Source: Pseudomonadota bacterium
GTDB taxonomy: Bacteria > Pseudomonadota > Gammaproteobacteria > Burkholderiales > JACQAP01
Reading direction: 5' to 3'
DNA length: 64,000 nucleotides
Assembly: GCA_038040175.1 (NCBI GenBank)
Contig: JBBPIT010000006.1
Location: 19,991 to 83,990, forward strand
Both the position numbers and the translations under genes were made by a program. The notes below the pieces were generated by a model. The model was not told the DNA's origin, ran no database searches, and saw only the letters and a program-made list of their open reading frames with translations. Shown one piece after another: positions 1 to 64,000 of this stretch (the stretch's first letter is position 1; each line of letters opens with the position of its first letter).

Positions 1-1
1 C

Positions 2-1027
2 ATCTTTCTGGACTCTTCGCCGGATCGCTGGGGGCGGTTGCTCATGCAGCGGCGTGCAGCGCATCGCGCGGCAAAGGATGGAAAACCTCCTCCGACGCTC
101 ACCGCCTGGGACTATCTCCTCGGCGTCCACGACTCTACGCGAATCGGAGCGCTTCGCTTTCGGCGCAACGAGACCGAACCGTTCCTCGACGATGCGCAAG
201 ACCGGGCTGCCCCGCCCATTGCGCGGGTCCAGGAGCTACAGGCGGTCAGTCTAAAGCTCGAGGACGCGCACGCCGAGGAGCATCCGGACTACGGACAATG
301 GCTGGCCCAGCTCGTCGCCCCCGGCTCTTCGCTCGGCGGCACCCGCCCAAAGGCGGCAGTGCTGGATGAGAATGGGCGTCTTTGCATTGCGAAATTTCCA
401 AGCCGGCACGACACGCACGACGTCGGGGCTTGGGAGCATGTCGTACACAGACTCGCGGTGAGGGCCGGAATTGACGTTGCGCCGGCAAAGTTGCTTCGCT
501 TCGGCAACGAGGGCCACACGTTTCTCAGCCGACGCTTCGATCGAACTGAATCAGGCGGACGAAAGGCCTTTCTCTCCGCGATGACGCTTCTGCAGCGCAA
601 GGACGGTGAAGCGGGGGCAAGTTATCTCGAACTCGTCGAGCTCTTGCAGGCTCGAGGGGCGAGAACGCAAACCGACTGTGCGCAACTCTTTCGCCGCGTA
701 GTCCTCAATATCTGCGTGTCGAACACTGACGACCATCTGCGCAACCACGGTTTCTTTGTCGAGCCGCAAGGTCTGGTCCTAGCGCCCGCGTACGACATGA
801 ACCCTAACCCCGAGCGGAAGGACCACTCCATCGCCATTGACGAGGTAAACGCGAGCTGCGACGTCGACGTCGCGCTAAGAGCGGCTGCCGGCTATGGCGT
901 GAACCAGGCGCAGGCTTCCGACATCATCGCGGAAGTGAGGCGCGCGGTCGGCCAATGGCGCGATGAGGCTACGAGCGTTGGCATTCCGCGTGGAGAGCAG
1001 AACCGGATGCAGACCGCCTTCCGCTAG
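2..1027 (+). CDS. hipA: HipA-family Ser/Thr kinase toxin (type II TA), 5' end cut by window edge
   Basis: ORF 38..1027 stays open in frame back to nt 2 (IFLDSSPDRWGRLLMQRR, HipA N-domain-like). It has GGTRPKAAV, the catalytic-loop-like TDDHLRNHGF and AYDMNPNP motifs. Confidence 0.88.
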   Translation: MFLDSSPDRWGRLLMQRRAAHRAAKDGKPPPTLTAWDYLLGVHDSTRIGALRFRRNETEPFLDDAQDRAAPPIARVQELQAVSLKLEDAHAEEHPDYGQWLAQLVAPGSSLGGTRPKAAVLDENGRLCIAKFPSRHDTHDVGAWEHVVHRLAVRAGIDVAPAKLLRFGNEGHTFLSRRFDRTESGGRKAFLSAMTLLQRKDGEAGASYLELVELLQARGARTQTDCAQLFRRVVLNICVSNTDDHLRNHGFFVEPQGLVLAPAYDMNPNPERKDHSIAIDEVNASCDVDVALRAAAGYGVNQAQASDIIAEVRRAVGQWRDEATSVGIPRGEQNRMQTAFR

Positions 1028-1057
1028 CCGCCTGCTCACATGCTGCGGCGGTACTGT

Positions 1058-1090
1058 CCTCAGGAAACCTCAGGGTCAGACTCGATTTAT
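1058..1090. repeat. left arm of imperfect inverted repeat bracketing the TumE/TumA-like cassette
   Basis: Its reverse complement ATAAATCGAGTC..~10 nt..TTTCCTGAG recurs at 1839-1868, as a 12-nt and a 9-nt perfect block. Confidence 0.6.
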
Positions 1091-1098
1091 CTGCCCCA

Positions 1099-1473
1099 TT
1101 AAGCCACGAGCGCTTCAAGTTTGATCGCTTTAGCGCGGGCGCGCACTTCTTTCATCCGTCCGTGACCGGGATGGGTTTTTTCGGTAACGGTAACCAGGCC
1201 GGCTTTACCGAGCGCCGCAACGTCGCGCGTGACCGCGCTGCGGTCGCGCTTCATCTTCTGCGCGATCGATGCGATCGATCCGGGTTTTTGCTTGATGACC
1301 CTGAACAATGCCAGCCGCGCCGGGGTCAAGACGGAGAGCATATCCGCCGGATCTTCGAAACTGATTACTAAGCTTTCCGGAATGGGCTTGCTGGCATCGG
1401 CGAGCCGTGCCAGCTTGCGCGCCCGGCCAAGGAAGTCATCGAGTCTTTCAATCTTCACCGAAGCTTGCTTCAT
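1099..1473 (-). CDS. winged-HTH (MarR-like) DNA-binding protein, TumA/HVO_A0114-like putative antitoxin
   Basis: 124 aa. LTPARLALFRVIKQKPGSIASIAQKMKRDRSAVTRDVAALGKAGLV is a wHTH segment. Its ATG overlaps the stop of the upstream ORF (ATGA). Confidence 0.72.
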   Translation of the reverse strand: MKQASVKIERLDDFLGRARKLARLADASKPIPESLVISFEDPADMLSVLTPARLALFRVIKQKPGSIASIAQKMKRDRSAVTRDVAALGKAGLVTVTEKTHPGHGRMKEVRARAKAIKLEALVA

Positions 1474-1781
1474 AAGGAACCTCGTTTTAGCAGTTGATGC
1501 AACTCACCCTCGAACAGAGCTTCGATTTCCTCGAAGCTCTCAAACGCGATCTCGGTCACAGTCCCGAGGTAATGCCGGTGATGGCGGCCATGCTGGCTGT
1601 CGTAACCTAGCACTCGCCCGTTGTCCCCGACAAAGATCGAATGATTGATGTATGCCAGGTTGTACCGAACGACATTCCCCGCTTTGTCCACCCACGTTTC
1701 GACCCGGACCTTGCCATTTCCACGGCGGGCGGAGATTGCGTGAACCTCATCGACCACCTTTTTCAGTCGCGGAGCAGGCAT
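1470..1781 (-). CDS. TumE-like (DUF6516-type) putative toxin
   Basis: 103 aa. The His-rich core GYDSQHGRHHRHYLG is recalled as typical of TumE-family proteins. It is 4-nt overlapped with the downstream HTH gene. Confidence 0.68.
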   Translation of the reverse strand: MPAPRLKKVVDEVHAISARRGNGKVRVETWVDKAGNVVRYNLAYINHSIFVGDNGRVLGYDSQHGRHHRHYLGTVTEIAFESFEEIEALFEGELHQLLKRGSL

Positions 1782-1838
1782 GACGGATTATATCACCCCT
1801 GATCGTGGAGTGGGCGCGCAGCCTGTGCGATTAAAGCA

Positions 1839-1868
1839 ATAAATCGAGTCAGTGTAACTTTTCCTGAG
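1839..1868. repeat. right arm of inverted repeat bracketing the TumE/TumA-like cassette
   Basis: ATAAATCGAGTC (1839-1850) and TTTCCTGAG (1860-1868) are reverse complements of 1079-1090 and 1059-1067. Confidence 0.6.
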
Positions 1869-1979
1869 TTTAGATTCCCGCTTTGCGGGATGAAGCTGAG
1901 CATGCGTGCCGACCTCGCTTGGGCCGGCGTGCAACGTCGTCATACCGCTTGCTCAGCGCGAAGTGCGGATAGTGGGGAG

Positions 1980-2127
1980 CGGAGCCTTAGTTCGCCCAAT
2001 TTTGTCAGGCGCCGATTTGTGAATAGAATCGGTATAAAGCCGCATGGGGACTGGCTATGCGGGCGTTTATGCTGTGCGACTATGGCCTGTTCCCGATTGT
2101 TCTTCGAGCCTGGCCGCTTTGATTTCC
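1980..2127 (+). repeat. copy 1 of ~145-bp direct repeat flanking the RHH cassette
   Basis: Aligns with 2846-2988 at ~85 % identity by manual alignment, with two small indels. Reading frames are not conserved between copies. It contains the hairpin CCGCAT-N11-ATGCGG at 2040-2062. Confidence 0.8.
2002..2029 (+). promoter_or_regulatory. sigma70-like promoter candidate inside repeat copy 1
   Basis: TTGTCA (2002-2007), a 16-nt spacer, then TAGAAT (2024-2029), oriented toward the RHH gene. Confidence 0.35.
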
Positions 2128-2281
2128 GTGGTGGACGATCTCCGTCACCCCTTTTCCAGACATCGCCTGGAGAGCCGCATTTACGAGGGTCGGATATAAT
2201 TTTTATGACCAACAGTCATCGTATTGGAAAGCTCTTTTCGTTTCTGGCGCATTCTGGTGCAAGCTGGTGTATTCTGATTCC

Positions 2282-2539
2282 ATGTCGATCGCCGAAAAGC
2301 TGGTCCGTCAGAGCGTAAGCCTCCCGGCACGCGTCGCCCGTCAAGTGAAATCCCTGGCGAAGACCAGCAACACGAGCGCCAACCGCATCATTGTTGATCT
2401 CATCGAGTCCGGTCTCGAAGCCCGGGAGCAGGAAAGGAAACGCTTCTTCGAGCTGGCCGAGCGCCTGGCGCATTCCCGCGATGCGGAAGATCAGCAACGT
2501 CTCAAGGCAGAGCTGGCCCGCATGACCTTTGGCGAGTAA
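2282..2539 (+). CDS. ribbon-helix-helix (CopG/Arc-like) putative antitoxin
   Basis: SVSLPARVARQVKSLAKTSNTSANRIIVDLIESGL fits the RHH beta-strand/helix pattern. An alternative GTG start lies at 2267. The stop TAA overlaps the next ATG (TAATG). Confidence 0.7.
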   Translation: MSIAEKLVRQSVSLPARVARQVKSLAKTSNTSANRIIVDLIESGLEAREQERKRFFELAERLAHSRDAEDQQRLKAELARMTFGE

Positions 2540-2781
2540 TGCCCAGGATCCAGTGGACCGGACTGCCTCCCGCGCTCCGCGACCATCTGTTTGACCGGCT
2601 GCGCGAACGCAAGATCACCGCGGAAGACCTTTACCAGCTCAAAACGTGGCGAGAATCCGATCCCGATGCCCCCGACGGGCTCTGGTACAAGGACTTCGGC
2701 TCGTTCAAAATCTGTGGTGAAGGAAAATACCCGAAGACCTTCTTGCTCGCGGGCCAACCTGCCAAAGGTCAGCCGCTCTGA
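2539..2781 (+). CDS. hypothetical 80-aa protein, translationally coupled to the RHH gene (candidate toxin/effector)
   Basis: ORF with start overlapping the upstream stop. The sequence (KTWRESDPDAPDGLWYKDFGSFKICGEGKYPKTF) matches no family I recognise. Confidence 0.55.
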   Translation: MPRIQWTGLPPALRDHLFDRLRERKITAEDLYQLKTWRESDPDAPDGLWYKDFGSFKICGEGKYPKTFLLAGQPAKGQPL

Positions 2782-2845
2782 GGGCTCACTTCGCGTCATC
2801 CGGTAGAAAGCGCAGCGACATATTCGCCGGTTGGCGGTGCGGGGT

Positions 2846-2988
2846 CGGAGCCTGAGTTCGCCCAATCTTTTCAGGCGCTAATTTTGTGAATTGAATCGCC
2901 GGAAAGCCGCATGGGGATTGGCTTTGCGGGCGATTATGCTGTGCAACTATAATCAGTTCCCGATTGTCCTTCGAGCCCCTTTGATTTT
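2846..2988 (+). repeat. copy 2 of ~145-bp direct repeat flanking the RHH cassette
   Basis: Aligns with 1980-2127. It keeps the hairpin (2907-2929) and a weaker TTTTCA-17-TTGAAT motif (2868-2896) pointing into the 3' end of the convergent 3012-4277 gene. Confidence 0.8.
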
Positions 2989-3011
2989 TCTCTTATGGGT
3001 TAGCCGGCTCT

Positions 3012-4277
3012 CTATTTTGTCACCAGACCCTCGATCCACCTGTCGAGCTCGTGCGGAGACGACTTCCAAAGGCTGCGACGCCGTAGCAGCCTAAGCAGGA
3101 CTGTCTTCGTCAGCCACCGGAGCCGTCCCAAGTCTTCGTCAGTCACTTCATACGAACCACTGTGCACGATCTTCGACCGAACGCTGTAAAGGTCCGCAAC
3201 CGACTTCGTTACCTCTGCGCGCCGCTCGCGGCTTCGGCCCAGTAGTCGGGCGACCCGCAAACTCAGTCGATATGTAATTTCCTGGTTGCGCACAGGGAGT
3301 GCGGCGGCCTCAAGAGCGATAGCGAACAACAAGAAGCTTTGCTCGCGCTTTGGCTCCACGCTTGCCCGGCCAGCCCATCGGAACGAGGTGAGCAGCACCT
3401 CACCGGCGGTCTTCGGTGTGGCTATTCTCGAGAGAGCACTCAAGGCCAGCAGCTGTCGAAGAACACGCGGGTCCTTTCGAAGGTTTTCAAGAGAGAACGG
3501 CGCGATGGGTCCAACCTTTGCGTGAGACAACAACACTTGTCCCTCAGATGACACGATGGCCGCTATTTCACGCGCTCTGGCACCCTCAGCGGGCAGGTAT
3601 AGCCACCCGTGGTTGTAGGGAATCAAGTCTTCAAAGAAATTGACGCTATCAACGGCGGCCCTCGTGGCGACCCGCGCCCGGACCATTGCCGAGTCGAAGT
3701 CACGGGCCTTGACCTCAACGACGGCGCACGGATTACCCCAGAGCTCGCTTTCCTTCATGTCGCTCACATCGCTCCGGAATGCGTTGAACTCGGCGCCCGT
3801 TCCAATGGGCTTCAGGAGCTGCCGTAGGTGTGACTGTCCGAATCTCACAAAGCGTATACCGCCGAAACTGAAAGGGAGATACTTTGGAGCGAACCCGTGG
3901 ACAGGCACAAAACACCGGTACGACAGCGGTGGTGAGCACAGCCGCTTGTGCAGATCGACGAGAGCCTGATTCACTCGCTCGTCAAAGGGCTTCTCCCTCT
4001 TGCGCCGAATGTCTAACGAATGAAATAGCGAGTCCTGAAGGTATTGTTCGACGGATCGCCTCGACAGGTCTCCTGTCGTCGAGAAATCATCGACAAGCCG
4101 CCCAACAGTGGCCGTATAGGCAACGAGATCGGCTTCATCGAGGAAGAGCGAACCCTCGTCGTGTCGCGAAATCCTGAAACCGCTGTGGCCATCTGGGATT
4201 CCCGCTGAGAGGTTCTTGTGAATGCTTCTGATGAAGTCACCAACGTACGCTAGCGTCTTTAGTGATTTCGCTTTCAT
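3012..4277 (-). CDS. HEPN-domain protein (ApeA-like C-terminal Rx4H motif) with unassigned N-terminal ~290 aa
   Basis: 421 aa. The C-terminus has FLLFAIALEAAALP ... ADLYSVRSKIVHSG, giving R367-x4-H372 at nt 3162-3179. It lies 46 nt downstream of the methyltransferase gene on the same strand. Confidence 0.6.
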   Translation of the reverse strand: MKAKSLKTLAYVGDFIRSIHKNLSAGIPDGHSGFRISRHDEGSLFLDEADLVAYTATVGRLVDDFSTTGDLSRRSVEQYLQDSLFHSLDIRRKREKPFDERVNQALVDLHKRLCSPPLSYRCFVPVHGFAPKYLPFSFGGIRFVRFGQSHLRQLLKPIGTGAEFNAFRSDVSDMKESELWGNPCAVVEVKARDFDSAMVRARVATRAAVDSVNFFEDLIPYNHGWLYLPAEGARAREIAAIVSSEGQVLLSHAKVGPIAPFSLENLRKDPRVLRQLLALSALSRIATPKTAGEVLLTSFRWAGRASVEPKREQSFLLFAIALEAAALPVRNQEITYRLSLRVARLLGRSRERRAEVTKSVADLYSVRSKIVHSGSYEVTDEDLGRLRWLTKTVLLRLLRRRSLWKSSPHELDRWIEGLVTK

Positions 4278-4323
4278 CCGAGGTCTGGGTCACGTAATGA
4301 AACAAAAATGCACTCTGCTTCAG

Positions 4324-7300
4324 TTACACTATGACCGCAAACCCGTCCTTTCTTCTGCGCACGCGGCCCACAGCTACCAGCGTGTCGATGATCTGCGGCA
4401 GGCGCTTTTTCCACGGACCGCGACCGGTGAAGTGCGCCGCGATGGCGTCGTCGGCCAGCGGTGCGCGTGCCGCAGTCAGTACTTCGGCTACCGCTTTGAC
4501 CTGCGCGGGCAGCGTGGCCGGCCACGGGCGGCGCTCGCCGGGTTTGGCGGCAACGGCAGCTTCTTCACCGGTGTCGATCTCAAGCTGCTCGGCCGCCCGC
4601 GTTTGCGGCTGGCCCGACGCCGGAATCTGGAACTCGGGCCTCAGCCAACGGATCAGGCCGCGTTGTTCCTCTGCCGCGCGCTCCGCGTTGAGCGCGACGA
4701 GCCGTTCGAGCAGCGCATCATCCAAGGCGCGTTTCGCGTCATCACGCGACACGGACTTTGCTCCCTCCTTCGCCGATGCGGGGGAGGGCCGGGGTGGGGG
4801 CGCGTTGCCATTCACCACTTCCAGCAGCGCCGCGAGATCGCTCCATCCATAGGCGTCGAGTACCGCGCGGTCGAGTTCGTCGTGTAGCGTCTTGAGCACC
4901 GCGACCAGCCCGTGTTCGTGGATGACTTTCTCTTTCGCATTGAGCGCTTCGCCACTCTTCAGTTTTTCGAGCACGTTGTACATGCCGGTCAACGTGAGAT
5001 CGGCGTGCTGCGCCTGCTGGCGCTTCCGGTGGGCATCGAGTTGTTCGGCGAGGTCGCGGATGCGGGTCTTAAGCTCGGCATTGGTGTCAGGGAATGGAAA
5101 AGTTTCAAAGCACTTTGTTTTGACATAAACCGGGTCGTTTCCAACTCCGAGCCAACTACCAGCGGCAAGCGCCCACATGACGTGTGGGGTGCTCGAAAGC
5201 ACGCCCAGCTCGTACGCATCACTTAGCGCAATAGCAACGAGCTTGTTGTCCGGCAGGATCGACGTTTCGAGAAACTGAAAGGTTCGATGTTTCGCGGTCT
5301 CGGCTGTAGCAATGTAACGGGACAGCCCAACAAGCTGTTTGCGCAGCTTGGGATTGGTCTCGCCGAACAGCCACCAATTTCTTCGACGCACCTCCCGGTT
5401 GTTTTGATCGCGCTCCGGCTTGACCCGCTCGAGCACTCGCTGAAAGACCGCCGGAAAGCGTTCGCGCACCTGCTCTGCATTCAGCCCAAATAAATCTATC
5501 ACCATCACGCCGCGTGGCCTATCGGTCAAGTCACGGCCGTTGCGATAAGGACGAACGTGCCGCTCAATCCCAGCCACGCTACCTAGGCCAAGCGCTGCGG
5601 CTTCTTCTTGCGTAACGATGAAGCCTGCACCGAAGAGTTGCACTCCGCGATTGCTGAGGTCGCGATTGCCTTCAAGCTGCGCCGCGCCTACAACGTTTGC
5701 GCCGGTAGTCAGATCGGCGTGTATCACGCCCTGCTTGGCCACCAGCGTAACGTCGATCGCGCCATCACCAACAGGTGTTTCCGCCGCAGAGGTGAGCAGC
5801 GCACCCGCGCCGGTTTGCAGCGTGCCGACCGTCATCGCGATCCTAACCGCCGCGCCGTCGCTACTATCGACCCACGGATGATCGGGAATCGCGAAAGCGA
5901 GTGACAGCGGAGGTTTTCCTCCCAGGTGCCGTTCCAATACGCGCCGGTTGAACGTTTGCCGCAGGCTATTCGTTGTGATCAGACCGAAGCGACGCAGTGT
6001 GCCAGCGCGAATACGATCAGCGGCATGGTTCCACCAATACATGACGAAGTCCGCGGACTCCGGGACCTCGGGCCAAGTTTTGCGCAGCGATTCGGTGTAA
6101 CCATCTCCCAGCGCAGCACGCATAGAAGCCGCACCGATAAACGGCGGGTTCCCGATTACGAAATCCGCCGTCGGCCACTCCGACTTACGCGGATTGACGT
6201 ACTTCTCCACCGGCACGCGCGCTGCATCATCGGGCACGTCCTCTCCCGTGACAGGGTGCTTCTTCGTCGTTTTTCCGTCCCAGCGCGTGATTGGAATGCC
6301 CCGCTCATTAGTCACGTATTCCATGCGGTCGTAAGCGAGAACGGCGTCGCGGCATTCGATGTTGTGAAAATCTTTCAGCACCGGCTGCGGCGGCATGATA
6401 TGGCCACGCGTACGGAAGTGCCACTGCAGGTAGCCGATCCACAGCACCATCTCGGCAATTTCGGCCGCGCGCGGGTTGAGTTCGATGCCGAGCAACTGAT
6501 GCGGATCGACCGATACACCCTGCAGATCAAGTCGGCCTCGCGTGTCGCCGAGTTCGTCGAGCTGGTTCAGTACCTCGCCTTCGAGCCGCTTCATGTGTTC
6601 GAGCGTCACGTACAGAAAGTTGCCCGAGCCGCACGCCGGGTCGAGCACACGTACCTCGCACAGGTGCTTGAGAAAGTCCCGCACCTGTTGCTGGGCCTCG
6701 TTCAGCTTGCCCTCGCCGGCCAGCACGAGTGCAGCGGCTTGGGCAATCTTCCAGTCCTCGCGCAGCGGTTCGACGATGGTCGGCAGGACCAGCCGCTCGA
6801 CATACGCGCGCGGAGTGTAGTGCGCACCGAGCGCATGGCGCTCGGTGGGATCAAGCGCGCGTTCGAGCAGCGTGCCGAAAATGGCGGGCTCGACCTCGCG
6901 CCAGTTGGCACGCGCTGCCACCAGCAGCAGGTCGATCTGATCACGGCTTAGCGGCAGCACCTGCGGGTTCTTGAACAGCTTGCCGTTGAACTTCAAAATA
7001 TCGGCACGAACGGCAGCGGAGAATTCACCGCGATCCATCGCGCGCCAGACTTCGCCCACCAGCGGTATGAACTGCTCGGGCTTGTCCTTCAGGCTTTCGA
7101 GCAGATCGACGAACGCGCGTTTGGGCAGCAGGCCGACGTCCTCGGCGAACATCGAAAACAGACAGCGGCTCAGAAAGCCCGCGACGACCTCGGGTGCGTG
7201 CCCGGCCGCTTCGAGCACGCGGGCCACTTCGGCCAGCCGCTCGGCCACGTCGCGCGTGACCTTGGCGGATAGTCGCGTCGGGTCCAGCGACAGCGGATCA

Positions 7301-7848
7301 AGCCACACCGCGCGCAGCCGCTGGCGGGTGGCGTCATCGCGCAGGTCGGCAAGCTGGATGCGATGCGAGCGCGGGTCGGGAAACGGAGTGTAGGTTGCGC
7401 CGGAGCGCGTGAACTCGGCGTACAGCTCGATCACGTTGCCGACATCCACCACCAGCAGGAACGGCGGGCGGCCTTCCGCGGCCGACAGCGCGCGGGCATA
7501 TTGCTCGGCCTGGCCACGGGCGCGCAGCAGCGCATCGTCGAAACCCTTGCCCCCGGCCTGTTTGACCTTCTTTGCTTCGAGCACGAACGTCGCGCGGCGG
7601 TAGCAGTCGATGAAACCGGGCGACTCGGTGCCGTCACCGTGGCGGAAAGTAATGCGGCGCTCGAACACATAAGCGTTGTCTCGCGTGTCCTCGCGGGCCG
7701 GGTCCGGCGTGGGCAGTTCGAGCAGCGTGCACAACTCATGGACGAAAAGCTGATAGTTCGCACGCTCCGAGCCGCTGGCGGATTGCCAGCGGGTGATGAA
7801 CTTTTCTACGGCATTGTCGGAACGGATAGGAAAACTCATCCGCCCCAC
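4324..7848 (-). CDS. single-chain type IIL/IIG (MmeI-like, YeeA-like) restriction-modification enzyme / N6-adenine DNA methyltransferase
   Basis: 1174 aa. It has an N-terminal D81-x9-E91-x-K93 ([16 protein letters not shown]), SAM motif [14 protein letters not shown] and motif [11 protein letters not shown]. The track start at 7848 is GTG, and ATG at 7839 is equally plausible. Confidence 0.82.
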
Positions 7849-8026
7849 TGCGCGCTCTTGACCGTCCTGGCGCGCAAATCGCGCTTGCGCCGGAGCCGTT
7901 GGCGAGCGATCTGGCTTCTCATGAGCTGTCCTCTTGGCGTTCGGGTCGCGAGCAATCTAGATTATGACGAATGCTGCCCCCGCCGCCCGATCATGCCAGC
8001 AAAGCCGCCTTTCCGCAGCCGCCTGC

Positions 8027-11000
8027 TTACATGTTCCTACGGTACTGCCCGCCGACTTCGAACAATGCGTCCGTGATCTGGCCGAGCGAGCAGTAGCGCA
8101 CGGCGTTCACCAGTTCGGCGAACACGTTGCCGTTGTCGATCACGGTCTGCGTCAGTTTCTCCAGCGCAGCCGGCGTCTCGGTGGCGTTGCACTTCTGGAA
8201 CTCGCGCAGCCGGCGTATCTGGCTCCGCTTCTCTTCCTCGGTCGAACGCTGCAGCGGGATGCTGCCGCCCACCTCGACCGCGTCCGGATTGCGGAAGGTG
8301 TTCACGCCGATGATCGGGTAGGAGCCGTCGTGCTTCTTGTGCTCGTAGTACAGCGACTCTTCCTGGATCTTGCCGCGCTGGTAGCCGGTTTCCATCGCGC
8401 CGAGCACGCCGCCGCGCTCGGAGATGCGTTCGAACTCCTGCAGCACCGCTTCTTCCACAAGATCGGTCAGTTCGTCGATGATGAATGAGCCCTGGTTCGG
8501 GTTCTCGTTTTTCGCAAGGCCCCACTCGCGGTTGATGACGAGCTGGATCGCGAGTGCGCGCCTCACCGATTCGGCGGTCGGCGTGGTGATGGCCTCGTCG
8601 TAGGCGTTGGTGTGCAGCGAGTTGCAGTTGTCGTAGATCGCGATCAGCGCCTGCAGCGTGGTGCGGATGTCGTTGAACGCGATCTCCTGCGCGTGCAGCG
8701 AACGGCCCGAAGTCTGGACGTGGTACTTCAGCTTCTGGCTGCGCTCGCTGGCGCCGTACTTGTTCCTCATCGTGGTCGCCCAGATGCGCCGCGCCACGCG
8801 TCCGAGCACCGTGTATTCCGGGTCCATGCCGTTGGAGAAGAAGAACGACAGGTTCGGCGCGAAGTCGTCGATGTCCATGCCACGCGCGAGATAGGCTTCG
8901 ACGAAGGTGAAGCCGTTGGACAGCGTGAAGGCAAGCTGCGAGATCGGGTTGGCGCCGGCTTCGGCGATGTGATAGCCGGAGATCGACACCGAATAGAAAT
9001 TGCGCACCTTGTTGCGTACGAAGAACTCCTGGATGTCGCCCATCACCTTGAGCGAGAATTCGGTGGAGAAAATGCAGGTGTTCTGGCCCTGGTCTTCCTT
9101 GAGGATGTCGGCCTGCACCGTGCCGCGCACGTTCTCCAGCGCCCAGGCGCGGATCTTTGCGGTTTCCTGGTCGTTGGGCTGCCGGCCGTGCTGCGCGGCG
9201 AACTTCTCGATCTGCTGGTCGATCGCGGTGTTGACGAACATCGCCAGGATGGTCGGGGCCGGTCCGTTGATGGTCATCGACACCGAGGTCGCCGGATCGC
9301 ACAGGTCGAAGCCGGAGTACAGCACCTTCATGTCGTCCAGCGTCGCGATCGATACCCCGGAGTTGCCGACCTTGCCGTAGATGTCCGGACGTTCGTGCGG
9401 GTCGAAGCCGTACAGCGTCACCGAATCGAACGCGGTCGAGAGGCGCTTCGCCGGCATGTCCCGGCTGAGAAACTTAAAGCGTGCGTTGGTGCGGAACGGA
9501 TCGCCCTCGCCGGCGAACATCCGGGTCGGGTCCTCGTTCTCGCGCTTGAACGGGAACACCCCTGCCGTGTACGGGAAATAGCCGGGCAGGTTCTCCCGCA
9601 TCAGCCACTTCAGCGTCTCGCCGTCGTCCTCGAACTTCGGCAGCGCCACCTTCGGCACCTTGGTGCCGGACAGCGACGTGGTCGTCAGCACCGTGCGGAT
9701 CTCGCGATCGCGGATTTTCGTGACCTGTACGTCACCCGAATAGGACTGCTTCACCTGCGGCCACTCGTCCAGCAGTCTTTTTGCCTCCGGACTCAACGTC
9801 TTCTCTCTTTCGGAGATGAGCACATCCAGTGCTGCCGTTACTCCCTCTCCGCCGCTTGCGGGGGAGAGGGCCGGGGAGAGGTGGAGCATGCGCTTCGCTT
9901 CGCGCAAGTGCTGCCGCTCGCGCGCGATCCTGGCCTGCTTCGCCACGTCGGCGTGATAGCCGCGCACGGTTTCGGCAATTTCCGCCAGATAGCGCACGCG
10001 CGCCGGCGGAACGATGACGTTCTGGCCGGACGAAGCCTTTACCGTGGTTGGCTTGAACCTGCCGTCGCCGGCCTTGAGCCCGCGGGTTTTGAGTTCGGCG
10101 ACGATGGCCTGGTAGAGCGCGGTCACGCCGTCGTCGTTGAACCGCGAGGCCATGGTGCCGAACACCGGCATCGCCTCGGCGGCCGCGCCGAAGGCGCCGC
10201 GATTGCGCTGCATCTGCTTGCGCACGTCGCGCAGCGCATCCTGCGCCCCGCGTCGGTCGAACTTGTTGATCGCGACGAAATCGGCAAAGTCGAGCATGTC
10301 GATCTTCTCGAGCTGGCTGGCGGCGCCGAACTCGGGCGTCATCACGTACAGCGAGAAGTCCGCATGGGCGACGATGGCTGCGTCGCCCTGGCCGATGCCG
10401 GAAGTCTCCACCAGTATCAGGTCGAAGCCGGCGCACTTGCAGGCGGCGATCACGTCCGGCAGGCAGGCGGCGATCTCGCTGCCGGCATCGCGGGTGGCGA
10501 GCGAGCGCATGTAGATGTTCGGATGATTGATGGCGTTCATGCGGATGCGGTCGCCGAGCAGCGCGCCGCCGGACTTGCGCCGCGACGGATCCACCGCGAT
10601 CACGGCGATCTTGAGCGCGTCGTCCTGGTCGATGCGGAAGCGGCGGATCAGTTCGTCGGTAAGCGACGACTTGCCCGAGCCGCCGGTTCCGGTGATGCCG
10701 AGCACCGGCACGCTGTCGTGCTCAGCCGCCCGCTTCGCCAGCTTCTGGCGCAGCGGCTCCGGCAGCGTCGCGTTCTCGAGCCCGGTGATGACGCGCGCCA
10801 AGTCGCGCACATTGCCGCGGAAGACTTCGTCGAGGCTCGCCGGCATCTCCGCGGAAAGATTGCGGTCCGCGGTGCGGATCATGTCCGTGATCATTCCCTG
10901 CAGGCCCATGCGCGCGCCGTCTCCCGGGGAATAAATGCGCGCCACACCGTAGCTGCGCAGCTCCTCGATCTCGCTCGGAACGATCACGCCGCCGCCGCCG

Positions 11001-11314
11001 CCGAAAACCTTGATGCTCGCGCCGCCGCGCTCGCGCAACAGGTCGATGGTGTACTTGAAATATTCGACGTGGCCGCCCTGATACGAGGACACCGCGATGC
11101 CCTGCACGTCTTCCTGGATAGCCGCGGTGACGATCTCGTCCACCGACCGGTTGTGGCCGAGGTGTATGACTTCGACGCCGCTCGCCTGCAGGATGCGGCG
11201 CACGATGTTGATCGAAGCGTCGTGGCCATCGAACAGGCTGGCGGCGGTGACGAAGCGGACCTTGTTCTTCGCCTGCTTGCCTTGATCGGCGGCTTGTACG
11301 CTGAGATCGGTCAT
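8027..11314 (-). CDS. icmF: fused isobutyryl-CoA mutase (B12-binding domain + MeaB-like GTPase + mutase domain)
   Basis: 1095 aa. The N-terminal B12 domain reads [14 protein letters not shown], the central P-loop reads GTGGSGKSS, and the C-terminus is methylmalonyl-CoA-mutase-like. Confidence 0.92.
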
Positions 11315-11412
11315 GGGGCGGTCCCGTCGGTTTGCGGTTGATGTCGCGGCCTGGGCGTTTCCGCGCTGATGCCGGAATGGGTCATCGCGCCGGGGCAGCC
11401 ATTATTGCTTAT

Positions 11413-11430
11413 GTTTACGTGAACGTAAAC
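11413..11430. promoter_or_regulatory. palindromic ACGT box (LiuR-type operator candidate) upstream of icmF
   Basis: GTTTACGT-GA-ACGTAAAC is a perfect 8+2+8 palindrome ~100 nt upstream of the icmF start. The same half-sites occur at 31778-31793 and 32385-32400. Confidence 0.5.
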
Positions 11431-11492
11431 TTGGACCACGGACCCGGTCCTCGAAAGCATAACCCCCCTGCCAGAATCGCGACGCGTGCGCG

Positions 11493-14400
11493 TCAGGCAG
11501 CATGTTCGACGCCGGCTGCCAGGGCACGAAAGCGGGCCAGCAAGGCATCGCGTTCCGCCGCGATCGCCTCGACGTTGCGCTGCTTCACATGGCCGAAACC
11601 GCGGATGCGTTCCGGCAGGCTGGCCAGCGCGACGGCGACCTCATGATTCTCCTTCGACAACGCTCCCGCGATCTCATCCATCAGGGCTTCGTAATCGCGG
11701 ATCAGCCCGCGCTCCATCCTTCTCTCGGCGGTACGTCCGAACGGATCCAGAAAGGTGCCGCGCAGGCGCTTGAAGCGGGCCAGCCAGCGAAACGCATGTC
11801 CCATCCAGGCGCCGTACTGCGCCTTGACGAGCCGGCCCTGCGCGTCGCGCTTCGCCAGCAGCGGCGGGGCGAGGTTGTACTTCACCGTGAACTCGCCTTC
11901 GAACGCGTCGTTCAGCCGTTTCTCGAAATCGCCGTTCGCGTAAAGCCTGCCGACCTCGTACTCGTCCTTGTAGGCCATCAGCTTGGACAGGGTTCTCGCG
12001 ACCGCCCTGGTCAGCGCATCGCCCTTGCCGATCTGCGCTTCGGCACGACGGACCTTGTCGACCAAAGTCTCGTAGCGCTTCGCATAAGCCGCGTCCTGGT
12101 ACTCGGTCAGGAAGGCGATGCGCCGGCGCAGCAGCGTCTCCAGGTTCTGCGGCATCTGGATCACCACCGGCTGGGCGGGTGTGGCGATCGTCTCGACCTG
12201 CGACAGATCGACCGCGGCGCGGCGCCCCCAGTCGAACGCCTGCTTGTTGGCGTCGACAGCTACACCGTTCAACTCGATCGCGCGCAGGATCGAGGCCTGC
12301 TGCAGGGGAATCAGCCCCTTCTGGAACGCGAACCCCAGCATGAACAGGTTGGTGGCGATCGAGTCGCCCAGCAGGGCGGTGGCGAGCCGGGTGGCGTCGA
12401 TGAAATGCGTGCGGCCGCCGACCGATTCGTCGATCAGCGCGCGGATTTCCTCGGCCGGGAACTGCCAGTCGGGATTCTGGGCGAACGGGCCGGGCGGCTG
12501 CTGGTGCATGTTGATCACCGCCACCGTGCGCCCGGGCCGAGTCTTGGAAATGGCATCGTGCGCGCCCGCGGTCAGCATGTCGCAGCCGAGGATCAGGTCG
12601 GCTTCGCCGGTGGCAATGCGTTGCGCGCGGATGCCGGCCGGCGTGCGGGCGATGCGAACGTGCGAAGTGACGGCACCGTTCTTCTGCGACATCCCGGTCA
12701 TGTCCAGCGCCGAGGTGCCCTTGTACTCCAGGTGCGCGGCCATTCCCAGCAGTGCGCCGATGGTGATGACGCCGGTGCCGCCGATTCCGGTGATCAGGAT
12801 GTTGTAAGGCGTTTCGCCGAGCGTTGCGCAGGCCGGTTCCGGCAGCGGCCGGAGCGGCACAGCGGTTTCACGTCTTGCCGCCCGCGACTTCCTCGGCGTG
12901 CCGCCTTCCACCGTCACGAAACTCGGACAGAAGCCCTTGACGCAGGAATAGTCCTGGTTGCAGGAGGACTGGTCGATCGTGCGTTTGCGCCCGAACTCGG
13001 TTTCCACCGGCAGGATCGAAGTGCAGTTCGACTGCACGCCGCAGTCGCCGCAGCCTTCGCAGACGGCTTCGTTGATGAATACCCGCTGCGTGGCCTTCGG
13101 GTACTCGCCTTTTTTGCGGCGGCGGCGTTTTTCCGCCGCACAGGTCTGGTCGTAGATCAACACCGAAACGCCGCGAACTTCCCTGAGTTCCTTTTGCACC
13201 GCTTCCAGGTCCTTGCGGTCATGCAGCGTGACGAGCGCGGGTAATTGCGAACGATCTTCGTAGCGCGTGAGGTCTTCCGTTACGACCGCGATGCGCCCGA
13301 CGCCTTCGGCCGCCATCTGCTGCGCGATCATCGGCACCGAAATTTTTCCGTCGACCGGCTGGCCGCCGGTCATCGCCACGGCATCGTTGTACAGGATTTT
13401 GTAGGTGATATTGACGTTCGCGGCGAGCGCGGCCCGAATCGCAAGGGAGCCGGAATGGAAATAGGTGCCATCGCCGAGATTGGCAAAGATGTGCGTGCGC
13501 TTCGAGAACGGCGCCGCGCCGATCCACGGCGCGCCCTCGCCACCCATGTGTGTCGGGCTCTTGTTGTGCTCCGGATAAATTACCGTCGCCATCACGTGGC
13601 AGCCGATGCCGGCCAGCGCCAGACTGCCGTCGGGCACTTTGGTCGAGGTATTGTGCGGGCATCCCGAGCAGTAGTACGGCGGGCGCACGGGCGTGTTCAC
13701 CGCCTTCTTCAGCACCGCCTCTTTCGCCTCCAGGAAGGCAAGCCGCGCCTTGATCAGATCGCTCTGGTGAAAACGCCCGATGCGCCCGGCGATGACGCGG
13801 GCGATCTGCGCGATGGAGAAATCAGCCTTGGCGGGGAGCAGCCATTCGCCGCGCGGGTGCACCCATTCGCCCTGATCGTCGAACTTGCCGATGACCCGTG
13901 GGCGCACGTCGGGATGCCAGTTGTAGAGCTGCTCCTTGAGCTGGTACTCGACCACCTGGCGCTTTTCTTCGACGACCAGGATTTCTTCCAACCCCTTCGA
14001 GAATTCGCGCACCCCGTCCGCCTCCAGCGGCCAGGGCATCGAGACCTTGAACAGCCGGACGCCGATTTCAGCGGCGTTGCGCTCGGTTATGCCCAGTTCC
14101 TCCAGCGCTTCCAGCACGTCCATATACGACTTGCCTGAAGCGATGATGCCGAGCCGCGCGTTGGGCGAATCGATGGTGGTGCGGTTGAGATGATTCAACC
14201 GCGCGTAAGCCATGGCCGCGTAGATCTTGTAGTCCTGCATCAGCGCTTCCTGATTGCGTGCCTGCAGGCCGAGCAGATCGCCGGACAGCCGGCCGTTCAG
14301 TCCGCCTTCCGGCATCACGAAATCTTCCGGCAGCCGGGTCTGGATTCGAAACGGGTCGGCCTCGATCGAAGCAGACGACTCGACTGTATCGGCCAGCGCC

Positions 14401-14993
14401 TTGAAACCGACCGCGCATCCGGAGAACCGTGACATGGCCCAGCCGTGCAATCCCAGCTCGATGTACTCGTGCACGTTGCACGGGTACAGGACCGGGATCA
14501 TCGAAGCCGAGAACAGGTGATCGCTCTGGTGCGGGAGCGTGGAGGAGTAGGCCCCGTGGTCGTCGCCCGCAACCAGCAGCACGCCGCCGTGCTTCGAAGT
14601 GCCGGCGAAGTTCATGTGCTTGAACACGTCGCCGCAACGGTCCACGCCGGGTCCCTTGCCGTACCACATGGCGAACACCCCGTCGTAATCCGACTCGCCG
14701 ATCAGATGCACCTGCTGCGTTCCCCACACGGCAGTGGCGGCGAGTTCTTCGTTGACGCCGGGCTGGAACTTCACATGGTGGGCTTCGAGGTGCTTGCTTG
14801 CCTTCCACAGCGCCTGGTCGAGTCCGCCCAATGGCGAGCCGCGATAGCCGGAGATGAAGCCGGCAGTATTGAGCCCTGCCGCCAGATCGCGCCGGCGCTG
14901 GACCAGAGCCAGACGCACCAGCGCCTGGATGCCGGTCAAATACACGCGCCCCTGATCGGAAACGTACTTGTCGTTCAATGTGACTTCTTGCAT
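11493..14993 (-). CDS. indolepyruvate ferredoxin oxidoreductase family protein (fused alpha/beta)
   Basis: The N-terminus reads LNDKYVSDQGRVYLTGIQALVRL. It has TPP-binding and 4Fe-4S (CEGCGDCGVQSNC) segments. I place the start at ATG 14993, preceded by AGGAG, rather than the track start 15110. Confidence 0.88.
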   Translation of the reverse strand: MQEVTLNDKYVSDQGRVYLTGIQALVRLALVQRRRDLAAGLNTAGFISGYRGSPLGGLDQALWKASKHLEAHHVKFQPGVNEELAATAVWGTQQVHLIGESDYDGVFAMWYGKGPGVDRCGDVFKHMNFAGTSKHGGVLLVAGDDHGAYSSTLPHQSDHLFSASMIPVLYPCNVHEYIELGLHGWAMSRFSGCAVGFKALADTVESSASIEADPFRIQTRLPEDFVMPEGGLNGRLSGDLLGLQARNQEALMQDYKIYAAMAYARLNHLNRTTIDSPNARLGIIASGKSYMDVLEALEELGITERNAAEIGVRLFKVSMPWPLEADGVREFSKGLEEILVVEEKRQVVEYQLKEQLYNWHPDVRPRVIGKFDDQGEWVHPRGEWLLPAKADFSIAQIARVIAGRIGRFHQSDLIKARLAFLEAKEAVLKKAVNTPVRPPYYCSGCPHNTSTKVPDGSLALAGIGCHVMATVIYPEHNKSPTHMGGEGAPWIGAAPFSKRTHIFANLGDGTYFHSGSLAIRAALAANVNITYKILYNDAVAMTGGQPVDGKISVPMIAQQMAAEGVGRIAVVTEDLTRYEDRSQLPALVTLHDRKDLEAVQKELREVRGVSVLIYDQTCAAEKRRRRKKGEYPKATQRVFINEAVCEGCGDCGVQSNCTSILPVETEFGRKRTIDQSSCNQDYSCVKGFCPSFVTVEGGTPRKSRAARRETAVPLRPLPEPACATLGETPYNILITGIGGTGVITIGALLGMAAHLEYKGTSALDMTGMSQKNGAVTSHVRIARTPAGIRAQRIATGEADLILGCDMLTAGAHDAISKTRPGRTVAVINMHQQPPGPFAQNPDWQFPAEEIRALIDESVGGRTHFIDATRLATALLGDSIATNLFMLGFAFQKGLIPLQQASILRAIELNGVAVDANKQAFDWGRRAAVDLSQVETIATPAQPVVIQMPQNLETLLRRRIAFLTEYQDAAYAKRYETLVDKVRRAEAQIGKGDALTRAVARTLSKLMAYKDEYEVGRLYANGDFEKRLNDAFEGEFTVKYNLAPPLLAKRDAQGRLVKAQYGAWMGHAFRWLARFKRLRGTFLDPFGRTAERRMERGLIRDYEALMDEIAGALSKENHEVAVALASLPERIRGFGHVKQRNVEAIAAERDALLARFRALAAGVEHAA

Positions 14994-15260
14994 GTCTGAC
15001 TCCTGTAGGAATTCGGACATAAGGCACACCGCCTTGGGTTCGGCGGCGCCCCTGCAGCGCATTGGACCGGTCGTCCTTCGCGCAGTCCACATGCCAATTG
15101 ACCTAGACATGATGCGCGTCCTGCGGTCGGCCGTTCAATTGGCACGATCCGGTCTGCCGGCAAACACATCCTACCCGCCTGCCTGCAGAAAAAGCATCCT
15201 CTTTACCTAAGTAATGCGGTATATTCAGAAAATATTTCTGCTTAACTTCTATTTGGAAGA

Positions 15261-15803
15261 ATGCCTGTCGATAAGTTCGATCTGGTGATACTGAAGGTGC
15301 TGCAGGGGGATGCGCGGGCAAGCCTGCAGGACATCAGCAAACGCGTGGGCCTGTCGCCGACGCCGTGCTGGAACCGGATCAAGAAAATGGAGGCCGACGG
15401 TGTGATCCAGGGCTACACCGTCCGCATCGATCCGGCCGCAATCGGCTTTACGGAAACGGTGATCGTGCAAGTCACTCTCGAGAGCCACAGCGACGAGACG
15501 CTCTACGATTTCGGCAAATCGCTGGAGCAGATCCCGGAAGTGCTCGAGGCCTACCTGGTGTCCGGCGATTACGACTATTACATCCGCATCGCGGTAAAGG
15601 ACACGCGCGATTACGAGCGCCTGCTGCGCGAGCGCCTGTACCGGATTCCCGGGATCCGCCACAGCAAGTCGAGCTTCGTGCTGCGAACATTGAAGGAGAG
15701 CCTGATACCGTTGTCCTCGGCCCCGGTTGCGGCCGGCTCGGAGCCGCGGAAGGCGCGCAATGCCCGCGCGATCGGGAAGCAGATGGCCAAGCGCCAGCCG
15801 TAG
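15261..15803 (+). CDS. Lrp/AsnC family transcriptional regulator
   Basis: DKFDLVILKVLQGDARASLQDISKRVGLSPTPCWNRIKKMEADGVI is an HTH segment, followed by an AsnC-type effector domain. It is divergent from the oxidoreductase gene. Confidence 0.9.
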   Translation: MPVDKFDLVILKVLQGDARASLQDISKRVGLSPTPCWNRIKKMEADGVIQGYTVRIDPAAIGFTETVIVQVTLESHSDETLYDFGKSLEQIPEVLEAYLVSGDYDYYIRIAVKDTRDYERLLRERLYRIPGIRHSKSSFVLRTLKESLIPLSSAPVAAGSEPRKARNARAIGKQMAKRQP

Positions 15804-15827
15804 CGAGACGCAAACCGGAGAATTCAC

Positions 15828-16664
15828 GTGAACACAGGATATTCACAGTTGACCGACGCGGTCGGCCGCTCCCATGCACCCGCCGGACCGGACGCCCGGA
15901 TTGTCTGCCTCGTTCCGAGCATTACCGAGTTGCTGTTCGAACTCGGGCTCGGCGACCGGATCGTCGGCCGCACCGGATTCTGCGTCCATCCGAAGCCCGA
16001 GGTGAAAAAGGTCGCCAAGGTCGGCGGCACCAAGGACTTCAACCTGGAAAAAATCCGGGCGCTGGCGCCAACTCACCTGATCGTCAACGTGGACGAAAAC
16101 CCATACGAACGGGTCGAAGCGGCGGCAGCGTTCGTGGCGAACGTGATCGTGACCCACCCGATGGGGCCACTCGACAACCCTCCTTTATATCGACTGCTCG
16201 GTGGAATCTTCCGCGCCGAGGCTGAGGCGGAACGTCTCGCGCGAGAATTCCAAGCGGCATATCGCGAAGCGGTCGAAGCAACATCCAATCAGCCGCGCGA
16301 GCGGGTGCTGTACCTGATCTGGAAAGACCCGTGGATGACGATTTCGCGCGACACCTATATCGCGCGGACGCTGGAGTCGGTGGGATGGGACCAGATCGAT
16401 GTGGGAAACCCTGATCGCTATCCGACCCTCTATCTCGAATCGGTGCTTGGACGCGTGGATCGTGCCCTGCTCTCTTCCGAGCCTTACGCGTTCAGACTGC
16501 GAGACGTGGAGCCGGTGAGAGAGGCGATGAATGTTACTTCACCCGTCCCCGGGCACACGGTTCGGACGGTTACCGTTTCACTGATCGACGCGGAAATGAC
16601 GTCCTGGTACGGCAGCCGGGCGATAGAGGGGATGCGCTATCTCGCTTCGCTGCGCACCGTTTGA
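15828..16664 (+). CDS. BtuF/TroA-like helical-backbone metal (cobalamin?) binding protein, no signal peptide
   Basis: 278 aa. RIVCLVPSITELLFELGLGDRIVGRTGFC is typical of class III periplasmic-binding-protein folds. The N-terminus lacks a hydrophobic leader. The start is GTG. Confidence 0.72.
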   Translation: MNTGYSQLTDAVGRSHAPAGPDARIVCLVPSITELLFELGLGDRIVGRTGFCVHPKPEVKKVAKVGGTKDFNLEKIRALAPTHLIVNVDENPYERVEAAAAFVANVIVTHPMGPLDNPPLYRLLGGIFRAEAEAERLAREFQAAYREAVEATSNQPRERVLYLIWKDPWMTISRDTYIARTLESVGWDQIDVGNPDRYPTLYLESVLGRVDRALLSSEPYAFRLRDVEPVREAMNVTSPVPGHTVRTVTVSLIDAEMTSWYGSRAIEGMRYLASLRTV

Positions 16665-16816
16665 TATCGTTTCTCGCGGGTGAGCTGTGTGTAGGTTTTC
16701 TTCGTTTCTCCTTCGAACTGCCGGTTAAAGGAGCACCGATCCAATCGCACCTTGCCCACCTCTCTCAGTTGTACTTGGAACTTCACTTTACGGTTCTCCT
16801 GACCCCTCGGTTCTCC
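16662..16816. repeat. left copy of ~155-165-bp inverted repeat bracketing an 8.8-kb block
   Basis: Its reverse complement aligns with 25613-25777. The outer ~105 nt show 8 mismatches by manual alignment, and the inner part is more diverged with a ~12-nt indel. It starts at the stop codon of the 15828-16664 gene. Confidence 0.85.
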
Positions 16817-16853
16817 AGGCGGGAAGGCTCTGCGTAGGCTTGGTCTCTTCCTC

Positions 16854-17582
16854 CTACGAGGTCTCGGCGGCTTCCTCGAGCTTCGTGACTCCCAGGTAAC
16901 GCTGCTGGGCGCCCGGGTCGGCGAGGAGCGCCTCAGCGGTGGTCTCCGTCTCGATCCGCCCGGCCACCATCACGAGCTGGCGCCGGCAGAGCGCGGTCGC
17001 GACGCGAAGGTTCTGCTCGATGAGCAGGACGCCCACGCCATGGGCGACGAGCCACCTGCAGGTATCGACGAGGTTCTCGACGACCGCCGGGGCGAGCCCC
17101 TCGGAGGGCTCGTCCATGATTAGGAGCTTGGGGTTGCGCAGCAAGGCGCGGCCGATGGCGAGCATCTGTTGCTCGCCACCGGAAAGCTGCAGGGCGCCGA
17201 TCGACTTGCGCTCGGCGAGCCGCGGGAAGAGATCGTAGACGGCATCCCGATTCCAGCGGCCGCCGTCGGAATCGAGCATGCGCAGGTGCTCGTTGACAGT
17301 CAGCGACTGGAAGAGACGGCGGCCCTGGGGCACGTAGCCGATGCCGCGGTTGGCGATCTTGTACGAGGGCTTACCGACGAGCTCGTTCCCCTCGAAGCGG
17401 ATCGAGCCGTTGATGTGCGGGACCATGCCCATGATCGCGTTGCAGAGCGTGGACTTACCCATGCCGTTACGGCCGATCACGGCCACGGGCTCGGCGCCCA
17501 TCTCCAAGCCGACGCCCTGGAGGATGTGGGCTCGGCCGTAGTACGCGTTCAAGCCCTCGAGCGCGAGCAGCGGCTCACTCAT
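16854..17582 (-). CDS. livF: branched-chain amino acid-type ABC transporter ATP-binding protein (LivF-like)
   Basis: Walker A GRNGMGKST and signature LSGGEQQML. It overlaps the upstream ATPase gene by 8 nt. Confidence 0.88.
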   Translation of the reverse strand: MSEPLLALEGLNAYYGRAHILQGVGLEMGAEPVAVIGRNGMGKSTLCNAIMGMVPHINGSIRFEGNELVGKPSYKIANRGIGYVPQGRRLFQSLTVNEHLRMLDSDGGRWNRDAVYDLFPRLAERKSIGALQLSGGEQQMLAIGRALLRNPKLLIMDEPSEGLAPAVVENLVDTCRWLVAHGVGVLLIEQNLRVATALCRRQLVMVAGRIETETTAEALLADPGAQQRYLGVTKLEEAAETS

Positions 17583-18357
17583 TGACGTAGCCGCTCCCTA
17601 GGTAGAGGTCGTGCACCATCTGGTTCGCGCGGATCTCGGCCGGCGTGCCCTCCACGATCACGCGGCTGTCGTGCATCATCGTCACCCGCTCGGCGACAGT
17701 GAGCGCGATGTCCATGTCGTGCTCGATCAGGATCAGCGTGATCGCCCGGTCGAGGCCGAGCAGCAGCTCCGTCAGCGCCGCGCGCTCGCCGCGCGACAGG
17801 CCCGAGGCGGGCTCGTCGAGCATCATCAGCTTCGGGTCGCCAGCGAGCGCCATCCCCACGTCGAGCTGGCGCTGCTCGCCGTGGGAGAGCGAGCCGACGA
17901 GCGCTCGCTCGCGCCCGCCGAGTCCGACACGCTGGGCAAGCGCGCTGGCACGCGCGAGCATCTCTTTGTCCCGTTGGGAGCGGAAGATGCGGCAGTGCCC
18001 GTCGCGCACGCCGAGGACCGAGAGGAAGAGGTTTTCCTCTACCGAGAGGCCGAGGAACAGCCTGGACTTCTGAAAGGTGCGGGTGAGGCCGAGTTTCGCG
18101 CGACTGCGTCCGGGCATCAGTGTGACGTCGTGCCCGAACAGCTTGACGGTGCCCGCCGACGGCGGGAACTCGCCGGAGATGATGTTGAAGAGCGTGGTCT
18201 TGCCGGCGCCGTTCGGCCCGAGGATCGCGCGGCGTTCGCCGTATGCGACCTCGAGGTCGATGTCGCGTAGGGCCTGTACGCCGCCGAAGCGCCGACCGAC
18301 CCCTCGCAAGCGGAGGATCGGGCCGGCACTGTCCGCCTGCGCTGCTGCTTCGGTCAC
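17575..18357 (-). CDS. livG: branched-chain amino acid-type ABC transporter ATP-binding protein (LivG-like)
   Basis: Walker A GPNGAGKTT and signature LSHGEQRQL. Confidence 0.88.
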   Translation of the reverse strand: MTEAAAQADSAGPILRLRGVGRRFGGVQALRDIDLEVAYGERRAILGPNGAGKTTLFNIISGEFPPSAGTVKLFGHDVTLMPGRSRAKLGLTRTFQKSRLFLGLSVEENLFLSVLGVRDGHCRIFRSQRDKEMLARASALAQRVGLGGRERALVGSLSHGEQRQLDVGMALAGDPKLMMLDEPASGLSRGERAALTELLLGLDRAITLILIEHDMDIALTVAERVTMMHDSRVIVEGTPAEIRANQMVHDLYLGSGYVNE

Positions 18358-18361
18358 CTGA

Positions 18362-19777
18362 CTACTTAATTACGCCATTGACGACGTTCTTAGAGTGCCC
18401 GACCCACGGCAGCGACCGCTTGGTACACGGCGGGAACGTGCGGCCGGGAGCCGGAGTCGAGGAGCTGAAGGTGCCGCCGAACGTCTGGTCGACCGCCGGG
18501 ATGTAGCGGATGGTCTTGATCGCGAGTTGGCCGCCCTTGGTGTAGAGCTGCGAGACGTACTGGTCCTGGACCCCCTGACGATTCTCGTCGAGCGTCAGCG
18601 TTCCATAGCCAGCATCGAGCTGGACCGTGCCGAGCGCAGCCTGTAGCTCCTTCTGGCCGCGCGAGAGGTCGCCTCCGACCGCCTGAAGGGCGATGATCAG
18701 GGCGTGAGTGTTGTTGAAGTAGTTGTAGACGAACCCGCTCGCGGCCTGCGAACCAGCCGTACCCTCGAAGGGTGGGAACTGCTTGAACCACTTGTCGATG
18801 ATCGCAGCGTACGACTTCGCCGCGGGCGTGGTCAGATCGCCGGCCGTGCCGGCGCCGCCCACATATACGCCGGCAACGCGGTTGCCAAGCTGCTCGAACT
18901 GACCGGGCGTCCCCCAGAAGAGGTTCCCCATGTGGTGCTTCGCGTCGATCGGGCCCTTGGCCTGTTCGAAGGCCTTCAGGGCCGGGATCAGTCCGGCGCC
19001 GCCGACGGCCCAGAAGTAGCCGTCTACCTCGCTCGGGTCGGGTAGCTGCTGGATGTAGGACGAGTAGTCCGTCGTGTTCAGTGGTGGGAAGACCCGCTTG
19101 GTGACCGTCCCGCCCGCGGCGCAGAACTCCGCGATGAATCCGGCCGCCGAGGTCCAGCCGAAGCTGTAGTCGTCCGCGATGACGGCGGCGGTTTTCCACT
19201 TGAGCGTATTCAAGGCGAGATCGCCCGTGCCGGCGTTGAATTGCGCGCCGTCACCGTTGAAGCGGAAGAAGTTGGGCGCCCGCACCTTGAGGGTGGTGTC
19301 CTGCGCGGCCGCGGTGCCGTTGACGAACGTCTTAGTGGGGTGCCGCTTGGCGTAGTTGGCGACCGCGATCGATTCGTCGCCCGACAGCGGGCCGATCAGG
19401 ATGTCGGCGCCGAGCTGCTCCATGAGGCGCCGTGTCTCCTTGATCGCCGTGTCGGCGGTGTCGTCCGAGCAGCCGAAGCCGACGATCTCGATCGGGTGCC
19501 CGGCGATCGAGCCGCCCGTCATTCCCGCCGACGGCTTGTTTAGGTCCTTCGGCTTCGCCCCGGCGTACTCCGCGAACGCGGCGATGGCGCCGCCGATGTC
19601 CTGCTCGTGGAACGCCCCGAACGCACCCTTGCAGTCGGAGAGGATGCCGATCTTGATCGACGTGGCCCCGGTCTGGCCGGCGGCGCTCCCTGCCGTGACC
19701 GTCGCGCCGAACGCGATGACGAGCAGGGGAAGCCCGCCCGTCAGCCAGACCCGGCGGCCCTTTGCGATGTACCTCAT
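18362..19777 (-). CDS. ABC transporter substrate-binding protein (type I PBP, LivK-like but ~470 aa)
   Basis: The start is placed at MRYIAKGRRVWLTGGLPLLVIAFGATVTAGSAAG, a signal peptide preceded by AAGGA. The track ORF extends to 19957. Confidence 0.82.
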   Translation of the reverse strand: MRYIAKGRRVWLTGGLPLLVIAFGATVTAGSAAGQTGATSIKIGILSDCKGAFGAFHEQDIGGAIAAFAEYAGAKPKDLNKPSAGMTGGSIAGHPIEIVGFGCSDDTADTAIKETRRLMEQLGADILIGPLSGDESIAVANYAKRHPTKTFVNGTAAAQDTTLKVRAPNFFRFNGDGAQFNAGTGDLALNTLKWKTAAVIADDYSFGWTSAAGFIAEFCAAGGTVTKRVFPPLNTTDYSSYIQQLPDPSEVDGYFWAVGGAGLIPALKAFEQAKGPIDAKHHMGNLFWGTPGQFEQLGNRVAGVYVGGAGTAGDLTTPAAKSYAAIIDKWFKQFPPFEGTAGSQAASGFVYNYFNNTHALIIALQAVGGDLSRGQKELQAALGTVQLDAGYGTLTLDENRQGVQDQYVSQLYTKGGQLAIKTIRYIPAVDQTFGGTFSSSTPAPGRTFPPCTKRSLPWVGHSKNVVNGVIK

Positions 19778-19859
19778 GATGGTGTCCTTTCTTTGTCGAA
19801 GCGACGAGGTGTTTTCGTCGCAGTCTGGGCGAACCTTGATGGTAGGTACATGCGGCGTC

Positions 19860-20909
19860 TTACATCGGCTCCCCGGCGCCCTCCCTCGCGACCCCGCTGC
19901 CGCGCAGGCGCCGCCGCACGGCCTCGCGGGCCGACTCCCAGCAGCCGAGAATACCATTCTGCGAAGCTAGCACGATCAGCAGGAAGATCGCGCCGATGAC
20001 GGTGTGGAAGCGACTCTCGTCGATGCCGATGTGCTCCAGGAAGGGGACCCGCCTGATGTAGTTCGAGATCAGCACGAAGGCGAACGCGCCGAGCCACGCG
20101 CCCTCGAGCCGATACAGGCCGCCGATGACGGCGATCGCGAGGAGGTCGAGCGTCGCTGCTAGGCCGATGGAGCTCGGGTCGACGTGTCCGTTCCACCAGA
20201 CGTAGATCACGCCGGAGAGGGACGCGATGAACGCCCCGACGCCGAACGCGAGCATCCGGTGGAGAGCGACGTTGTAGCCAAGCGAACTCATCCGCACGGG
20301 GTCGTCGCGCACGCCCTGAAGCACGCGCCCGAACGGCGTCCGCAACACGTATCTGATCAGGACGTAAACGGCGAGCGCGACGATCAGCGCCGTATAGTAG
20401 AGGCGGAACGGGTGCATCTCCGGCAGCCCGATCAGTTCTGGCGGGTAGATCGAGCTGATGCCCCCGAAGCCGGAGAAAGTGACCACCTGGCCGAAGAAGT
20501 AGTTCGCGATCACCGCGTACGTGAGCGTGATCATCAGGAAGTAGATGCCGGTGCTCCGGCTCGCCAGGGCGCCGAAGATGAGGCCCACCAGCGTCGTGAT
20601 CACGATCGCGAGGAGGGCGCCGAGCCACGGGTTCCAGCCGAGATTGAGGCCCTGGCTCTCGCCCGTGGTGACCACGTTCCCGAGCGTGAACCCGGCGATG
20701 CCGTAGAGCGCGACCTGCGCGAGCGAGACCATCCCGCCGTAGGCCGAGAGGAAGATGAGGCTCGCCGCCGCGATCCCGAGCCAGAGTGTCTGGGTGAGGA
20801 TGAAACTGACGAAGAAGGGACTGAAGAGCAGGGGCGCGAGGACAGCCACGACGATCACGCCGATCCCGATCGTCCGCTCGATGCTCGGCAAGGGACGGAA
20901 CCGCCTCAC
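19860..20909 (-). CDS. livM: branched-chain amino acid-type ABC transporter permease (LivM-like)
   Basis: Polytopic membrane protein. A GTG at 20909 overlaps the livH-like stop (GTGA). The track ORF extends further upstream in the same frame. Confidence 0.82.
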   Translation of the reverse strand: MRRFRPLPSIERTIGIGVIVVAVLAPLLFSPFFVSFILTQTLWLGIAAASLIFLSAYGGMVSLAQVALYGIAGFTLGNVVTTGESQGLNLGWNPWLGALLAIVITTLVGLIFGALASRSTGIYFLMITLTYAVIANYFFGQVVTFSGFGGISSIYPPELIGLPEMHPFRLYYTALIVALAVYVLIRYVLRTPFGRVLQGVRDDPVRMSSLGYNVALHRMLAFGVGAFIASLSGVIYVWWNGHVDPSSIGLAATLDLLAIAVIGGLYRLEGAWLGAFAFVLISNYIRRVPFLEHIGIDESRFHTVIGAIFLLIVLASQNGILGCWESAREAVRRRLRGSGVAREGAGEPM

Positions 20910-22030
20910 GCCGCCCTCCCGAACAGGCCGTACGGGCGAAAGGCGAGCACAACCGCAAGCAGGGCGAACGTGAAGATGACTGAGTAGAAGGTGTAGTCCT
21001 GCGGCAGGTATGCGGCGGAGAAGCTGGTGACGAGGCCGTAAAGCAGTGACCCGACGGCTGCACCGCCGAGCGACCCCATGCCGCCGATGATTACGACCAC
21101 CAGCGAGTTCAGGAGCCACTGGCCGTCCACGCCTGGCGCCAATCCGGCGAAGGAGCCACCGATGACACCGCCGATGCCGGCGAGCGCCGAGCCGACGAGG
21201 AAGGCGATCGCGAAGGTGCGCTGGATGTTAATGCCGAGCGCCGAGACCATCGCAGGGTCGTCCACGCCGGCCCGAATCACCATTCCCGTCCTCGTCTTCT
21301 TCAACCAGAGCCAGAGCAGCCCTCCGACGGCGATCGCGAGCCCGAGGATGAAGAGGCGCGTGACCGGGTAGGTGATCCCAAAGAGGCGCAGGTTCACGAA
21401 GGTGTCGAGTGTCCGCGGCCAGGAGATGTCCTGTGCGATGCCGCCGAAGTGGGCGAGCATCTGGTCGGCAAGGATGATCGAAAGTGCGATCGTGATCAAC
21501 GCCTGCCGCAAGTCCTGTCCTTGATTCCAGCGCAGCAAGAACTGCTGTGTGACGAGCCCGCTAGCCGCGATGATCGTGGCGGCGATGAGCATTGGAAGCA
21601 CCCAGTTCGCGAGGCTCACTTGGTCGCTCATCAGACCGAAGGCGGAGTCGCCGCCGACGAATTCCCGCTGCAGCCGCAGCGCGATGTAGCCGCCGAGCAG
21701 GAAGAAGGAGCCGTGCGCCAGGTTGACGACGCGCATCAGGCCGAAGATGAGCGTGAAGCCGCTCGCGACGACGAAATAGAGGCCGGCGGCAGTGACGCCG
21801 TTCAGCAGTGTGATGACGAAGTCCTTCGGGTTGTCGATCGCCGGGCCCAAGGACGTGTTGCTGGCGATGAAGAGCACCCAGACGACCGCGAACAGTATCG
21901 CCGCCGCGGCCGTCCCGAGCGCGAGGTAGTGCGGTAGCTGGGCCCGAATCTGCTGTATATGAGGACGCTGACGCCGCAAGGCTGCCCGAACCGAACCAGG
22001 CCGTTCCGGGCTTTCAATAGGTGTCCGCAT
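20906..22030 (-). CDS. livH: branched-chain amino acid-type ABC transporter permease (LivH-like)
   Basis: Polytopic membrane protein. Its ATG directly abuts the TAG of the upstream 1124-aa gene. Confidence 0.82.
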   Translation of the reverse strand: MRTPIESPERPGSVRAALRRQRPHIQQIRAQLPHYLALGTAAAAILFAVVWVLFIASNTSLGPAIDNPKDFVITLLNGVTAAGLYFVVASGFTLIFGLMRVVNLAHGSFFLLGGYIALRLQREFVGGDSAFGLMSDQVSLANWVLPMLIAATIIAASGLVTQQFLLRWNQGQDLRQALITIALSIILADQMLAHFGGIAQDISWPRTLDTFVNLRLFGITYPVTRLFILGLAIAVGGLLWLWLKKTRTGMVIRAGVDDPAMVSALGINIQRTFAIAFLVGSALAGIGGVIGGSFAGLAPGVDGQWLLNSLVVVIIGGMGSLGGAAVGSLLYGLVTSFSAAYLPQDYTFYSVIFTFALLAVVLAFRPYGLFGRAA

Positions 22031-25000
22031 CTACCTCAGTTCCACGAGCATGGCCTTCGCCTCCTTGAGGTCCTTGGTGTCAAACCCTTCCGTAAACCAA
22101 AGATAGATGGGCTCGAGCAACTCGAGCGCCTCTTTGCGCCGGTTCTGGCTCTTCAGCAGCCTGGCATAGCTGGTGGCAGCGCGCAGTTCCCAGGATTTCG
22201 CCTGTTGCTGGCACGAGACCTCCAGCGAAGCGACGAACTCGGCTTCGGCTCGTGCCTCATCACCGCCAAGCTGGAGTATCCATCCCTTCACCCTTAGCGC
22301 TTCGGCATAGATGCATTTTTCCTCCCAGCCGGGCCGTTCGATCTGCTCCAGCGCTTCCTCGATCAAGGTCAATGCAACATCGCGCCGGCCCGAAAGTGCG
22401 GCGCTCTGCGCGTGCAGAGTCTTGTAGTACGGGATGTCGACCGCGAGTCCAACTTCCGCCCAACGAGGAATGGATTCGCGGAACAGTGCTTCCGATTCCT
22501 GCGGGCGATCCGAGATCAGCAACCATGCGGCCCGGCAGATCGGGCCGACAATTTGCTCGAAGAAATCGATCTTCTGCTCATGCACCAGCCGCTCGAACTC
22601 GTCCAGCTTCGCTGCGCAAAGTCCCGGCTCATGCCGGTAAACGTCCAGATGCTTGGCGGCGAACTGGAGCGTCCACGCCAGATCGAAAAGGTGTCCGCGT
22701 GCCCGGGTATGTCGAATGCCTTCCTCCAACGTTTGCGCTGATCTCTCCGGATAACCCAGCGCCCACTGCGCGAATGCGTGGTAAACGAGCGCCCAGGACT
22801 TGGGATCGACCGTCAACATATCCGCAAGATGGCGGTGACGGACCGGGTCATAGCGCGTAAGGATGGCCTCGGCGTGCCGGCTGATCGACGCAAACTCTCC
22901 AAGGAAATAGGAAGTCGTTTCCACTTGGGTGTGACCCATCAGACGCATGTCATCAAGATCGCTCCTTTCCCCTTCATCGAGAAGTCGCTCGGCCCAGGAC
23001 ATGGACTCACGAATTTGACCTATGCACATGCGATGTATGGACAGGCCGTAAAGAATGGGCAGCATATGATCGGAGCGGTTCAAAGCCCGCTCGAGGCTCC
23101 ATGCCCGTTCCAGGTTGCTTGCCACGTTCGGGTGAGCCCAGCCCTTGTAGGCCAGCCACGCCATGCCGAGCGTCGTACACAGCTCCAACTCGTGTGCGTC
23201 CCGGCCGGGGGACTCCGGCACCTGCTGAAGCAAACTCATGCCGCGATCCAGATGAGCGATCGCGTCGCGAACAGCCACGCGCTGCAGCGCGAGCTGCCCG
23301 GCCTTGCGCCAGTAAGGAATGGCCTGGTCCGCCAAGCCGGCCGCGCTGTAGTGATGCGCCACCCGCTCGGGCTGCGTCGCGGCAACAGCCGGGAACTGCT
23401 TCTCCAGCACCGTCGCAATCTGCACGTGGATCTGGGTACGCCTCGCCTTCAGCAGCGAGTCGTAGGCAGCGTCCTGCACCAGCGCATGCTTGAAGACATA
23501 GACAGCCTCCGGGATGGCACCGCGCCGGAACGCCAGTCCCGATTCAGTCAGGCGCGCCAGGCCATCGTCGAGCTCGGTCCGGGGCAATGACGCGACGGCC
23601 GAGAACAGCTCGTAGCTGAACTCACGTCCGATGGCGGCGCCGATCTGTGCGATCTCCTTCACGGGCATGAAGCGATCCAGGCGCGCCATCAGCGAGTCCC
23701 TGAGCGTGGCAGGGATTGCAATGGTGTCGGCCGCGCTAGCGTAGTCGTAGCGATCCCCGAAGTCCTTCAAATTGCCGGACTCGAGGATGGACTTGGTCAA
23801 CTCTTCGACAAACAGCGGCACGCCGTCGGTCTTGGCGACAATCTGTTCCAGCAGGTCTGCCGGCAGCGCCTTGCCGCCCGCGATCTTGGAGACCATCGCG
23901 CCGCTTTGCGCCCGCGTGAGCTTGGCCAGATTCAGCGCGGTGACATGTCCGTGTTCCGACCACCGCGACTGAAACTCGGGCCGGTGGGTAAGCACGATTA
24001 GCAACGGGACATTTCTGACCCGATCGATCAGCAGGTCGAGCACTTCCAGGGTGGTGGGATCGGCCCAGTGCAAATCCTCGTACAGCATCACGCTGGGTTG
24101 TTTGTGCACGGCCGCTTCGGTGAGATCGACCAAGGTACGCAGCGTCTCATCCTTGTGCTTCTGCGGGGTCATAGGCAGCGCGCCGTAGCGCTCTTCACAG
24201 GGGATGGAAAGCATGGAGGCGATGAAGCGCACATCGCTCAGCGGCCGCCCGTAGTGGGTGACGATCAGCGCTTCGAGCTTGTCGAGCTTGGACTCGGGCT
24301 GCTCGTCACGGCCAAACTTCAGCGCCCGCTCGAAGTTGTCGATGCTGGGCCAGAAGGCGCTGTTGACGTAATAGGGCGAGCACTGGAACCGCAGCGCTTG
24401 CGCGCCCTGGCCCTCCAGGCGTTCCCGCAGCGCGCTCAGGACACGGCTCTTGCCAATGCCGGGCTCCCCCGAAAGCAGGACCACCTGGCCTTCGCCTTCC
24501 TGCGTAAGCTGCCAGCGCTCGAGCAGAAGCCCGATCTCCTGCTCGCGCCCCACCAGCGGGGTGAGGATGCCGCCGGTGGCCGCATCGAAGCGGCTTGCCG
24601 CGCCGCTCACCCCGAGGATTCGATAGGCATGCGTAGGTCGCGCCATGCCCTTCAGCGTCTGTTCACCCAGGTCCTTGTAATCGAAAGCACCGCCCGCCAA
24701 TCTTTGCACGCGCTCGCTCACCACGATGCTGCCCGGGGCTGCGATGGCCTGCAGCCGCGCAGCCAGGTTCATGGTCTCGCCCACCGCGCCCTTCTCTCCG
24801 GCCGCCACCACTACCAGCCCCGTGGCCACGCCGATACGCACCTGCAGATGCCCGGCATCCGGGACATTGAGCCGGGTCAGCGATTCGATGATTTCGAGCC
24901 CTGCACGAATGGCGCGTTCACCCTCACCTTCGTGCGCCAAAGGATAGCCGAAGAAGGCGACGATGCCGTCGCCGAGGCGCTGGAATACGTAACCCTCGTA

Positions 25001-25405
25001 GCGCGTTACACAGACCGCGCAGGCGTCTTCGTAGCTACGGATGATGCGTTGAAGCACTTCGGGATCGACGCGGGATGCGAGCTCCGTGAAGCCCACCATG
25101 TCGCAGAACAGCACGGTCAACTGGCGCCGCTCGCCCCCGGTGGCAGTGACTGCAGCGGGGCTAGGTGCAAGCTGATTTGCCTCGGCGCCGTTTAATTCGG
25201 CGATCGCCTTGAGGAGTTTCTTGCGATGTCCAAACGATACGCCAAGATCCTGCAGGTCCTTGTCACCAAGTATGCGCAGGACATCGAGGTCCACGTCGTT
25301 GTCGGCGAAGACCCGAGAGTATTGCTCGAGGCTGAGTAATTTGAGCCAACTCGAGACGGACTGCACCTTCCCCTCCCTATGGGCTTTATTTATCTTGGCC
25401 CGCAC
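22031..25405 (-). CDS. SAM-domain / class III adenylate-guanylate cyclase / STAND-type P-loop ATPase / TPR multidomain protein
   Basis: The N-terminal sterile-alpha-motif-like segment reads SWLKLLSLEQYSRVFADNDVDLDVLRILGDKDLQDLGVSFGHRKKLLKAI. The cyclase core reads TVLFCDMVGFTEL...GDGIVAFFG...ETMNLAARLQ, the Walker A reads LLSGEPGIGKSRV, and a long helical-repeat C-terminus follows. Confidence 0.85.
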   Translation of the reverse strand: MRAKINKAHREGKVQSVSSWLKLLSLEQYSRVFADNDVDLDVLRILGDKDLQDLGVSFGHRKKLLKAIAELNGAEANQLAPSPAAVTATGGERRQLTVLFCDMVGFTELASRVDPEVLQRIIRSYEDACAVCVTRYEGYVFQRLGDGIVAFFGYPLAHEGEGERAIRAGLEIIESLTRLNVPDAGHLQVRIGVATGLVVVAAGEKGAVGETMNLAARLQAIAAPGSIVVSERVQRLAGGAFDYKDLGEQTLKGMARPTHAYRILGVSGAASRFDAATGGILTPLVGREQEIGLLLERWQLTQEGEGQVVLLSGEPGIGKSRVLSALRERLEGQGAQALRFQCSPYYVNSAFWPSIDNFERALKFGRDEQPESKLDKLEALIVTHYGRPLSDVRFIASMLSIPCEERYGALPMTPQKHKDETLRTLVDLTEAAVHKQPSVMLYEDLHWADPTTLEVLDLLIDRVRNVPLLIVLTHRPEFQSRWSEHGHVTALNLAKLTRAQSGAMVSKIAGGKALPADLLEQIVAKTDGVPLFVEELTKSILESGNLKDFGDRYDYASAADTIAIPATLRDSLMARLDRFMPVKEIAQIGAAIGREFSYELFSAVASLPRTELDDGLARLTESGLAFRRGAIPEAVYVFKHALVQDAAYDSLLKARRTQIHVQIATVLEKQFPAVAATQPERVAHHYSAAGLADQAIPYWRKAGQLALQRVAVRDAIAHLDRGMSLLQQVPESPGRDAHELELCTTLGMAWLAYKGWAHPNVASNLERAWSLERALNRSDHMLPILYGLSIHRMCIGQIRESMSWAERLLDEGERSDLDDMRLMGHTQVETTSYFLGEFASISRHAEAILTRYDPVRHRHLADMLTVDPKSWALVYHAFAQWALGYPERSAQTLEEGIRHTRARGHLFDLAWTLQFAAKHLDVYRHEPGLCAAKLDEFERLVHEQKIDFFEQIVGPICRAAWLLISDRPQESEALFRESIPRWAEVGLAVDIPYYKTLHAQSAALSGRRDVALTLIEEALEQIERPGWEEKCIYAEALRVKGWILQLGGDEARAEAEFVASLEVSCQQQAKSWELRAATSYARLLKSQNRRKEALELLEPIYLWFTEGFDTKDLKEAKAMLVELR

Positions 25406-25612
25406 ACTGCCTATCGTCTCCCGCTCCCGTCAAATGACACGGGCACCCGCGGCGGCAATAAGCTTACGTCATTTGCTGAGTAAGAGGACGACGCATTCCT
25501 GGGGGAAACGCGGATGGAAACCGGAAAAGGACCAATGAGACACTCAACCTTCTCGTCTCACCAGATCAGTGCGTTGACGAAGTTCCGTCCAGATCGGGAC
25601 TGATCGAATTCC

Positions 25613-25777
25613 TCAGAACCCAGAGTCAGGTCTTGAAATATCAGAACTTAAAATGAAGTCCCAAGTGCAACCGAGAGAGGTGGGCAAGCTGAGATAGGAT
25701 CGGTGCTCCTTTAACCGGCAAATCGAAGGAGAAACGACGAAAACCTACACACAGCCCACCTGCGAGAAACGATATCA
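25613..25777. repeat. right copy of inverted repeat bracketing the 8.8-kb block
   Basis: It is the reverse complement of 16662-16816 and ends 85 nt upstream of the corA start. It contains CGAAGGAGAAACGACGAAAAC and an internal 8-bp complement, AGGTGGGC (25678-25685) with GCCCACCT. Confidence 0.85.
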
Positions 25778-25861
25778 GATGTTCGTGTTGCTCACTGTCG
25801 GAGCCCGCTATTGCCTCATGCTTTCCTTATGCGGTGCTACGATGCGCGCGAGGAGATCGTC

Positions 25862-26827
25862 ATGCTCGTCAAATGCGTCGCTTACCAGGAAGGGCGGAAG
25901 CTCGCCGACATTCAACCGCGGGAGATCCACGAGTATGTCCGCCGGCCGGAGTGCTTTATCTGGGTGGCGCTCCATGAGCCGACCGCGGAAGAACTCGAAA
26001 CGATGCAGCGAGAGTTCGGACTGCACAAACTTGCGGTCGAGGACGCGCGGCACGGCCATCAGCGGCCCAAGATCGAGGAATACGGCGATTCGCTATTCGT
26101 CGTGCTCCACACCGTGGAGCTTGCGGGCGACGAGCTGAAAGTCGGCGAAGTCGACATATTCGCCGGCCCCAACTACGTGCTCTCGGTTCGCAGCCACACC
26201 GAACGGGGATTTGCCGACGTGCGCGCGCGCAGCGAACGCGAGCCGGATCTGCTGCGCCACGGCTCGGCGTATGGGCTCTACGCGATCATGGACGCCGTGG
26301 TGGACCGCTACTTCCCCGTGCTCGACGCGCTGGAGGTCGAACTCGAGGAAGTCGAGAAGCGTATTTTCTCCGGGCAGAACAACCGCGCGATCATCGAATC
26401 CCTATACCTCCTGAAGCAGAAACTGATGACGCTCAAGCACGCCGCCGGTCCGCTTCTGGAGGCAAGCAGCAAACTTTACGGCGGCCGGGTGCCGCACCTT
26501 TGCGCGGGGCTCCAGGAGTATTTCCGCGATGTTTACGACCACCTGGCCCGGGTGAACCAGTCGATAGACATTCTGCGGGAAATGGTCACCACCGCGATAT
26601 CGGTGAACCTGTCGCTTCTGACCATCCAGGAAAACGAGGTCACCAAGCGTTTGGTCGCGTATGCCGCGCTGGTCGCGGTGCCGACCATGATCGCGGGCAT
26701 TTACGGGATGAACTTCGAGAACATGCCGGAACTGACCTGGAGCCTGGGCTACCCGATGACGGTGGCGGTTATGGTGGCGATCGACGGTTATCTCTTCTAC
26801 CGGTTCAGAAAGGCTAAATGGCTGTAA
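25862..26827 (+). CDS. corA: magnesium/cobalt transporter CorA
   Basis: It has the YGMNFENMPE (GMN) motif and two C-terminal TM helices. The ATG at 25862 is preceded by GAGGAG. The track start at 25811 is TTG. Confidence 0.9.
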   Translation: MLVKCVAYQEGRKLADIQPREIHEYVRRPECFIWVALHEPTAEELETMQREFGLHKLAVEDARHGHQRPKIEEYGDSLFVVLHTVELAGDELKVGEVDIFAGPNYVLSVRSHTERGFADVRARSEREPDLLRHGSAYGLYAIMDAVVDRYFPVLDALEVELEEVEKRIFSGQNNRAIIESLYLLKQKLMTLKHAAGPLLEASSKLYGGRVPHLCAGLQEYFRDVYDHLARVNQSIDILREMVTTAISVNLSLLTIQENEVTKRLVAYAALVAVPTMIAGIYGMNFENMPELTWSLGYPMTVAVMVAIDGYLFYRFRKAKWL

Positions 26828-26860
26828 TGCGGGGAAATCCCAGAGTCACGACCAGCACCA

Positions 26861-26896
26861 GGGAACGAACCGTAAGTCTCGGTTCTTTCCCTTATT
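26861..26896 (+). terminator. hairpin downstream of corA (weak intrinsic terminator candidate)
   Basis: GGGAACGAACCG-taagtct-CGGTTCTTTCCC (11/12 bp) followed by TTATT. Confidence 0.4.
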
Positions 26897-27010
26897 GGCG
26901 GTTCAGGATTTTCCTTCGCGTCCCCTTGCGTTGGCTCCCACGTAACCTTGAGGCTAGTGTCCGCCGCAACAAGCCGCTTCGTGGCGTGTTGTCTTTGCGT
27001 CGAATGCGGT

Positions 27011-28864
27011 TCAGCTTTTCTCCTTTGACTTTGACTTGGCCGCCTTCGCCGCCTTTTGCTCCGCCTCCGCATCGAGCCTGAAGCTCGCGTAAGTGCCCGG
27101 CGCGTCCTCGATGACTTTCAGCCCGCCTTCGCCGGGAACGCGGGCGGGAACCTTGTCGCCGCCGAAGCCGGCCAGCCAGTTGCCCCAATCGCTCCACCAC
27201 GAACCTTCGTGCTTCTCCGCGGTGGAGAGCCATTCGTCGGCGCTGTCGCGCAGCTTCTCGTTGGTCCAGTACCAGTACTTGTTCGCCGCCGGCGGGTTGA
27301 CGATGCCGGCGATGTGGCCGGAGCCGCCAAGCACGAAGCGGACAGGACCCTTGAGCAACTGGGCGCCGAGATAAGTGCTCTTCCACGGTGCGATGTGGTC
27401 CTCGACCGTGGAGATGAAATACGTGGGAATGTCGACCTTGGACAGGTCGATCGGCACGCCGGCGAGCGTGATTCCGCCGGGTTCGCGCAACTTGTTCCTG
27501 ATGTACATGTTGCGCAGGTAGAAGGTGTGCATCTTCGCCGGCATGCGGGTGGAGTCCGAGTTCCAGTACAGCAGGTCGAACGGGAACGGGTCCTTGCCGA
27601 GCAGATAGTTGTTGATCACGAACGACCAGATCAGGTCGTTGGCGCGCAGCATGTTGAAGGTGCCGGCCATCTCCGCGCCCTCGAGATAACCGCGCTGCTC
27701 CATCTTCTTTTCCAGGTTGGCGAGCACGCCTTCGTCCACGAACACGCCGAGTTCGCCGGGTTCGGAGAAGTCCAGGAGCGCGGTGAGGAACGTGACGCTT
27801 TTCACCCGCGACTGTCCCTTTGCCGCCATCCAGGCGAGCGCCGATGCGGTGAGCGTGCCGCCCAGGCAGTAGCCGATCATGTTGACTTCACGCTCGCCGG
27901 TCGCCTTCTCCACGGCATCCAGTGCCGCCAGGGGACCTTCCAGCATGTAGTCCTCGAAACCCTTGTTCGCCAGCTCCTTGCCGGGATTGACCCAGGAAAC
28001 CACGAACACGGTGATGCCCTGGTCCACCGCCCACTTGATGAAGGAGTTCTTCTGCCGCAGGTCGAGGATGTAGTACTTGTTGATCCACGGCGGAATGATC
28101 AGCAACGGCGTCTTGTAGACCTCCTTCGTGGCCGGCTGATACTGGATCATCTGCATCAGTTCGTTCTGGTAGACGACTTTTCCCGGCGTGGTGGCGACGT
28201 TCTCGCCCATCTTGAACGCCTTGTAGTCGGTCATGCTGATCGCCAGCTTGCCGTGGCCGCGTTCAAGGTCGTGGAGCAGATGGTTGAGACCGTCGAGCAG
28301 GTTCTTCCCCCCGGTCTCTACGGTGGTCTTCAGCACCTCGGGATTGGTCATCACGAAATTGGTCGGGGCCAGCGCGTCCACGTACTGGCGGGTGAAGAAC
28401 TTCACCTTGCGCGCGGTCTGCGCGTCGAGGCCTTCGACTTCGGAGACGGTCTTCTGGATGTTCTGCGCGGCGATCAGGTAGGACTGCTTGATGTAATCGA
28501 ATACCAGATTGTTCTGCCAAAGCTCGCTGCGGAAGCGGTTGTCGGACTTGGCAGCCTCCGCGACCGGCGCCGATTCTTTGCCCATGGCCCTCTTCATGGT
28601 GTTTTGCCACAGCATGAAGTGGTCCTGCCACATGCGCATCCCGGCCTCGGCGAGCTTGAACGGGTTGGTCATCAGCTTCGCTGCCAGGTCCGTAAAAGCC
28701 TTGCCGACGCCGAGCTCGTCCACCGGTTCCTCGCCGGACTCCCTGGACTGTTCGGCGAGGTGTTTCTTGAAAAGATGATTGCTGCGCAACGCAATTTCAG
28801 CGAGCGTGCGCGCGAATTCCTTTGTATCGACGGGGGCGGGAACGGTTGGTTTTTCTTCGGCCAT
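27011..28864 (-). CDS. phaC: class I poly(R)-hydroxyalkanoate synthase
   Basis: The lipase-box-like GYCLGG is present, with PhaC N- and C-domain-like sequence throughout. The start is placed at MAEEKPTVP (28864). Confidence 0.92.
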   Translation of the reverse strand: MAEEKPTVPAPVDTKEFARTLAEIALRSNHLFKKHLAEQSRESGEEPVDELGVGKAFTDLAAKLMTNPFKLAEAGMRMWQDHFMLWQNTMKRAMGKESAPVAEAAKSDNRFRSELWQNNLVFDYIKQSYLIAAQNIQKTVSEVEGLDAQTARKVKFFTRQYVDALAPTNFVMTNPEVLKTTVETGGKNLLDGLNHLLHDLERGHGKLAISMTDYKAFKMGENVATTPGKVVYQNELMQMIQYQPATKEVYKTPLLIIPPWINKYYILDLRQKNSFIKWAVDQGITVFVVSWVNPGKELANKGFEDYMLEGPLAALDAVEKATGEREVNMIGYCLGGTLTASALAWMAAKGQSRVKSVTFLTALLDFSEPGELGVFVDEGVLANLEKKMEQRGYLEGAEMAGTFNMLRANDLIWSFVINNYLLGKDPFPFDLLYWNSDSTRMPAKMHTFYLRNMYIRNKLREPGGITLAGVPIDLSKVDIPTYFISTVEDHIAPWKSTYLGAQLLKGPVRFVLGGSGHIAGIVNPPAANKYWYWTNEKLRDSADEWLSTAEKHEGSWWSDWGNWLAGFGGDKVPARVPGEGGLKVIEDAPGTYASFRLDAEAEQKAAKAAKSKSKEKS

Positions 28865-28934
28865 AGCCGTTAAGCTAGGCGCAACTGCGCGACAGCGCAA
28901 GCGGACCGCGGGTTCACCGGGGCGTCCCGCGTTG

Positions 28935-29576
28935 TCAGCGGGCAGGCTTGCCGTAGGTCTTGAATTTCTCCAGCACTACTTCCATCTCGGCGTCGGAAAG
29001 TATGGCGGGCTTTCCGATCTGCAGCGCGCGCCAGTACTGCTCGCACAATGCTTCGACTTCCACCGCCAGCGCCAGCGCGTGCTTCAGGCTGTCCCCGGTC
29101 GCGATCATTCCGTGGTTCGCCAGCAGGCAGGCCTTGCGGTCTGACAGAGCTTCCAGCGCGTGGTCCGACAATTCCTGGGTGCCGAAGGTGGCGTACGGCG
29201 CGCAACGGATGCTGTTGCCGCCGGCGACCGCGATCATGTAGTGAATCGCAGGCACGTCCATCCCGAGACAGGCGACCGTGGTGGCGAAACTCGAATGGGC
29301 GTGAACCACGGCCTGCGCATCCTTGCGGGTGCGGTAGATGTCGTCATGGAAGCGCCATTCCGAAGACGGAGGCCGTTTGCCCGTTGGCTTGCCCTTCCTG
29401 TCGACGAACACGATGTCGACCGGCCTGGTTTCCTCGTAGGGCAGGCCGGATGGCGTGATCAGGAAACCGTCCTTCCAGCGCGCGCTGACGTTGCCGGACT
29501 TGCCGCGGTTGATGCCGAGCGCATTCATCGCCAGCGCGGTGGCGATGATCGCCTTTCTCAAAGGTAATTCGCTCAT
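28935..29576 (-). CDS. class II aldolase/adducin-family protein (MtnB dehydratase or Ald2-type methylthioribulose-1-P aldolase)
   Basis: GNVSARW ... ITPSG ... VVHAHS motifs. Its ATG at 29576 overlaps the mtnA stop (ATGA). Confidence 0.8.
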   Translation of the reverse strand: MSELPLRKAIIATALAMNALGINRGKSGNVSARWKDGFLITPSGLPYEETRPVDIVFVDRKGKPTGKRPPSSEWRFHDDIYRTRKDAQAVVHAHSSFATTVACLGMDVPAIHYMIAVAGGNSIRCAPYATFGTQELSDHALEALSDRKACLLANHGMIATGDSLKHALALAVEVEALCEQYWRALQIGKPAILSDAEMEVVLEKFKTYGKPAR

Positions 29577-30661
29577 CGCTGCGATCGTTCCGGATACAGC
29601 GCCGACAACCCCGCGCGCGAAGCCGGCGCGACCCCGCGCTCGGTGATCAGCATGGACACCAGCGCGGCCGGCGTGACATCGAAGGCCGGATTGGCGACCG
29701 GGCTTCTCTCCGGCACCAGCCACAATCGCGCCTGTTCACCGTCGCCGCCGCGGCCAGCAACCGATCGCAGCTCATCGGCTCCGCGCTCTTCTATCGGGAT
29801 CCCCACGAATCCGTCCTCGATATCCCAGTCTATTGTCGAGCCCGGAAACGCCACACAAAACGGGATGCCGCAATCCTTCGCGGCCAGCGCCTTCAGATAG
29901 GTGCCGATCTTGTTACAGACGTCGCCGCGAGCGGTGACGCGGTCTGCCCCGACGATCGCGATATCCACCTGACCCCGCTGCATCAAATGCCCGCCGGCGT
30001 TGTCCGCGATCACCGTATGCGGCACGCCGTGATGCGCGAGTTCCCAGGCGGTGAGCAATCCCTGGTTGCGCGGGCGGGTTTCGTCCACCCACACGTGCAC
30101 GGGTATGCCTTGGTCGTGCGCCAGATAGATGGGCGCGAGCGCGGTGCCCATGTCCACGGTGGCCAGCCAGCCGGCATTGCAGTGGGTGAGCACGTTGACC
30201 GGTCCGGACCGATTCTCCGCAGCCTTGCGAATCAGCTCGACGCCGTGCCGCCCGATTGCGTGATTCATCGCCACGTCTTCGTCGGCGATCGCCTGCGCTT
30301 CCTGCCATGCCGCTTCGGGGCGATCCTGGACCGCCAGCGGCCGCAGCAAATGGGTCATGCGCCCGATTGCCCAGCGCAGGTTTATTGCAGTCGGCCGGGT
30401 TTTGGCAAGCTGTTCGCCCGCGCGCGTGAGATTGGCGCCGGACGCATCGGCCGCCATCGCCATGGCCATGCCGAATGCTGCCGCCGCGCCGATCAGCGGC
30501 GCGCCGCGCACCCGCATGTTGCGGATCGCGTCGGCCACTTCTTCCGCGCTGGAGAGTTTGACGACCCTGAAAGTATGCGGCAGCAGGGTCTGATCGACGA
30601 TACGGACGACGTCGCCGTCGCGCCAGATACTTCGATACGCGACGCCGTCGACATTCATCAA
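29573..30661 (-). CDS. mtnA: S-methyl-5-thioribose-1-phosphate isomerase
   Basis: IVDQTLLPH ... MRVRGAPLIGAAAAFG ... THCNAG ... VGADRV are eIF-2B/MtnA family motifs. Confidence 0.9.
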   Translation of the reverse strand: MMNVDGVAYRSIWRDGDVVRIVDQTLLPHTFRVVKLSSAEEVADAIRNMRVRGAPLIGAAAAFGMAMAMAADASGANLTRAGEQLAKTRPTAINLRWAIGRMTHLLRPLAVQDRPEAAWQEAQAIADEDVAMNHAIGRHGVELIRKAAENRSGPVNVLTHCNAGWLATVDMGTALAPIYLAHDQGIPVHVWVDETRPRNQGLLTAWELAHHGVPHTVIADNAGGHLMQRGQVDIAIVGADRVTARGDVCNKIGTYLKALAAKDCGIPFCVAFPGSTIDWDIEDGFVGIPIEERGADELRSVAGRGGDGEQARLWLVPERSPVANPAFDVTPAALVSMLITERGVAPASRAGLSALYPERSQR

Positions 30662-31719
30662 CCGGCCCTGACGAAGCGGTGAACGCCGTCCGCGTCCTGC
30701 GAGTGCGTCAGCCGGCCCTGATACCAGAGGTAATGCAGATGCGCTATGGATTCACCCATCGCGAAGAAAGTCTGGTGCGTGTCGAGCGTGCGGCGGAACA
30801 ATACCGGCAGCAGATCTTTGGCGGTCTTCGGCGTGGCGCAGGATTCGAGCACTTCCGCCAGGCGGTCGCGATGATGCGCATGCAGCATCTGCACCCGCGT
30901 ATGCGCGCCGCGGAACGGCAGGCCGTGCGAAGGCAGCACCAGCGTGTCGGCGGGCAGTTCGGCAAAGCGGTCGATCGAGCGCAGGAAAAGTTTCAGCGGA
31001 TCGCCCTTGGGCTCGGTTGGCCAGACGCTGACGTTGGTGCTGATTTTCGGCAGCAGCATGTCACCCGAGATCAACACGACCAGCGATTCGCAGTACAGCG
31101 CCGCGTGTTCGGGGGCGTGTCCCCAGCCGACGATGACGCGCCAGCTGTTGCGGTCGATGTCGATCTCGTCGCCATCCATGATGCGCACGAACCGGGTGGG
31201 CGGTTCGGAGACGATCTTGCGGTAGGAATTGCCCCGGCCTTTGATTGCGGCGACGCGCTCGGGGTCGAGCCCGTGTTCGGCGAACAGTCGCGCGGTCGCA
31301 TCCGATCCGAAGCCCGGCTGGGTCTGGTACTGGGCATGGGCATTGAGGTACTCGGACTCGCTCATCCACAGCGGCGCGTCGAATCGCTGCGTCAACCAAC
31401 CGGCGTTGCCGAAATGGTCCGGATGAAAGTGCGTAACCAGCACCCGCGAAAGTCCGGCATTGCCGACCACGTCGCGGAAGATCTGCTCCCAGTGAACGCG
31501 GGTGGTGTCGGCGGCGATCCCGCAGTCCACCGCTGTCCACCCCTTGCCGTCGCGCAGCAGCCAGAGGTTGATGTGATCGAGCGCGAACGGCAGCGGCATG
31601 CGCAGCCAGAACACGCCGGACGCAATCTCGCGCACGCTTCCTCCGGAGGGCGGTTCCGGGAACGGGAAGGCGAGCGGTGCCGACGCTTCGAGGCGCGCCG
31701 CGCGAGCGGGTGTCTGCAT
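30658..31719 (-). CDS. MBL-fold metallo-hydrolase
   Basis: THFHPDHFGNAG metal-binding motif. It overlaps the mtnA start by 4 nt. Confidence 0.8.
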   Translation of the reverse strand: MQTPARAARLEASAPLAFPFPEPPSGGSVREIASGVFWLRMPLPFALDHINLWLLRDGKGWTAVDCGIAADTTRVHWEQIFRDVVGNAGLSRVLVTHFHPDHFGNAGWLTQRFDAPLWMSESEYLNAHAQYQTQPGFGSDATARLFAEHGLDPERVAAIKGRGNSYRKIVSEPPTRFVRIMDGDEIDIDRNSWRVIVGWGHAPEHAALYCESLVVLISGDMLLPKISTNVSVWPTEPKGDPLKLFLRSIDRFAELPADTLVLPSHGLPFRGAHTRVQMLHAHHRDRLAEVLESCATPKTAKDLLPVLFRRTLDTHQTFFAMGESIAHLHYLWYQGRLTHSQDADGVHRFVRAG

Positions 31720-31777
31720 GTGTGGAGTCTTCGGAAGTGTTGGCGCGGAGGCGCGCCGCGATATAGTTGGATTCTAC

Positions 31778-31793
31778 TTTACGTTTACGTAAA
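31778..31793. promoter_or_regulatory. palindromic ACGT box in the MBL/liuR divergent region (LiuR operator candidate)
   Basis: TTTACGT-TT-ACGTAAA, 12 nt upstream of the liuR ATG. Confidence 0.5.
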
Positions 31794-31804
31794 CTGCGTC
31801 GCGC

Positions 31805-32236
31805 ATGGGGGACTCTACATACACTATTACCGAACTTGCCCGGGAATTCGGTCTGACGACGCGGGCGATCCGCTTCTACGAAGACCAGGGACTGCTCGCG
31901 CCAAGCCGCGCCGGACGCAACCGCGTATACGGCCACCGCGACAAGGTTCGCCTCAAGCTTACCCTGCGCGGCAAGCGCCTCGGGCTCTCCCTCTCCGAAA
32001 TCCGCGAGCTGATAGACCTGTACGACGCCGCCAAGGACGAACAGGTCCAGGTCGAACGCTTCCTCGAAGTACTGGAACGGCGGCGCGCCATCCTCGAGCA
32101 GCAGCGGGAGGACATCGAGGCGGTATTGGGCGAAATTGCTGCGTTCGAGAAACAGTGCCGGGATTTTCTGGCCGGCAAAGGCAAGAATACGGACCGGGGT
32201 AGCGGCGGCAAACCGGCGATCAACGCAAAGCCCTGA
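31805..32236 (+). CDS. liuR: MerR-family transcriptional regulator, LiuR-like
   Basis: YTITELAREFGLTTRAIRFYEDQGLL is a MerR HTH. It heads the leucine-catabolism cluster. Confidence 0.85.
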   Translation: MGDSTYTITELAREFGLTTRAIRFYEDQGLLAPSRAGRNRVYGHRDKVRLKLTLRGKRLGLSLSEIRELIDLYDAAKDEQVQVERFLEVLERRRAILEQQREDIEAVLGEIAAFEKQCRDFLAGKGKNTDRGSGGKPAINAKP

Positions 32237-32384
32237 TTGCATGGAATTGTCGCGCACAAAATCGCTACGGGCTTGGAGCGAGGCAACCGTTCGGGACGGG
32301 ACATCGCCAGGCTGGCCGCCGCGCCGGCTCTTAGAGTTAATGGCTTGATCTGAAACGGTTTTGATGCAATGTCGCGGCTGCTGA

Positions 32385-32400
32385 TTGACGTTAACGTAAA
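32385..32400. promoter_or_regulatory. palindromic ACGT box upstream of the liu structural genes (LiuR operator candidate)
   Basis: TTGACGT-TA-ACGTAAA is embedded in the larger palindrome ATTGACGTT-N6-AACGTCAAT (32384-32407). Confidence 0.5.
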
Positions 32401-32434
32401 CGTCAATTACAGTCTGCCGGAATGGAGAGCACGC

Positions 32435-32695
32435 TTGAGCGGGTTTGAACCGAGGGATTCCGCCTACGCCGATCGGGTGCGGGCGCGTTTCGATCGCCAG
32501 AAAATCATGACGCTGATCGGCGCGCAGTTGGTGCGACTCGAGCCTGGCGAGTGCGAAATCCATCTGCCTTTCAAGGCCGAACTATCGCAGCAGCACGGCT
32601 ACTACCATGGCGGCATCATCGGTACCATCGCAGACTCGGCAGGCGGATACGCGGCGTTCACCCTGATGACGATGCACGGGAGGCCCGACCAATGA
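32435..32695 (+). pseudogene. PaaI/hotdog-fold thioesterase, apparently 3'-truncated
   Basis: A TTG start preceded by GGAGAG gives SGFEPRD...[21 protein letters not shown]. The ORF stops ~10 aa after the central hotdog helix, where the ivd ATG begins (ATGA overlap). About 45 C-terminal residues expected for the fold are missing. Confidence 0.45.
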
Positions 32696-33876
32696 AACCC
32701 GAAACCTTTCTCAAGAGCTACCCGACGCTCAACTTCGGCCTCGGCGAAGACATCGACATGCTGCGCGACACCGTGCAGAACTTCGCTTCCAGAGAGATCG
32801 CCCCGCGCGCGGCCGAGATCGACCACAACAACGAATTCCCGATGGACCTGTGGCGCAAGCTCGGCGGCCTCGGACTGCTCGGCGTCACCGTCGAGGAGGA
32901 ATACGGCGGCACCAACATGGGCTATCTCGCGCACGTCGTCGCGATGGAAGAGATCTCCCGCGCCTCGGGCTCGGTCGGGCTGTCCTATGGCGCGCACTCG
33001 AACCTGGCGGTGAACCAGATCCGCCGCAAGGGGAACGAGGCTCAGAAGCGCAAGTACCTGCCGAAGCTGATTTCCGGCGAACACGTCGGCGCGCTGGCGA
33101 TGAGCGAGCCGAATTCCGGCTCCGACGTGGTGAGCATGAAGCTGCGCGCCGAGAAGAAGGGCGACCGCTACATCCTCAATGGCAACAAGATGTGGATCAC
33201 CAACGGGCCGGACGCGAACGTGCTGGTGGTGTACGCCAAGACCGACGTGAATGCCGGACCGAAAGGAATAACCGCCTTCATCGTCGAAAAAGGCTACCAG
33301 GGTTTCTCCACCGCGCAGAAGCTCGACAAGCTTGGAATGCGCGGCTCCAACACCTGCGAACTGGTGTTCCGGGACTGCGAAGTGCCGGTGGAGAACGTGC
33401 TGGGCGAAGTAAACCGCGGCATTCAGGTGCTGATGAGCGGGCTCGACTACGAGCGCGCGGTGCTCGCCGGCGGCCCGCTGGGCATCATGCAAGCTTGCAT
33501 GGACGTGGTGATGCCGTACGTGCACGAACGCGAACAGTTCGGCCAGCCGATCGGCGAGTTCCAGTTGATGCAGGGCAAGATCGCCGACATGTACACCACG
33601 ATGAACGCCTGCAAGGCCTACGTGTATGCGGTGGGCAGGGCCTGTGATCGCGGCGAGGCCATACGCAAGGACGCCGCCGGCGCCATTCTGTACGCCGCGG
33701 AAAAGGCGACCTGGATGGCGGGCGAAGCGATCCAGGCACTGGGCGGCAACGGCTACATCAACGAGTACGCGACCGGCAGGCTGTGGCGCGATGCGAAGCT
33801 GTACGAGATCGGCGCCGGCACATCGGAGATCAGGCGGATGCTGATCGGCCGCGAGCTTTTCAAAGAAACTTCGTAG
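32692..33876 (+). CDS. ivd: isovaleryl-CoA dehydrogenase
   Basis: [20 protein letters not shown] ... an acyl-CoA dehydrogenase fold ending in [19 protein letters not shown]. Confidence 0.92.
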
Positions 33877-33884
33877 CAAACTCT

Positions 33885-34100
33885 TTCAACACGAAGGACA
33901 CGAAGGAAAAACGAAGGCTCACGAAGGAAAGCAAAAACATGCGAACGGGAGAAGAAATAGGATGCACGATTCCTGGGAGCTGTCGCCCGGGCTCGCATCG
34001 AATGCTTTTCTCTTTGAACCCTACGTCCTTTTGGATTCAGGGGATTCCGGTTTGAAGTCCTTCGTGTTCCATTGCTCTTCCTTCGTGTCCTTCGTGTTTA
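33885..34100. repeat. tandem-repeat-armed hairpin element A (unit CACGAAGGA)
   Basis: AACACGAAGGACACGAAGGA (33888-33907) is the perfect reverse complement of 34079-34098. The arms are 9-nt tandem units, with a ~120-nt unique centre. Confidence 0.85.
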
Positions 34101-34182
34101 CGCGGTTCGCTTGAGACTTCAATGACGACCGTCACAGCACAGTTCCTGCCCAGCGCCAATTTGCAACAAGGAGACTAAAGTC

Positions 34183-35370
34183 ATGGCAAACGATCCGATC
34201 GTCATTGTTTCCGCTGCGCGCACGCCGCTGGGGGCGCTGCAGGGTGAACTGAAGGACTTCGCGGCTCCGCAGCTCGGCGCGGCGGCGATCCGCGCTGCGA
34301 TCGAACGCGCCGGCGTCAAGCCCGACCAGGTGCAGGAAGTGATCATGGGCTGCGTGCTGCCGGCCGGACAGGGGCAGGCGCCGGCTCGCCAGGCGTCGCT
34401 CGGCGCCGGTCTGCCGCTGTCGGCAGGTTGCACCACCGTGAACAAGATGTGCGGTTCGGGGATGAAAGCGGCGATGCTCGCGCACGATCTGCTCATTGCG
34501 GGCACCAACGACGTCATGGTCGCGGGCGGGATGGAGAGCATGAGCAACGCGCCCTATCTGTTGCCGAAGGCACGCTCGGGCTACCGCATGGGGCATCAGC
34601 AGGTGCTGGACCACATGTTCTTGGACGGACTGGAAGATGCCTACGACAAAGGCAGGCTGATGGGCAGCTTTGCCGAAGACTGCGCGGGGAAGTACCAGTT
34701 CGGCCGGGAAGATCAGGACAAATTCGCCGTTGCGTCGCTCGAGCGCGCGCAGAAGGCCAACAAGGACGGTTCGTTCGCATGGGAGACCATGCCGATCGCG
34801 ATCAAGGCCGGCAAGGATGAACGCTTCGTCGAGCATGACGAAGCGCCGTTCAAAGCCAACTTCGACAGGATTCCGCTGCTCAAACCCGCGTTCAGGAAGG
34901 ACGGCACGGTGACTGCGGCGAACTCGAGTTCTATTTCAGATGGTGCCGCGGCGCTGGTGATGATGCGACGCTCGACCGCCGACAGGCTCGGCCTCAAGCC
35001 GCTCGCAACCATTGCCGGTCATTCGACGCACGCCCAGGAACCGGGCTGGTTCACCACGGCGCCGGTCGGCGCGATCAAAAAACTGTTCGACAAGACCGGC
35101 TGGAGCGCGGACCAGGTCGACCTGTACGAGATCAATGAAGCGTTCGCGGTGGTGACGATGGCGGCAATGAAAGAGCACAAGCTGCCGCACGAAAAGGTGA
35201 ACGTCCATGGCGGCGCCTGCGCCCTCGGACATCCAATCGGCGCCTCCGGCGCGCGGATTCTCGTTACGCTGATCGGCGCACTGCGCAAGCACGGCGGCAA
35301 GCGCGGCGTCGCGTCGCTTTGCATCGGCGGCGGCGAAGCCACCGCGATGGCCATCGAGCTCGTCGCTTGA
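34183..35370 (+). CDS. acetyl-CoA C-acetyltransferase (thiolase)
   Basis: VIVSAARTPLG ... NKMCGSGMKA ... GGACALGHPIGASGAR ... CIGGGEA thiolase signatures. Confidence 0.92.
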   Translation: MANDPIVIVSAARTPLGALQGELKDFAAPQLGAAAIRAAIERAGVKPDQVQEVIMGCVLPAGQGQAPARQASLGAGLPLSAGCTTVNKMCGSGMKAAMLAHDLLIAGTNDVMVAGGMESMSNAPYLLPKARSGYRMGHQQVLDHMFLDGLEDAYDKGRLMGSFAEDCAGKYQFGREDQDKFAVASLERAQKANKDGSFAWETMPIAIKAGKDERFVEHDEAPFKANFDRIPLLKPAFRKDGTVTAANSSSISDGAAALVMMRRSTADRLGLKPLATIAGHSTHAQEPGWFTTAPVGAIKKLFDKTGWSADQVDLYEINEAFAVVTMAAMKEHKLPHEKVNVHGGACALGHPIGASGARILVTLIGALRKHGGKRGVASLCIGGGEATAMAIELVA

Positions 35371-35389
35371 CGCGACTAGATTAAACGCG

Positions 35390-35594
35390 TTCAACACGAA
35401 GGATCACGAAGGAAAGACTAAAAGCACACGAACGAAAAGCGATAAAGGGAGAAAACTGTCGACCACGAGATAGAGAGTTGGATCGGACCGACGAATGAGT
35501 GAGCGGACAAGTACCGGTACTCCTTTCTCAATTTGTTTGTTCTTGGTCTTCCTTCGTGACCCTTCGCTTTTCCTTAGTGATCCTTCGTGTTGAA
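35390..35594. repeat. tandem-repeat-armed hairpin element B (unit CACGAAGGA)
   Basis: TTCAACACGAAGGATCAC at 35390-35407 is the perfect reverse complement of 35577-35594. Confidence 0.85.
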
Positions 35595-35622
35595 AGAGGT
35601 TTGGTTTTAAGGGGAAACAAAC

Positions 35623-36531
35623 ATGACGAACAAGAAAATAGGATTTATCGGCGTCGGCATGATGGGCCACGGCATGGCGAAGAACCTGATCGACAAGGGT
35701 TTCCCGACCACCATCCTCAGCCACAAGAATCGTGCACCGGTCGAAGACCTGGTAAAGCGCGGCGCAAAGGAAGCGAAGGACGTTGCCGGCCTGGTCGCCG
35801 CCAGCGACATCGTGTTCATCTGCGTGACCGGCTCGCCGCAGGTGGAAGACCTGGTTTATCGCAAGGGCGGAATTCTGGAGTCGGCGCGCTCGGGGCAGAT
35901 CGTGGTGGATACCTCGACCAGCCAGCCTGGTTCGACGCTGAAGATCGCCGGCGAATTCCAGTCCAGGGGCGTGCGCTTCGTCGATGCGCCGCTGACCCGC
36001 ACGCCGGTAGAGGCGGAGCAGGGACGGCTCAATACCATGGTCGGCGCCGACGCGGCCACGTTCAAGGAGATCGAGCCGGCGCTTAAGGCATTCTGCGAGA
36101 ACATTTTCCATATCGGCGACGTTGGTGCGGGTCACAAGATCAAGCTGATCAATAACTGCGCCGCGATCGGACAGATGGCGCTGATCGCGGAAGCGCTGAC
36201 TGCGTGCGCGAAACTCGGGGTGGATCCGAAAAAGTACTTCCAGCTGGTTTCAACCGGCGCAGCAAACTCGGGCATCTTTCAGATGCTGGCAGGCAAGGCG
36301 ATCGAAGGCGATTTCACCGGGATGAAGTTCGGGCTCGCCAATGCACTCAAGGACGTGCGTTACTACAACCAGATGGCGATGGAGTTCGGTGTGGCGGGTT
36401 CGATGGCAGCGGCGACGCTGCAGACGTTGACGCAGGCGGTGAATCTCGGCTTCGGCGGTGCCGAGCATCTGGTCGCGTCGCTGGTTCCGGCAATCGCCAA
36501 GCTCAACAACACGCCGTTCCCGCCTGAATAA
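35623..36531 (+). CDS. NAD(P)-dependent oxidoreductase, 3-hydroxyisobutyrate dehydrogenase family
   Basis: The KIGFIGVGMMGHGMAKNL Rossmann motif, with beta-hydroxyacid dehydrogenase-like sequence. Confidence 0.85.
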   Translation: MTNKKIGFIGVGMMGHGMAKNLIDKGFPTTILSHKNRAPVEDLVKRGAKEAKDVAGLVAASDIVFICVTGSPQVEDLVYRKGGILESARSGQIVVDTSTSQPGSTLKIAGEFQSRGVRFVDAPLTRTPVEAEQGRLNTMVGADAATFKEIEPALKAFCENIFHIGDVGAGHKIKLINNCAAIGQMALIAEALTACAKLGVDPKKYFQLVSTGAANSGIFQMLAGKAIEGDFTGMKFGLANALKDVRYYNQMAMEFGVAGSMAAATLQTLTQAVNLGFGGAEHLVASLVPAIAKLNNTPFPPE

Positions 36532-36539
36532 AGACATGT

Positions 36540-36723
36540 TCACCACGAAGGCACGAAGACACGAAGAAAAGCAAAACGGACAATGGGGCAAGGTCTGAGC
36601 CATCGCGACGACGCCGGCAATGGCGCGTTCGGCGGAGAAGTAGGCGCACGCCGATTCGGCGTTCGCGGGCCTGTTCGACGCATTTCTTGCTCGCCTTCGG
36701 TTTTCTTCGTGCCTTCGTGGTGA
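36540..36723. repeat. tandem-repeat-armed hairpin element C (unit CACGAAG[GA])
   Basis: TCACCACGAAGGCACGAAGA at 36540-36559 is the perfect reverse complement of 36704-36723. Confidence 0.85.
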
Positions 36724-36765
36724 GATTGAAGGTTTTTCGCCAACCGGCAAACCAAAGGGCAAGTG

Positions 36766-37368
36766 ATGGCCAATCCGATCCAGTTTTACTTCGACTTCGC
36801 TTCGCCCTACGGGTACATGGCGGCGACGCAGATTTCACGCCTTGCGGCGAAGCACGGCCGCAGCGTCGAGTGGAAGCCGTTCCTGCTCGGTGTCGTGTTC
36901 AAGGTGACCGGCGGCGTGCCGCTGCCCAACGCGCCATTGAAGGGTGAATACAGCAGGCGCGACATGGAGCGCTCCGCGCGGCTGTACGGTATCCCGTTCA
37001 AGGTGCCGAGCAAGTTCCCGATCGCCAGCCAGGCGCCGGCGCGCACCGTCTACTGGCTGGAGCCGCAGGGATCCGCCAGGCAGGAAGAGGCTGTGCTCGC
37101 GCTGTATCGTGCCTACATGGTGGACGATCGGGACATCTCCAGTCCGGAGGTCACTGCCGATGTGGCCGCATCGATCGGCCTGGACAGGCAGAAAGTGCTC
37201 GACGTTATCGCCGACCCGGTGATGAAAGAGCGGCTCAAGACCGAGACCGAGACCGCAATCCAGCGCGGCGTGTGCGGCTCGCCTTACATAATCGTGGACG
37301 CTGAGCCGTTCTGGGGCGCCGACCGTGTGGAGCACGTGGACAAGTGGCTTGCGACCGGGGGCTGGTAA
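36766..37368 (+). CDS. 2-hydroxychromene-2-carboxylate isomerase family (DsbA-like) protein
   Basis: IQFYFDFASPYGYMA ... GSPYIIVDAEPFWGADR are typical of the HCCA isomerase/DsbA family. Confidence 0.82.
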   Translation: MANPIQFYFDFASPYGYMAATQISRLAAKHGRSVEWKPFLLGVVFKVTGGVPLPNAPLKGEYSRRDMERSARLYGIPFKVPSKFPIASQAPARTVYWLEPQGSARQEEAVLALYRAYMVDDRDISSPEVTADVAASIGLDRQKVLDVIADPVMKERLKTETETAIQRGVCGSPYIIVDAEPFWGADRVEHVDKWLATGGW

Positions 37369-37398
37369 CCGGCGTACTGGCATCCGGATCAAAACATC

Positions 37399-39006
37399 AT
37401 GACGGCGATTCGCAGCAAGCTCAATCCGCGCGCACCCGAATTCAAAGCCAGTCAGGAGGCGATGGCGGCGCTGGTGGCCGACCTGAGCGCCAAGGTCGGG
37501 CTCGTCAGCCAGGGTGGCGGCGAGGCGGCGCGGGAGAAACACATCAGCCGCGGCAAGCTGCTGCCGCGCGAGCGCATCCGGCGGTTGCTCGATGTCGGCT
37601 CGCCGTTTCTGGAGCTGTCGCAACTTGCCGCGTGGAACATGTACGACGGCGCGGTGCCGGCCGCCGGCATCATTACCGGCGTGGGGCGGGTAGCGGGGCG
37701 GGAGTGCGTAATCGTTGCCAACGATGCCACGGTGAAGGGCGGCACCTATTTTCCTATGACGGTGAAGAAGCACGTGCGGGCGCAGGAGATTGCGCAGCAG
37801 AACCGGTTGCCGTGCATCTACCTTGTCGATTCCGGCGGTGCTAACCTGTCCACCTGGGACGAAGTGTTCCCGGACCGCGATCATTTCGGGCGGATCTTCT
37901 ACAACCAGGCGAACATGTCGGCGGCCGGGATTCCGCAGATCGCGGTGGTGATGGGTTCATGCACCGCAGGCGGTGCCTACGTGCCGGCGATGGCGGACGA
38001 AGCGATCATCGTCAGGAACCAGGGCACCATCTTTCTGGCCGGGCCGCCGCTGGTGAAGGCCGCGACCGGCGAAGTGGTGAGCGCGGAAGAGCTGGGCGGC
38101 GCGGACGTGCATGCCCGCACTTCCGGCGTCGCCGACCACTACGCGCTCAACGACCCGCATGCACTGGAACTGGCGCGCCGCATCGTTTCGCACCTCAACC
38201 TGAAAAAGGAGATCGCGCTCGAGATCCGCGAGCCGCGCGAGCCGCTTTACGAGGTGGCCGAACTGCACGGCGTGGTGCCCACCGATGCGCGCAAACCGTT
38301 CGACGTGCGCGAGGTGATTGCCCGGATCGTGGACGGCAGCGAACTCGACGAATTCAAGCCGCTTTACGGCACCACACTGCTGTGCGGCTTCGCGCACATC
38401 TTCGGCTACCCGGTCGGAATCGTTGCCAACAACGGCATCCTGTTTTCCGAATCCGCAATGAAGGGGGCACATTTCATCGAGCTGTGCGCGCAGCGGCGCA
38501 TCCCGCTGGTGTTCCTGCAGAACATCACCGGCTTCATGGTAGGCAAAAAATACGAGGCCGGCGGCATCGCCAAGGACGGCGCCAAATTGGTGACTGCCGT
38601 GTCCTGTGCGCGCGTGCCGAAATTCACCGTGATCATCGGCGGCAGCTTCGGCGCCGGCAACTACGGCATGTGTGGCCGCGCCTATAGCCCGCGTTTCCTG
38701 TGGATGTGGCCGAATGCGCGCATCTCGGTGATGGGCGGCGAGCAGGCGGCAGCCGTGCTGGCGCAGGTCAAGCGCGATGGCCTGGAGAAGTCCGGCAAGT
38801 CGTGGAGCCGGGAAGACGAGGAAGCGTTCAAGGCGCCGATCCGCGCGCAGTACGAGACCCAGGGGCATCCGTATTACGCCAGCGCGCGGCTGTGGGACGA
38901 CGGCGTGATCGATCCCGCCGACACCCGCATGGTACTGGGATTGGGAATCTCCGCGGCGCTCAACGCGCCGATCGAGGAAACGCGCTTCGGCGTGTTCCGG
39001 ATGTAG
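37399..39006 (+). CDS. mccB: methylcrotonyl-CoA carboxylase carboxyltransferase (beta) subunit
   Basis: 535 aa, with the carboxyl-transferase N and C domains ([37 protein letters not shown]). Confidence 0.92.
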
Positions 39007-39009
39007 ACC

Positions 39010-40188
39010 ATGGACGCGCGTTCCTCTCACAGCGGCATGGAGTCGATCTATCTCACCGAGGAGCATGTCGCCCTGCGCGATCAAGTCGCGCGGTTTCTGG
39101 CGAAAGAAGTCGAGCCGCATGGGGAAGCATGGGAAGAACAGGGCCATGTGCCGCGCGAGGTTCTGCGCAAGATGGGCGAGCTGGGATTTTTCGGCATTAC
39201 CTATCCGGCCGAGTATGGTGGCGCGGAGGCCGACGCGCTGACCGCGCTGGTGTTCGCCGAAGCGGTTTCGCGGACGACCTTCGGCGGTTTCGCAGCGACA
39301 GTCCTGGTACACACCGACATGGCCTCGCCGCACCTGGTCAACGCAGGCTCAAAGGCGCAGCTCGACAAATACCTGCCCGCGGTCATCCGTGGAGAGCGCA
39401 TCACCGCGGTCGCGGTCACCGAGCCGGACGCCGGATCCGACGTTGCAGCAATCCGCACGCGCGCCCGCAGGGACGGCAACGGCTGGGTGCTGAACGGCGC
39501 CAAGATGTTTATCACCAACGGAGTGCACGCGGATCTTTACTTCGTCGCGGCGCGCACCGACCCCGAAGCCAAGGGGTCAAGCGGCATCTCGATGTTCATC
39601 GTCGAGAAAGGCCTGCCGGGGTTCCGCGTCGGCCGCGCACTGAAGAAGACCGGCTGGCTGTGCTCGGACACGGCGGAACTGGTGTTCGAGGACTGCCGCG
39701 TGCCGGCGGAGAACCTGCTCGGGGAAGAGAATGCCGGCTTCTACGCGGTGATGAAGAATTTCCAGACCGAGCGTATCGCCGCGGCCGCCATTGCGGTCGG
39801 CCACGCGCTGACCGCGTTGCGTCTGACCGTCGAGTACGTTAAGAGCCGCAAGGCCTTCGGCGGGGTGCTGTTCGACAAGCAGGTGATCCGCCAGCGCCTG
39901 GCGATGCTGGAGGCCAAAACGCACGCGGCGCGCCAGTTTCTCTACCACTGCGGATGGCTGGCGGCGCAGCGGCGCGACTGCGTGCGCGAAGTGTCGATGC
40001 TGAAAGCCCTGACCGGCGAACTGGTGAACGAAGTGCTTTACACCTGCCAGCAGTTCCATGGTGGCATGGGATACATGCGCGAGAGCGCCATCGAGCGCCT
40101 GGCGCGGGATTCGCGCGTGCTCTCCATCGGCGGCGGCGCGACCGAAGTGATGCTTGAGGAAGTGGCGAAGCGTTTCGCGCCGGACTGA
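39010..40188 (+). CDS. acyl-CoA dehydrogenase family protein
   Basis: ACAD N, middle and C domains (TEPDAGSDVAAIRT, QFHGGMGYM). Confidence 0.88.
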   Translation: MDARSSHSGMESIYLTEEHVALRDQVARFLAKEVEPHGEAWEEQGHVPREVLRKMGELGFFGITYPAEYGGAEADALTALVFAEAVSRTTFGGFAATVLVHTDMASPHLVNAGSKAQLDKYLPAVIRGERITAVAVTEPDAGSDVAAIRTRARRDGNGWVLNGAKMFITNGVHADLYFVAARTDPEAKGSSGISMFIVEKGLPGFRVGRALKKTGWLCSDTAELVFEDCRVPAENLLGEENAGFYAVMKNFQTERIAAAAIAVGHALTALRLTVEYVKSRKAFGGVLFDKQVIRQRLAMLEAKTHAARQFLYHCGWLAAQRRDCVREVSMLKALTGELVNEVLYTCQQFHGGMGYMRESAIERLARDSRVLSIGGGATEVMLEEVAKRFAPD

Positions 40189-40214
40189 GACTGGAAAAGA
40201 AGAACGCAACGACG

Positions 40215-41006
40215 ATGAAATACGACACCCTGGAAACCGACACCACGCAGGGGCTGGCCGTGGTGCGGATGAACCGTCCGGAAGTGCACAACGCCTTCGA
40301 CGACCACCTGATCGCGGAGCTGACCACGGAACTGCGCCGGCTCGACCAGGCGCCGGAAGTGCGCGTCGTCGTGCTCGCCGCCAACGGCAAGAGCTTCTCC
40401 GCGGGTGCGGACCTCAACTGGATGCAGCGCATGGCGAAATATTCCGAGGCCGAGAACCTGCGCGACGCGGTGGCGATGGCCGGGCTGATGCGCATGCTGC
40501 ACGGAATGCACAAACCGACGATTGCGCGGGTGCAGGGCGCGGCGTTTGGCGGCGGCGTCGGGCTGGTCGCGTGCTGCGACATTGCGGTGGCTGCCGCTGA
40601 AGCGTCGTTCTCATTGTCTGAAGTGCGGCTGGGGCTGATCCCCTCGGTGATCAGTCCCTACGTCATCGCCGCAATCGGCGAGCGCGAGGCGCGGCGTTAT
40701 TTCCTTACGGCCGAGCGCTTCGGCGCCGAGGAGGCCAGGCGCATCGGCCTGGTGCACGAAGTCACCACCGGCGACCGGCTTGATGAGGCGGTGAAAAATT
40801 TCGCCGACCAGCTGCTCAAGGGCGGGCCGAACGCGCTGGCAGCGGCAAAGAAGCTGATTGCAGACGTTGCCCGCCATCCGCTGGACGATGCGCTGATGGA
40901 AGAAACCGCGTGGCGCATCGCTTCGATCCGCGTCAGTGCGGAAGGCCGCGAAGGTTTGAGCGCTTTCCTGGAGAAGCACCCGCCTGCCTGGACGAAGAAA
41001 TCTTGA
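40215..41006 (+). CDS. liuC: enoyl-CoA hydratase / methylglutaconyl-CoA hydratase
   Basis: Crotonase fold (FSAGADLNWM ... GAAFGGGVGLVACCDIAVA), positioned between the mcc subunit genes. Confidence 0.88.
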   Translation: MKYDTLETDTTQGLAVVRMNRPEVHNAFDDHLIAELTTELRRLDQAPEVRVVVLAANGKSFSAGADLNWMQRMAKYSEAENLRDAVAMAGLMRMLHGMHKPTIARVQGAAFGGGVGLVACCDIAVAAAEASFSLSEVRLGLIPSVISPYVIAAIGEREARRYFLTAERFGAEEARRIGLVHEVTTGDRLDEAVKNFADQLLKGGPNALAAAKKLIADVARHPLDDALMEETAWRIASIRVSAEGREGLSAFLEKHPPAWTKKS

Positions 41007-41016
41007 ACTGAATTTC

Positions 41017-43032
41017 ATGTTTGAGAAAATACTCATAGCCAACAGAGGCGAGATCGCCTGCCGTGTCGCGCGCACCGCGAAACGGCTCGGCATACGCACT
41101 GTCGCCGTTTATTCGGAGGCGGACGCAACCGCGCTGCATGTGGCGAGCTGCGACGAGGCCTACCTGATCGGGCCGGCGCATCCGCGCGAATCGTATTTGC
41201 GCGCGGACCGCATCCTCGAGGCTGCGAAGAAAAGCGGCGCGCAGGCGATCCATCCCGGTTACGGCTTCCTGTCCGAGAACGGGGAGTTTGCGAAGGCTTG
41301 CGGGCAGGCCGGGGTGGTGTTCATCGGTCCGCCGGCTGGAGCGATCGAGGCGATGGGATCGAAGAGCGCCGCAAAGGCGCTGATGGAAAAGGCCGGTGTG
41401 CCGCTGGTGCCCGGCTATCACGGCGCCGCGCAGGACGCCGCGACGCTCAAGAAGGAAGCCGATCGCATCGGCTACCCGGTGCTGATCAAGGCGTCCGCAG
41501 GAGGCGGCGGCAAGGGCATGCGGGTGGTCGGGAAGGCGGGGGATTTTGCCGATGCGCTCGCTGCGGCAAAGCGCGAAGCGGCCTCCTCGTTCGGCGACGA
41601 CCGGGTGCTCATCGAAAAGTATCTCACCCGTCCACGGCACATCGAGGTGCAGGTGTTCGCGGACACGCAGGGGCATTGCGTGTACTTGTTCGAGCGCGAC
41701 TGCTCGGTACAGCGCCGCCATCAAAAAATCCTGGAGGAGGCGCCGGCACCGGGAATGACGGCTGAACGCCGCCGCGAAATGGGCAACGCCGCGGTTTCGG
41801 CGGCGCGGGCGGTCGGCTACGTGAATGCCGGCACGGTGGAATTCATCGCCGACGAACACGGTCACTTCTACTTCATGGAAATGAACACCCGGCTGCAGGT
41901 CGAGCATCCGGTCACCGAGATGATCACTGGGCTCGATCTGGTCGAATGGCAGTTGCGGGTTGCTTCCGGGGAACCGCTGCCGCTGGCGCAGGAGCAATTG
42001 GCGATCAAGGGCCACGCGATCGAGGCGCGCGTGTACGCGGAAGACCCCGCGCGAGGTTTTCTTCCCGCCGCCGGGCGCATCGAGCACCTGCGCCAGCCGG
42101 AGGAGTCGGCGCACGTGCGCGTGGACAGCGGCGTACAGACGGGCGACGAAGTCGGTGTGCATTACGATCCGATGATCGCCAAGCTGATTGCCTGGGATGC
42201 AGACCGCCCTTCCGCGTTGCGCCGGTTGCGCGCTGCGCTCGGCGAGTTTCAGATCGTCGGGCTGACCAGCAATCTGGCGTTTCTTTCCGCCGTCACCGCA
42301 CATCACGCGTTCGCCGAAGCGCATCGCGAGCCGGGATTGCTCGATACCGGCCTGATCGAGCGTTATCGGACCGAGCTGTTCCAGGACACCGGGCCGGCAT
42401 CCGACCCGATCCTGGCGATCGCGGTATTGAGCGAACTGCTGCGCATGGATCGCGAAGCGGCGCAGGCCGCGATGCGCTCAGCGGACCCTTTCTCGCCCTG
42501 GAATGCGCGCGATGGCTGGCGCCTGAACGAGGACAACCATCACACCTTCGTGTTCATCGACGCCGGCAAGCGCGTGGAAGTGGTCGCGCACTACCGAAAC
42601 CGCGGTTATCTGCTGGACCTGCCCGGTGGAAAGATGTTGGCCTCCGGAGAAGTCGCCGGCGACCGAATGATCAATGCCGATCTCGCCGGCAATCGTACCC
42701 GCGCCACGGTGGTCCGCCGGGTCAACGAGTTGACGGTGTTTGCCTTCGGCGGCAGCCATCGGCTCGAATTCGAGACCCCCGCCACCGTCGAGGAAGAGGA
42801 TCCGTCCGGCAGGCTGGTCTCGCCGCTGCCTGGAGCCGTGATCCAGGTGCTGGTCAAGGACGGCGAAGCGGTACAGAAAGGCCAGGCGCTGATGATCATC
42901 GAGGCGATGAAAATGGAGCACACCATCTCGGCGCCGCAGAGCGGGACGGTCAAGCGGATATACTTTGCGGCAGGCGAGCAGGTCGCCGAAGGCGCGCAAC
43001 TGCTCGAGTTCGAGGAAACGACCAAAGCATGA
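41017..43032 (+). CDS. mccA: methylcrotonyl-CoA carboxylase biotin-carboxylase/BCCP (alpha) subunit
   Basis: The ATP-grasp biotin carboxylase reads KILIANRGEIACRV. The C-terminal biotinyl motif is IIEAMKMEH. Confidence 0.92.
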   Translation: MFEKILIANRGEIACRVARTAKRLGIRTVAVYSEADATALHVASCDEAYLIGPAHPRESYLRADRILEAAKKSGAQAIHPGYGFLSENGEFAKACGQAGVVFIGPPAGAIEAMGSKSAAKALMEKAGVPLVPGYHGAAQDAATLKKEADRIGYPVLIKASAGGGGKGMRVVGKAGDFADALAAAKREAASSFGDDRVLIEKYLTRPRHIEVQVFADTQGHCVYLFERDCSVQRRHQKILEEAPAPGMTAERRREMGNAAVSAARAVGYVNAGTVEFIADEHGHFYFMEMNTRLQVEHPVTEMITGLDLVEWQLRVASGEPLPLAQEQLAIKGHAIEARVYAEDPARGFLPAAGRIEHLRQPEESAHVRVDSGVQTGDEVGVHYDPMIAKLIAWDADRPSALRRLRAALGEFQIVGLTSNLAFLSAVTAHHAFAEAHREPGLLDTGLIERYRTELFQDTGPASDPILAIAVLSELLRMDREAAQAAMRSADPFSPWNARDGWRLNEDNHHTFVFIDAGKRVEVVAHYRNRGYLLDLPGGKMLASGEVAGDRMINADLAGNRTRATVVRRVNELTVFAFGGSHRLEFETPATVEEEDPSGRLVSPLPGAVIQVLVKDGEAVQKGQALMIIEAMKMEHTISAPQSGTVKRIYFAAGEQVAEGAQLLEFEETTKA

Positions 43033-43946
43033 AATACCCGAAACGCGTCAAGATGGTTGAAGTCGGTCCGCGCGACGGCTTGCAGAACGAGCCCGGCAGC
43101 GTTCCTGCCGAAGTCAAGGTCGCGCTGATCGATCGCCTGTCGGATGCCGGTCTGCCCGCGGTCGAAGCGGGCAGTTTCGTTTCGCCCACGTGGGTGCCGC
43201 AGATGGCGGATACCGCGGAAGTCATGGCGCGCATCCGCCGCAAGCCGGGAGTCGCCTATCCGGTGCTGGTGCCGAACATGCAAGGCCTGGAAGGTGCGCT
43301 CGCGGCCAAGGCCGAAGAAATCGCGATTTTTGGCGCGGCGACCGAGGCGTTCTCGAAACGCAACATCAATTGCAGCATTGACGAATCGCTGGAGCGCTTC
43401 GAACCGGTGTGCCGGGCCGCGCTCGACCACGGCATGCGCGTGCGCGGCTACATGTCTGTGGTACTCGGTTGCCCATACGAAGGCGACGTCAAGCCGGAAG
43501 CCGTTGCGGCAGTGTCGCAGCGGCTCTACGACATGGGTTGCTACGAAATCTCGCTCGGCGACACCATCGGCACCGGCACGCCGGCCAAGGCGCAGCGCAT
43601 GATCGAAGTGGTGGCGAAGAAGATTCCGGTCGAGAAGCTCGCCGGTCATTTCCACGACACCTACGGACAAGCGCTTGCCAACATCCTCGCGGTGATGGAA
43701 ATGGGGGTTGCCACTTTCGACAGTTCGGTGGCGGGACTGGGCGGCTGCCCGTACGCGAAGGGCGCGACCGGCAACGTCGCCAGCGAAGACGTGCTTTACA
43801 TGCTCGGCGGCCTGGGCATCGAAACCGGCGTGGACATGGCCAAGCTGCTCGATGCGGCCGAGTTCATCTGCGCGCAACTCAAGCGTCCGACTGTATCGCG
43901 CGCCGGCCGCGCGCTCGCGGCCAAACGCGAAAAAGCGGCGGCATGA
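43029..43946 (+). CDS. hmgL: hydroxymethylglutaryl-CoA lyase
   Basis: KMVEVGPRDGLQNE ... GHFHDTYGQALAN ... GLGGCPYA motifs. Its ATG overlaps the mccA stop. Confidence 0.9.
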   Translation: MKYPKRVKMVEVGPRDGLQNEPGSVPAEVKVALIDRLSDAGLPAVEAGSFVSPTWVPQMADTAEVMARIRRKPGVAYPVLVPNMQGLEGALAAKAEEIAIFGAATEAFSKRNINCSIDESLERFEPVCRAALDHGMRVRGYMSVVLGCPYEGDVKPEAVAAVSQRLYDMGCYEISLGDTIGTGTPAKAQRMIEVVAKKIPVEKLAGHFHDTYGQALANILAVMEMGVATFDSSVAGLGGCPYAKGATGNVASEDVLYMLGGLGIETGVDMAKLLDAAEFICAQLKRPTVSRAGRALAAKREKAAA

Positions 43947-44140
43947 AATCGGAGCGCAAGGACATCCACTCGCCCTGCGTCAATGTCTGCGAGATGAATC
44001 CGTTCACCGGCCTGTGCCGCGGTTGCTTTCGCACCCTCGACGAAATCGCCGGCTGGCTCGATTTTTCCGTGTCCGAGAAACTTGAAGTGCTCGAATGCCT
44101 CGACGAGCGGCGTCCGGGCCACTCCCTTCAACTGAAATGA
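43943..44140 (+). CDS. DUF1289-like small Cys-rich protein
   Basis: 65 aa, SPCVNVCEMNPFTGLCRGCFRTLDEIAGW. Its ATG overlaps the lyase stop. Confidence 0.72.
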   Translation: MKSERKDIHSPCVNVCEMNPFTGLCRGCFRTLDEIAGWLDFSVSEKLEVLECLDERRPGHSLQLK

Positions 44141-44244
44141 CGCTCAGCTCCTGTCACGCCTGGGCGAGCGACATTCCGGTGATCGCAAAACGCTTTCCGG
44201 AGTTCTATAGCGGCCTTAAGAAGACTCCAGGCTGACCCAGGCTG

Positions 44245-45414
44245 ATGCGCCCCAAACCGCTCTCGGGATTTCGCGTTCTCGATCTCACCCGTCTTCTTCC
44301 CGGCCCGGTGTGCACGCTGCATCTGGCCGATCTCGGCGCCGACGTCATCAAGATCGAAGATACCGGCGCCGGCGACTATGCCCGCACGATGGGCGCCGGG
44401 GCCGGTCGGACGGCGCCCTTGTTTCTCGCCATCAACCGTAACAAGCGCGCGCTGCGCCTGGACTTGAAAAAATCAGAAGGCGTCGAAGTGTTCCTGCGCT
44501 TGGCGCGCAACGCGGACATCGTGGTGGAGAGTTTCCGCCCGGGGGTCGTGGACCGGCTCGGCATCGGTTATGCCGCATGCAGCGAAGTCAATCCGCGCAT
44601 CGTCTATTGCGCAATTTCCGGATACGGACAGACCGGTCCTTACCGCGATCTGGCCGGGCACGACGTGAATTACTGCGGGTACGCCGGGTTCATCGATCAG
44701 GTGGGCCCGGCCGGCGGCGATCCGGTGATACCGAATCTCCAGGTCGCGGACATCCTCGGCGGCGCGGTGGTGCCGGCTATGGGCATTCTTGCGGCGTTGG
44801 TGGACGCGCAGCGCAGCGGTCAGGGACGGTACGTCGACGTGGCCATGACCGAAGGCGTGCTCTCGCACAACCTGCAGGCGCTCGCTGCCGTGGCTTCCAC
44901 CGGGCACGCTCGCCCCCGCGGCGAGGACTTTCTCTCCGGCCGCGAACCCTGCTACGCGGTCTATCGCACTTCCGACGGCAAGTACATGGCGGTCGGCGCG
45001 CTGGAGAGGAAATTCTGGGATCGTGTCTGCGACGTGCTGGCGCGGCCCGACCTCAAGGCCTGCCACTGGGAACTCCGCGACAAGGATCCGCAGTGGGGCA
45101 AGGAAGAACTGAGCAGAATCTTCGCCGCCCGGCCGCAGGCCTACTGGGTCGAAAAATTCCGCGGTGAAGACTGCTGCGTGACGCCGGTGCTGGTGCTCGA
45201 AGAGAGCTTCGAAGATCCGCAGATCAGGGCGCGCGGGATGGTCGTTCGCAACGGCGATGTGCTGCAGTTGGCCCCGCCTCTGAAAATGAGCGAGTACGAG
45301 TTTGCCGTGGAGCGCCCTGCGCCCGCCCCCGGCGAACACAGCGACCAGATTCTCCGTGAAGCCGGCTACGCCGATGCGGCGATCGGGAAATTGCGCGCAG
45401 CCGGCGTGATCTGA
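44245..45414 (+). CDS. family III CoA-transferase (CaiB/BaiF family)
   Basis: GFRVLDLTRLLPGPVCTLHLADLGADVIKIE is a typical N-terminus. Confidence 0.87.
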   Translation: MRPKPLSGFRVLDLTRLLPGPVCTLHLADLGADVIKIEDTGAGDYARTMGAGAGRTAPLFLAINRNKRALRLDLKKSEGVEVFLRLARNADIVVESFRPGVVDRLGIGYAACSEVNPRIVYCAISGYGQTGPYRDLAGHDVNYCGYAGFIDQVGPAGGDPVIPNLQVADILGGAVVPAMGILAALVDAQRSGQGRYVDVAMTEGVLSHNLQALAAVASTGHARPRGEDFLSGREPCYAVYRTSDGKYMAVGALERKFWDRVCDVLARPDLKACHWELRDKDPQWGKEELSRIFAARPQAYWVEKFRGEDCCVTPVLVLEESFEDPQIRARGMVVRNGDVLQLAPPLKMSEYEFAVERPAPAPGEHSDQILREAGYADAAIGKLRAAGVI

Positions 45415-45434
45415 ACCTGCGCGGCCGGCGCTGT

Positions 45435-46055
45435 TCAGGTCATCGGCAGCATCACGATCTTCTTGTACGCGGGGCGGGCAGTCAGCGCGTTGTACCAGCG
45501 CTCCAGATTCGGCATCTCCGGATGGTCGATGGGCAGGGTCATCCAGCGCTGGATTGCACAACCCATCGGAATGTCGCCCATGGTGAGCGCGTCGCCGGCG
45601 ACGTACGCGCGGTTCTTGAGGTGCGCATCGAGATACTCCAGGATCTCGGCGGTCTTGAGGCGCGAGTCTTCCATCGCCTTGTCGTCGCGTTGATCGGCCG
45701 GAGTGCGCACCAGGTTCCAGAACAGCGGCCGGAAGGTCGGCCAGAACGTCGTGTTCTGCCAGTCCATCCACTTGTCGGCTTCGGCGCGGACCTTGAGGTC
45801 CTCGGGCCAGAGTTTGCCGGCGCTGTGCTTGGCGGCGAGATAGCGCACGTTTGCGTTCGACTCCCAGAGCACGAAGCCGTCGTCTTCGATGGTCGGCACC
45901 AAACCGTTCGGATTGAGGTTGCGGTATTGAGGCGTGTTCACCACGCCGAAGGTGCTGCCGGCGTCCACCCGCTCGTACTGAACGCCCATTTCCTCGCAGC
46001 ACCACAGCGGCTTCTGGACGTTGACCGAGTTGTTGCGACCCCAGATTCTCAGCAT
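45435..46055 (-). CDS. glutathione S-transferase (GstB-like)
   Basis: MLRIWGRNNSVNVQKPLW...NPNGLVPTIED. The start at 46055 is preceded by GGGGAGGA. The track ORF extends to 46118. Confidence 0.85.
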   Translation of the reverse strand: MLRIWGRNNSVNVQKPLWCCEEMGVQYERVDAGSTFGVVNTPQYRNLNPNGLVPTIEDDGFVLWESNANVRYLAAKHSAGKLWPEDLKVRAEADKWMDWQNTTFWPTFRPLFWNLVRTPADQRDDKAMEDSRLKTAEILEYLDAHLKNRAYVAGDALTMGDIPMGCAIQRWMTLPIDHPEMPNLERWYNALTARPAYKKIVMLPMT

Positions 46056-46083
46056 GGCATCCTCCCCGGTTAAGATCTTGTTG

Positions 46084-46929
46084 TCAGCTTGAAGCGCCGA
46101 GTTCGGCGAGCGCCGCATCGATCAGTCGTCGGGAAATGCTGATCTTGCTCGGCAATGCCTGCGGCAGCCGGTCTGCGGTAAACCAGCCCGCGGCCTCGAT
46201 TTCGCTGGGATCGGGGGTGATCTCGCCGCCGGCGTAGTCGGCGTAGAAGGCGATCATCAGCGAATGCGGGAACGGCCAAGGCTGGCTGGCGAAGTATCGC
46301 AGGTTGGCGACTTCGATGCCGACTTCCTCGCGCACTTCGCGTACCAGCGTCTGCTCCAGGGTTTCCCCCGGCTCGACGAAGCCGGCGAGCGCGCTGTACA
46401 TGCCGGGCGGAAAATGCGGCGAACGCGCCAGCAACAGCTCGCTGCCCCTTCTGACCAGCGCCATGACCGCGGGGGCGATGCGCGGGTAGTGCGACTGGCC
46501 GCAATTCGGACAGACGCGCGCCCGCTCGTTGGCTTTCGGCTGGGTCGGTGTGCCGCAGTGGCCGCAGAACTGGTGGGATCGGTTCCAGTCGACGATCTGG
46601 AATGCGCGCCCCGCGAGCGCGAACAGCGAATCGTCGAGCGCGCCGAACAGCGCACGCAATCCCGACAGCTGCATGCCCTCCGGCGGCGTGACGTTCTCCT
46701 CCAGCTCGCAGGCGAAGCAATGCTGCTCGCCGAGGATGCCGAGGTACTGGCTGCGTTTCGGCGCGAGTCCGAATTCGCGCGGATCGGAAGCCGAGGGAAC
46801 GCTCGCGCTTTGCGCGCCGCGCACGATCAGGATCTGCGAGCCCTGGAATGCGAACCACAGCGCCGGCCCCTTCCAATCGGCCGGCGGACTGATCAGCGCG
46901 GTGAACCGATCGGGAGCGGCTAGGATCAT
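46084..46929 (-). CDS. nudC: NAD(+) diphosphatase (Nudix)
   Basis: The zinc ribbon reads CGHCGTPTQPKANERARVCPNCG. The Nudix box reads GFVEPGETLEQTLVREVREEVG. Confidence 0.87.
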   Translation of the reverse strand: MILAAPDRFTALISPPADWKGPALWFAFQGSQILIVRGAQSASVPSASDPREFGLAPKRSQYLGILGEQHCFACELEENVTPPEGMQLSGLRALFGALDDSLFALAGRAFQIVDWNRSHQFCGHCGTPTQPKANERARVCPNCGQSHYPRIAPAVMALVRRGSELLLARSPHFPPGMYSALAGFVEPGETLEQTLVREVREEVGIEVANLRYFASQPWPFPHSLMIAFYADYAGGEITPDPSEIEAAGWFTADRLPQALPSKISISRRLIDAALAELGASS

Positions 46930-46931
46930 CG

Positions 46932-48692
46932 TCAGCGTTTGGGCATGTAGAGATCGGTGATGCTGCCTTCGGCGATCTCGGCGGCGAAGAAAACGGTTTC
47001 GGACAGCGTCGGGTGCGGGTGGATGGTGAGCCCGATGTCTTCCGCATCGGCACCCATTTCCAACGCCAGCACCGTTTCCGCGACCAGCTCCCCGGCGTTC
47101 GGCCCGACCATGCCTGCGCCGAGCAGGCGCTTGGTGGTCTTATCGAAAATCAGCTTGGTCATTCCCTCGTCGCGCGCGGTGGCGCGCGCCCGGCCGCTCG
47201 CCGCCCAGGGGAATACCGCCTTTTCGATCTCGGTCCCCTGCGCCTTGGCCTGCGTTTCGGTGAGCCCCATCCAGGCGACTTCGGGGTCGGTGTAGGCGAC
47301 CGATGGAATGGTGCGGGCGTCGAATGCGCGTTTGTGTCCGGCGATGATTTCCGCCGCGAGTTTGCCTTCGTGACTGGCTTTGTGTGCCAGCATCGGCTCG
47401 CCGATGATGTCGCCGATCGCATAAATATGCGGCACATTGGTGCGCATGTATTTGTCCGCCGGGATGAAACCGCGGTCGGTGACATTCACCCCGGCAGCCT
47501 GCGCGTCGATCTCCTTGCCGTTGGGTCGGCGCCCGACCGCGAGCAGCACGCGGTCATAGACTTGCGGCTTGGGTGCGTTTTCGCCCTCGAAGGTCGCCTT
47601 GAGGCCGTCTTTCTGCGCTTCCAATTTGGTGACTTTGGTCTTGAGGTAAATGCCCTCGTAGCGTTTCTCGATGCGCTTGTGCAACGGCCTGATCAGGTCG
47701 CGGTCGGTGCCCGGAATCAGGCCATCGAGCAATTCCACCACCGTGACCTTCGCGCCGATGGCGTCGTAGACCGTGGCCATCTCCAGGCCGATGATGCCGC
47801 CGCCGATCACCAGCAGCCGCTTCGGCACGTCCTCGAGTTTGAGTGCGCCGGTCGAGTCCATCAGCCGCGGATCGTCGTACGGGAAACCGGGAATGCGCGC
47901 GACACTCGAACCGGCGGCGATGATCGCGTAGTCGAATGACACTTTTTTCACGCCGTCCGGTGTCTTCACTTCGATCATGTGGGAGGAGGTGAACTTGCCC
48001 ACACCCTGCACCACCTTGACCTTGCGTTGCTTGGCAAGTCCGGCGAGGCCGCGGATCGACTTGTCCACCACGCCGTCCTTCCAATCGCGCAGCTTGGCGA
48101 TCTCGATCCTGGGCTTGCCGAAAGCGATGCCGAAGTGGCTCATTTCCTCGGCTTCGGAGATGACGCGCGCCGCGTGCAGCAGTGCTTTCGACGGAATGCA
48201 GCCGACGTTCAGGCACACTCCGCCCAGCACCGGGTAACGCTCGACCAGCACCACCTGCTTGCCGAGATCGGCAGCGCGGAACGCGGCGGTATAGCCGCCG
48301 GGGCCGGAACCCAGAACCATCACTTCGGCGTGAATGTCGCCTTTCGTGATCGGTCCGGATGACGTGACCGCCGGCGCGGCGGGCGCCATTGGCGCGGCTG
48401 CGGCAGGTGCCGGCCTGGGTGCCTCGGCCTTCGCCGCCGGCACCTCGGCGGCTGCGCCTTCGAGGAGCAGCACCACGCTGCCTTCGGAAAGCTTGTCGCC
48501 GACCTTGACCTTGATTTCCCTGATCACGCCGGATTGCGGCGAAGGCACTTCCATCGTCGCCTTGTCGGATTCCAGGGTGATCAGCGCGTCTTCCTTGTTG
48601 ATCCTGTCGCCGGGTTTGACCAGCACTTCGATCACGGGAATGTTCTTGAAATCGCCGATGTCGGGGACCTTGATTTCGATCAGTTGGCTCAT
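46932..48692 (-). CDS. lpdA: dihydrolipoyl dehydrogenase with N-terminal lipoyl domain
   Basis: The lipoyl motif reads LESDKATMEVPSP. FAD binding reads GSGPGGYTAAFRAA, and the redox disulfide reads GGVCLNVGCIPSK. Confidence 0.92.
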   Translation of the reverse strand: MSQLIEIKVPDIGDFKNIPVIEVLVKPGDRINKEDALITLESDKATMEVPSPQSGVIREIKVKVGDKLSEGSVVLLLEGAAAEVPAAKAEAPRPAPAAAAPMAPAAPAVTSSGPITKGDIHAEVMVLGSGPGGYTAAFRAADLGKQVVLVERYPVLGGVCLNVGCIPSKALLHAARVISEAEEMSHFGIAFGKPRIEIAKLRDWKDGVVDKSIRGLAGLAKQRKVKVVQGVGKFTSSHMIEVKTPDGVKKVSFDYAIIAAGSSVARIPGFPYDDPRLMDSTGALKLEDVPKRLLVIGGGIIGLEMATVYDAIGAKVTVVELLDGLIPGTDRDLIRPLHKRIEKRYEGIYLKTKVTKLEAQKDGLKATFEGENAPKPQVYDRVLLAVGRRPNGKEIDAQAAGVNVTDRGFIPADKYMRTNVPHIYAIGDIIGEPMLAHKASHEGKLAAEIIAGHKRAFDARTIPSVAYTDPEVAWMGLTETQAKAQGTEIEKAVFPWAASGRARATARDEGMTKLIFDKTTKRLLGAGMVGPNAGELVAETVLALEMGADAEDIGLTIHPHPTLSETVFFAAEIAEGSITDLYMPKR

Positions 48693-48739
48693 GAGGATTA
48701 TTGGTGATCAACCGTCAAAGCAGAAGCAAGAACGTGAAT

Positions 48740-48929
48740 TCTCACCACGAAGACACGAAGACACGAAGAAACACGAAGAAGAGCGAAAAAATTATACGTG
48801 TGTAAAGCTCCAATTGGCGGATGTTTCAACAAACTCGAAGTTGGCGGGAGAGGATCACGAACAGTTACCGCGCTTCTATCCCCAATTAGTTTAAGGATTC
48901 CTGTTTTTCTTCGTGTCTTCGTGGTGAGA
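48740..48929. repeat. tandem-repeat-armed hairpin element D (unit CACGAAGA)
   Basis: TCTCACCACGAAGACACGAAGA at 48740-48761 is the perfect reverse complement of 48908-48929. Confidence 0.85.
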
Positions 48930-48969
48930 TTTGCTTTTCTATAGTTCGCAGCCTGACTGAGGCAAGGGA

Positions 48970-50226
48970 TCACTCACGAACGTGGCCGTCACCGAGGACG
49001 ATGAACTTGAGCGACGTCAGGCCTTCCAGGCCCACGGGGCCGCGGGCATGCAGCTTGTCGGTGGAAATGCCGATCTCCGCACCCAGGCCGAACTCGAAAC
49101 CATCGGCAAAGCGGGTGGACGCGTTGACGAGCACGGAGCTGGAATCCACTTCGCGCAGGAAGCGCCGTGCCCGGGTGATGTCTTCGGTGACGATGGCGTC
49201 GGTGTGCTGCGAACCGTACACGGTGATGTGCTCGATCGCCTGGTCGAGGCCATCCACCACGCGCACGGCGAGGATGGGGGCGAGGTACTCGGTGTACCAG
49301 TCTTCTTCGGTGGCGGGTTTCATCTGCGTCACCAGCGCGCGCGCCTGCTTGTCGCCGCGCAGTTCCACGCCTTTGTCAAAATAAATCTTCGCCAGCGCCG
49401 GCAGCACGGCTGCGGCGATGTTCTTGTGCACCAGCAACGTTTCCATGGCGTTGCAGGTGCCGTAGCGCTGCGTCTTGGCGTTGTCGGCGATGCGGATCGC
49501 CTTGTCGATGTCGGCGCGATCGTCGATGTACACGTGGCAGACGCCGTCGAGATGCTTGAGCACCGGTATGCGCGACTCGCTGGAGATGCGCTCGATCAGG
49601 CCCTTGCCGCCGCGCGGCACGATGATGTCGACGTAGTCTTTCATGGTGATCAGTTCACCGACCGCGGCACGGTCGGTGGTTTCGATCACCTGGACCGCGG
49701 TTTCCGGCAACCCGGACTTGCGCAAACCCTCGTGGACGCAGGCGCCGATCGCCTGGTTGGAATGGATCGCCTCGGAGCCGCCGCGCAGGATTGCGGCGTT
49801 GCCCGACTTCAGGCACAGCCCGGCGGCGTCCGCGGTGACGTTGGGGCGCGCCTCGTAGATGATGCCGATGACACCGAGCGGCACGCGCATTCTCCCCACC
49901 TGGATGCCGCTGGGCCGGTAGTTCAGTCCGGAGATTTCGCCGACCGGATCGGGCAACGCGGCGATCTGGCGCAATCCCTCGGCCATGGATGCAACGCTCT
50001 TCGGTGTCAGCGTCAGCCGATCCACCATCGCGGCCTCGAGTCCTTTGGCGCGCGCAGCCTCGACGTCCTTCCTGTTCGCATCCAGCAGGCGAGCGATGTC
50101 GCGCTCGACGGCCTGCGCCATGGTGAGCAATGCGTCGTTCTTTGCCCTGGTGTCTGCCTTCGCCATGTCGCGCGAGGCGGCCCGCGCGGCGCGTCCGACC
50201 GAGTGCATGTAGGACTGAATGTCCAC
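48970..50226 (-). CDS. proA: glutamate-5-semialdehyde dehydrogenase
   Basis: 418 aa with ProA-type aldehyde dehydrogenase sequence ([19 protein letters not shown]). Confidence 0.92.
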
Positions 50227-50231
50227 GATTC

Positions 50232-51293
50232 CTAACCTCGAATTGTGCCGGGGATTTTACCCCTAATTCCCGGTGGCATGCCGTCCTGAGCCGGCGCCAT
50301 CAGGCTCAATCCGAGCTGTAGCAGCGCGTCCCATACGTCGCCGTCGGCGAGCCCCTTGATCATGCGGTCGACCTCCGCGGCCCGCCGCAGCGCGGCGATG
50401 AGCTGGGTCGAGGTCAGTCGCTGCAGCGCGCGCGGCATCAGCTCCTGGCGCGGCCCCCACACGCGCGCCTCGCGCAGCGCCTGCGCCAGCGGCTGTCCTG
50501 CATGCGTCGCCGCCTTTACCCTTGCCATGGCTCGCGATTCCTCGGCGATCGCCCACAGTACCAGCGGCGGCGCGGCGCCCTCGCCGCGCAGGCCGTCGAG
50601 CATGCGCACGAAGTGCGCGCGCTCGCCTTTGAGCAGGGTGGCACCGATGTCGAACACGTTGTAGCGCGCCACGTCCAGCACCGCGTTCTTCACTTCTTCG
50701 AAAGGCAGCATGCCGGCGGGAAACAGCAGGGCAAGCTTCTGCACTTCCTGGTACGCCGCCATGAGATTGCCCTCGACCCGGCTGACCAGGAACTCGAGCG
50801 TTTCGGCGTCGGCCCGCTGATCCTGTTGTGCGAGCCGGCCGGATAGCCATTGCGCCAGCTGCTCGCGCTTGACTGCGGCGGCATGCACGGCCACTCCGGC
50901 GCGCCCCAGCGCGTCGAACCATTTGGAAGCCAGTTGCTGGCGATCCAGCCCGGGTAGCGTGATCAGGACGATGGTGTCCTCGGGCAGGGAGCCGGCCAGC
51001 CGCTGCAAGGCTTCGGATCCGTCCTTGCCGGGCTTGCCGGAGGGGATGCGCAAGTCGAGCACGCGCCTGGGTGCGAACAGCGACAGGCTGTTGCCGACCA
51101 TCGCGACTTCTCCCCAGTCGAATCCGGATTCGACAAACAGTACACGGCGTTCGTCGTAGCCCTGCTTGAGCGCTGCGGCGCGGACGCGATCGGCAGCTTC
51201 GAGCGCGAGCAACAACTCCTCGCCGAATATGACATAAAGAGATTTCAGCCCGCGCGAGAGGCGCTGGGACAGTTGCTCCGAGTCGATCCGCAT
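50232..51293 (-). CDS. holA: DNA polymerase III subunit delta
   Basis: [14 protein letters not shown] is a typical HolA N-terminus, at ~350 aa. Confidence 0.85.
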
Positions 51294-51300
51294 TTCTGTT

Positions 51301-53025
51301 CTAGCGGTTCATTCGGTTCAGGAGTTGCTCCAGCTTGTCGCGATCGTCGCTCTTCAGCATTTTCTGGGTGAGCACCATGACTTGCTGCAGGTCGGACTTC
51401 AATACCTGCTGCTTGACCGACAGCAAGTACGCCGGATGCATCGAGAACTGCCGCAATCCGAAACCCAGCAGCACCCTCGTCAGGCGCACGTCGCCGGCCA
51501 TCTCGCCGCACACTGCGACCGGCACGTCGGCGCGATTGGCGCTGCGGATAATGTGCGCCACCAGGTTCAGCACGGCCGGATGCAGCGGGTCGTAGAGGTG
51601 CGCGACCGTGTCGTCGGCACGGTCGATCGCAAGCGTGTACTGGATCAGGTCGTTGGTGCCGATCGACAGGAAATCGAGCTTGCGGGTGAAGGTGGAGAGC
51701 GACAGCGCCGCGGCGGGAATTTCGATCATGCCGCCGATCTTGATCTTCCGGTCGTAGGCGATGCCGTCGTCGTGAAGGCTCTTCTTGGCCTCGTCGATCA
51801 GGTGCAGAGTCTGGTTCAGCTCGTGCGCCGAGGACAGCATGGGAATCAGAATGCGCACCTTGCCGTAGTGCGAGGTGCGCAGGATGGCACGCAGCTGGTG
51901 ATGGAACATCTGCGGCTCGGCCAGGCACAGGCGGATCGCGCGCAGGCCCAACGCCGGATTGGGCGCGACGCGTTCGGTGTTGTCGATCTGCTTGTCCGCG
52001 CCGAGGTCGAAGGTACGGATGGTGACGGGCAGGCCGTCCATGTCCTGTACCACCTTGCGATAGGCTTCGAACTGTTCGTCCTCGGTCGGCAGGTCGCGGC
52101 GATTCAGATACAGAAACTCGGTGCGGAACAGACCGACGCCGTCGGCGCCGTTCTCCTTGGCGCCGGCAACGTCGTCCGGCAACTCGATGTTGGCGTGCAG
52201 TTCGATCGCGGTGCCGTCCCGCGTGGTGGTCTTGGTTTTTCTCAGCCTCCTGAGTTTCAGGCGTTCGAGCTCCCACTGTTCCTGGCGCAGCTTGTACTCG
52301 CCCAGCACCGTCTTGTCGGGATTGATGATGACCACGCCGTTGGTGCCGTCCACGATCAGCACTTCGTTCTCGCGGATCAGCGTGCGCGCGTGGTGCAGGG
52401 CCACCACGGAGGGGATGTTCAGGCTGCGGGCGATGATCGCGGTGTGCGACGTGACGCCGCCAAGGTCGGTGACGAAGCTGGCGAACCGGTGGCTCTTGAA
52501 CAGGATGACATCCGCCGGGGAGAGGTCGTGCGCGACCAGGATGCTGTTCTCCTCGGGTGTGCTGCGTGCCAGGACCTCGCCGGGCCGCCCCATCAGGACC
52601 TTCAGTACCCGCTCCACGACCTGGATGACATCGGTCTTGCGCTCGCGGATATAACCGTCCTCGATGCGCTCGAACTGTTCCATCAGCGCTTCCATCTGCA
52701 GCTTCAACGCCCATTCTGCGTTGCACTGCTGGGATTCGATGAGCTGTTTCGGCACCTCCGACAGGGTCGGATCGTCGAGGATCATCAGGTGCAGATTGAG
52801 AAAGGCTTCGAACTCCGCCGGCGCGCCGGCCGGAATGTGCTGGCCGAGACTGGCAAGTTCGGCGCGCGCTGTTATCAGTGCCGCGTCGAAGCGGGCCTGC
52901 TCTTCCGCGATCCGCGACTTGGAGATGTTGTAATGCGCGACCTCGAGCTGGGCGTGCGAAACCAATTGGGCATGGCCGATGGCGATGCCCCCCGATACCC
53001 CGATGCCGTGAACGGTGAAGCTCAT
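51301..53025 (-). CDS. ptsI: phosphoenolpyruvate-protein phosphotransferase (PTS enzyme I)
   Basis: GVTSHTAIIARSL is the phospho-His region. GGMIEIPAA and SIGTNDLIQY are PEP-utilising motifs. Confidence 0.92.
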   Translation of the reverse strand: MSFTVHGIGVSGGIAIGHAQLVSHAQLEVAHYNISKSRIAEEQARFDAALITARAELASLGQHIPAGAPAEFEAFLNLHLMILDDPTLSEVPKQLIESQQCNAEWALKLQMEALMEQFERIEDGYIRERKTDVIQVVERVLKVLMGRPGEVLARSTPEENSILVAHDLSPADVILFKSHRFASFVTDLGGVTSHTAIIARSLNIPSVVALHHARTLIRENEVLIVDGTNGVVIINPDKTVLGEYKLRQEQWELERLKLRRLRKTKTTTRDGTAIELHANIELPDDVAGAKENGADGVGLFRTEFLYLNRRDLPTEDEQFEAYRKVVQDMDGLPVTIRTFDLGADKQIDNTERVAPNPALGLRAIRLCLAEPQMFHHQLRAILRTSHYGKVRILIPMLSSAHELNQTLHLIDEAKKSLHDDGIAYDRKIKIGGMIEIPAAALSLSTFTRKLDFLSIGTNDLIQYTLAIDRADDTVAHLYDPLHPAVLNLVAHIIRSANRADVPVAVCGEMAGDVRLTRVLLGFGLRQFSMHPAYLLSVKQQVLKSDLQQVMVLTQKMLKSDDRDKLEQLLNRMNR

Positions 53026-53029
53026 GACT

Positions 53030-53118
53030 GTGAGGCGTGAGGAGTGAGGGATGAGGCGTGATGCAGCTCGACTCCGGTTTCGAACTGACCTCTCGCCTAT
53101 CGCCTCACGCCTTACGCG
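53030..53118. repeat. tandem-repeat-armed hairpin element E (unit GTGAGGC), short centre
   Basis: The left arm is GTGAGGCGTGAGGAGTGAGGGATGAGGCGTGATG. The right arm is CCTCTCGCCTATCGCCTCACGCCTTACGCG. The element fills the ptsH-ptsI intergenic gap. Confidence 0.8.
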
Positions 53119-53119
53119 T

Positions 53120-53389
53120 TCATTCCCCTTCCCCGAACCTGTCGCTGATTAGCCCGACCAACGCCGCCATTGCTTCGGCTTCATCCGGACCGTTGGTCTC
53201 GACCACGACGGTCGCGCCTTTGGCGGCGGCGAGCATCATCACGCCCATGATGCTCTTGGCATTGACCCGGCGGTCGTCGCGCGTCACCCATACGTCGGCG
53301 GCGAATTTGCCGGCGAGCTGAGTGAGCTTGGCGGCCGCGCGCGCGTGCAGCCCCAGCTTGTTGGCGATCTCAATTTCCCGTTGCTGCAT
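53120..53389 (-). CDS. ptsH: HPr-family phosphocarrier protein
   Basis: 89 aa. LGLHARAAAKL holds the active-site His. Confidence 0.9.
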   Translation of the reverse strand: MQQREIEIANKLGLHARAAAKLTQLAGKFAADVWVTRDDRRVNAKSIMGVMMLAAAKGATVVVETNGPDEAEAMAALVGLISDRFGEGE

Positions 53390-53786
53390 TTTTCATCTGT
53401 GCCGCGGGAATTTGCATGACGCCTTCGATGCCCCCGGAGATCGCTTTCGCGACCACGGTCCTCAGGGGCTCGTTGCGATAAGTCAGTGCGCGCACCAGCA
53501 TCGGCAGATTCACCCCCGCGACACCTTCGATCTTGCCGGGGATCAGCAACTTGCTGGCGATGTTGCAGGGCGTGGCGCCGTAAACGTCGGAAAGCACCAG
53601 CACGCCGCTGCCCTGGTCGAGGCTGCGCGCCAGTTTGATCGCCTGCGGCAGCACCAGCTGCGGATCGTCGAGCATGCTTACGCCGATCTGCATCAGGTGC
53701 GGCGGCCGGCTGCCCATCACGTGGCTGGCGCAGTGAATCAGGCTTTCACCCAGCATGCCGTGGGCAACGATCAGTATTCCAACCAT
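53370..53786 (-). CDS. PTS EIIA component, mannose/fructose family
   Basis: MVGILIVAHGMLGESL is the EIIA-Man phospho-His region. 138 aa. Confidence 0.85.
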   Translation of the reverse strand: MVGILIVAHGMLGESLIHCASHVMGSRPPHLMQIGVSMLDDPQLVLPQAIKLARSLDQGSGVLVLSDVYGATPCNIASKLLIPGKIEGVAGVNLPMLVRALTYRNEPLRTVVAKAISGGIEGVMQIPAAQMKNAATGN

Positions 53787-53850
53787 AAGTCCCTTTGATC
53801 TGCTGCGAAGAATACCGTAGAGATTCTACCTCCGGGAGCGCCCGAACTGC

Positions 53851-54025
53851 GTGAGGCGATAGGCGATAGGCGTTAGGCGAGAGGCGTTAGGCGAGGGGCC
53901 AAGAATCGGTGATTAGGTGATTCAGTAATTAGGTGATTGAAACCAGTCACTCAATCACTCAATCACTCAATCACTTAATCACCCTTCACCCTTCACCTTT
54001 CACCCTTCACCCTTCACCCTTCACC
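53851..54025. repeat. composite tandem-repeat element F (three different repeat units, nested)
   Basis: (GGCGNNA)x6 lies at 53851-53898. The inner inverted pair is (GGTGATTA)x4 at 53908-53939 against (TCACTCAA)x4 at 53947-53982. (CCCTTCA)x6 at 53982-54025 contains the gshB stop codon. Confidence 0.85.
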
Positions 54026-54957
54026 GCCTTTTCCAGCGCATCGATCATCAGCGCAGCGACATTGAAGCCGGTCTGGTCGGCGATTTCACGCATGCAGGTC
54101 GGGCTGGTGACGTTGACTTCGGTCAGGTAATCGCCGATCACGTCCAGGCCGACCAGCATCAGTCCCTGCGCCTTGAGTTCAGGGCCGACGGCCTCTGCGA
54201 TCTCCCGGTCGCGGGCAGTCAACGGCTGCGCCACGCCGGTGGCGCCGGCGGCGAGATTGCCGCGGGTTTCCCCCTGTTTCGGAATGCGCGCAAGCGAGTA
54301 TGGCACCGGCTTGCCGTCGATGACCAGGACGCGTTTGTCGCCCTTGACGATCTCGGCGATGAAGCGCTGCGCCATCACCGTGCGCCGGCCGTAATGGGTA
54401 AGGGTTTCGATCACCACCCCGATGTTGGGATCCTGACGGTGCAGGCGGAACACCGCGGTGCCGCCCATGCCGTCCAGCGGTTTGAGGATGATATCGCCGT
54501 GCTCGGCGAGAAAGTCGCGGATCAACTGCTCGACGCGCGTGACCAGCGTCGGCACCGTGAACTGCGCAAACTTGGCGATCGCCAGTTTTTCGTTATGGTC
54601 GCGCACGGCGCGCGGGCGGTTGACGACGCGCGCGCCCTGCTTTTCCGCCAGCTCCAGCAGGTAAGTGCTGTAGATGTATTCCATGTCGAATGGCGGGTCC
54701 TTGCGCATCAATACCGCATCGAAAGTCTCCAGCGGCACCGGCTTTCTGTCGCCGACGCGGTACCAGTGCTGGTCGTCGGAAGTGAGCGACAGGTCGCGCG
54801 CGTAGCCAAGTACGCGGCCGTCGCGCCAGATCAGGTCCTCCTGCTGCAGCACTGCGAGCGCATGGCCGCGGGCCGCCGCCTCGCGCATCATCGCGTAGGA
54901 AGAGTCCTTGTAGGTCTTGATGGTATCGAGCGGGTCGAGAACGAAGGCGATTTTCAT
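54007..54957 (-). CDS. gshB: glutathione synthase
   Basis: MKIAFVLDPLDTIKTYKDSSYAMMREA is a typical GshB N-terminus, followed by an ATP-grasp domain. The track ORF extends upstream to 55284. Confidence 0.9.
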   Translation of the reverse strand: MKIAFVLDPLDTIKTYKDSSYAMMREAAARGHALAVLQQEDLIWRDGRVLGYARDLSLTSDDQHWYRVGDRKPVPLETFDAVLMRKDPPFDMEYIYSTYLLELAEKQGARVVNRPRAVRDHNEKLAIAKFAQFTVPTLVTRVEQLIRDFLAEHGDIILKPLDGMGGTAVFRLHRQDPNIGVVIETLTHYGRRTVMAQRFIAEIVKGDKRVLVIDGKPVPYSLARIPKQGETRGNLAAGATGVAQPLTARDREIAEAVGPELKAQGLMLVGLDVIGDYLTEVNVTSPTCMREIADQTGFNVAALMIDALEKAVKGEG

Positions 54958-55015
54958 GTTGTTATCGCGGGAGCGCGCCGACTGCGCCGCACGCGCAAGC
55001 GTGCTGGAACCACGT

Positions 55016-56335
55016 TCAAGTATTGGCGGCCCTGGCTTGCGGAAACGGCTGCTGTTCGAGCGCGGCTTCCATGCGCTCCAGCTCCATCGCGGCGGCGAGC
55101 AAGGCCAGCCGTGCCACGACGCCGTAGGCGTAAAAGCGGTTGGGCGCACAGTCGGGATTGCCGTCGAGGTCCGGCAGCAAGCAACTGTCCTCGAAAGCGA
55201 GCGGCTCGAAACGCATGCCCGGTGCGTTGAGGTTCTGGTCGACGCCACGCTGGGTGTGCACGCGATAAAAACCGCCGACCACAAAGTGATCGATCATGTA
55301 AATGACCGGTTCGGCGACCCCGTCGTTCACGGTCTCGAAGGTGTAGACGCCTTCCTGCACCATCACGTTGGAAACCTGCAGGCCTTCCTTCACCACCGCC
55401 ATCTTGTTGCGCTGCTTGCGATTCAGCCCCTGCACTTCGGAGGCGTCCTTGACGGTCATGATCCCCATCCCATAGGTGCCGGCGTCGGCCTTGACGATCA
55501 CGAAGGGCTCGTACTGGATGCCGTACTCGCGGTATTTCACGCGCGTCTGGGTCAGGATGTGGTCCACCCAGCCCGCGAGGCATTCCTCGCCGACGCGCTC
55601 CTGGAAGTTGATCTCGCCGCAGGTGGCAAAGTAGGGATTGATCAGCCAGGGGTCGATGCCCAGCAGACCGGCGAACTCTTCGGCGACTTCCTTGTACGCG
55701 GCGAAATGGTTCGACTTCAGCCGTGTCGACCAGCCTGCGTAGAGCGGCGGCATCACCGGCTGCTCGAGGTTCTTGAGGATGTCCGGGACGCCGGCCGACA
55801 AATCGTTGTTGAGCAGAATGGTGCAGGGGTCGAAATCGGCCAGCCCCAGGCGGTTGCCGCGGCGAACCAGCGGCTCCAGCACAAGCTTCTTGCCGTCGGG
55901 CAGGTCCAGCGCGGTCGACGCGGTGATCTCCGGCAACAGTGAGCCGATCCGCACCTTCATTCCGGCGAGCTGCAGGATGTTCTGCAGTGTTGCCACGTTC
56001 TTCAGGTAATAGATGTTGCGGGTATGGTTCTCGGGGATCACCAGAAAGCCGCTTGCGTCCGGGCACACCTTCTCGATCGCGGTCATCACGGCCTGTACGC
56101 ACAGCGGCAGGAATTCCTTGTTCAGATTGTTGAATCCCCCGGGGAAAAGGTTGGTGTCCACCGGCGCCAGCTTGAAGCCGCTGTTGCGCAGATCCACCGA
56201 TGCGTAAAACGGTGCCGCATGTTCCTGCCATTGGCCGCGGAACCAATGCTCGATCCTGGGCATGCTGTCGAGAATCTGCTTCTCGAGCGAAAGAACGGGG
56301 CCGGTCTGGGCAGTAGCAAGGCGGGGAACGGTCAT
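55016..56335 (-). CDS. gshA: glutamate-cysteine ligase (proteobacterial ~440-aa type)
   Basis: The start is placed at MTVPRLATAQ (56335). FYASVDLRNSGFKLAPVDTNLFPGGFNNL is characteristic. The track ORF extends to 57163 across amtB antisense. Confidence 0.85.
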   Translation of the reverse strand: MTVPRLATAQTGPVLSLEKQILDSMPRIEHWFRGQWQEHAAPFYASVDLRNSGFKLAPVDTNLFPGGFNNLNKEFLPLCVQAVMTAIEKVCPDASGFLVIPENHTRNIYYLKNVATLQNILQLAGMKVRIGSLLPEITASTALDLPDGKKLVLEPLVRRGNRLGLADFDPCTILLNNDLSAGVPDILKNLEQPVMPPLYAGWSTRLKSNHFAAYKEVAEEFAGLLGIDPWLINPYFATCGEINFQERVGEECLAGWVDHILTQTRVKYREYGIQYEPFVIVKADAGTYGMGIMTVKDASEVQGLNRKQRNKMAVVKEGLQVSNVMVQEGVYTFETVNDGVAEPVIYMIDHFVVGGFYRVHTQRGVDQNLNAPGMRFEPLAFEDSCLLPDLDGNPDCAPNRFYAYGVVARLALLAAAMELERMEAALEQQPFPQARAANT

Positions 56336-56482
56336 GTACGTCAACAAGTTGGGTTCGGCCGGATTGTAGCAGACGCGCTCTGCCGGCGAGCCGTTCAGTT
56401 TGCTGCCCGGCGCCCCTGTCCGCAACCTGACGCCCAATCGACGGCGCGAGCCATACGGCCGCCATTGGGCGCCTCGCACGGC

Positions 56483-56509
56483 AAAAAAAACGGGCGCCCG
56501 AAGGCGCCC
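56483..56509 (-). terminator. rho-independent terminator of amtB
   Basis: The minus strand reads GGGCGCC-ttcg-GGCGCCC followed by GTTTTTTTT, 33 nt after the amtB stop. Confidence 0.8.
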
Positions 56510-56541
56510 GATGAATTGGTAAGCGAACTTACCGGAGGAGA

Positions 56542-57996
56542 CTACATGTGATAAGCCGTTTCGCCGTGCTCGGTGATGTCCAGGCCTTCGCGCTCCTTGT
56601 CTTCCGGTACGCGCAGACCGATGACCAGATCGACGATCTTGTAGGCGATTGCAGCCACGACGCCGGACCAGATCAGCGTTGTACCCACGCCCCAGGCCTG
56701 CGAGACGAACTGGGTGGCGATCGAGTAGTCCGGTGTAACGGCGTTGGCCACGTAATCGTAGACCCCGGTGCCGCCGAGCTTTGGCGAACAGAACACCGCC
56801 GTACCCAAAGCGCCGATGATGCCGCCGATGCAGTGCACGCCGAACACATCGAGCGAGTCGTCGTAGCCGAACATCTTTTTCAGGCCGCTCACCCCCCACA
56901 GGCAGATGATGCCGGCGATGATGCCCAGCACGATGGCCCCCATCGGGCCGACGAAACCGCAGGCCGGGGTGATGGCGACCAGGCCGGCGACCGCGCCGGA
57001 GGCGATGCCCAGCATGCTCGGCTTGCCCTTCACCAGCCATTCGACGAACATCCAGGCCAGCGCCGCAGCGGCGGTGGCGAGCAGAGTGTTCACGAACACC
57101 ATCGCGGCGAAACCGGTGGACTCGAGGTTGGAGCCGACGTTGAAGCCGAACCAGCCCACCCACAGCAGCGAGGCGCCGACCATGGTCATGGTCGTGCTGT
57201 GCGGCGGCATGGCTTCCTTGCCGTAACCGATGCGCTTGCCGATCATCAAGCAGCCCACCAAGCCGGCGATACCGGCGTTGATGTGCACCACCGTGCCGCC
57301 GGCGAAGTCCAGCGCGCCTTTCTGCCAGATGAACCCCGCGGTGGCGGTGGCGGTGGCGGCGGCCTCAGCCGACGAATAAGCGTCGGGTCCGGCCCAGTAC
57401 CACACCATGTGCGCGATCGGCAGGTAGGAGAAGGTGAACCACAGCGCCATGAACAGCAGCACCGCGGAGAACTTCACGCGCTCGGCAAAGGCGCCGAGGA
57501 TCAGCGCCGGGGTGATCGCCGCGAATGTGAGCTGGAAGACGATGTAAATGTACTCGGGGATTACCACGCCCTTGCTGAAAGTGGCGACGTTCGAATCCGG
57601 CGTCACCCCGCTCAGGAAGGCGCGACCCAGCCCCCCGAAGAAGGCGTTGCCCTCGGTGAAGGCGATGCTATAACCGTAAATCGCCCACAGCACCGCCAGC
57701 AAGGAGAAAGTGGCGAACACCTGCATGAGCAGCGACAACATGTTCTTGGCGCGGACCATGCCGCCGTAGAACAATGCCAGGCCCGGGATCGTCATCAGAA
57801 TTACCAGCACGGTGGCGGTGATCATCCACGCCGTGTCGCCTTTGTTCGGCACCGGGGCGGCCGCTGGAGCCGCCGCGGGAGCCGTAGCAGCAGCAGCCGT
57901 GGGCGCGTCTGCCGCAGGCGCATCCTCAGCAAAGCTCGGGGCGGACAAACCCAGCACTCCGCACAGAGCAAACAGCATCAGAATCTTTCTAATCAT
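56542..57996 (-). CDS. amtB: ammonium transporter
   Basis: The start is placed at MIRKILMLFALCGVLGLSAPSFA (signal peptide). Amt family TM sequence reads DFAGGTVVHINAG. Confidence 0.92.
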   Translation of the reverse strand: MIRKILMLFALCGVLGLSAPSFAEDAPAADAPTAAAATAPAAAPAAAPVPNKGDTAWMITATVLVILMTIPGLALFYGGMVRAKNMLSLLMQVFATFSLLAVLWAIYGYSIAFTEGNAFFGGLGRAFLSGVTPDSNVATFSKGVVIPEYIYIVFQLTFAAITPALILGAFAERVKFSAVLLFMALWFTFSYLPIAHMVWYWAGPDAYSSAEAAATATATAGFIWQKGALDFAGGTVVHINAGIAGLVGCLMIGKRIGYGKEAMPPHSTTMTMVGASLLWVGWFGFNVGSNLESTGFAAMVFVNTLLATAAAALAWMFVEWLVKGKPSMLGIASGAVAGLVAITPACGFVGPMGAIVLGIIAGIICLWGVSGLKKMFGYDDSLDVFGVHCIGGIIGALGTAVFCSPKLGGTGVYDYVANAVTPDYSIATQFVSQAWGVGTTLIWSGVVAAIAYKIVDLVIGLRVPEDKEREGLDITEHGETAYHM

Positions 57997-58006
57997 GACG
58001 TTCTCC

Positions 58007-58396
<390 letters not shown>

Positions 58397-58410
58397 TTAT
58401 GATGCGTTTG

Positions 58411-59190
58411 TTAAAAAGTCTTGCCGACCGACACGATCACGGCGGAATCACCGATGAAGACGTTTTCGGTCCCCTTCGCGTACGTGTAGTTCGCTTCCTC
58501 GGCATCGGTGTCCTTATAAGCCAGGCCGAAGTTGAAGCCGCTCCACATGTAGTTCACGCCGATTTTGTAGTCCGTGTAGTCGAGGTCAACGCCGGGAGCG
58601 GTACCTTCGACGGTCTGTTGACCGACGTGCGCAGAGACCGAGAAGGCATCATTAATCGGATACGTGGCGTTGAGTTCGACGTACATGGACCCGTCGCTGC
58701 CGTCGCTGAAGATTGCCGGGAACGTCGTCTGGTTTCCGCCGAAAAAATCCGACACTGCAAAGGAAAGTTTCGCACTTATCCATTTCCAGGAACCGCCGGC
58801 GTAGATTTCAGTCGTGTCGTACTTTTCGCCGGGTGCAGGCTCGCCACCGGGGTAGTAATAGAGAAGCGCGCCGACGTTGACGCCGAAATCGCCGAAGGTC
58901 TTGGCCCAGCCGCCGTAGAAGTCCCACTCCATGTTTGCGGGGCCGTACAGGCTCTGGCTCACGTTGGAACCCCAGGTGCCAAGGTACAGGCCGCTCGAAT
59001 GTGTATAGTCGAAGCTTCCCTGGATCGCCGGCTCCTCCAGCGTCTGGCTCAATCCGCGGAAAGAGTAGTCGGATACGAAACTGAGATTGCCGGTAATAGT
59101 GTGGGGAGAAGCGGCCTGCTCGGCCAATACGGCCCCGGGCAGGGCAAAAGCGCTAATCACAGCAACGGCAAGAAGATTTTTTTTTAGCAA
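58411..59190 (-). CDS. TorF-family putative outer-membrane porin
   Basis: A signal peptide is followed by TGNLSFVSDYSFRGLSQTLEEPAIQGSFDY and a C-terminal F. It sits upstream of glnK-amtB, as is often seen. The start is TTG per the track. Confidence 0.8.
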   Translation of the reverse strand: MLKKNLLAVAVISAFALPGAVLAEQAASPHTITGNLSFVSDYSFRGLSQTLEEPAIQGSFDYTHSSGLYLGTWGSNVSQSLYGPANMEWDFYGGWAKTFGDFGVNVGALLYYYPGGEPAPGEKYDTTEIYAGGSWKWISAKLSFAVSDFFGGNQTTFPAIFSDGSDGSMYVELNATYPINDAFSVSAHVGQQTVEGTAPGVDLDYTDYKIGVNYMWSGFNFGLAYKDTDAEEANYTYAKGTENVFIGDSAVIVSVGKTF

Positions 59191-59259
59191 GGCGATATTC
59201 CTTTAGTGATGACTGCAACAAAGACGGCAACGAACCCAAAAACAGCCGCTAGAGTCGTC

Positions 59260-59275
59260 AGCATTTACCATGCCA
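59260..59275 (-). promoter_or_regulatory. sigma54 (-24/-12) promoter candidate for porin-glnK-amtB
   Basis: The minus strand reads TGGCAT-GGTAA-ATGCT with GG and GC at the correct spacing, ~70 nt upstream of the porin start. Confidence 0.55.
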
Positions 59276-59350
59276 CACAAAAATCTCATTCAAATGAATG
59301 TGTTAATCATATTCCGGGTGAGGGCGCGCGCAGCGATGCACTAAAGAAAT

Positions 59351-59384
59351 GCACCGTTGGAGTGCCCCTGCACCTTGCCGGTGC
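59351..59384. promoter_or_regulatory. two NtrC-type enhancer sites
   Basis: GCACC-GTTGG-AGTGC lies at 59351-59365. The perfect GCACC-TTGCC-GGTGC lies at 59370-59384. Both are 75-125 nt upstream of the sigma54 motif. Confidence 0.5.
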
Positions 59385-59432
59385 GGAAGGGCGCAGGGGT
59401 CGCTTTGCTACACTTCGCGAAGGAGGCTGCCC

Positions 59433-59678
59433 GTGGATACCAAGCTCTTGGATGAATTGAATCGCAGGGTGAACAATTTGATCGCCGCCACCCCGGCGAA
59501 AGACATCGAGAAGAATCTGCGCGCGCTGCTGTCGAGCGCTTTCTCGCGGCTCGATCTGGTGACGCGCGAAGAATTCGATGTGCAACAGGAGGTGCTCCGC
59601 CATACTCGTGAGAAGCTGCAACAGATGGAGGCGCGGGTTGCGGAGCTGGAAGCAAAGCTGAAAAGGGGTGAGGCGTGA
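59433..59678 (+). CDS. ubiK: UbiK/YqiC-family accessory factor (coiled-coil)
   Basis: The GTG at 59433 is preceded by GAAGGAGG. The sequence reads DTKLLDELNRRVNNLIAA...LVTREEFDVQQEVL...LEAKL. The last codons lie inside repeat element G. Confidence 0.78.
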   Translation: MDTKLLDELNRRVNNLIAATPAKDIEKNLRALLSSAFSRLDLVTREEFDVQQEVLRHTREKLQQMEARVAELEAKLKRGEA

Positions 59679-59888
59679 GGCGAGAGGCGAGAGGCGCGAA
59701 CCGATGAATCCCGCGAATCCCCAGCCGCGACGCGCTCGCTTGAGGCGCCCAGTCGCCTGTTCTCGTGTCGCGGCTCTTTATACCCGACCCTCGATACCCC
59801 TCAAGGCGGTATTGAAAAGAATCCTGAATCGGCGATTCTCTAATTTCGCCTTCCTTACGCCTCTCGTCTCTCGCCTTACGCCTCACCC
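59667..59888. repeat. tandem-repeat-armed hairpin element G (unit G[TA]GAGGC)
   Basis: The left arm is GGTGAGGCGTGAGGCGAGAGGCGAGAGGCG. The right arm at 59847-59888 is its imperfect reverse complement. The centre is ~150 nt. Confidence 0.82.
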
Positions 59889-59896
59889 TCATTGAC

Positions 59897-61393
59897 GTGT
59901 CCCTCGCCGTCCTTTACAGCAGGGCGCTGGCCGGCATGGAAGCGCCGCCGGTCACCGTAGAGGTTCATCTCGCCAACGGGCTGCCGAATTTCACCATCGT
60001 CGGATTGCCCGAGGTCGAAGTAAAAGAGAGCAAGGACCGGGTGCGCTCCGCCCTGCTCAACTGCCGTTTCGAATTTCCCGCCCGACGCATTACCGTCAAT
60101 CTCGCGCCCGCAGACCTGCCCAAGGAAAGCGGCCGCTTCGATCTGCCGATCGCACTCGGCATCCTCGCGGCCTCCGCGCAAATTCCCGCCAACAGGCTCG
60201 GCGAGTATGAATTCGCGGGAGAGCTTGCATTGACCGGTGAACTGCGTCCCATCAGGGGCGCGCTGGCCATGACCTACCACGCGCATCGTTCCGGCCGCGC
60301 CTTCGTGCTGCCGGTGGAGAGCGCAACGGAAGCATCGCTGGTGCGGGACGCGTTGGTCTATCCGGCTGCCACACTGTTGCAGGTGTGCGCACACCTTGCC
60401 GGGCGCGAGATCCTGCAGCGCGCCGCCGATCCGCCGCCGTCGCCGGCTGCGGCCTTTCCAGACCTGGCGGAGGTCAAGGGCCAGGCGCCGGCCAAACGGG
60501 CGCTCGAAGTCGCTGCCGCCGGCGGCCACAGCGTGCTCATGGTTGGCCCTCCGGGGACCGGCAAGACCATGCTCGCCGAGCGCTTTGCCGGCATCCTGCC
60601 GCCGATGACCGAGGAGGAGGCGCTGGCCTCCGCGGCGATGCAATCGCTGGGCAGCCAGGGCTTCGACCTGCGCAACTGGAAGCGCCGTCCTTATCGCGCG
60701 CCGCACCACACCGCCTCGGCGGTGGCGCTGGTTGGCGGCGGCAGCAATCCGCGTCCGGGAGAGATCTCGATGGCGATGCACGGCGTGCTGTTCCTGGATG
60801 AGCTGCCCGAGTTCGGCCGCGATGTGCTGGAAGTACTGCGCCAGCCGCTCGAGTCCGGAAAGATCAGCGTGTCGCGCGCCGCGCGCCAGGCCGAGTTTCC
60901 GGCGCGCTTTCAATTGATCGCGGCGATGAATCCCTGTCCCTGCGGTTTCCTCGGGCACTATAGCGGCAAGTGCCGCTGCACCCCGGACCAGGTCACGCGC
61001 TATCGCCACCGCATCTCCGGGCCGCTGATGGATCGAATCGACCTGCATATCGAAGTACCGGCGGTTCCGGGACAGGAGATCGCTTCGCGCCAGCCCGGCG
61101 AGCCGAGCGCATCGGTGCGCGAGCGGGTCAGCGCCGCGCGCGACATTCAACTGCAGCGCCAGGGCAAGCCGAACGCGTTGCTGTCGGTGAAGGAGATCGA
61201 GAGCTATTGCGTTGCCGAACCGCAAGGGGAGCAGCTGGCGCGCCAGGCCATCACCCGACTGGGGTTGTCGGCGCGCGCCTACCACCGGATTCTGAAAGTG
61301 GCGCGCACCATCGCCGATCTCGCCGGCGCGGCTACGATCTCCGCGGCGCATGTAGCGGAGGCTGTGCAGTACCGGCGCTTCGAACGGATCTAA
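59897..61393 (+). CDS. comM: YifB/ComM-family Mg-chelatase-like AAA+ ATPase
   Basis: The N-terminal Lon-protease-like domain reads VEVHLANGLPNFTIVGLP. Walker A reads GPPGTGKTM. The C-terminus reads SARAYHRILKVARTIADL. Confidence 0.9.
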   Translation: MSLAVLYSRALAGMEAPPVTVEVHLANGLPNFTIVGLPEVEVKESKDRVRSALLNCRFEFPARRITVNLAPADLPKESGRFDLPIALGILAASAQIPANRLGEYEFAGELALTGELRPIRGALAMTYHAHRSGRAFVLPVESATEASLVRDALVYPAATLLQVCAHLAGREILQRAADPPPSPAAAFPDLAEVKGQAPAKRALEVAAAGGHSVLMVGPPGTGKTMLAERFAGILPPMTEEEALASAAMQSLGSQGFDLRNWKRRPYRAPHHTASAVALVGGGSNPRPGEISMAMHGVLFLDELPEFGRDVLEVLRQPLESGKISVSRAARQAEFPARFQLIAAMNPCPCGFLGHYSGKCRCTPDQVTRYRHRISGPLMDRIDLHIEVPAVPGQEIASRQPGEPSASVRERVSAARDIQLQRQGKPNALLSVKEIESYCVAEPQGEQLARQAITRLGLSARAYHRILKVARTIADLAGAATISAAHVAEAVQYRRFERI

Positions 61394-61424
61394 AACACTT
61401 TCACCTTTGCGGTGAGGAATCTCC

Positions 61425-62459
61425 GTGGATGAGCTGAAAAGCTGGCAGGAAGAGAAGAGCTCCGCGCACCTGTACCGCGTCGTCGCGGAGCAGGAGGCCG
61501 GCACGGCGCGCCAGGGACTGTTCCTTCAATTGGCGCGCGAAGCGGAGAAGCAGGCCGGGATCTGGGAGCAGAAGATCGGCGAGGCGGGCGGCGTGGTACC
61601 GGAGCGCTTCAGTCCAGACCTGCGTACCCGCATCGTCGCCGCGCTGGTCAAAAAAATGGGGCCGCGGCCACTGCGCTCGATGCTGGCCGCGATGAAGGTG
61701 CGCGGCATGTCGCTGTATGCCGGGGCCGATCCGCGCCACTACGTTCCGGATTCCACCGCAGGAATGGAGCGCCGCCACCGGGGGCTGGCGAGCGGCGGCA
61801 ATCTGCGTGCCGCGGTTTTCGGCGTAAACGACGGGCTGGTCTCGAACGCGAGCCTGATTTTCGGTATCGCGGGCGCAACTTCCGACAGCAGGATGATTCT
61901 TCTATCCGGAATTGCCGGACTGCTTGCCGGGGCGTTCTCGATGGCGGCGGGCGAGTACGTGTCGGTGCGCTCGCAGCGCGAAATGTACGAGTATCAGATC
62001 GGCCTTGAGCGCGACGAACTCGCCCAATACCCGGAAGAAGAAGCCTCCGAATTGGCGCTGATCTACGCCGCCCGCGGCATTCCCGAGGACGAGGCCAGGC
62101 GGATGGCCGACGTGATTCTGGTGGACCCATCGAGGGCGCTGGACACGCTCGCGCGGGAAGAACTCGGCCTCAATCCCGACGAGCTGGGTTCGCCCTGGGG
62201 TGCGGCGGGATTCTCGTTTTTCTCGTTTGCGGCCGGCGCCCTGCTGCCGTTGCTGCCTTTCCTGTGGAGTTCCGGCGCGGGGAGTCTGGCTGTATCGGTC
62301 GGGCTGACTGCGGCGTCGCTGTTCGCGGTCGGCGCGGCGCTGTCACTATTCACCGGCCGGCAGGCACTGCGCGGCGGACTGCGCATGCTCACGATCGGCG
62401 GTGGTGCAGGGCTGCTGACGTTCCTGATAGGGAGACTTGTCGGGGTGAGTCTGGGCTAG
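61425..62459 (+). CDS. VIT1/CCC1-family transporter with N-terminal ferritin/rubrerythrin-like domain (MbfA-like)
   Basis: NLRAAVFGVNDGLVSNASLIFGIAGA, AGEYVSVRSQRE and C-terminal TM helices. Confidence 0.82.
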   Translation: MDELKSWQEEKSSAHLYRVVAEQEAGTARQGLFLQLAREAEKQAGIWEQKIGEAGGVVPERFSPDLRTRIVAALVKKMGPRPLRSMLAAMKVRGMSLYAGADPRHYVPDSTAGMERRHRGLASGGNLRAAVFGVNDGLVSNASLIFGIAGATSDSRMILLSGIAGLLAGAFSMAAGEYVSVRSQREMYEYQIGLERDELAQYPEEEASELALIYAARGIPEDEARRMADVILVDPSRALDTLAREELGLNPDELGSPWGAAGFSFFSFAAGALLPLLPFLWSSGAGSLAVSVGLTAASLFAVGAALSLFTGRQALRGGLRMLTIGGGAGLLTFLIGRLVGVSLG

Positions 62460-62496
62460 GCATGGCCGGCCGTCGGCCGGCATGAAGTGCGTTTAC

Positions 62497-62602
62497 GCAG
62501 AGGACGCAAAGGAAAGGCAAGAAAGGACGCAGAGAAAATCCAATCCAGTTGTTCTTTTGCCTCGACCATGGTCTTTCCCTGGTCTTTGATCGTTGCTCTT
62601 CC
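62497..62602. repeat. possible degenerate member of the hairpin-element family
   Basis: The purine-rich left part (GAGGACGCAAAGGAAAGGCAAGAAAGGACGCAGAG) faces a pyrimidine-rich right part (TTCTTTTGCC...TCTTTCCCTGGTCTTT). Complementarity is only partial. Confidence 0.3.
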
Positions 62603-62639
62603 CGATTGACACCAGCCCATCAACCCGCTAACGTTGTCT

Positions 62640-62695
62640 TCGCGCCGATTTGATTCTCAGCTTGCGGGCGCTTAACAAATACCGCTAAAGCGTGG
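62640..62695 (+). promoter_or_regulatory. candidate SAM-II-like (metA-motif) riboswitch aptamer in the metH leader
   Basis: UCGCGCC-GAUUU...AGCUUGC-GGGCGC...GCUAAAGCG forms a hairpin (GCGCC/GGCGC). Its loop GCUU can pair with the downstream AAGC in an H-type pseudoknot. It resembles my recollection of the SAM-II consensus but is not verified by a covariance model. Confidence 0.35.
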
Positions 62696-62703
62696 AACGA
62701 AAA

Positions 62704-62737
62704 CCCGTCCCACTCAAGCGGACGGGTTTTTTGTTTT
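62704..62737 (+). terminator. intrinsic terminator/attenuator 11 nt before the metH start codon
   Basis: CCCGTCC-cactcaagc-GGACGGG, extendable by A:U pairs, followed by TTTTTTGTTTT. Confidence 0.8.
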
Positions 62738-62747
62738 CGGAATCGGA

Positions 62748-64000
62748 ATGCCAAACCAGCGCATACATCTGCTGCACAGCCTGCTCAAGGAGCGAATCCT
62801 CGTCCTCGATGGCGCCATGGGCACCATGATCCAGGGCCACAAGCTGGACACCCACCACTATCACGGCGACCGCTTCCAGGCGCACCACTGCGACCAGAAG
62901 GGCAACAACGACCTGCTGACCCTGACCCAGCCGCAGATCATTCGCGGAATCCACTCGGCCTATCTGGATGCAGGCGCGGACCTGATCGAGACCAACACGT
63001 TCAACTCGAACGCGGTGTCGATGGCCGACTACGGCATGACCCACCTGGCGTACGAGTTGAACAGCGCAGGGGCGCGGCTGGCGCGGTCCGCTGCCGACGA
63101 GTTCACCAGGAATCATCCCGCCAAGCCGCGTTTCGTCGTCGGCGTGCTTGGGCCCACCAGCCGCACCGCATCGATGTCGCCGGACGTGAACGATCCGGGA
63201 TTTCGCAACGTTTCCTTCGACGAACTGGTGGCCTGTTACGGCGAATGCGTGAAGGGTTTGCTCGACGGCGGGGTGGACCTGCTGATGGCCGAGACGGTGT
63301 TCGACACGCTCAACTGCAAGGCCGCGCTGTTCGCAATCGACGACTACTTCGTCCGCAATGGCGTGTACGTGCCGGTCATGGTGTCCGGCACCATCACCGA
63401 TGCCAGCGGCCGCACGCTTTCCGGCCAGACCACCGAGGCGTTCTGGAACTCGATTTCTCACGCGCGGCCGTTCTCGGTCGGGCTGAACTGCGCGCTCGGC
63501 GCCAAGGACCTGCGGCCCTACATCGAGGAGTTGTCGAAGGTCGCCGATGTGCACACCAGCCTGCACCCAAACGCCGGGCTGCCGAATGCTTTCGGCGAGT
63601 ACGACGAAACGCCGGAGTACACCGCCTCGTTCCTCAGGGAATTCGCGCAAAGCGGATTCCTGAATATCGCCGGCGGTTGCTGCGGCACCACGCCGGCGCA
63701 CATCAAGGCGGTCGTCGAGGCACTCAAGGACGTGGCGCCGCGCAAGGTACCCGTTATCGACAAGAAACTGCGTCTTTCCGGGCTGGAACCGTTCAACGTC
63801 TCCGACGACTCGCTGTTCGTGAATGTCGGCGAACGCACCAACGTCACCGGCTCGAAAGCGTTCGCGCGCCTGATCCTCTCCGGCAACTATAGCGAGGCGC
63901 TCTCGGTGGCGCGCAGCCAGGTCGAGAACGGCGCGCAGATGATCGACGTCAACATGGACGAGGCGATGCTGGATTCGAAGAAGGCGATGGTGACCCTCCT
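62748..64000 (+). CDS. metH: cobalamin-dependent methionine synthase, N-terminal part (runs off window)
   Basis: Not in the ORF track because no stop is reached. Manual translation from ATG 62748 gives [29 protein letters not shown]...[10 protein letters not shown]...GLNCALG...NAGLPN...[11 protein letters not shown] (the Hcy-binding domain), then the start of the pterin domain. Confidence 0.9.

Follow-up and report, generated by a model that had tools for sequence, protein, structure and literature searches.

Hairpins with tandem-heptamer arms in operons of a soil Burkholderiales bacterium as candidate gene-less relatives of a nuclease-carrying element

What are the long hairpins that separate neighboring genes in an uncultured soil Burkholderiales bacterium, and how did they come to lie there? 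The stretch of 64 kb that we analyzed (the window) contains seven such elements, labelled A–G. A–C interrupt a run of acyl-CoA dehydrogenase, thiolase, 3-hydroxyisobutyrate-dehydrogenase-like and DsbA-like isomerase genes that is followed by MCCase genes. We agree with the first-pass annotation that these are liu-region genes and that E occupies the gap between the HPr and enzyme I genes; F occupies the gap between gshB and the EIIA-Man gene. Its observation that all copies sit between co-directional genes holds for seven of seven elements but carries little weight, since 32 of the 45 gaps in the window are co-directional (p about 0.09). The elements span from 0–41 nt past the upstream stop codon to 5–83 nt before the next start.

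Several analyses confirmed that A–G are genuine elements. A scan of the whole window placed them among its 11 longest inverted-repeat pairs (I1–I4, I6, I8, I9 and I11), with three unrelated weaker pairs interleaved. Using our own scorer, inverted repeats with scores of at least 18 were confined to G, B, D, A and C, and none occurred in 30 first-order Markov simulations of the window. TRF identified tandem units with periods of 7–10 nt (CACGAAGGA, CACGAAGA, GTGAGGC, GGTGATTA/TCACTCAA and TCACCCT), and A–G all folded far better than shuffled sequence (z −4.3 to −10.9). Seven of the seven or eight copies initially proposed are thus real at the coordinates first assigned to them, and the perfectly matching arms attributed to them were located in A, B, C, D and G. 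The eighth, at 62497–62602, was dropped because its folding was not significantly better than that of shuffled sequence (z −1.2 and −1.6); the inverted-repeat scan recovered it only as I12, with a partner at 62241–62266.

Element A (33885–34100; inverted repeat I1 and fold) lies between the acyl-CoA dehydrogenase (ivd-like) and thiolase genes. Its arms are CACGAAGGA units ending TTCAAC..., with a perfect 21-nt core (33888–33908 and 34078–34098) and a non-coding centre of ~170 nt (MFE −96.7, z −7.5). Element B (35390–35594; I2 and fold), between the thiolase and dehydrogenase genes, has arms with a perfect core at 35390–35415 and 35569–35594 (TTCAACACGAAGGATCACGAAGGAAA). The outer ends of A and B have the variant form TTCAAC...GTTGAA, degenerate at the 3' end of A. 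Element C (36540–36723; I6, I8 and fold), which separates the genes for the dehydrogenase and the DsbA-like isomerase, has three CACGAAG units in its 5' arm (36544–36567) and two in its 3' arm (36704–36719), a perfect 20-nt core (36540–36559 and 36704–36723) and ends reading TCACC...GGTGA. Element D (48740–48929; I4, I9 and fold) separates genes for an aldehyde-dehydrogenase-family protein (ProA-like) and lipoamide dehydrogenase, both on the minus strand. Four CACGAAGA units form one of its arms and two the other, with a perfect 22-nt core (48740–48761 and 48908–48929) and ends reading TCTCACC...GGTGAGA. The centres of these A–D type copies are 120–170 nt long, non-coding and mutually unrelated.

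The remaining elements have other units. Element E (53030–53118; TRF, I11 and fold), between ptsH (HPr) and ptsI (enzyme I) on the minus strand, is a short version with GTGAGGC-type heptamer arms (53030–53061 and 53089–53117) around a loop of ~30 nt. Element F (53849–54025, minus strand; TRF and fold), between gshB and the EIIA-Man gene, is a nested hairpin: its outer arms pair AGGCGNT heptamers (53849–53899) with TCACCCT heptamers (53979–54025) that overlap the gshB stop, and its inner arms pair GGTGATTA (53908–53938) with TCACTCAA (53947–53982). Element G (59666–59888; I3 and fold), flanked by genes for a BMFP-domain protein and a ComM/YifB-like Mg-chelatase, has GTGAGGC/GAGAGGC heptamer arms (59666–59696 and 59858–59888) that are 94% complementary (MFE −118, z −10.9). 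The stop codon of the gene upstream of G falls within the first repeat.

We asked what the elements have in common. An all-against-all BLAST of the centres of A–G revealed no similarity between any two, and the stretch that the centres of A and C were thought to share does not reach significance. The related claim that architecture rather than sequence is conserved proved wrong for A–D, whose CACGAAG heptamer is kept far beyond this genome. Arrays of three CACGAAG units occur at more than 118 loci in a one-genome-per-species collection, a lower bound, and at a minimum of 120 loci in viral contigs; the listed matches come from Acidobacteriota, Planctomycetota, Verrucomicrobiota, Chloroflexota, Heliobacteria, Desulfobacterota, Alpha-, Beta- and Gammaproteobacteria and others. 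About two-thirds of the listed arrays form hairpins in which the purine-rich arm comes first and the outer ends are conserved. Such arms, usually ending TTCAC|C...G|GTGAA, are found in more than ten phyla as well as in viral contigs, and the hairpin loops fall into three size groups (8–50, 50–150 and about 376 nt). Rfam yielded no match to the window at gathering score and only noise at E≤10 over 33800–36800; across 17 loci from other phyla its single match was a tRNA.

Complete elements have as their centre a 372-nt gene that encodes a 123-amino acid GxxExxY protein (TIGR04256/PF13366), its start abutting the 5' array and its stop the 3' array. At 17 of 20 distinct GxxExxY sites, tandem or single heptamer units (CACGAAG, CACAGAG, CGCAGAG, CACGGAG or CGCGAAG) abut the gene, and at 13 of those 17 arrays of at least two units enclose it as inverted arms. 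Within the CACGAAG group (n=12), inverted arrays surround the gene in 10 cases (L008, L084, L204, the L205 set and L211–L216); in one of the others (L029) it is flanked by two complete hairpins, and in the last (L122) an array abuts its start. Among eight divergent GxxExxY genes from cultured organisms (34–55% identity), CACAGAG/CGCAGAG/CACGGAG or CGCGAAG arrays bracket three, a fourth has a single 5' unit and, a short way downstream, a complete CGCAGAG hairpin, a fifth has an inverted repeat made of single units, and three have direct repeats or no repeats instead. The same units also occur at the liu locus of the window's relatives. GxxExxY genes are wedged co-directionally between housekeeping genes (fabD–GxxExxY–fabG, and likewise after radA, dcd and ade), in operons resembling those of the window, and copies at least 80% identical occur in unrelated phyla.

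The GxxExxY protein is predicted to have a PD-(D/E)XK nuclease fold, based on an AF2 model (pLDDT 96.5) that, among solved structures, comes closest to Cas4 SSO0001 and lambda exonuclease. Residues D67 and E77 do not vary, and K79, Q91 and Y95 are almost invariant. Searches of all window ORFs (hmmsearch) and with 277 family members (tblastn) found no GxxExxY gene inside the window elements, and neither the 64-kb window nor ~1.1 Mb of related liu-region contigs contained the gene or a coding remnant of it; the window copies would therefore be gene-less derivatives.

From these patterns we define a GxxExxY-associated heptamer-armed hairpin element by its arrays, outer boundary and enclosed gene. 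In A–D, each of the two inverted arrays contains two or more tandem C-R-C-R-R-A-G heptamers spaced by 1–3 nt, and the purine-rich array comes first. C and D also have the TTCAC|C...G|GTGAA boundary, their ends being identical to those of L204, L211, L214 and L084. The units of E–G (GTGAGGC, GGTGATTA and CCCTTCA) fall outside the consensus, and we found no link between them and any gene; E–G have the same architecture and are probably also members, with different repeat units.

We consider it probable that A–D are gene-less members of a widespread family of hairpin-bounded mini-elements – non-autonomous derivatives, akin to MITEs or REPINs, of a nuclease-carrying element. Each element would comprise two inverted arrays of 2–4 tandem C-R-C-R-R-A-G heptamers (mostly CACGAAG), separated by 1–3-nt spacers, around a variable centre. 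We infer that the nuclease moves the elements: a GxxExxY-type enzyme encoded elsewhere in the genome would recognize the heptamer arrays and mobilize gene-less copies in trans. The window copies do behave like non-autonomous mobile DNA: close relatives gain or lose them, entire copies turn up in other intergenic gaps, slippage alters the number of units, and copies decay. In polycistronic RNA the arrays might pair into one long stem that hides the insert, which could explain why copies are tolerated inside operons.

Comparison with relatives bears directly on this scheme. An orthologue of B is present in L131, and B is missing in the close relatives L124 and L147, where the site is a 55-nt gap; C is retained in a close relative that has no B. 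The C orthologue in L124 has a 92.7% identical centre and three units in each arm, one 8-nt unit having been lost from one arm in the window copy (3 + 2 vs 3 + 3). L124 also has a second full-length C-type copy at a different gap, 79% identical to the window C over arms and centre. Elsewhere, L209 has an internally deleted GxxExxY copy with its arm retained. Of the two interpretations originally offered for the hairpins, non-autonomous mobile elements with slippage is the one that best fits the absence of B in a relative, the C paralogue, the lost unit and the nuclease-flanking arms. No target-site duplication was found in 49 flank pairs or at the single filled/empty pair, and no clean insertion junction could be defined at the examined flanks.

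The same comparison includes changes that could have arisen in place, with slippage expanding a repeat, intrastrand template switching (quasi-palindrome correction) copying the arm, and similar units arising by convergence. Consistent with this, unit number differs between the orthologues of C, and at the C position the arms of L125 match those of C apart from a G→C change in each unit of one arm and the complementary change in each unit of the other (CACCAAG/CTTGGTG), which fits concerted homogenization. We nevertheless regard an origin without transposition as hardly probable at all, because it leaves unexplained the identical 27–30-nt termini in unrelated phyla, the full-length paralogue of C in L124 and the close enclosure of a single protein family by the arms. 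Slippage and arm-to-arm correction make better sense as processes that alter copies once these have inserted.

Alternatively, as the first-pass annotation mainly inferred, the hairpins might be RNA elements that serve the host, their stems in polycistronic mRNA acting as RNase III sites, partial terminators, 3'-end stabilizers or translational insulators that set the relative expression of neighboring cistrons. The transcribed strand is the more stable one in six of the seven window elements – in F by 24 kcal/mol (−92.2 on the transcribed minus strand vs −68.1 on the other) through G.U pairs – and in 20 of 27 gene-less co-directional hairpins elsewhere (binomial p 0.019). This asymmetry is absent in gene-carrying elements (9 of 16), though, and strand-composition bias could produce it. 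A host role would also suit the way that the elements fill their gaps, and between the window and L124 the C centre has diverged less (92.7% identity) than third codon positions have (82–86%), a hint of constraint. Against this, close relatives have the same operon without elements (gaps of 20–63 nt), the L131 copy of B has uncompensated arm mismatches, the centres show no relationship to one another, the window stems lack a following U-tract, and selection for pairing alone is not expected to give identical heptamers across phyla. We judge a primary RNA function unlikely; it could also be a secondary, co-opted role of a mobile element.

The repeat type has been seen before and never explained; the 2009 Geobacter metallireducens genome paper (Aklujkar et al. 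2009, PMC2700814, classes 1–3) did no more than list paired repeats, in its supplementary figures, with the guess that IHF/HU binds there. Like the window elements, those sites consist of 3–5 tandem 7–9-nt units on opposite strands at variable distance, mostly intergenic and with several unit classes per genome, but they were not linked to hairpin formation, mobility, other phyla or GxxExxY. Among them are 21 paired sites, each consisting of three tandem TCTCCGTS[Y] units, with partners that occupy opposite strands and lie a variable distance apart; compared from the published unit, this class 2 sequence is the reverse complement of CACGGAGA, which we observed in the window relative L002 and beside a GxxExxY gene (L222, L223). 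An array of DNA-level binding sites for a host nucleoid or regulatory protein would account for a heptamer that is conserved while its spacers are often non-complementary, as in L204, a pattern that fits recognition of a sequence motif. Unit spacing is irregular (8–10 bp), however, units differ within one genome, and the elements are present in some close relatives but not in others and accompany a minigene. The Geobacter paper offers no test of the IHF/HU reading (PMC2700814), and we find a binding-site function very improbable. We know of no host protein with specificity for the heptamers.

More tentatively, and with somewhat less than even confidence, we suggest that bacteria of many phyla and their viruses carry unnamed mobile minigene cassettes bounded by inverted heptamer arrays. 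The founding cargo, a GxxExxY nuclease, would recognize the arrays, perhaps as an extruded hairpin or cruciform, and insert both itself and gene-less copies, which greatly outnumber it, in the gaps that separate co-transcribed genes. Similar boundaries with other units would be used by four-helix-bundle (23S-IVS-type) genes and other small ORFs. In Acidobacteria, a four-helix-bundle gene (TIGR02436) is enclosed by inverted GTACCGA heptamer arrays. The CACGAAG-type arms themselves enclose other small ORFs in viral contigs, for example one for a DUF6527 protein, so the nuclease could be cargo rather than engine.

Known systems resemble the elements only in part. The earlier exclusion of REP/BIME, ERIC, Correia and CRISPR elements is borne out. 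A REP sequence is a 20–40-nt imperfect palindrome headed by the tetranucleotide GTAG or CGTC (PMC3733652); the window elements instead have termini TTCACCACGAAG or TTCAACACGAAG and tandem-unit arms, with no single palindrome. REPINs, the partners of RAYT transposases, likewise form ~100–200-nt intergenic, non-autonomous hairpins, in which a less conserved spacer separates two short, conserved, inverted sequences, and a single-copy nuclease-type gene is believed to mobilize them in trans (Bertels & Rainey 2011, PMC3116915). Their heads are not tandem heptamers, and their enzyme is an HUH Y1 transposase rather than PD-(D/E)XK and is not carried inside the hairpin. CRISPR arrays have direct repeats of 24–48 nt at regular intervals, with unique spacers, vs contiguous 7–10-nt units paired with an inverted array here.

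MITEs (such as Correia/NEMIS, ERIC, Nezha and Chunjie) are also small, non-coding, intergenic and often co-transcribed in operons, differ in presence between strains and have terminal inverted repeats, as the elements do. MITE copies share internal sequence, have target-site duplications and derive from a DDE-transposase parent, whereas the window elements have centres unrelated between copies, which is unusual for MITEs, no duplication that we could find, and a small PD-(D/E)XK nuclease as the sole linked gene. A common internal sequence does exist for C and its full-length, 79% identical paralogue in L124. In 23S rRNA IVSs an inverted-repeat stem also encloses a short loop or a ~120-amino acid gene, the host transcript stays functional and the sporadic distribution is attributed to horizontal transfer (bioRxiv 10.1101/2024.02.27.582315). 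IVSs, with or without a 23S_rRNA_IVP four-helix-bundle ORF, are defined by rRNA helix position and RNase III excision, whereas the window elements all lie between protein-coding genes. Intrinsic (Rho-independent) terminators were rejected because no U-tract follows the stems, which continue into TTTACGCGG, TTGAAAGAGG, GAGATTGAAGG and GAGATTTGC; some family members elsewhere, such as L083, have T-runs after the stem. To our knowledge, tandem-repeat arms are not part of the IVS description.

The Foldback (FB) and Galileo (PMC3573991) transposons of Drosophila have tandem short repeats in their terminal inverted repeats, with variable unit number. Their centres are also variable or absent, with a coding region only in some copies; being eukaryotic, with kilobase-scale arms and a P-element-type DDE transposase, they show an architectural likeness only, and no homology. 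Cyanobacterial STRRs and the TAACTGA repeats of Beggiatoaceae (PMC4679880) are intergenic tandem heptamers too, with a unit common to distant phyla and suspected horizontal spread, but their arrays are direct, mostly lie immediately before start codons, and have neither a complementary partner array nor a linked gene.

If the link to the nuclease holds, it would provide a first functional handle on GxxExxY/PF13366, a functionally uncharacterized family of 22,321 clusters at 50% identity, and would explain an intergenic repeat type that is spread over many phyla. It would also reveal selfish DNA of a kind that can occupy operons and leave them intact, which bears on how operons tolerate insertions. 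Should the mobile-cassette reading be true, the family would gain a function, in a transposition system built on a small PD-(D/E)XK nuclease; if RNA processing occurs at the stems, these would insulate neighboring cistrons naturally.

In two relatives the hairpins coincide with mosaic boundaries, which may be recombination junctions. Since hairpins inflate intergenic gaps, can coincide with such boundaries and can extend or truncate annotated ORFs, genome annotation should recognize them.

The first-pass annotation had described eight intergenic hairpins in the window, and seven of these proved real: A (33885-34100), B (35390-35594), C (36540-36723), D (48740-48929), E (53030-53118), F (53849-54025) and G (59666-59888). 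Every one contains tandem units with a period of 7-10 nt (TRF), falls within the 11 longest inverted-repeat pairs in a scan of the whole window, and folds far better than shuffled sequence (7/7; z -4.3 to -10.9). In the window, whose G+C content is 62.9%, an independent inverted-repeat scorer returned only G, B, D, A and C at a score of at least 18 within 280 nt; 30 first-order Markov simulations of the window yielded no such repeat. The proposed eighth element (62497-62602) was dropped because it folds no better than shuffled sequence (z -1.2 and -1.6). The arms of A-D are inverted arrays of the heptamer CACGAAG, and the units of E-G are GTGAGGC, GGTGATTA and CCCTTCA. An all-against-all BLAST of the sequences between the arms found the centres of different elements to be unrelated, and the motif previously said to be common to the centres of A and C was rejected on this result.

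Pfam searches bore out the gene context initially assigned to the elements. A, B and C fill the successive gaps in a run of acyl-CoA dehydrogenase, thiolase, 3-hydroxyisobutyrate-dehydrogenase-like and DsbA-like isomerase genes, after which come the methylcrotonyl-CoA carboxylase genes; the best matches of the dehydrogenase between B and C are MAGs of uncultured Burkholderiales and Betaproteobacteria. Along the minus strand, the genes gshB, EIIA-Man, HPr and enzyme I follow one another, with F between the first two and E between the last two. The neighbours of D encode an aldehyde-dehydrogenase-family protein and lipoamide dehydrogenase, and those of G a BMFP-domain protein and a ComM-like protein. 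All seven elements do occupy gaps between co-directional genes, as had been claimed, but 32 of the 45 gaps in the window are co-directional, so that this count by itself has a p of ~0.09. We also observed that the right arm of E (53089-53110) is complementary to the left arm of F (53849-53870) across 738 nt. Together the two arms enclose ptsH and EIIA-Man, which resembles a larger element with this gene pair in its middle.

We searched a one-genome-per-species collection (596 Gb) for three CACGAAG units with 1-3-nt spacers, a pattern for which we estimate a chance expectation of ~2, and identified at least 118 loci. The matches listed include Acidobacteriota, Planctomycetota, Verrucomicrobiota, Chloroflexota (among them the complete Herpetosiphon aurantiacus genome), Heliobacteria, Desulfobacterota, Nitrospirota, and Alpha-, Beta- and Gammaproteobacteria. 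Viral contigs contain the pattern at no fewer than 120 loci. About two thirds of the matches listed are hairpins in which a CACGAAG array comes first and a CTTCGTG array second, with a loop of 8-220 nt. Their outer end is CCACGAAG...CTTCGTGG, most often within TTCAC...GTGAA, identical to that of window elements C and D. The loops of C-R-C-R-R-A-G hairpins as a whole come in three size classes (8-50 nt, 50-150 nt and ~376 nt).

At L097:5226-5833 and, in Desulfonema magnum, at L083:30-460, the entire hairpin is itself repeated in tandem, in seven or more copies, every ~85-100 nt. The stems at L083 pair through G.T (CACGAAG versus CTTTGTG) and are terminator-like, since a T-run follows each. In Herpetosiphon (L069:2167-2571 and L067:4415-4820), intergenic DNA is dense with many different tandem 7-8-mers (CACGAAG, CGCGAAG, CGCAGAG, AGGGATG and GGCTATG) arranged as nested hairpins that resemble window element F.

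Clustering of all ORFs at the 118 loci listed identified one small ORF family that overlaps the arrays: GxxExxY (TIGR04256/PF13366), a member of the PD-(D/E)XK superfamily of uncharacterised function. The remaining ORF clusters were generic families, with no common neighbouring transposase. We inspected 20 distinct GxxExxY sites, 12 from the CACGAAG group and eight divergent members (34-55% identity) from cultured organisms. At 10 of the 12 CACGAAG sites, inverted arrays bracket the gene (L008; L084; L204, Lacimicrobium alkaliphilum; the L205-L210 set, Desantisbacteria; L211, Bipolaricaulota; L212; L213; L214/L217; L215; and L216). The Lacimicrobium alkaliphilum site, at 87.6-91.0 kb of CP013650.1, comes from a cultured host. 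The bracketed layout begins with (T)TCAC and three CACGAAG units, with the start codon 0-12 nt further on; after a 372-nt ORF, the stop codon lies 0-5 nt before three CTTCGTG units, which are followed by GTGA(A). At L029 a complete hairpin stands on each side of the gene, and at L122 an array abuts its start.

The units that flank the divergent genes belong to the repertoire found at liu loci of the window's relatives. Arms consist of CACAGAG, CGCAGAG and CACGGAG in Bacteroides finegoldii, of CACAGAG in Bernardetia, and of CGCGAAG in Sphingomonas parapaucimobilis YK209, where the gene sits between fabD and fabG. Gemmatirosa has one CACGGAG unit on the 5' side and a complete CGCAGAG hairpin just downstream, and Treponema a single-unit CACGGAT inverted repeat. 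Direct repeats take the place of inverted arms in Fusobacteria and Prevotella, and no flanking repeats were found in Persicobacter. With few exceptions, the cassettes run in the same direction as the genes on either side. Proteins at least 80% identical occur in unrelated phyla, and the family comprises 22,321 clusters at 50% identity; searches of viral contigs, with one protein and with an alignment as query, yielded none. One copy (L209) is internally deleted and retains an arm. The hairpins first flagged in the window are real and more interesting than originally described: A-D belong, without a gene of their own, to a family of hairpin elements that is spread over many phyla and whose complete form carries an uncharacterised predicted nuclease gene.

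Sequence searches found no solved structure related to GxxExxY. A first AF2 model from a shallow alignment was unusable (pLDDT 39), and a deeper alignment gave a model with a pLDDT of 96.5; among solved folds, those of Cas4 SSO0001 and lambda exonuclease come closest to it. The family shows no variation at D67 and E77 and very little at K79, Q91 and Y95, in agreement with the D..ExK plus QxxxY signature of the Cas4/lambda exonuclease clade.

At L213:911-1462 a cassette is nested within a second, outer CACGAAG array pair; it could have entered the loop of a hairpin already in place, or the arms could have been duplicated. Arms also alter annotated protein ends, since a host dcd ORF enters the 5' heptamer array at L205:1466-1495 and terminates where a unit altered from CACGAAG to CACTAAG supplies a TAA, and the annotated GxxExxY ORF at L225 continues through the 3' array. 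In the window itself, GxxExxY proteins match the minus strand at 13914-14063 weakly in tblastn (38% identity over 50 aa, E ~0.006-0.02); these matches lie inside a 1205-aa ORF (11493-15110) and probably represent the PD-(D/E)XK domain of a large protein rather than an element.

The boundary design is not tied to one cargo, because similar arms bracket other genes. In Acidobacteria, inverted GTACCGA arrays bracket a four-helix-bundle gene of the 23S rRNA IVS protein family (TIGR02436) at one insertion site seen in four genomes, and arms built of CACGAAG surround further small ORFs in viral contigs, such as one for a DUF6527 protein. Given a boundary shared by several cargoes, the nuclease may either drive movement or ride as a passenger.

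A match to a named repeat family was sought in Rfam, as the first-pass annotation had proposed; neither the window and 17 other loci at gathering thresholds nor a permissive search over A-C returned anything relevant. Our literature search found no description of the hairpin family or its GxxExxY link, and the neighbours it did identify were a Geobacter supplement, TAACTGA repeats and REPINs. The supplement to the G. metallireducens genome paper lists paired tandem 7-9-mer sites on opposite strands at variable distance, including TCTCCGTS[Y]; its authors read the paired sites as putative IHF/HU sites (PMC2700814). TCTCCGTS[Y] is the reverse complement of CACGGAGA. In behaviour or architecture, the hairpins most resemble REPINs, 23S rRNA IVS elements, MITEs, and Drosophila Foldback and Galileo.

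We considered whether the elements act as RNA or as DNA. The transcribed strand has the more stable fold in 6/7 window elements and in 20 of 27 gene-less hairpins elsewhere in co-directional contexts (binomial p 0.019), but in only 9 of 16 gene-carrying elements. We therefore regard this asymmetry as suggestive of an RNA role and not as proof. The long stem of element F depends on G.U pairs and so exists only on the sense strand. Several GxxExxY cassettes have non-complementary spacers between their heptamers, an indication that the heptamer itself is the recognised feature. We take pairing of the arms in RNA to be likely, and harmless to the host, but not a proven function. CsrA-type GGA sites, SD mimicry and Rho sites were set aside, since GGA is missing from many units and the arms are paired.

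Orthologous liu loci, gathered by exact-protein look-up and a metagenome scan, contain the same hairpin architecture in gaps of ~200 nt, partly at other gaps than in the window, with units CACAGAG, CGCAGAG, CACGGAG, CACCAAG and also CACGAAG. Alignment of orthologous gaps, another step suggested at the outset, revealed both presence and absence in L124, a locus whose intergenic DNA is alignable to the window and whose third codon positions are 82-86% identical. C is retained there (centre 92.7% identical) with three units per arm, one 8-nt unit having been lost from the window's 3' arm, and B is absent, with a 55-nt gap in its place. L124 also has a second full-length C-type copy in the aceK-thiolase gap, which shares 79% identity with window C when arms and centre are compared together. 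The filled and empty versions of B, the one good pair, gave no unambiguous junction; L001 gave none either, its intergenic DNA being too diverged to align (dehydrogenase protein 94% identical). No target-site duplication was found in 49 flank pairs.

At L131 the orthologous B has arms with uncompensated substitutions. At the C position of L125, the arms match those of C apart from one substitution, G to C, that recurs in each unit of one arm and is mirrored by its complement in each unit of the other. Because its centre and flanks are unalignable to the window and the downstream gene is only 70% identical, this insert represents an old split or a separate insertion. Compared with window 35340-37366, elements of L131:1-1189 and L125:348-2089 lie at mosaic boundaries. 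B and its flanks in L131 are ~90% identical to the window and the adjoining dehydrogenase gene only 56% at third codon positions; in L125 the dehydrogenase gene is 91% identical at third positions and the DsbA-like gene beyond the element only 70%. These boundaries could be recombination breakpoints at hairpins, or the assemblies could be chimeric.

Elements of the Burkholderiales lineage have a subterminal motif, (A/G)AAAGCAA(A/G)A, after the arrays and its complement before the 3' array (window 33908-33935, 35415-35440 and 36567-36580; relatives L001, L004, L125, L127, L128 and L138). This lineage-specific extension of the inverted termini does not occur in elements of other phyla. Finally, a second small palindrome (TACCCTCGCGAAGCGTGGAGTACCC; CCTGTCTGCGTCCGAAGGACAGG in L211) is inserted within the heptamer arms of several elements (L002:15149-15407, L002:16189-16395, L136:3150-3190 and L211:1440-1475), which suggests another small hairpin repeat that targets heptamer arms.
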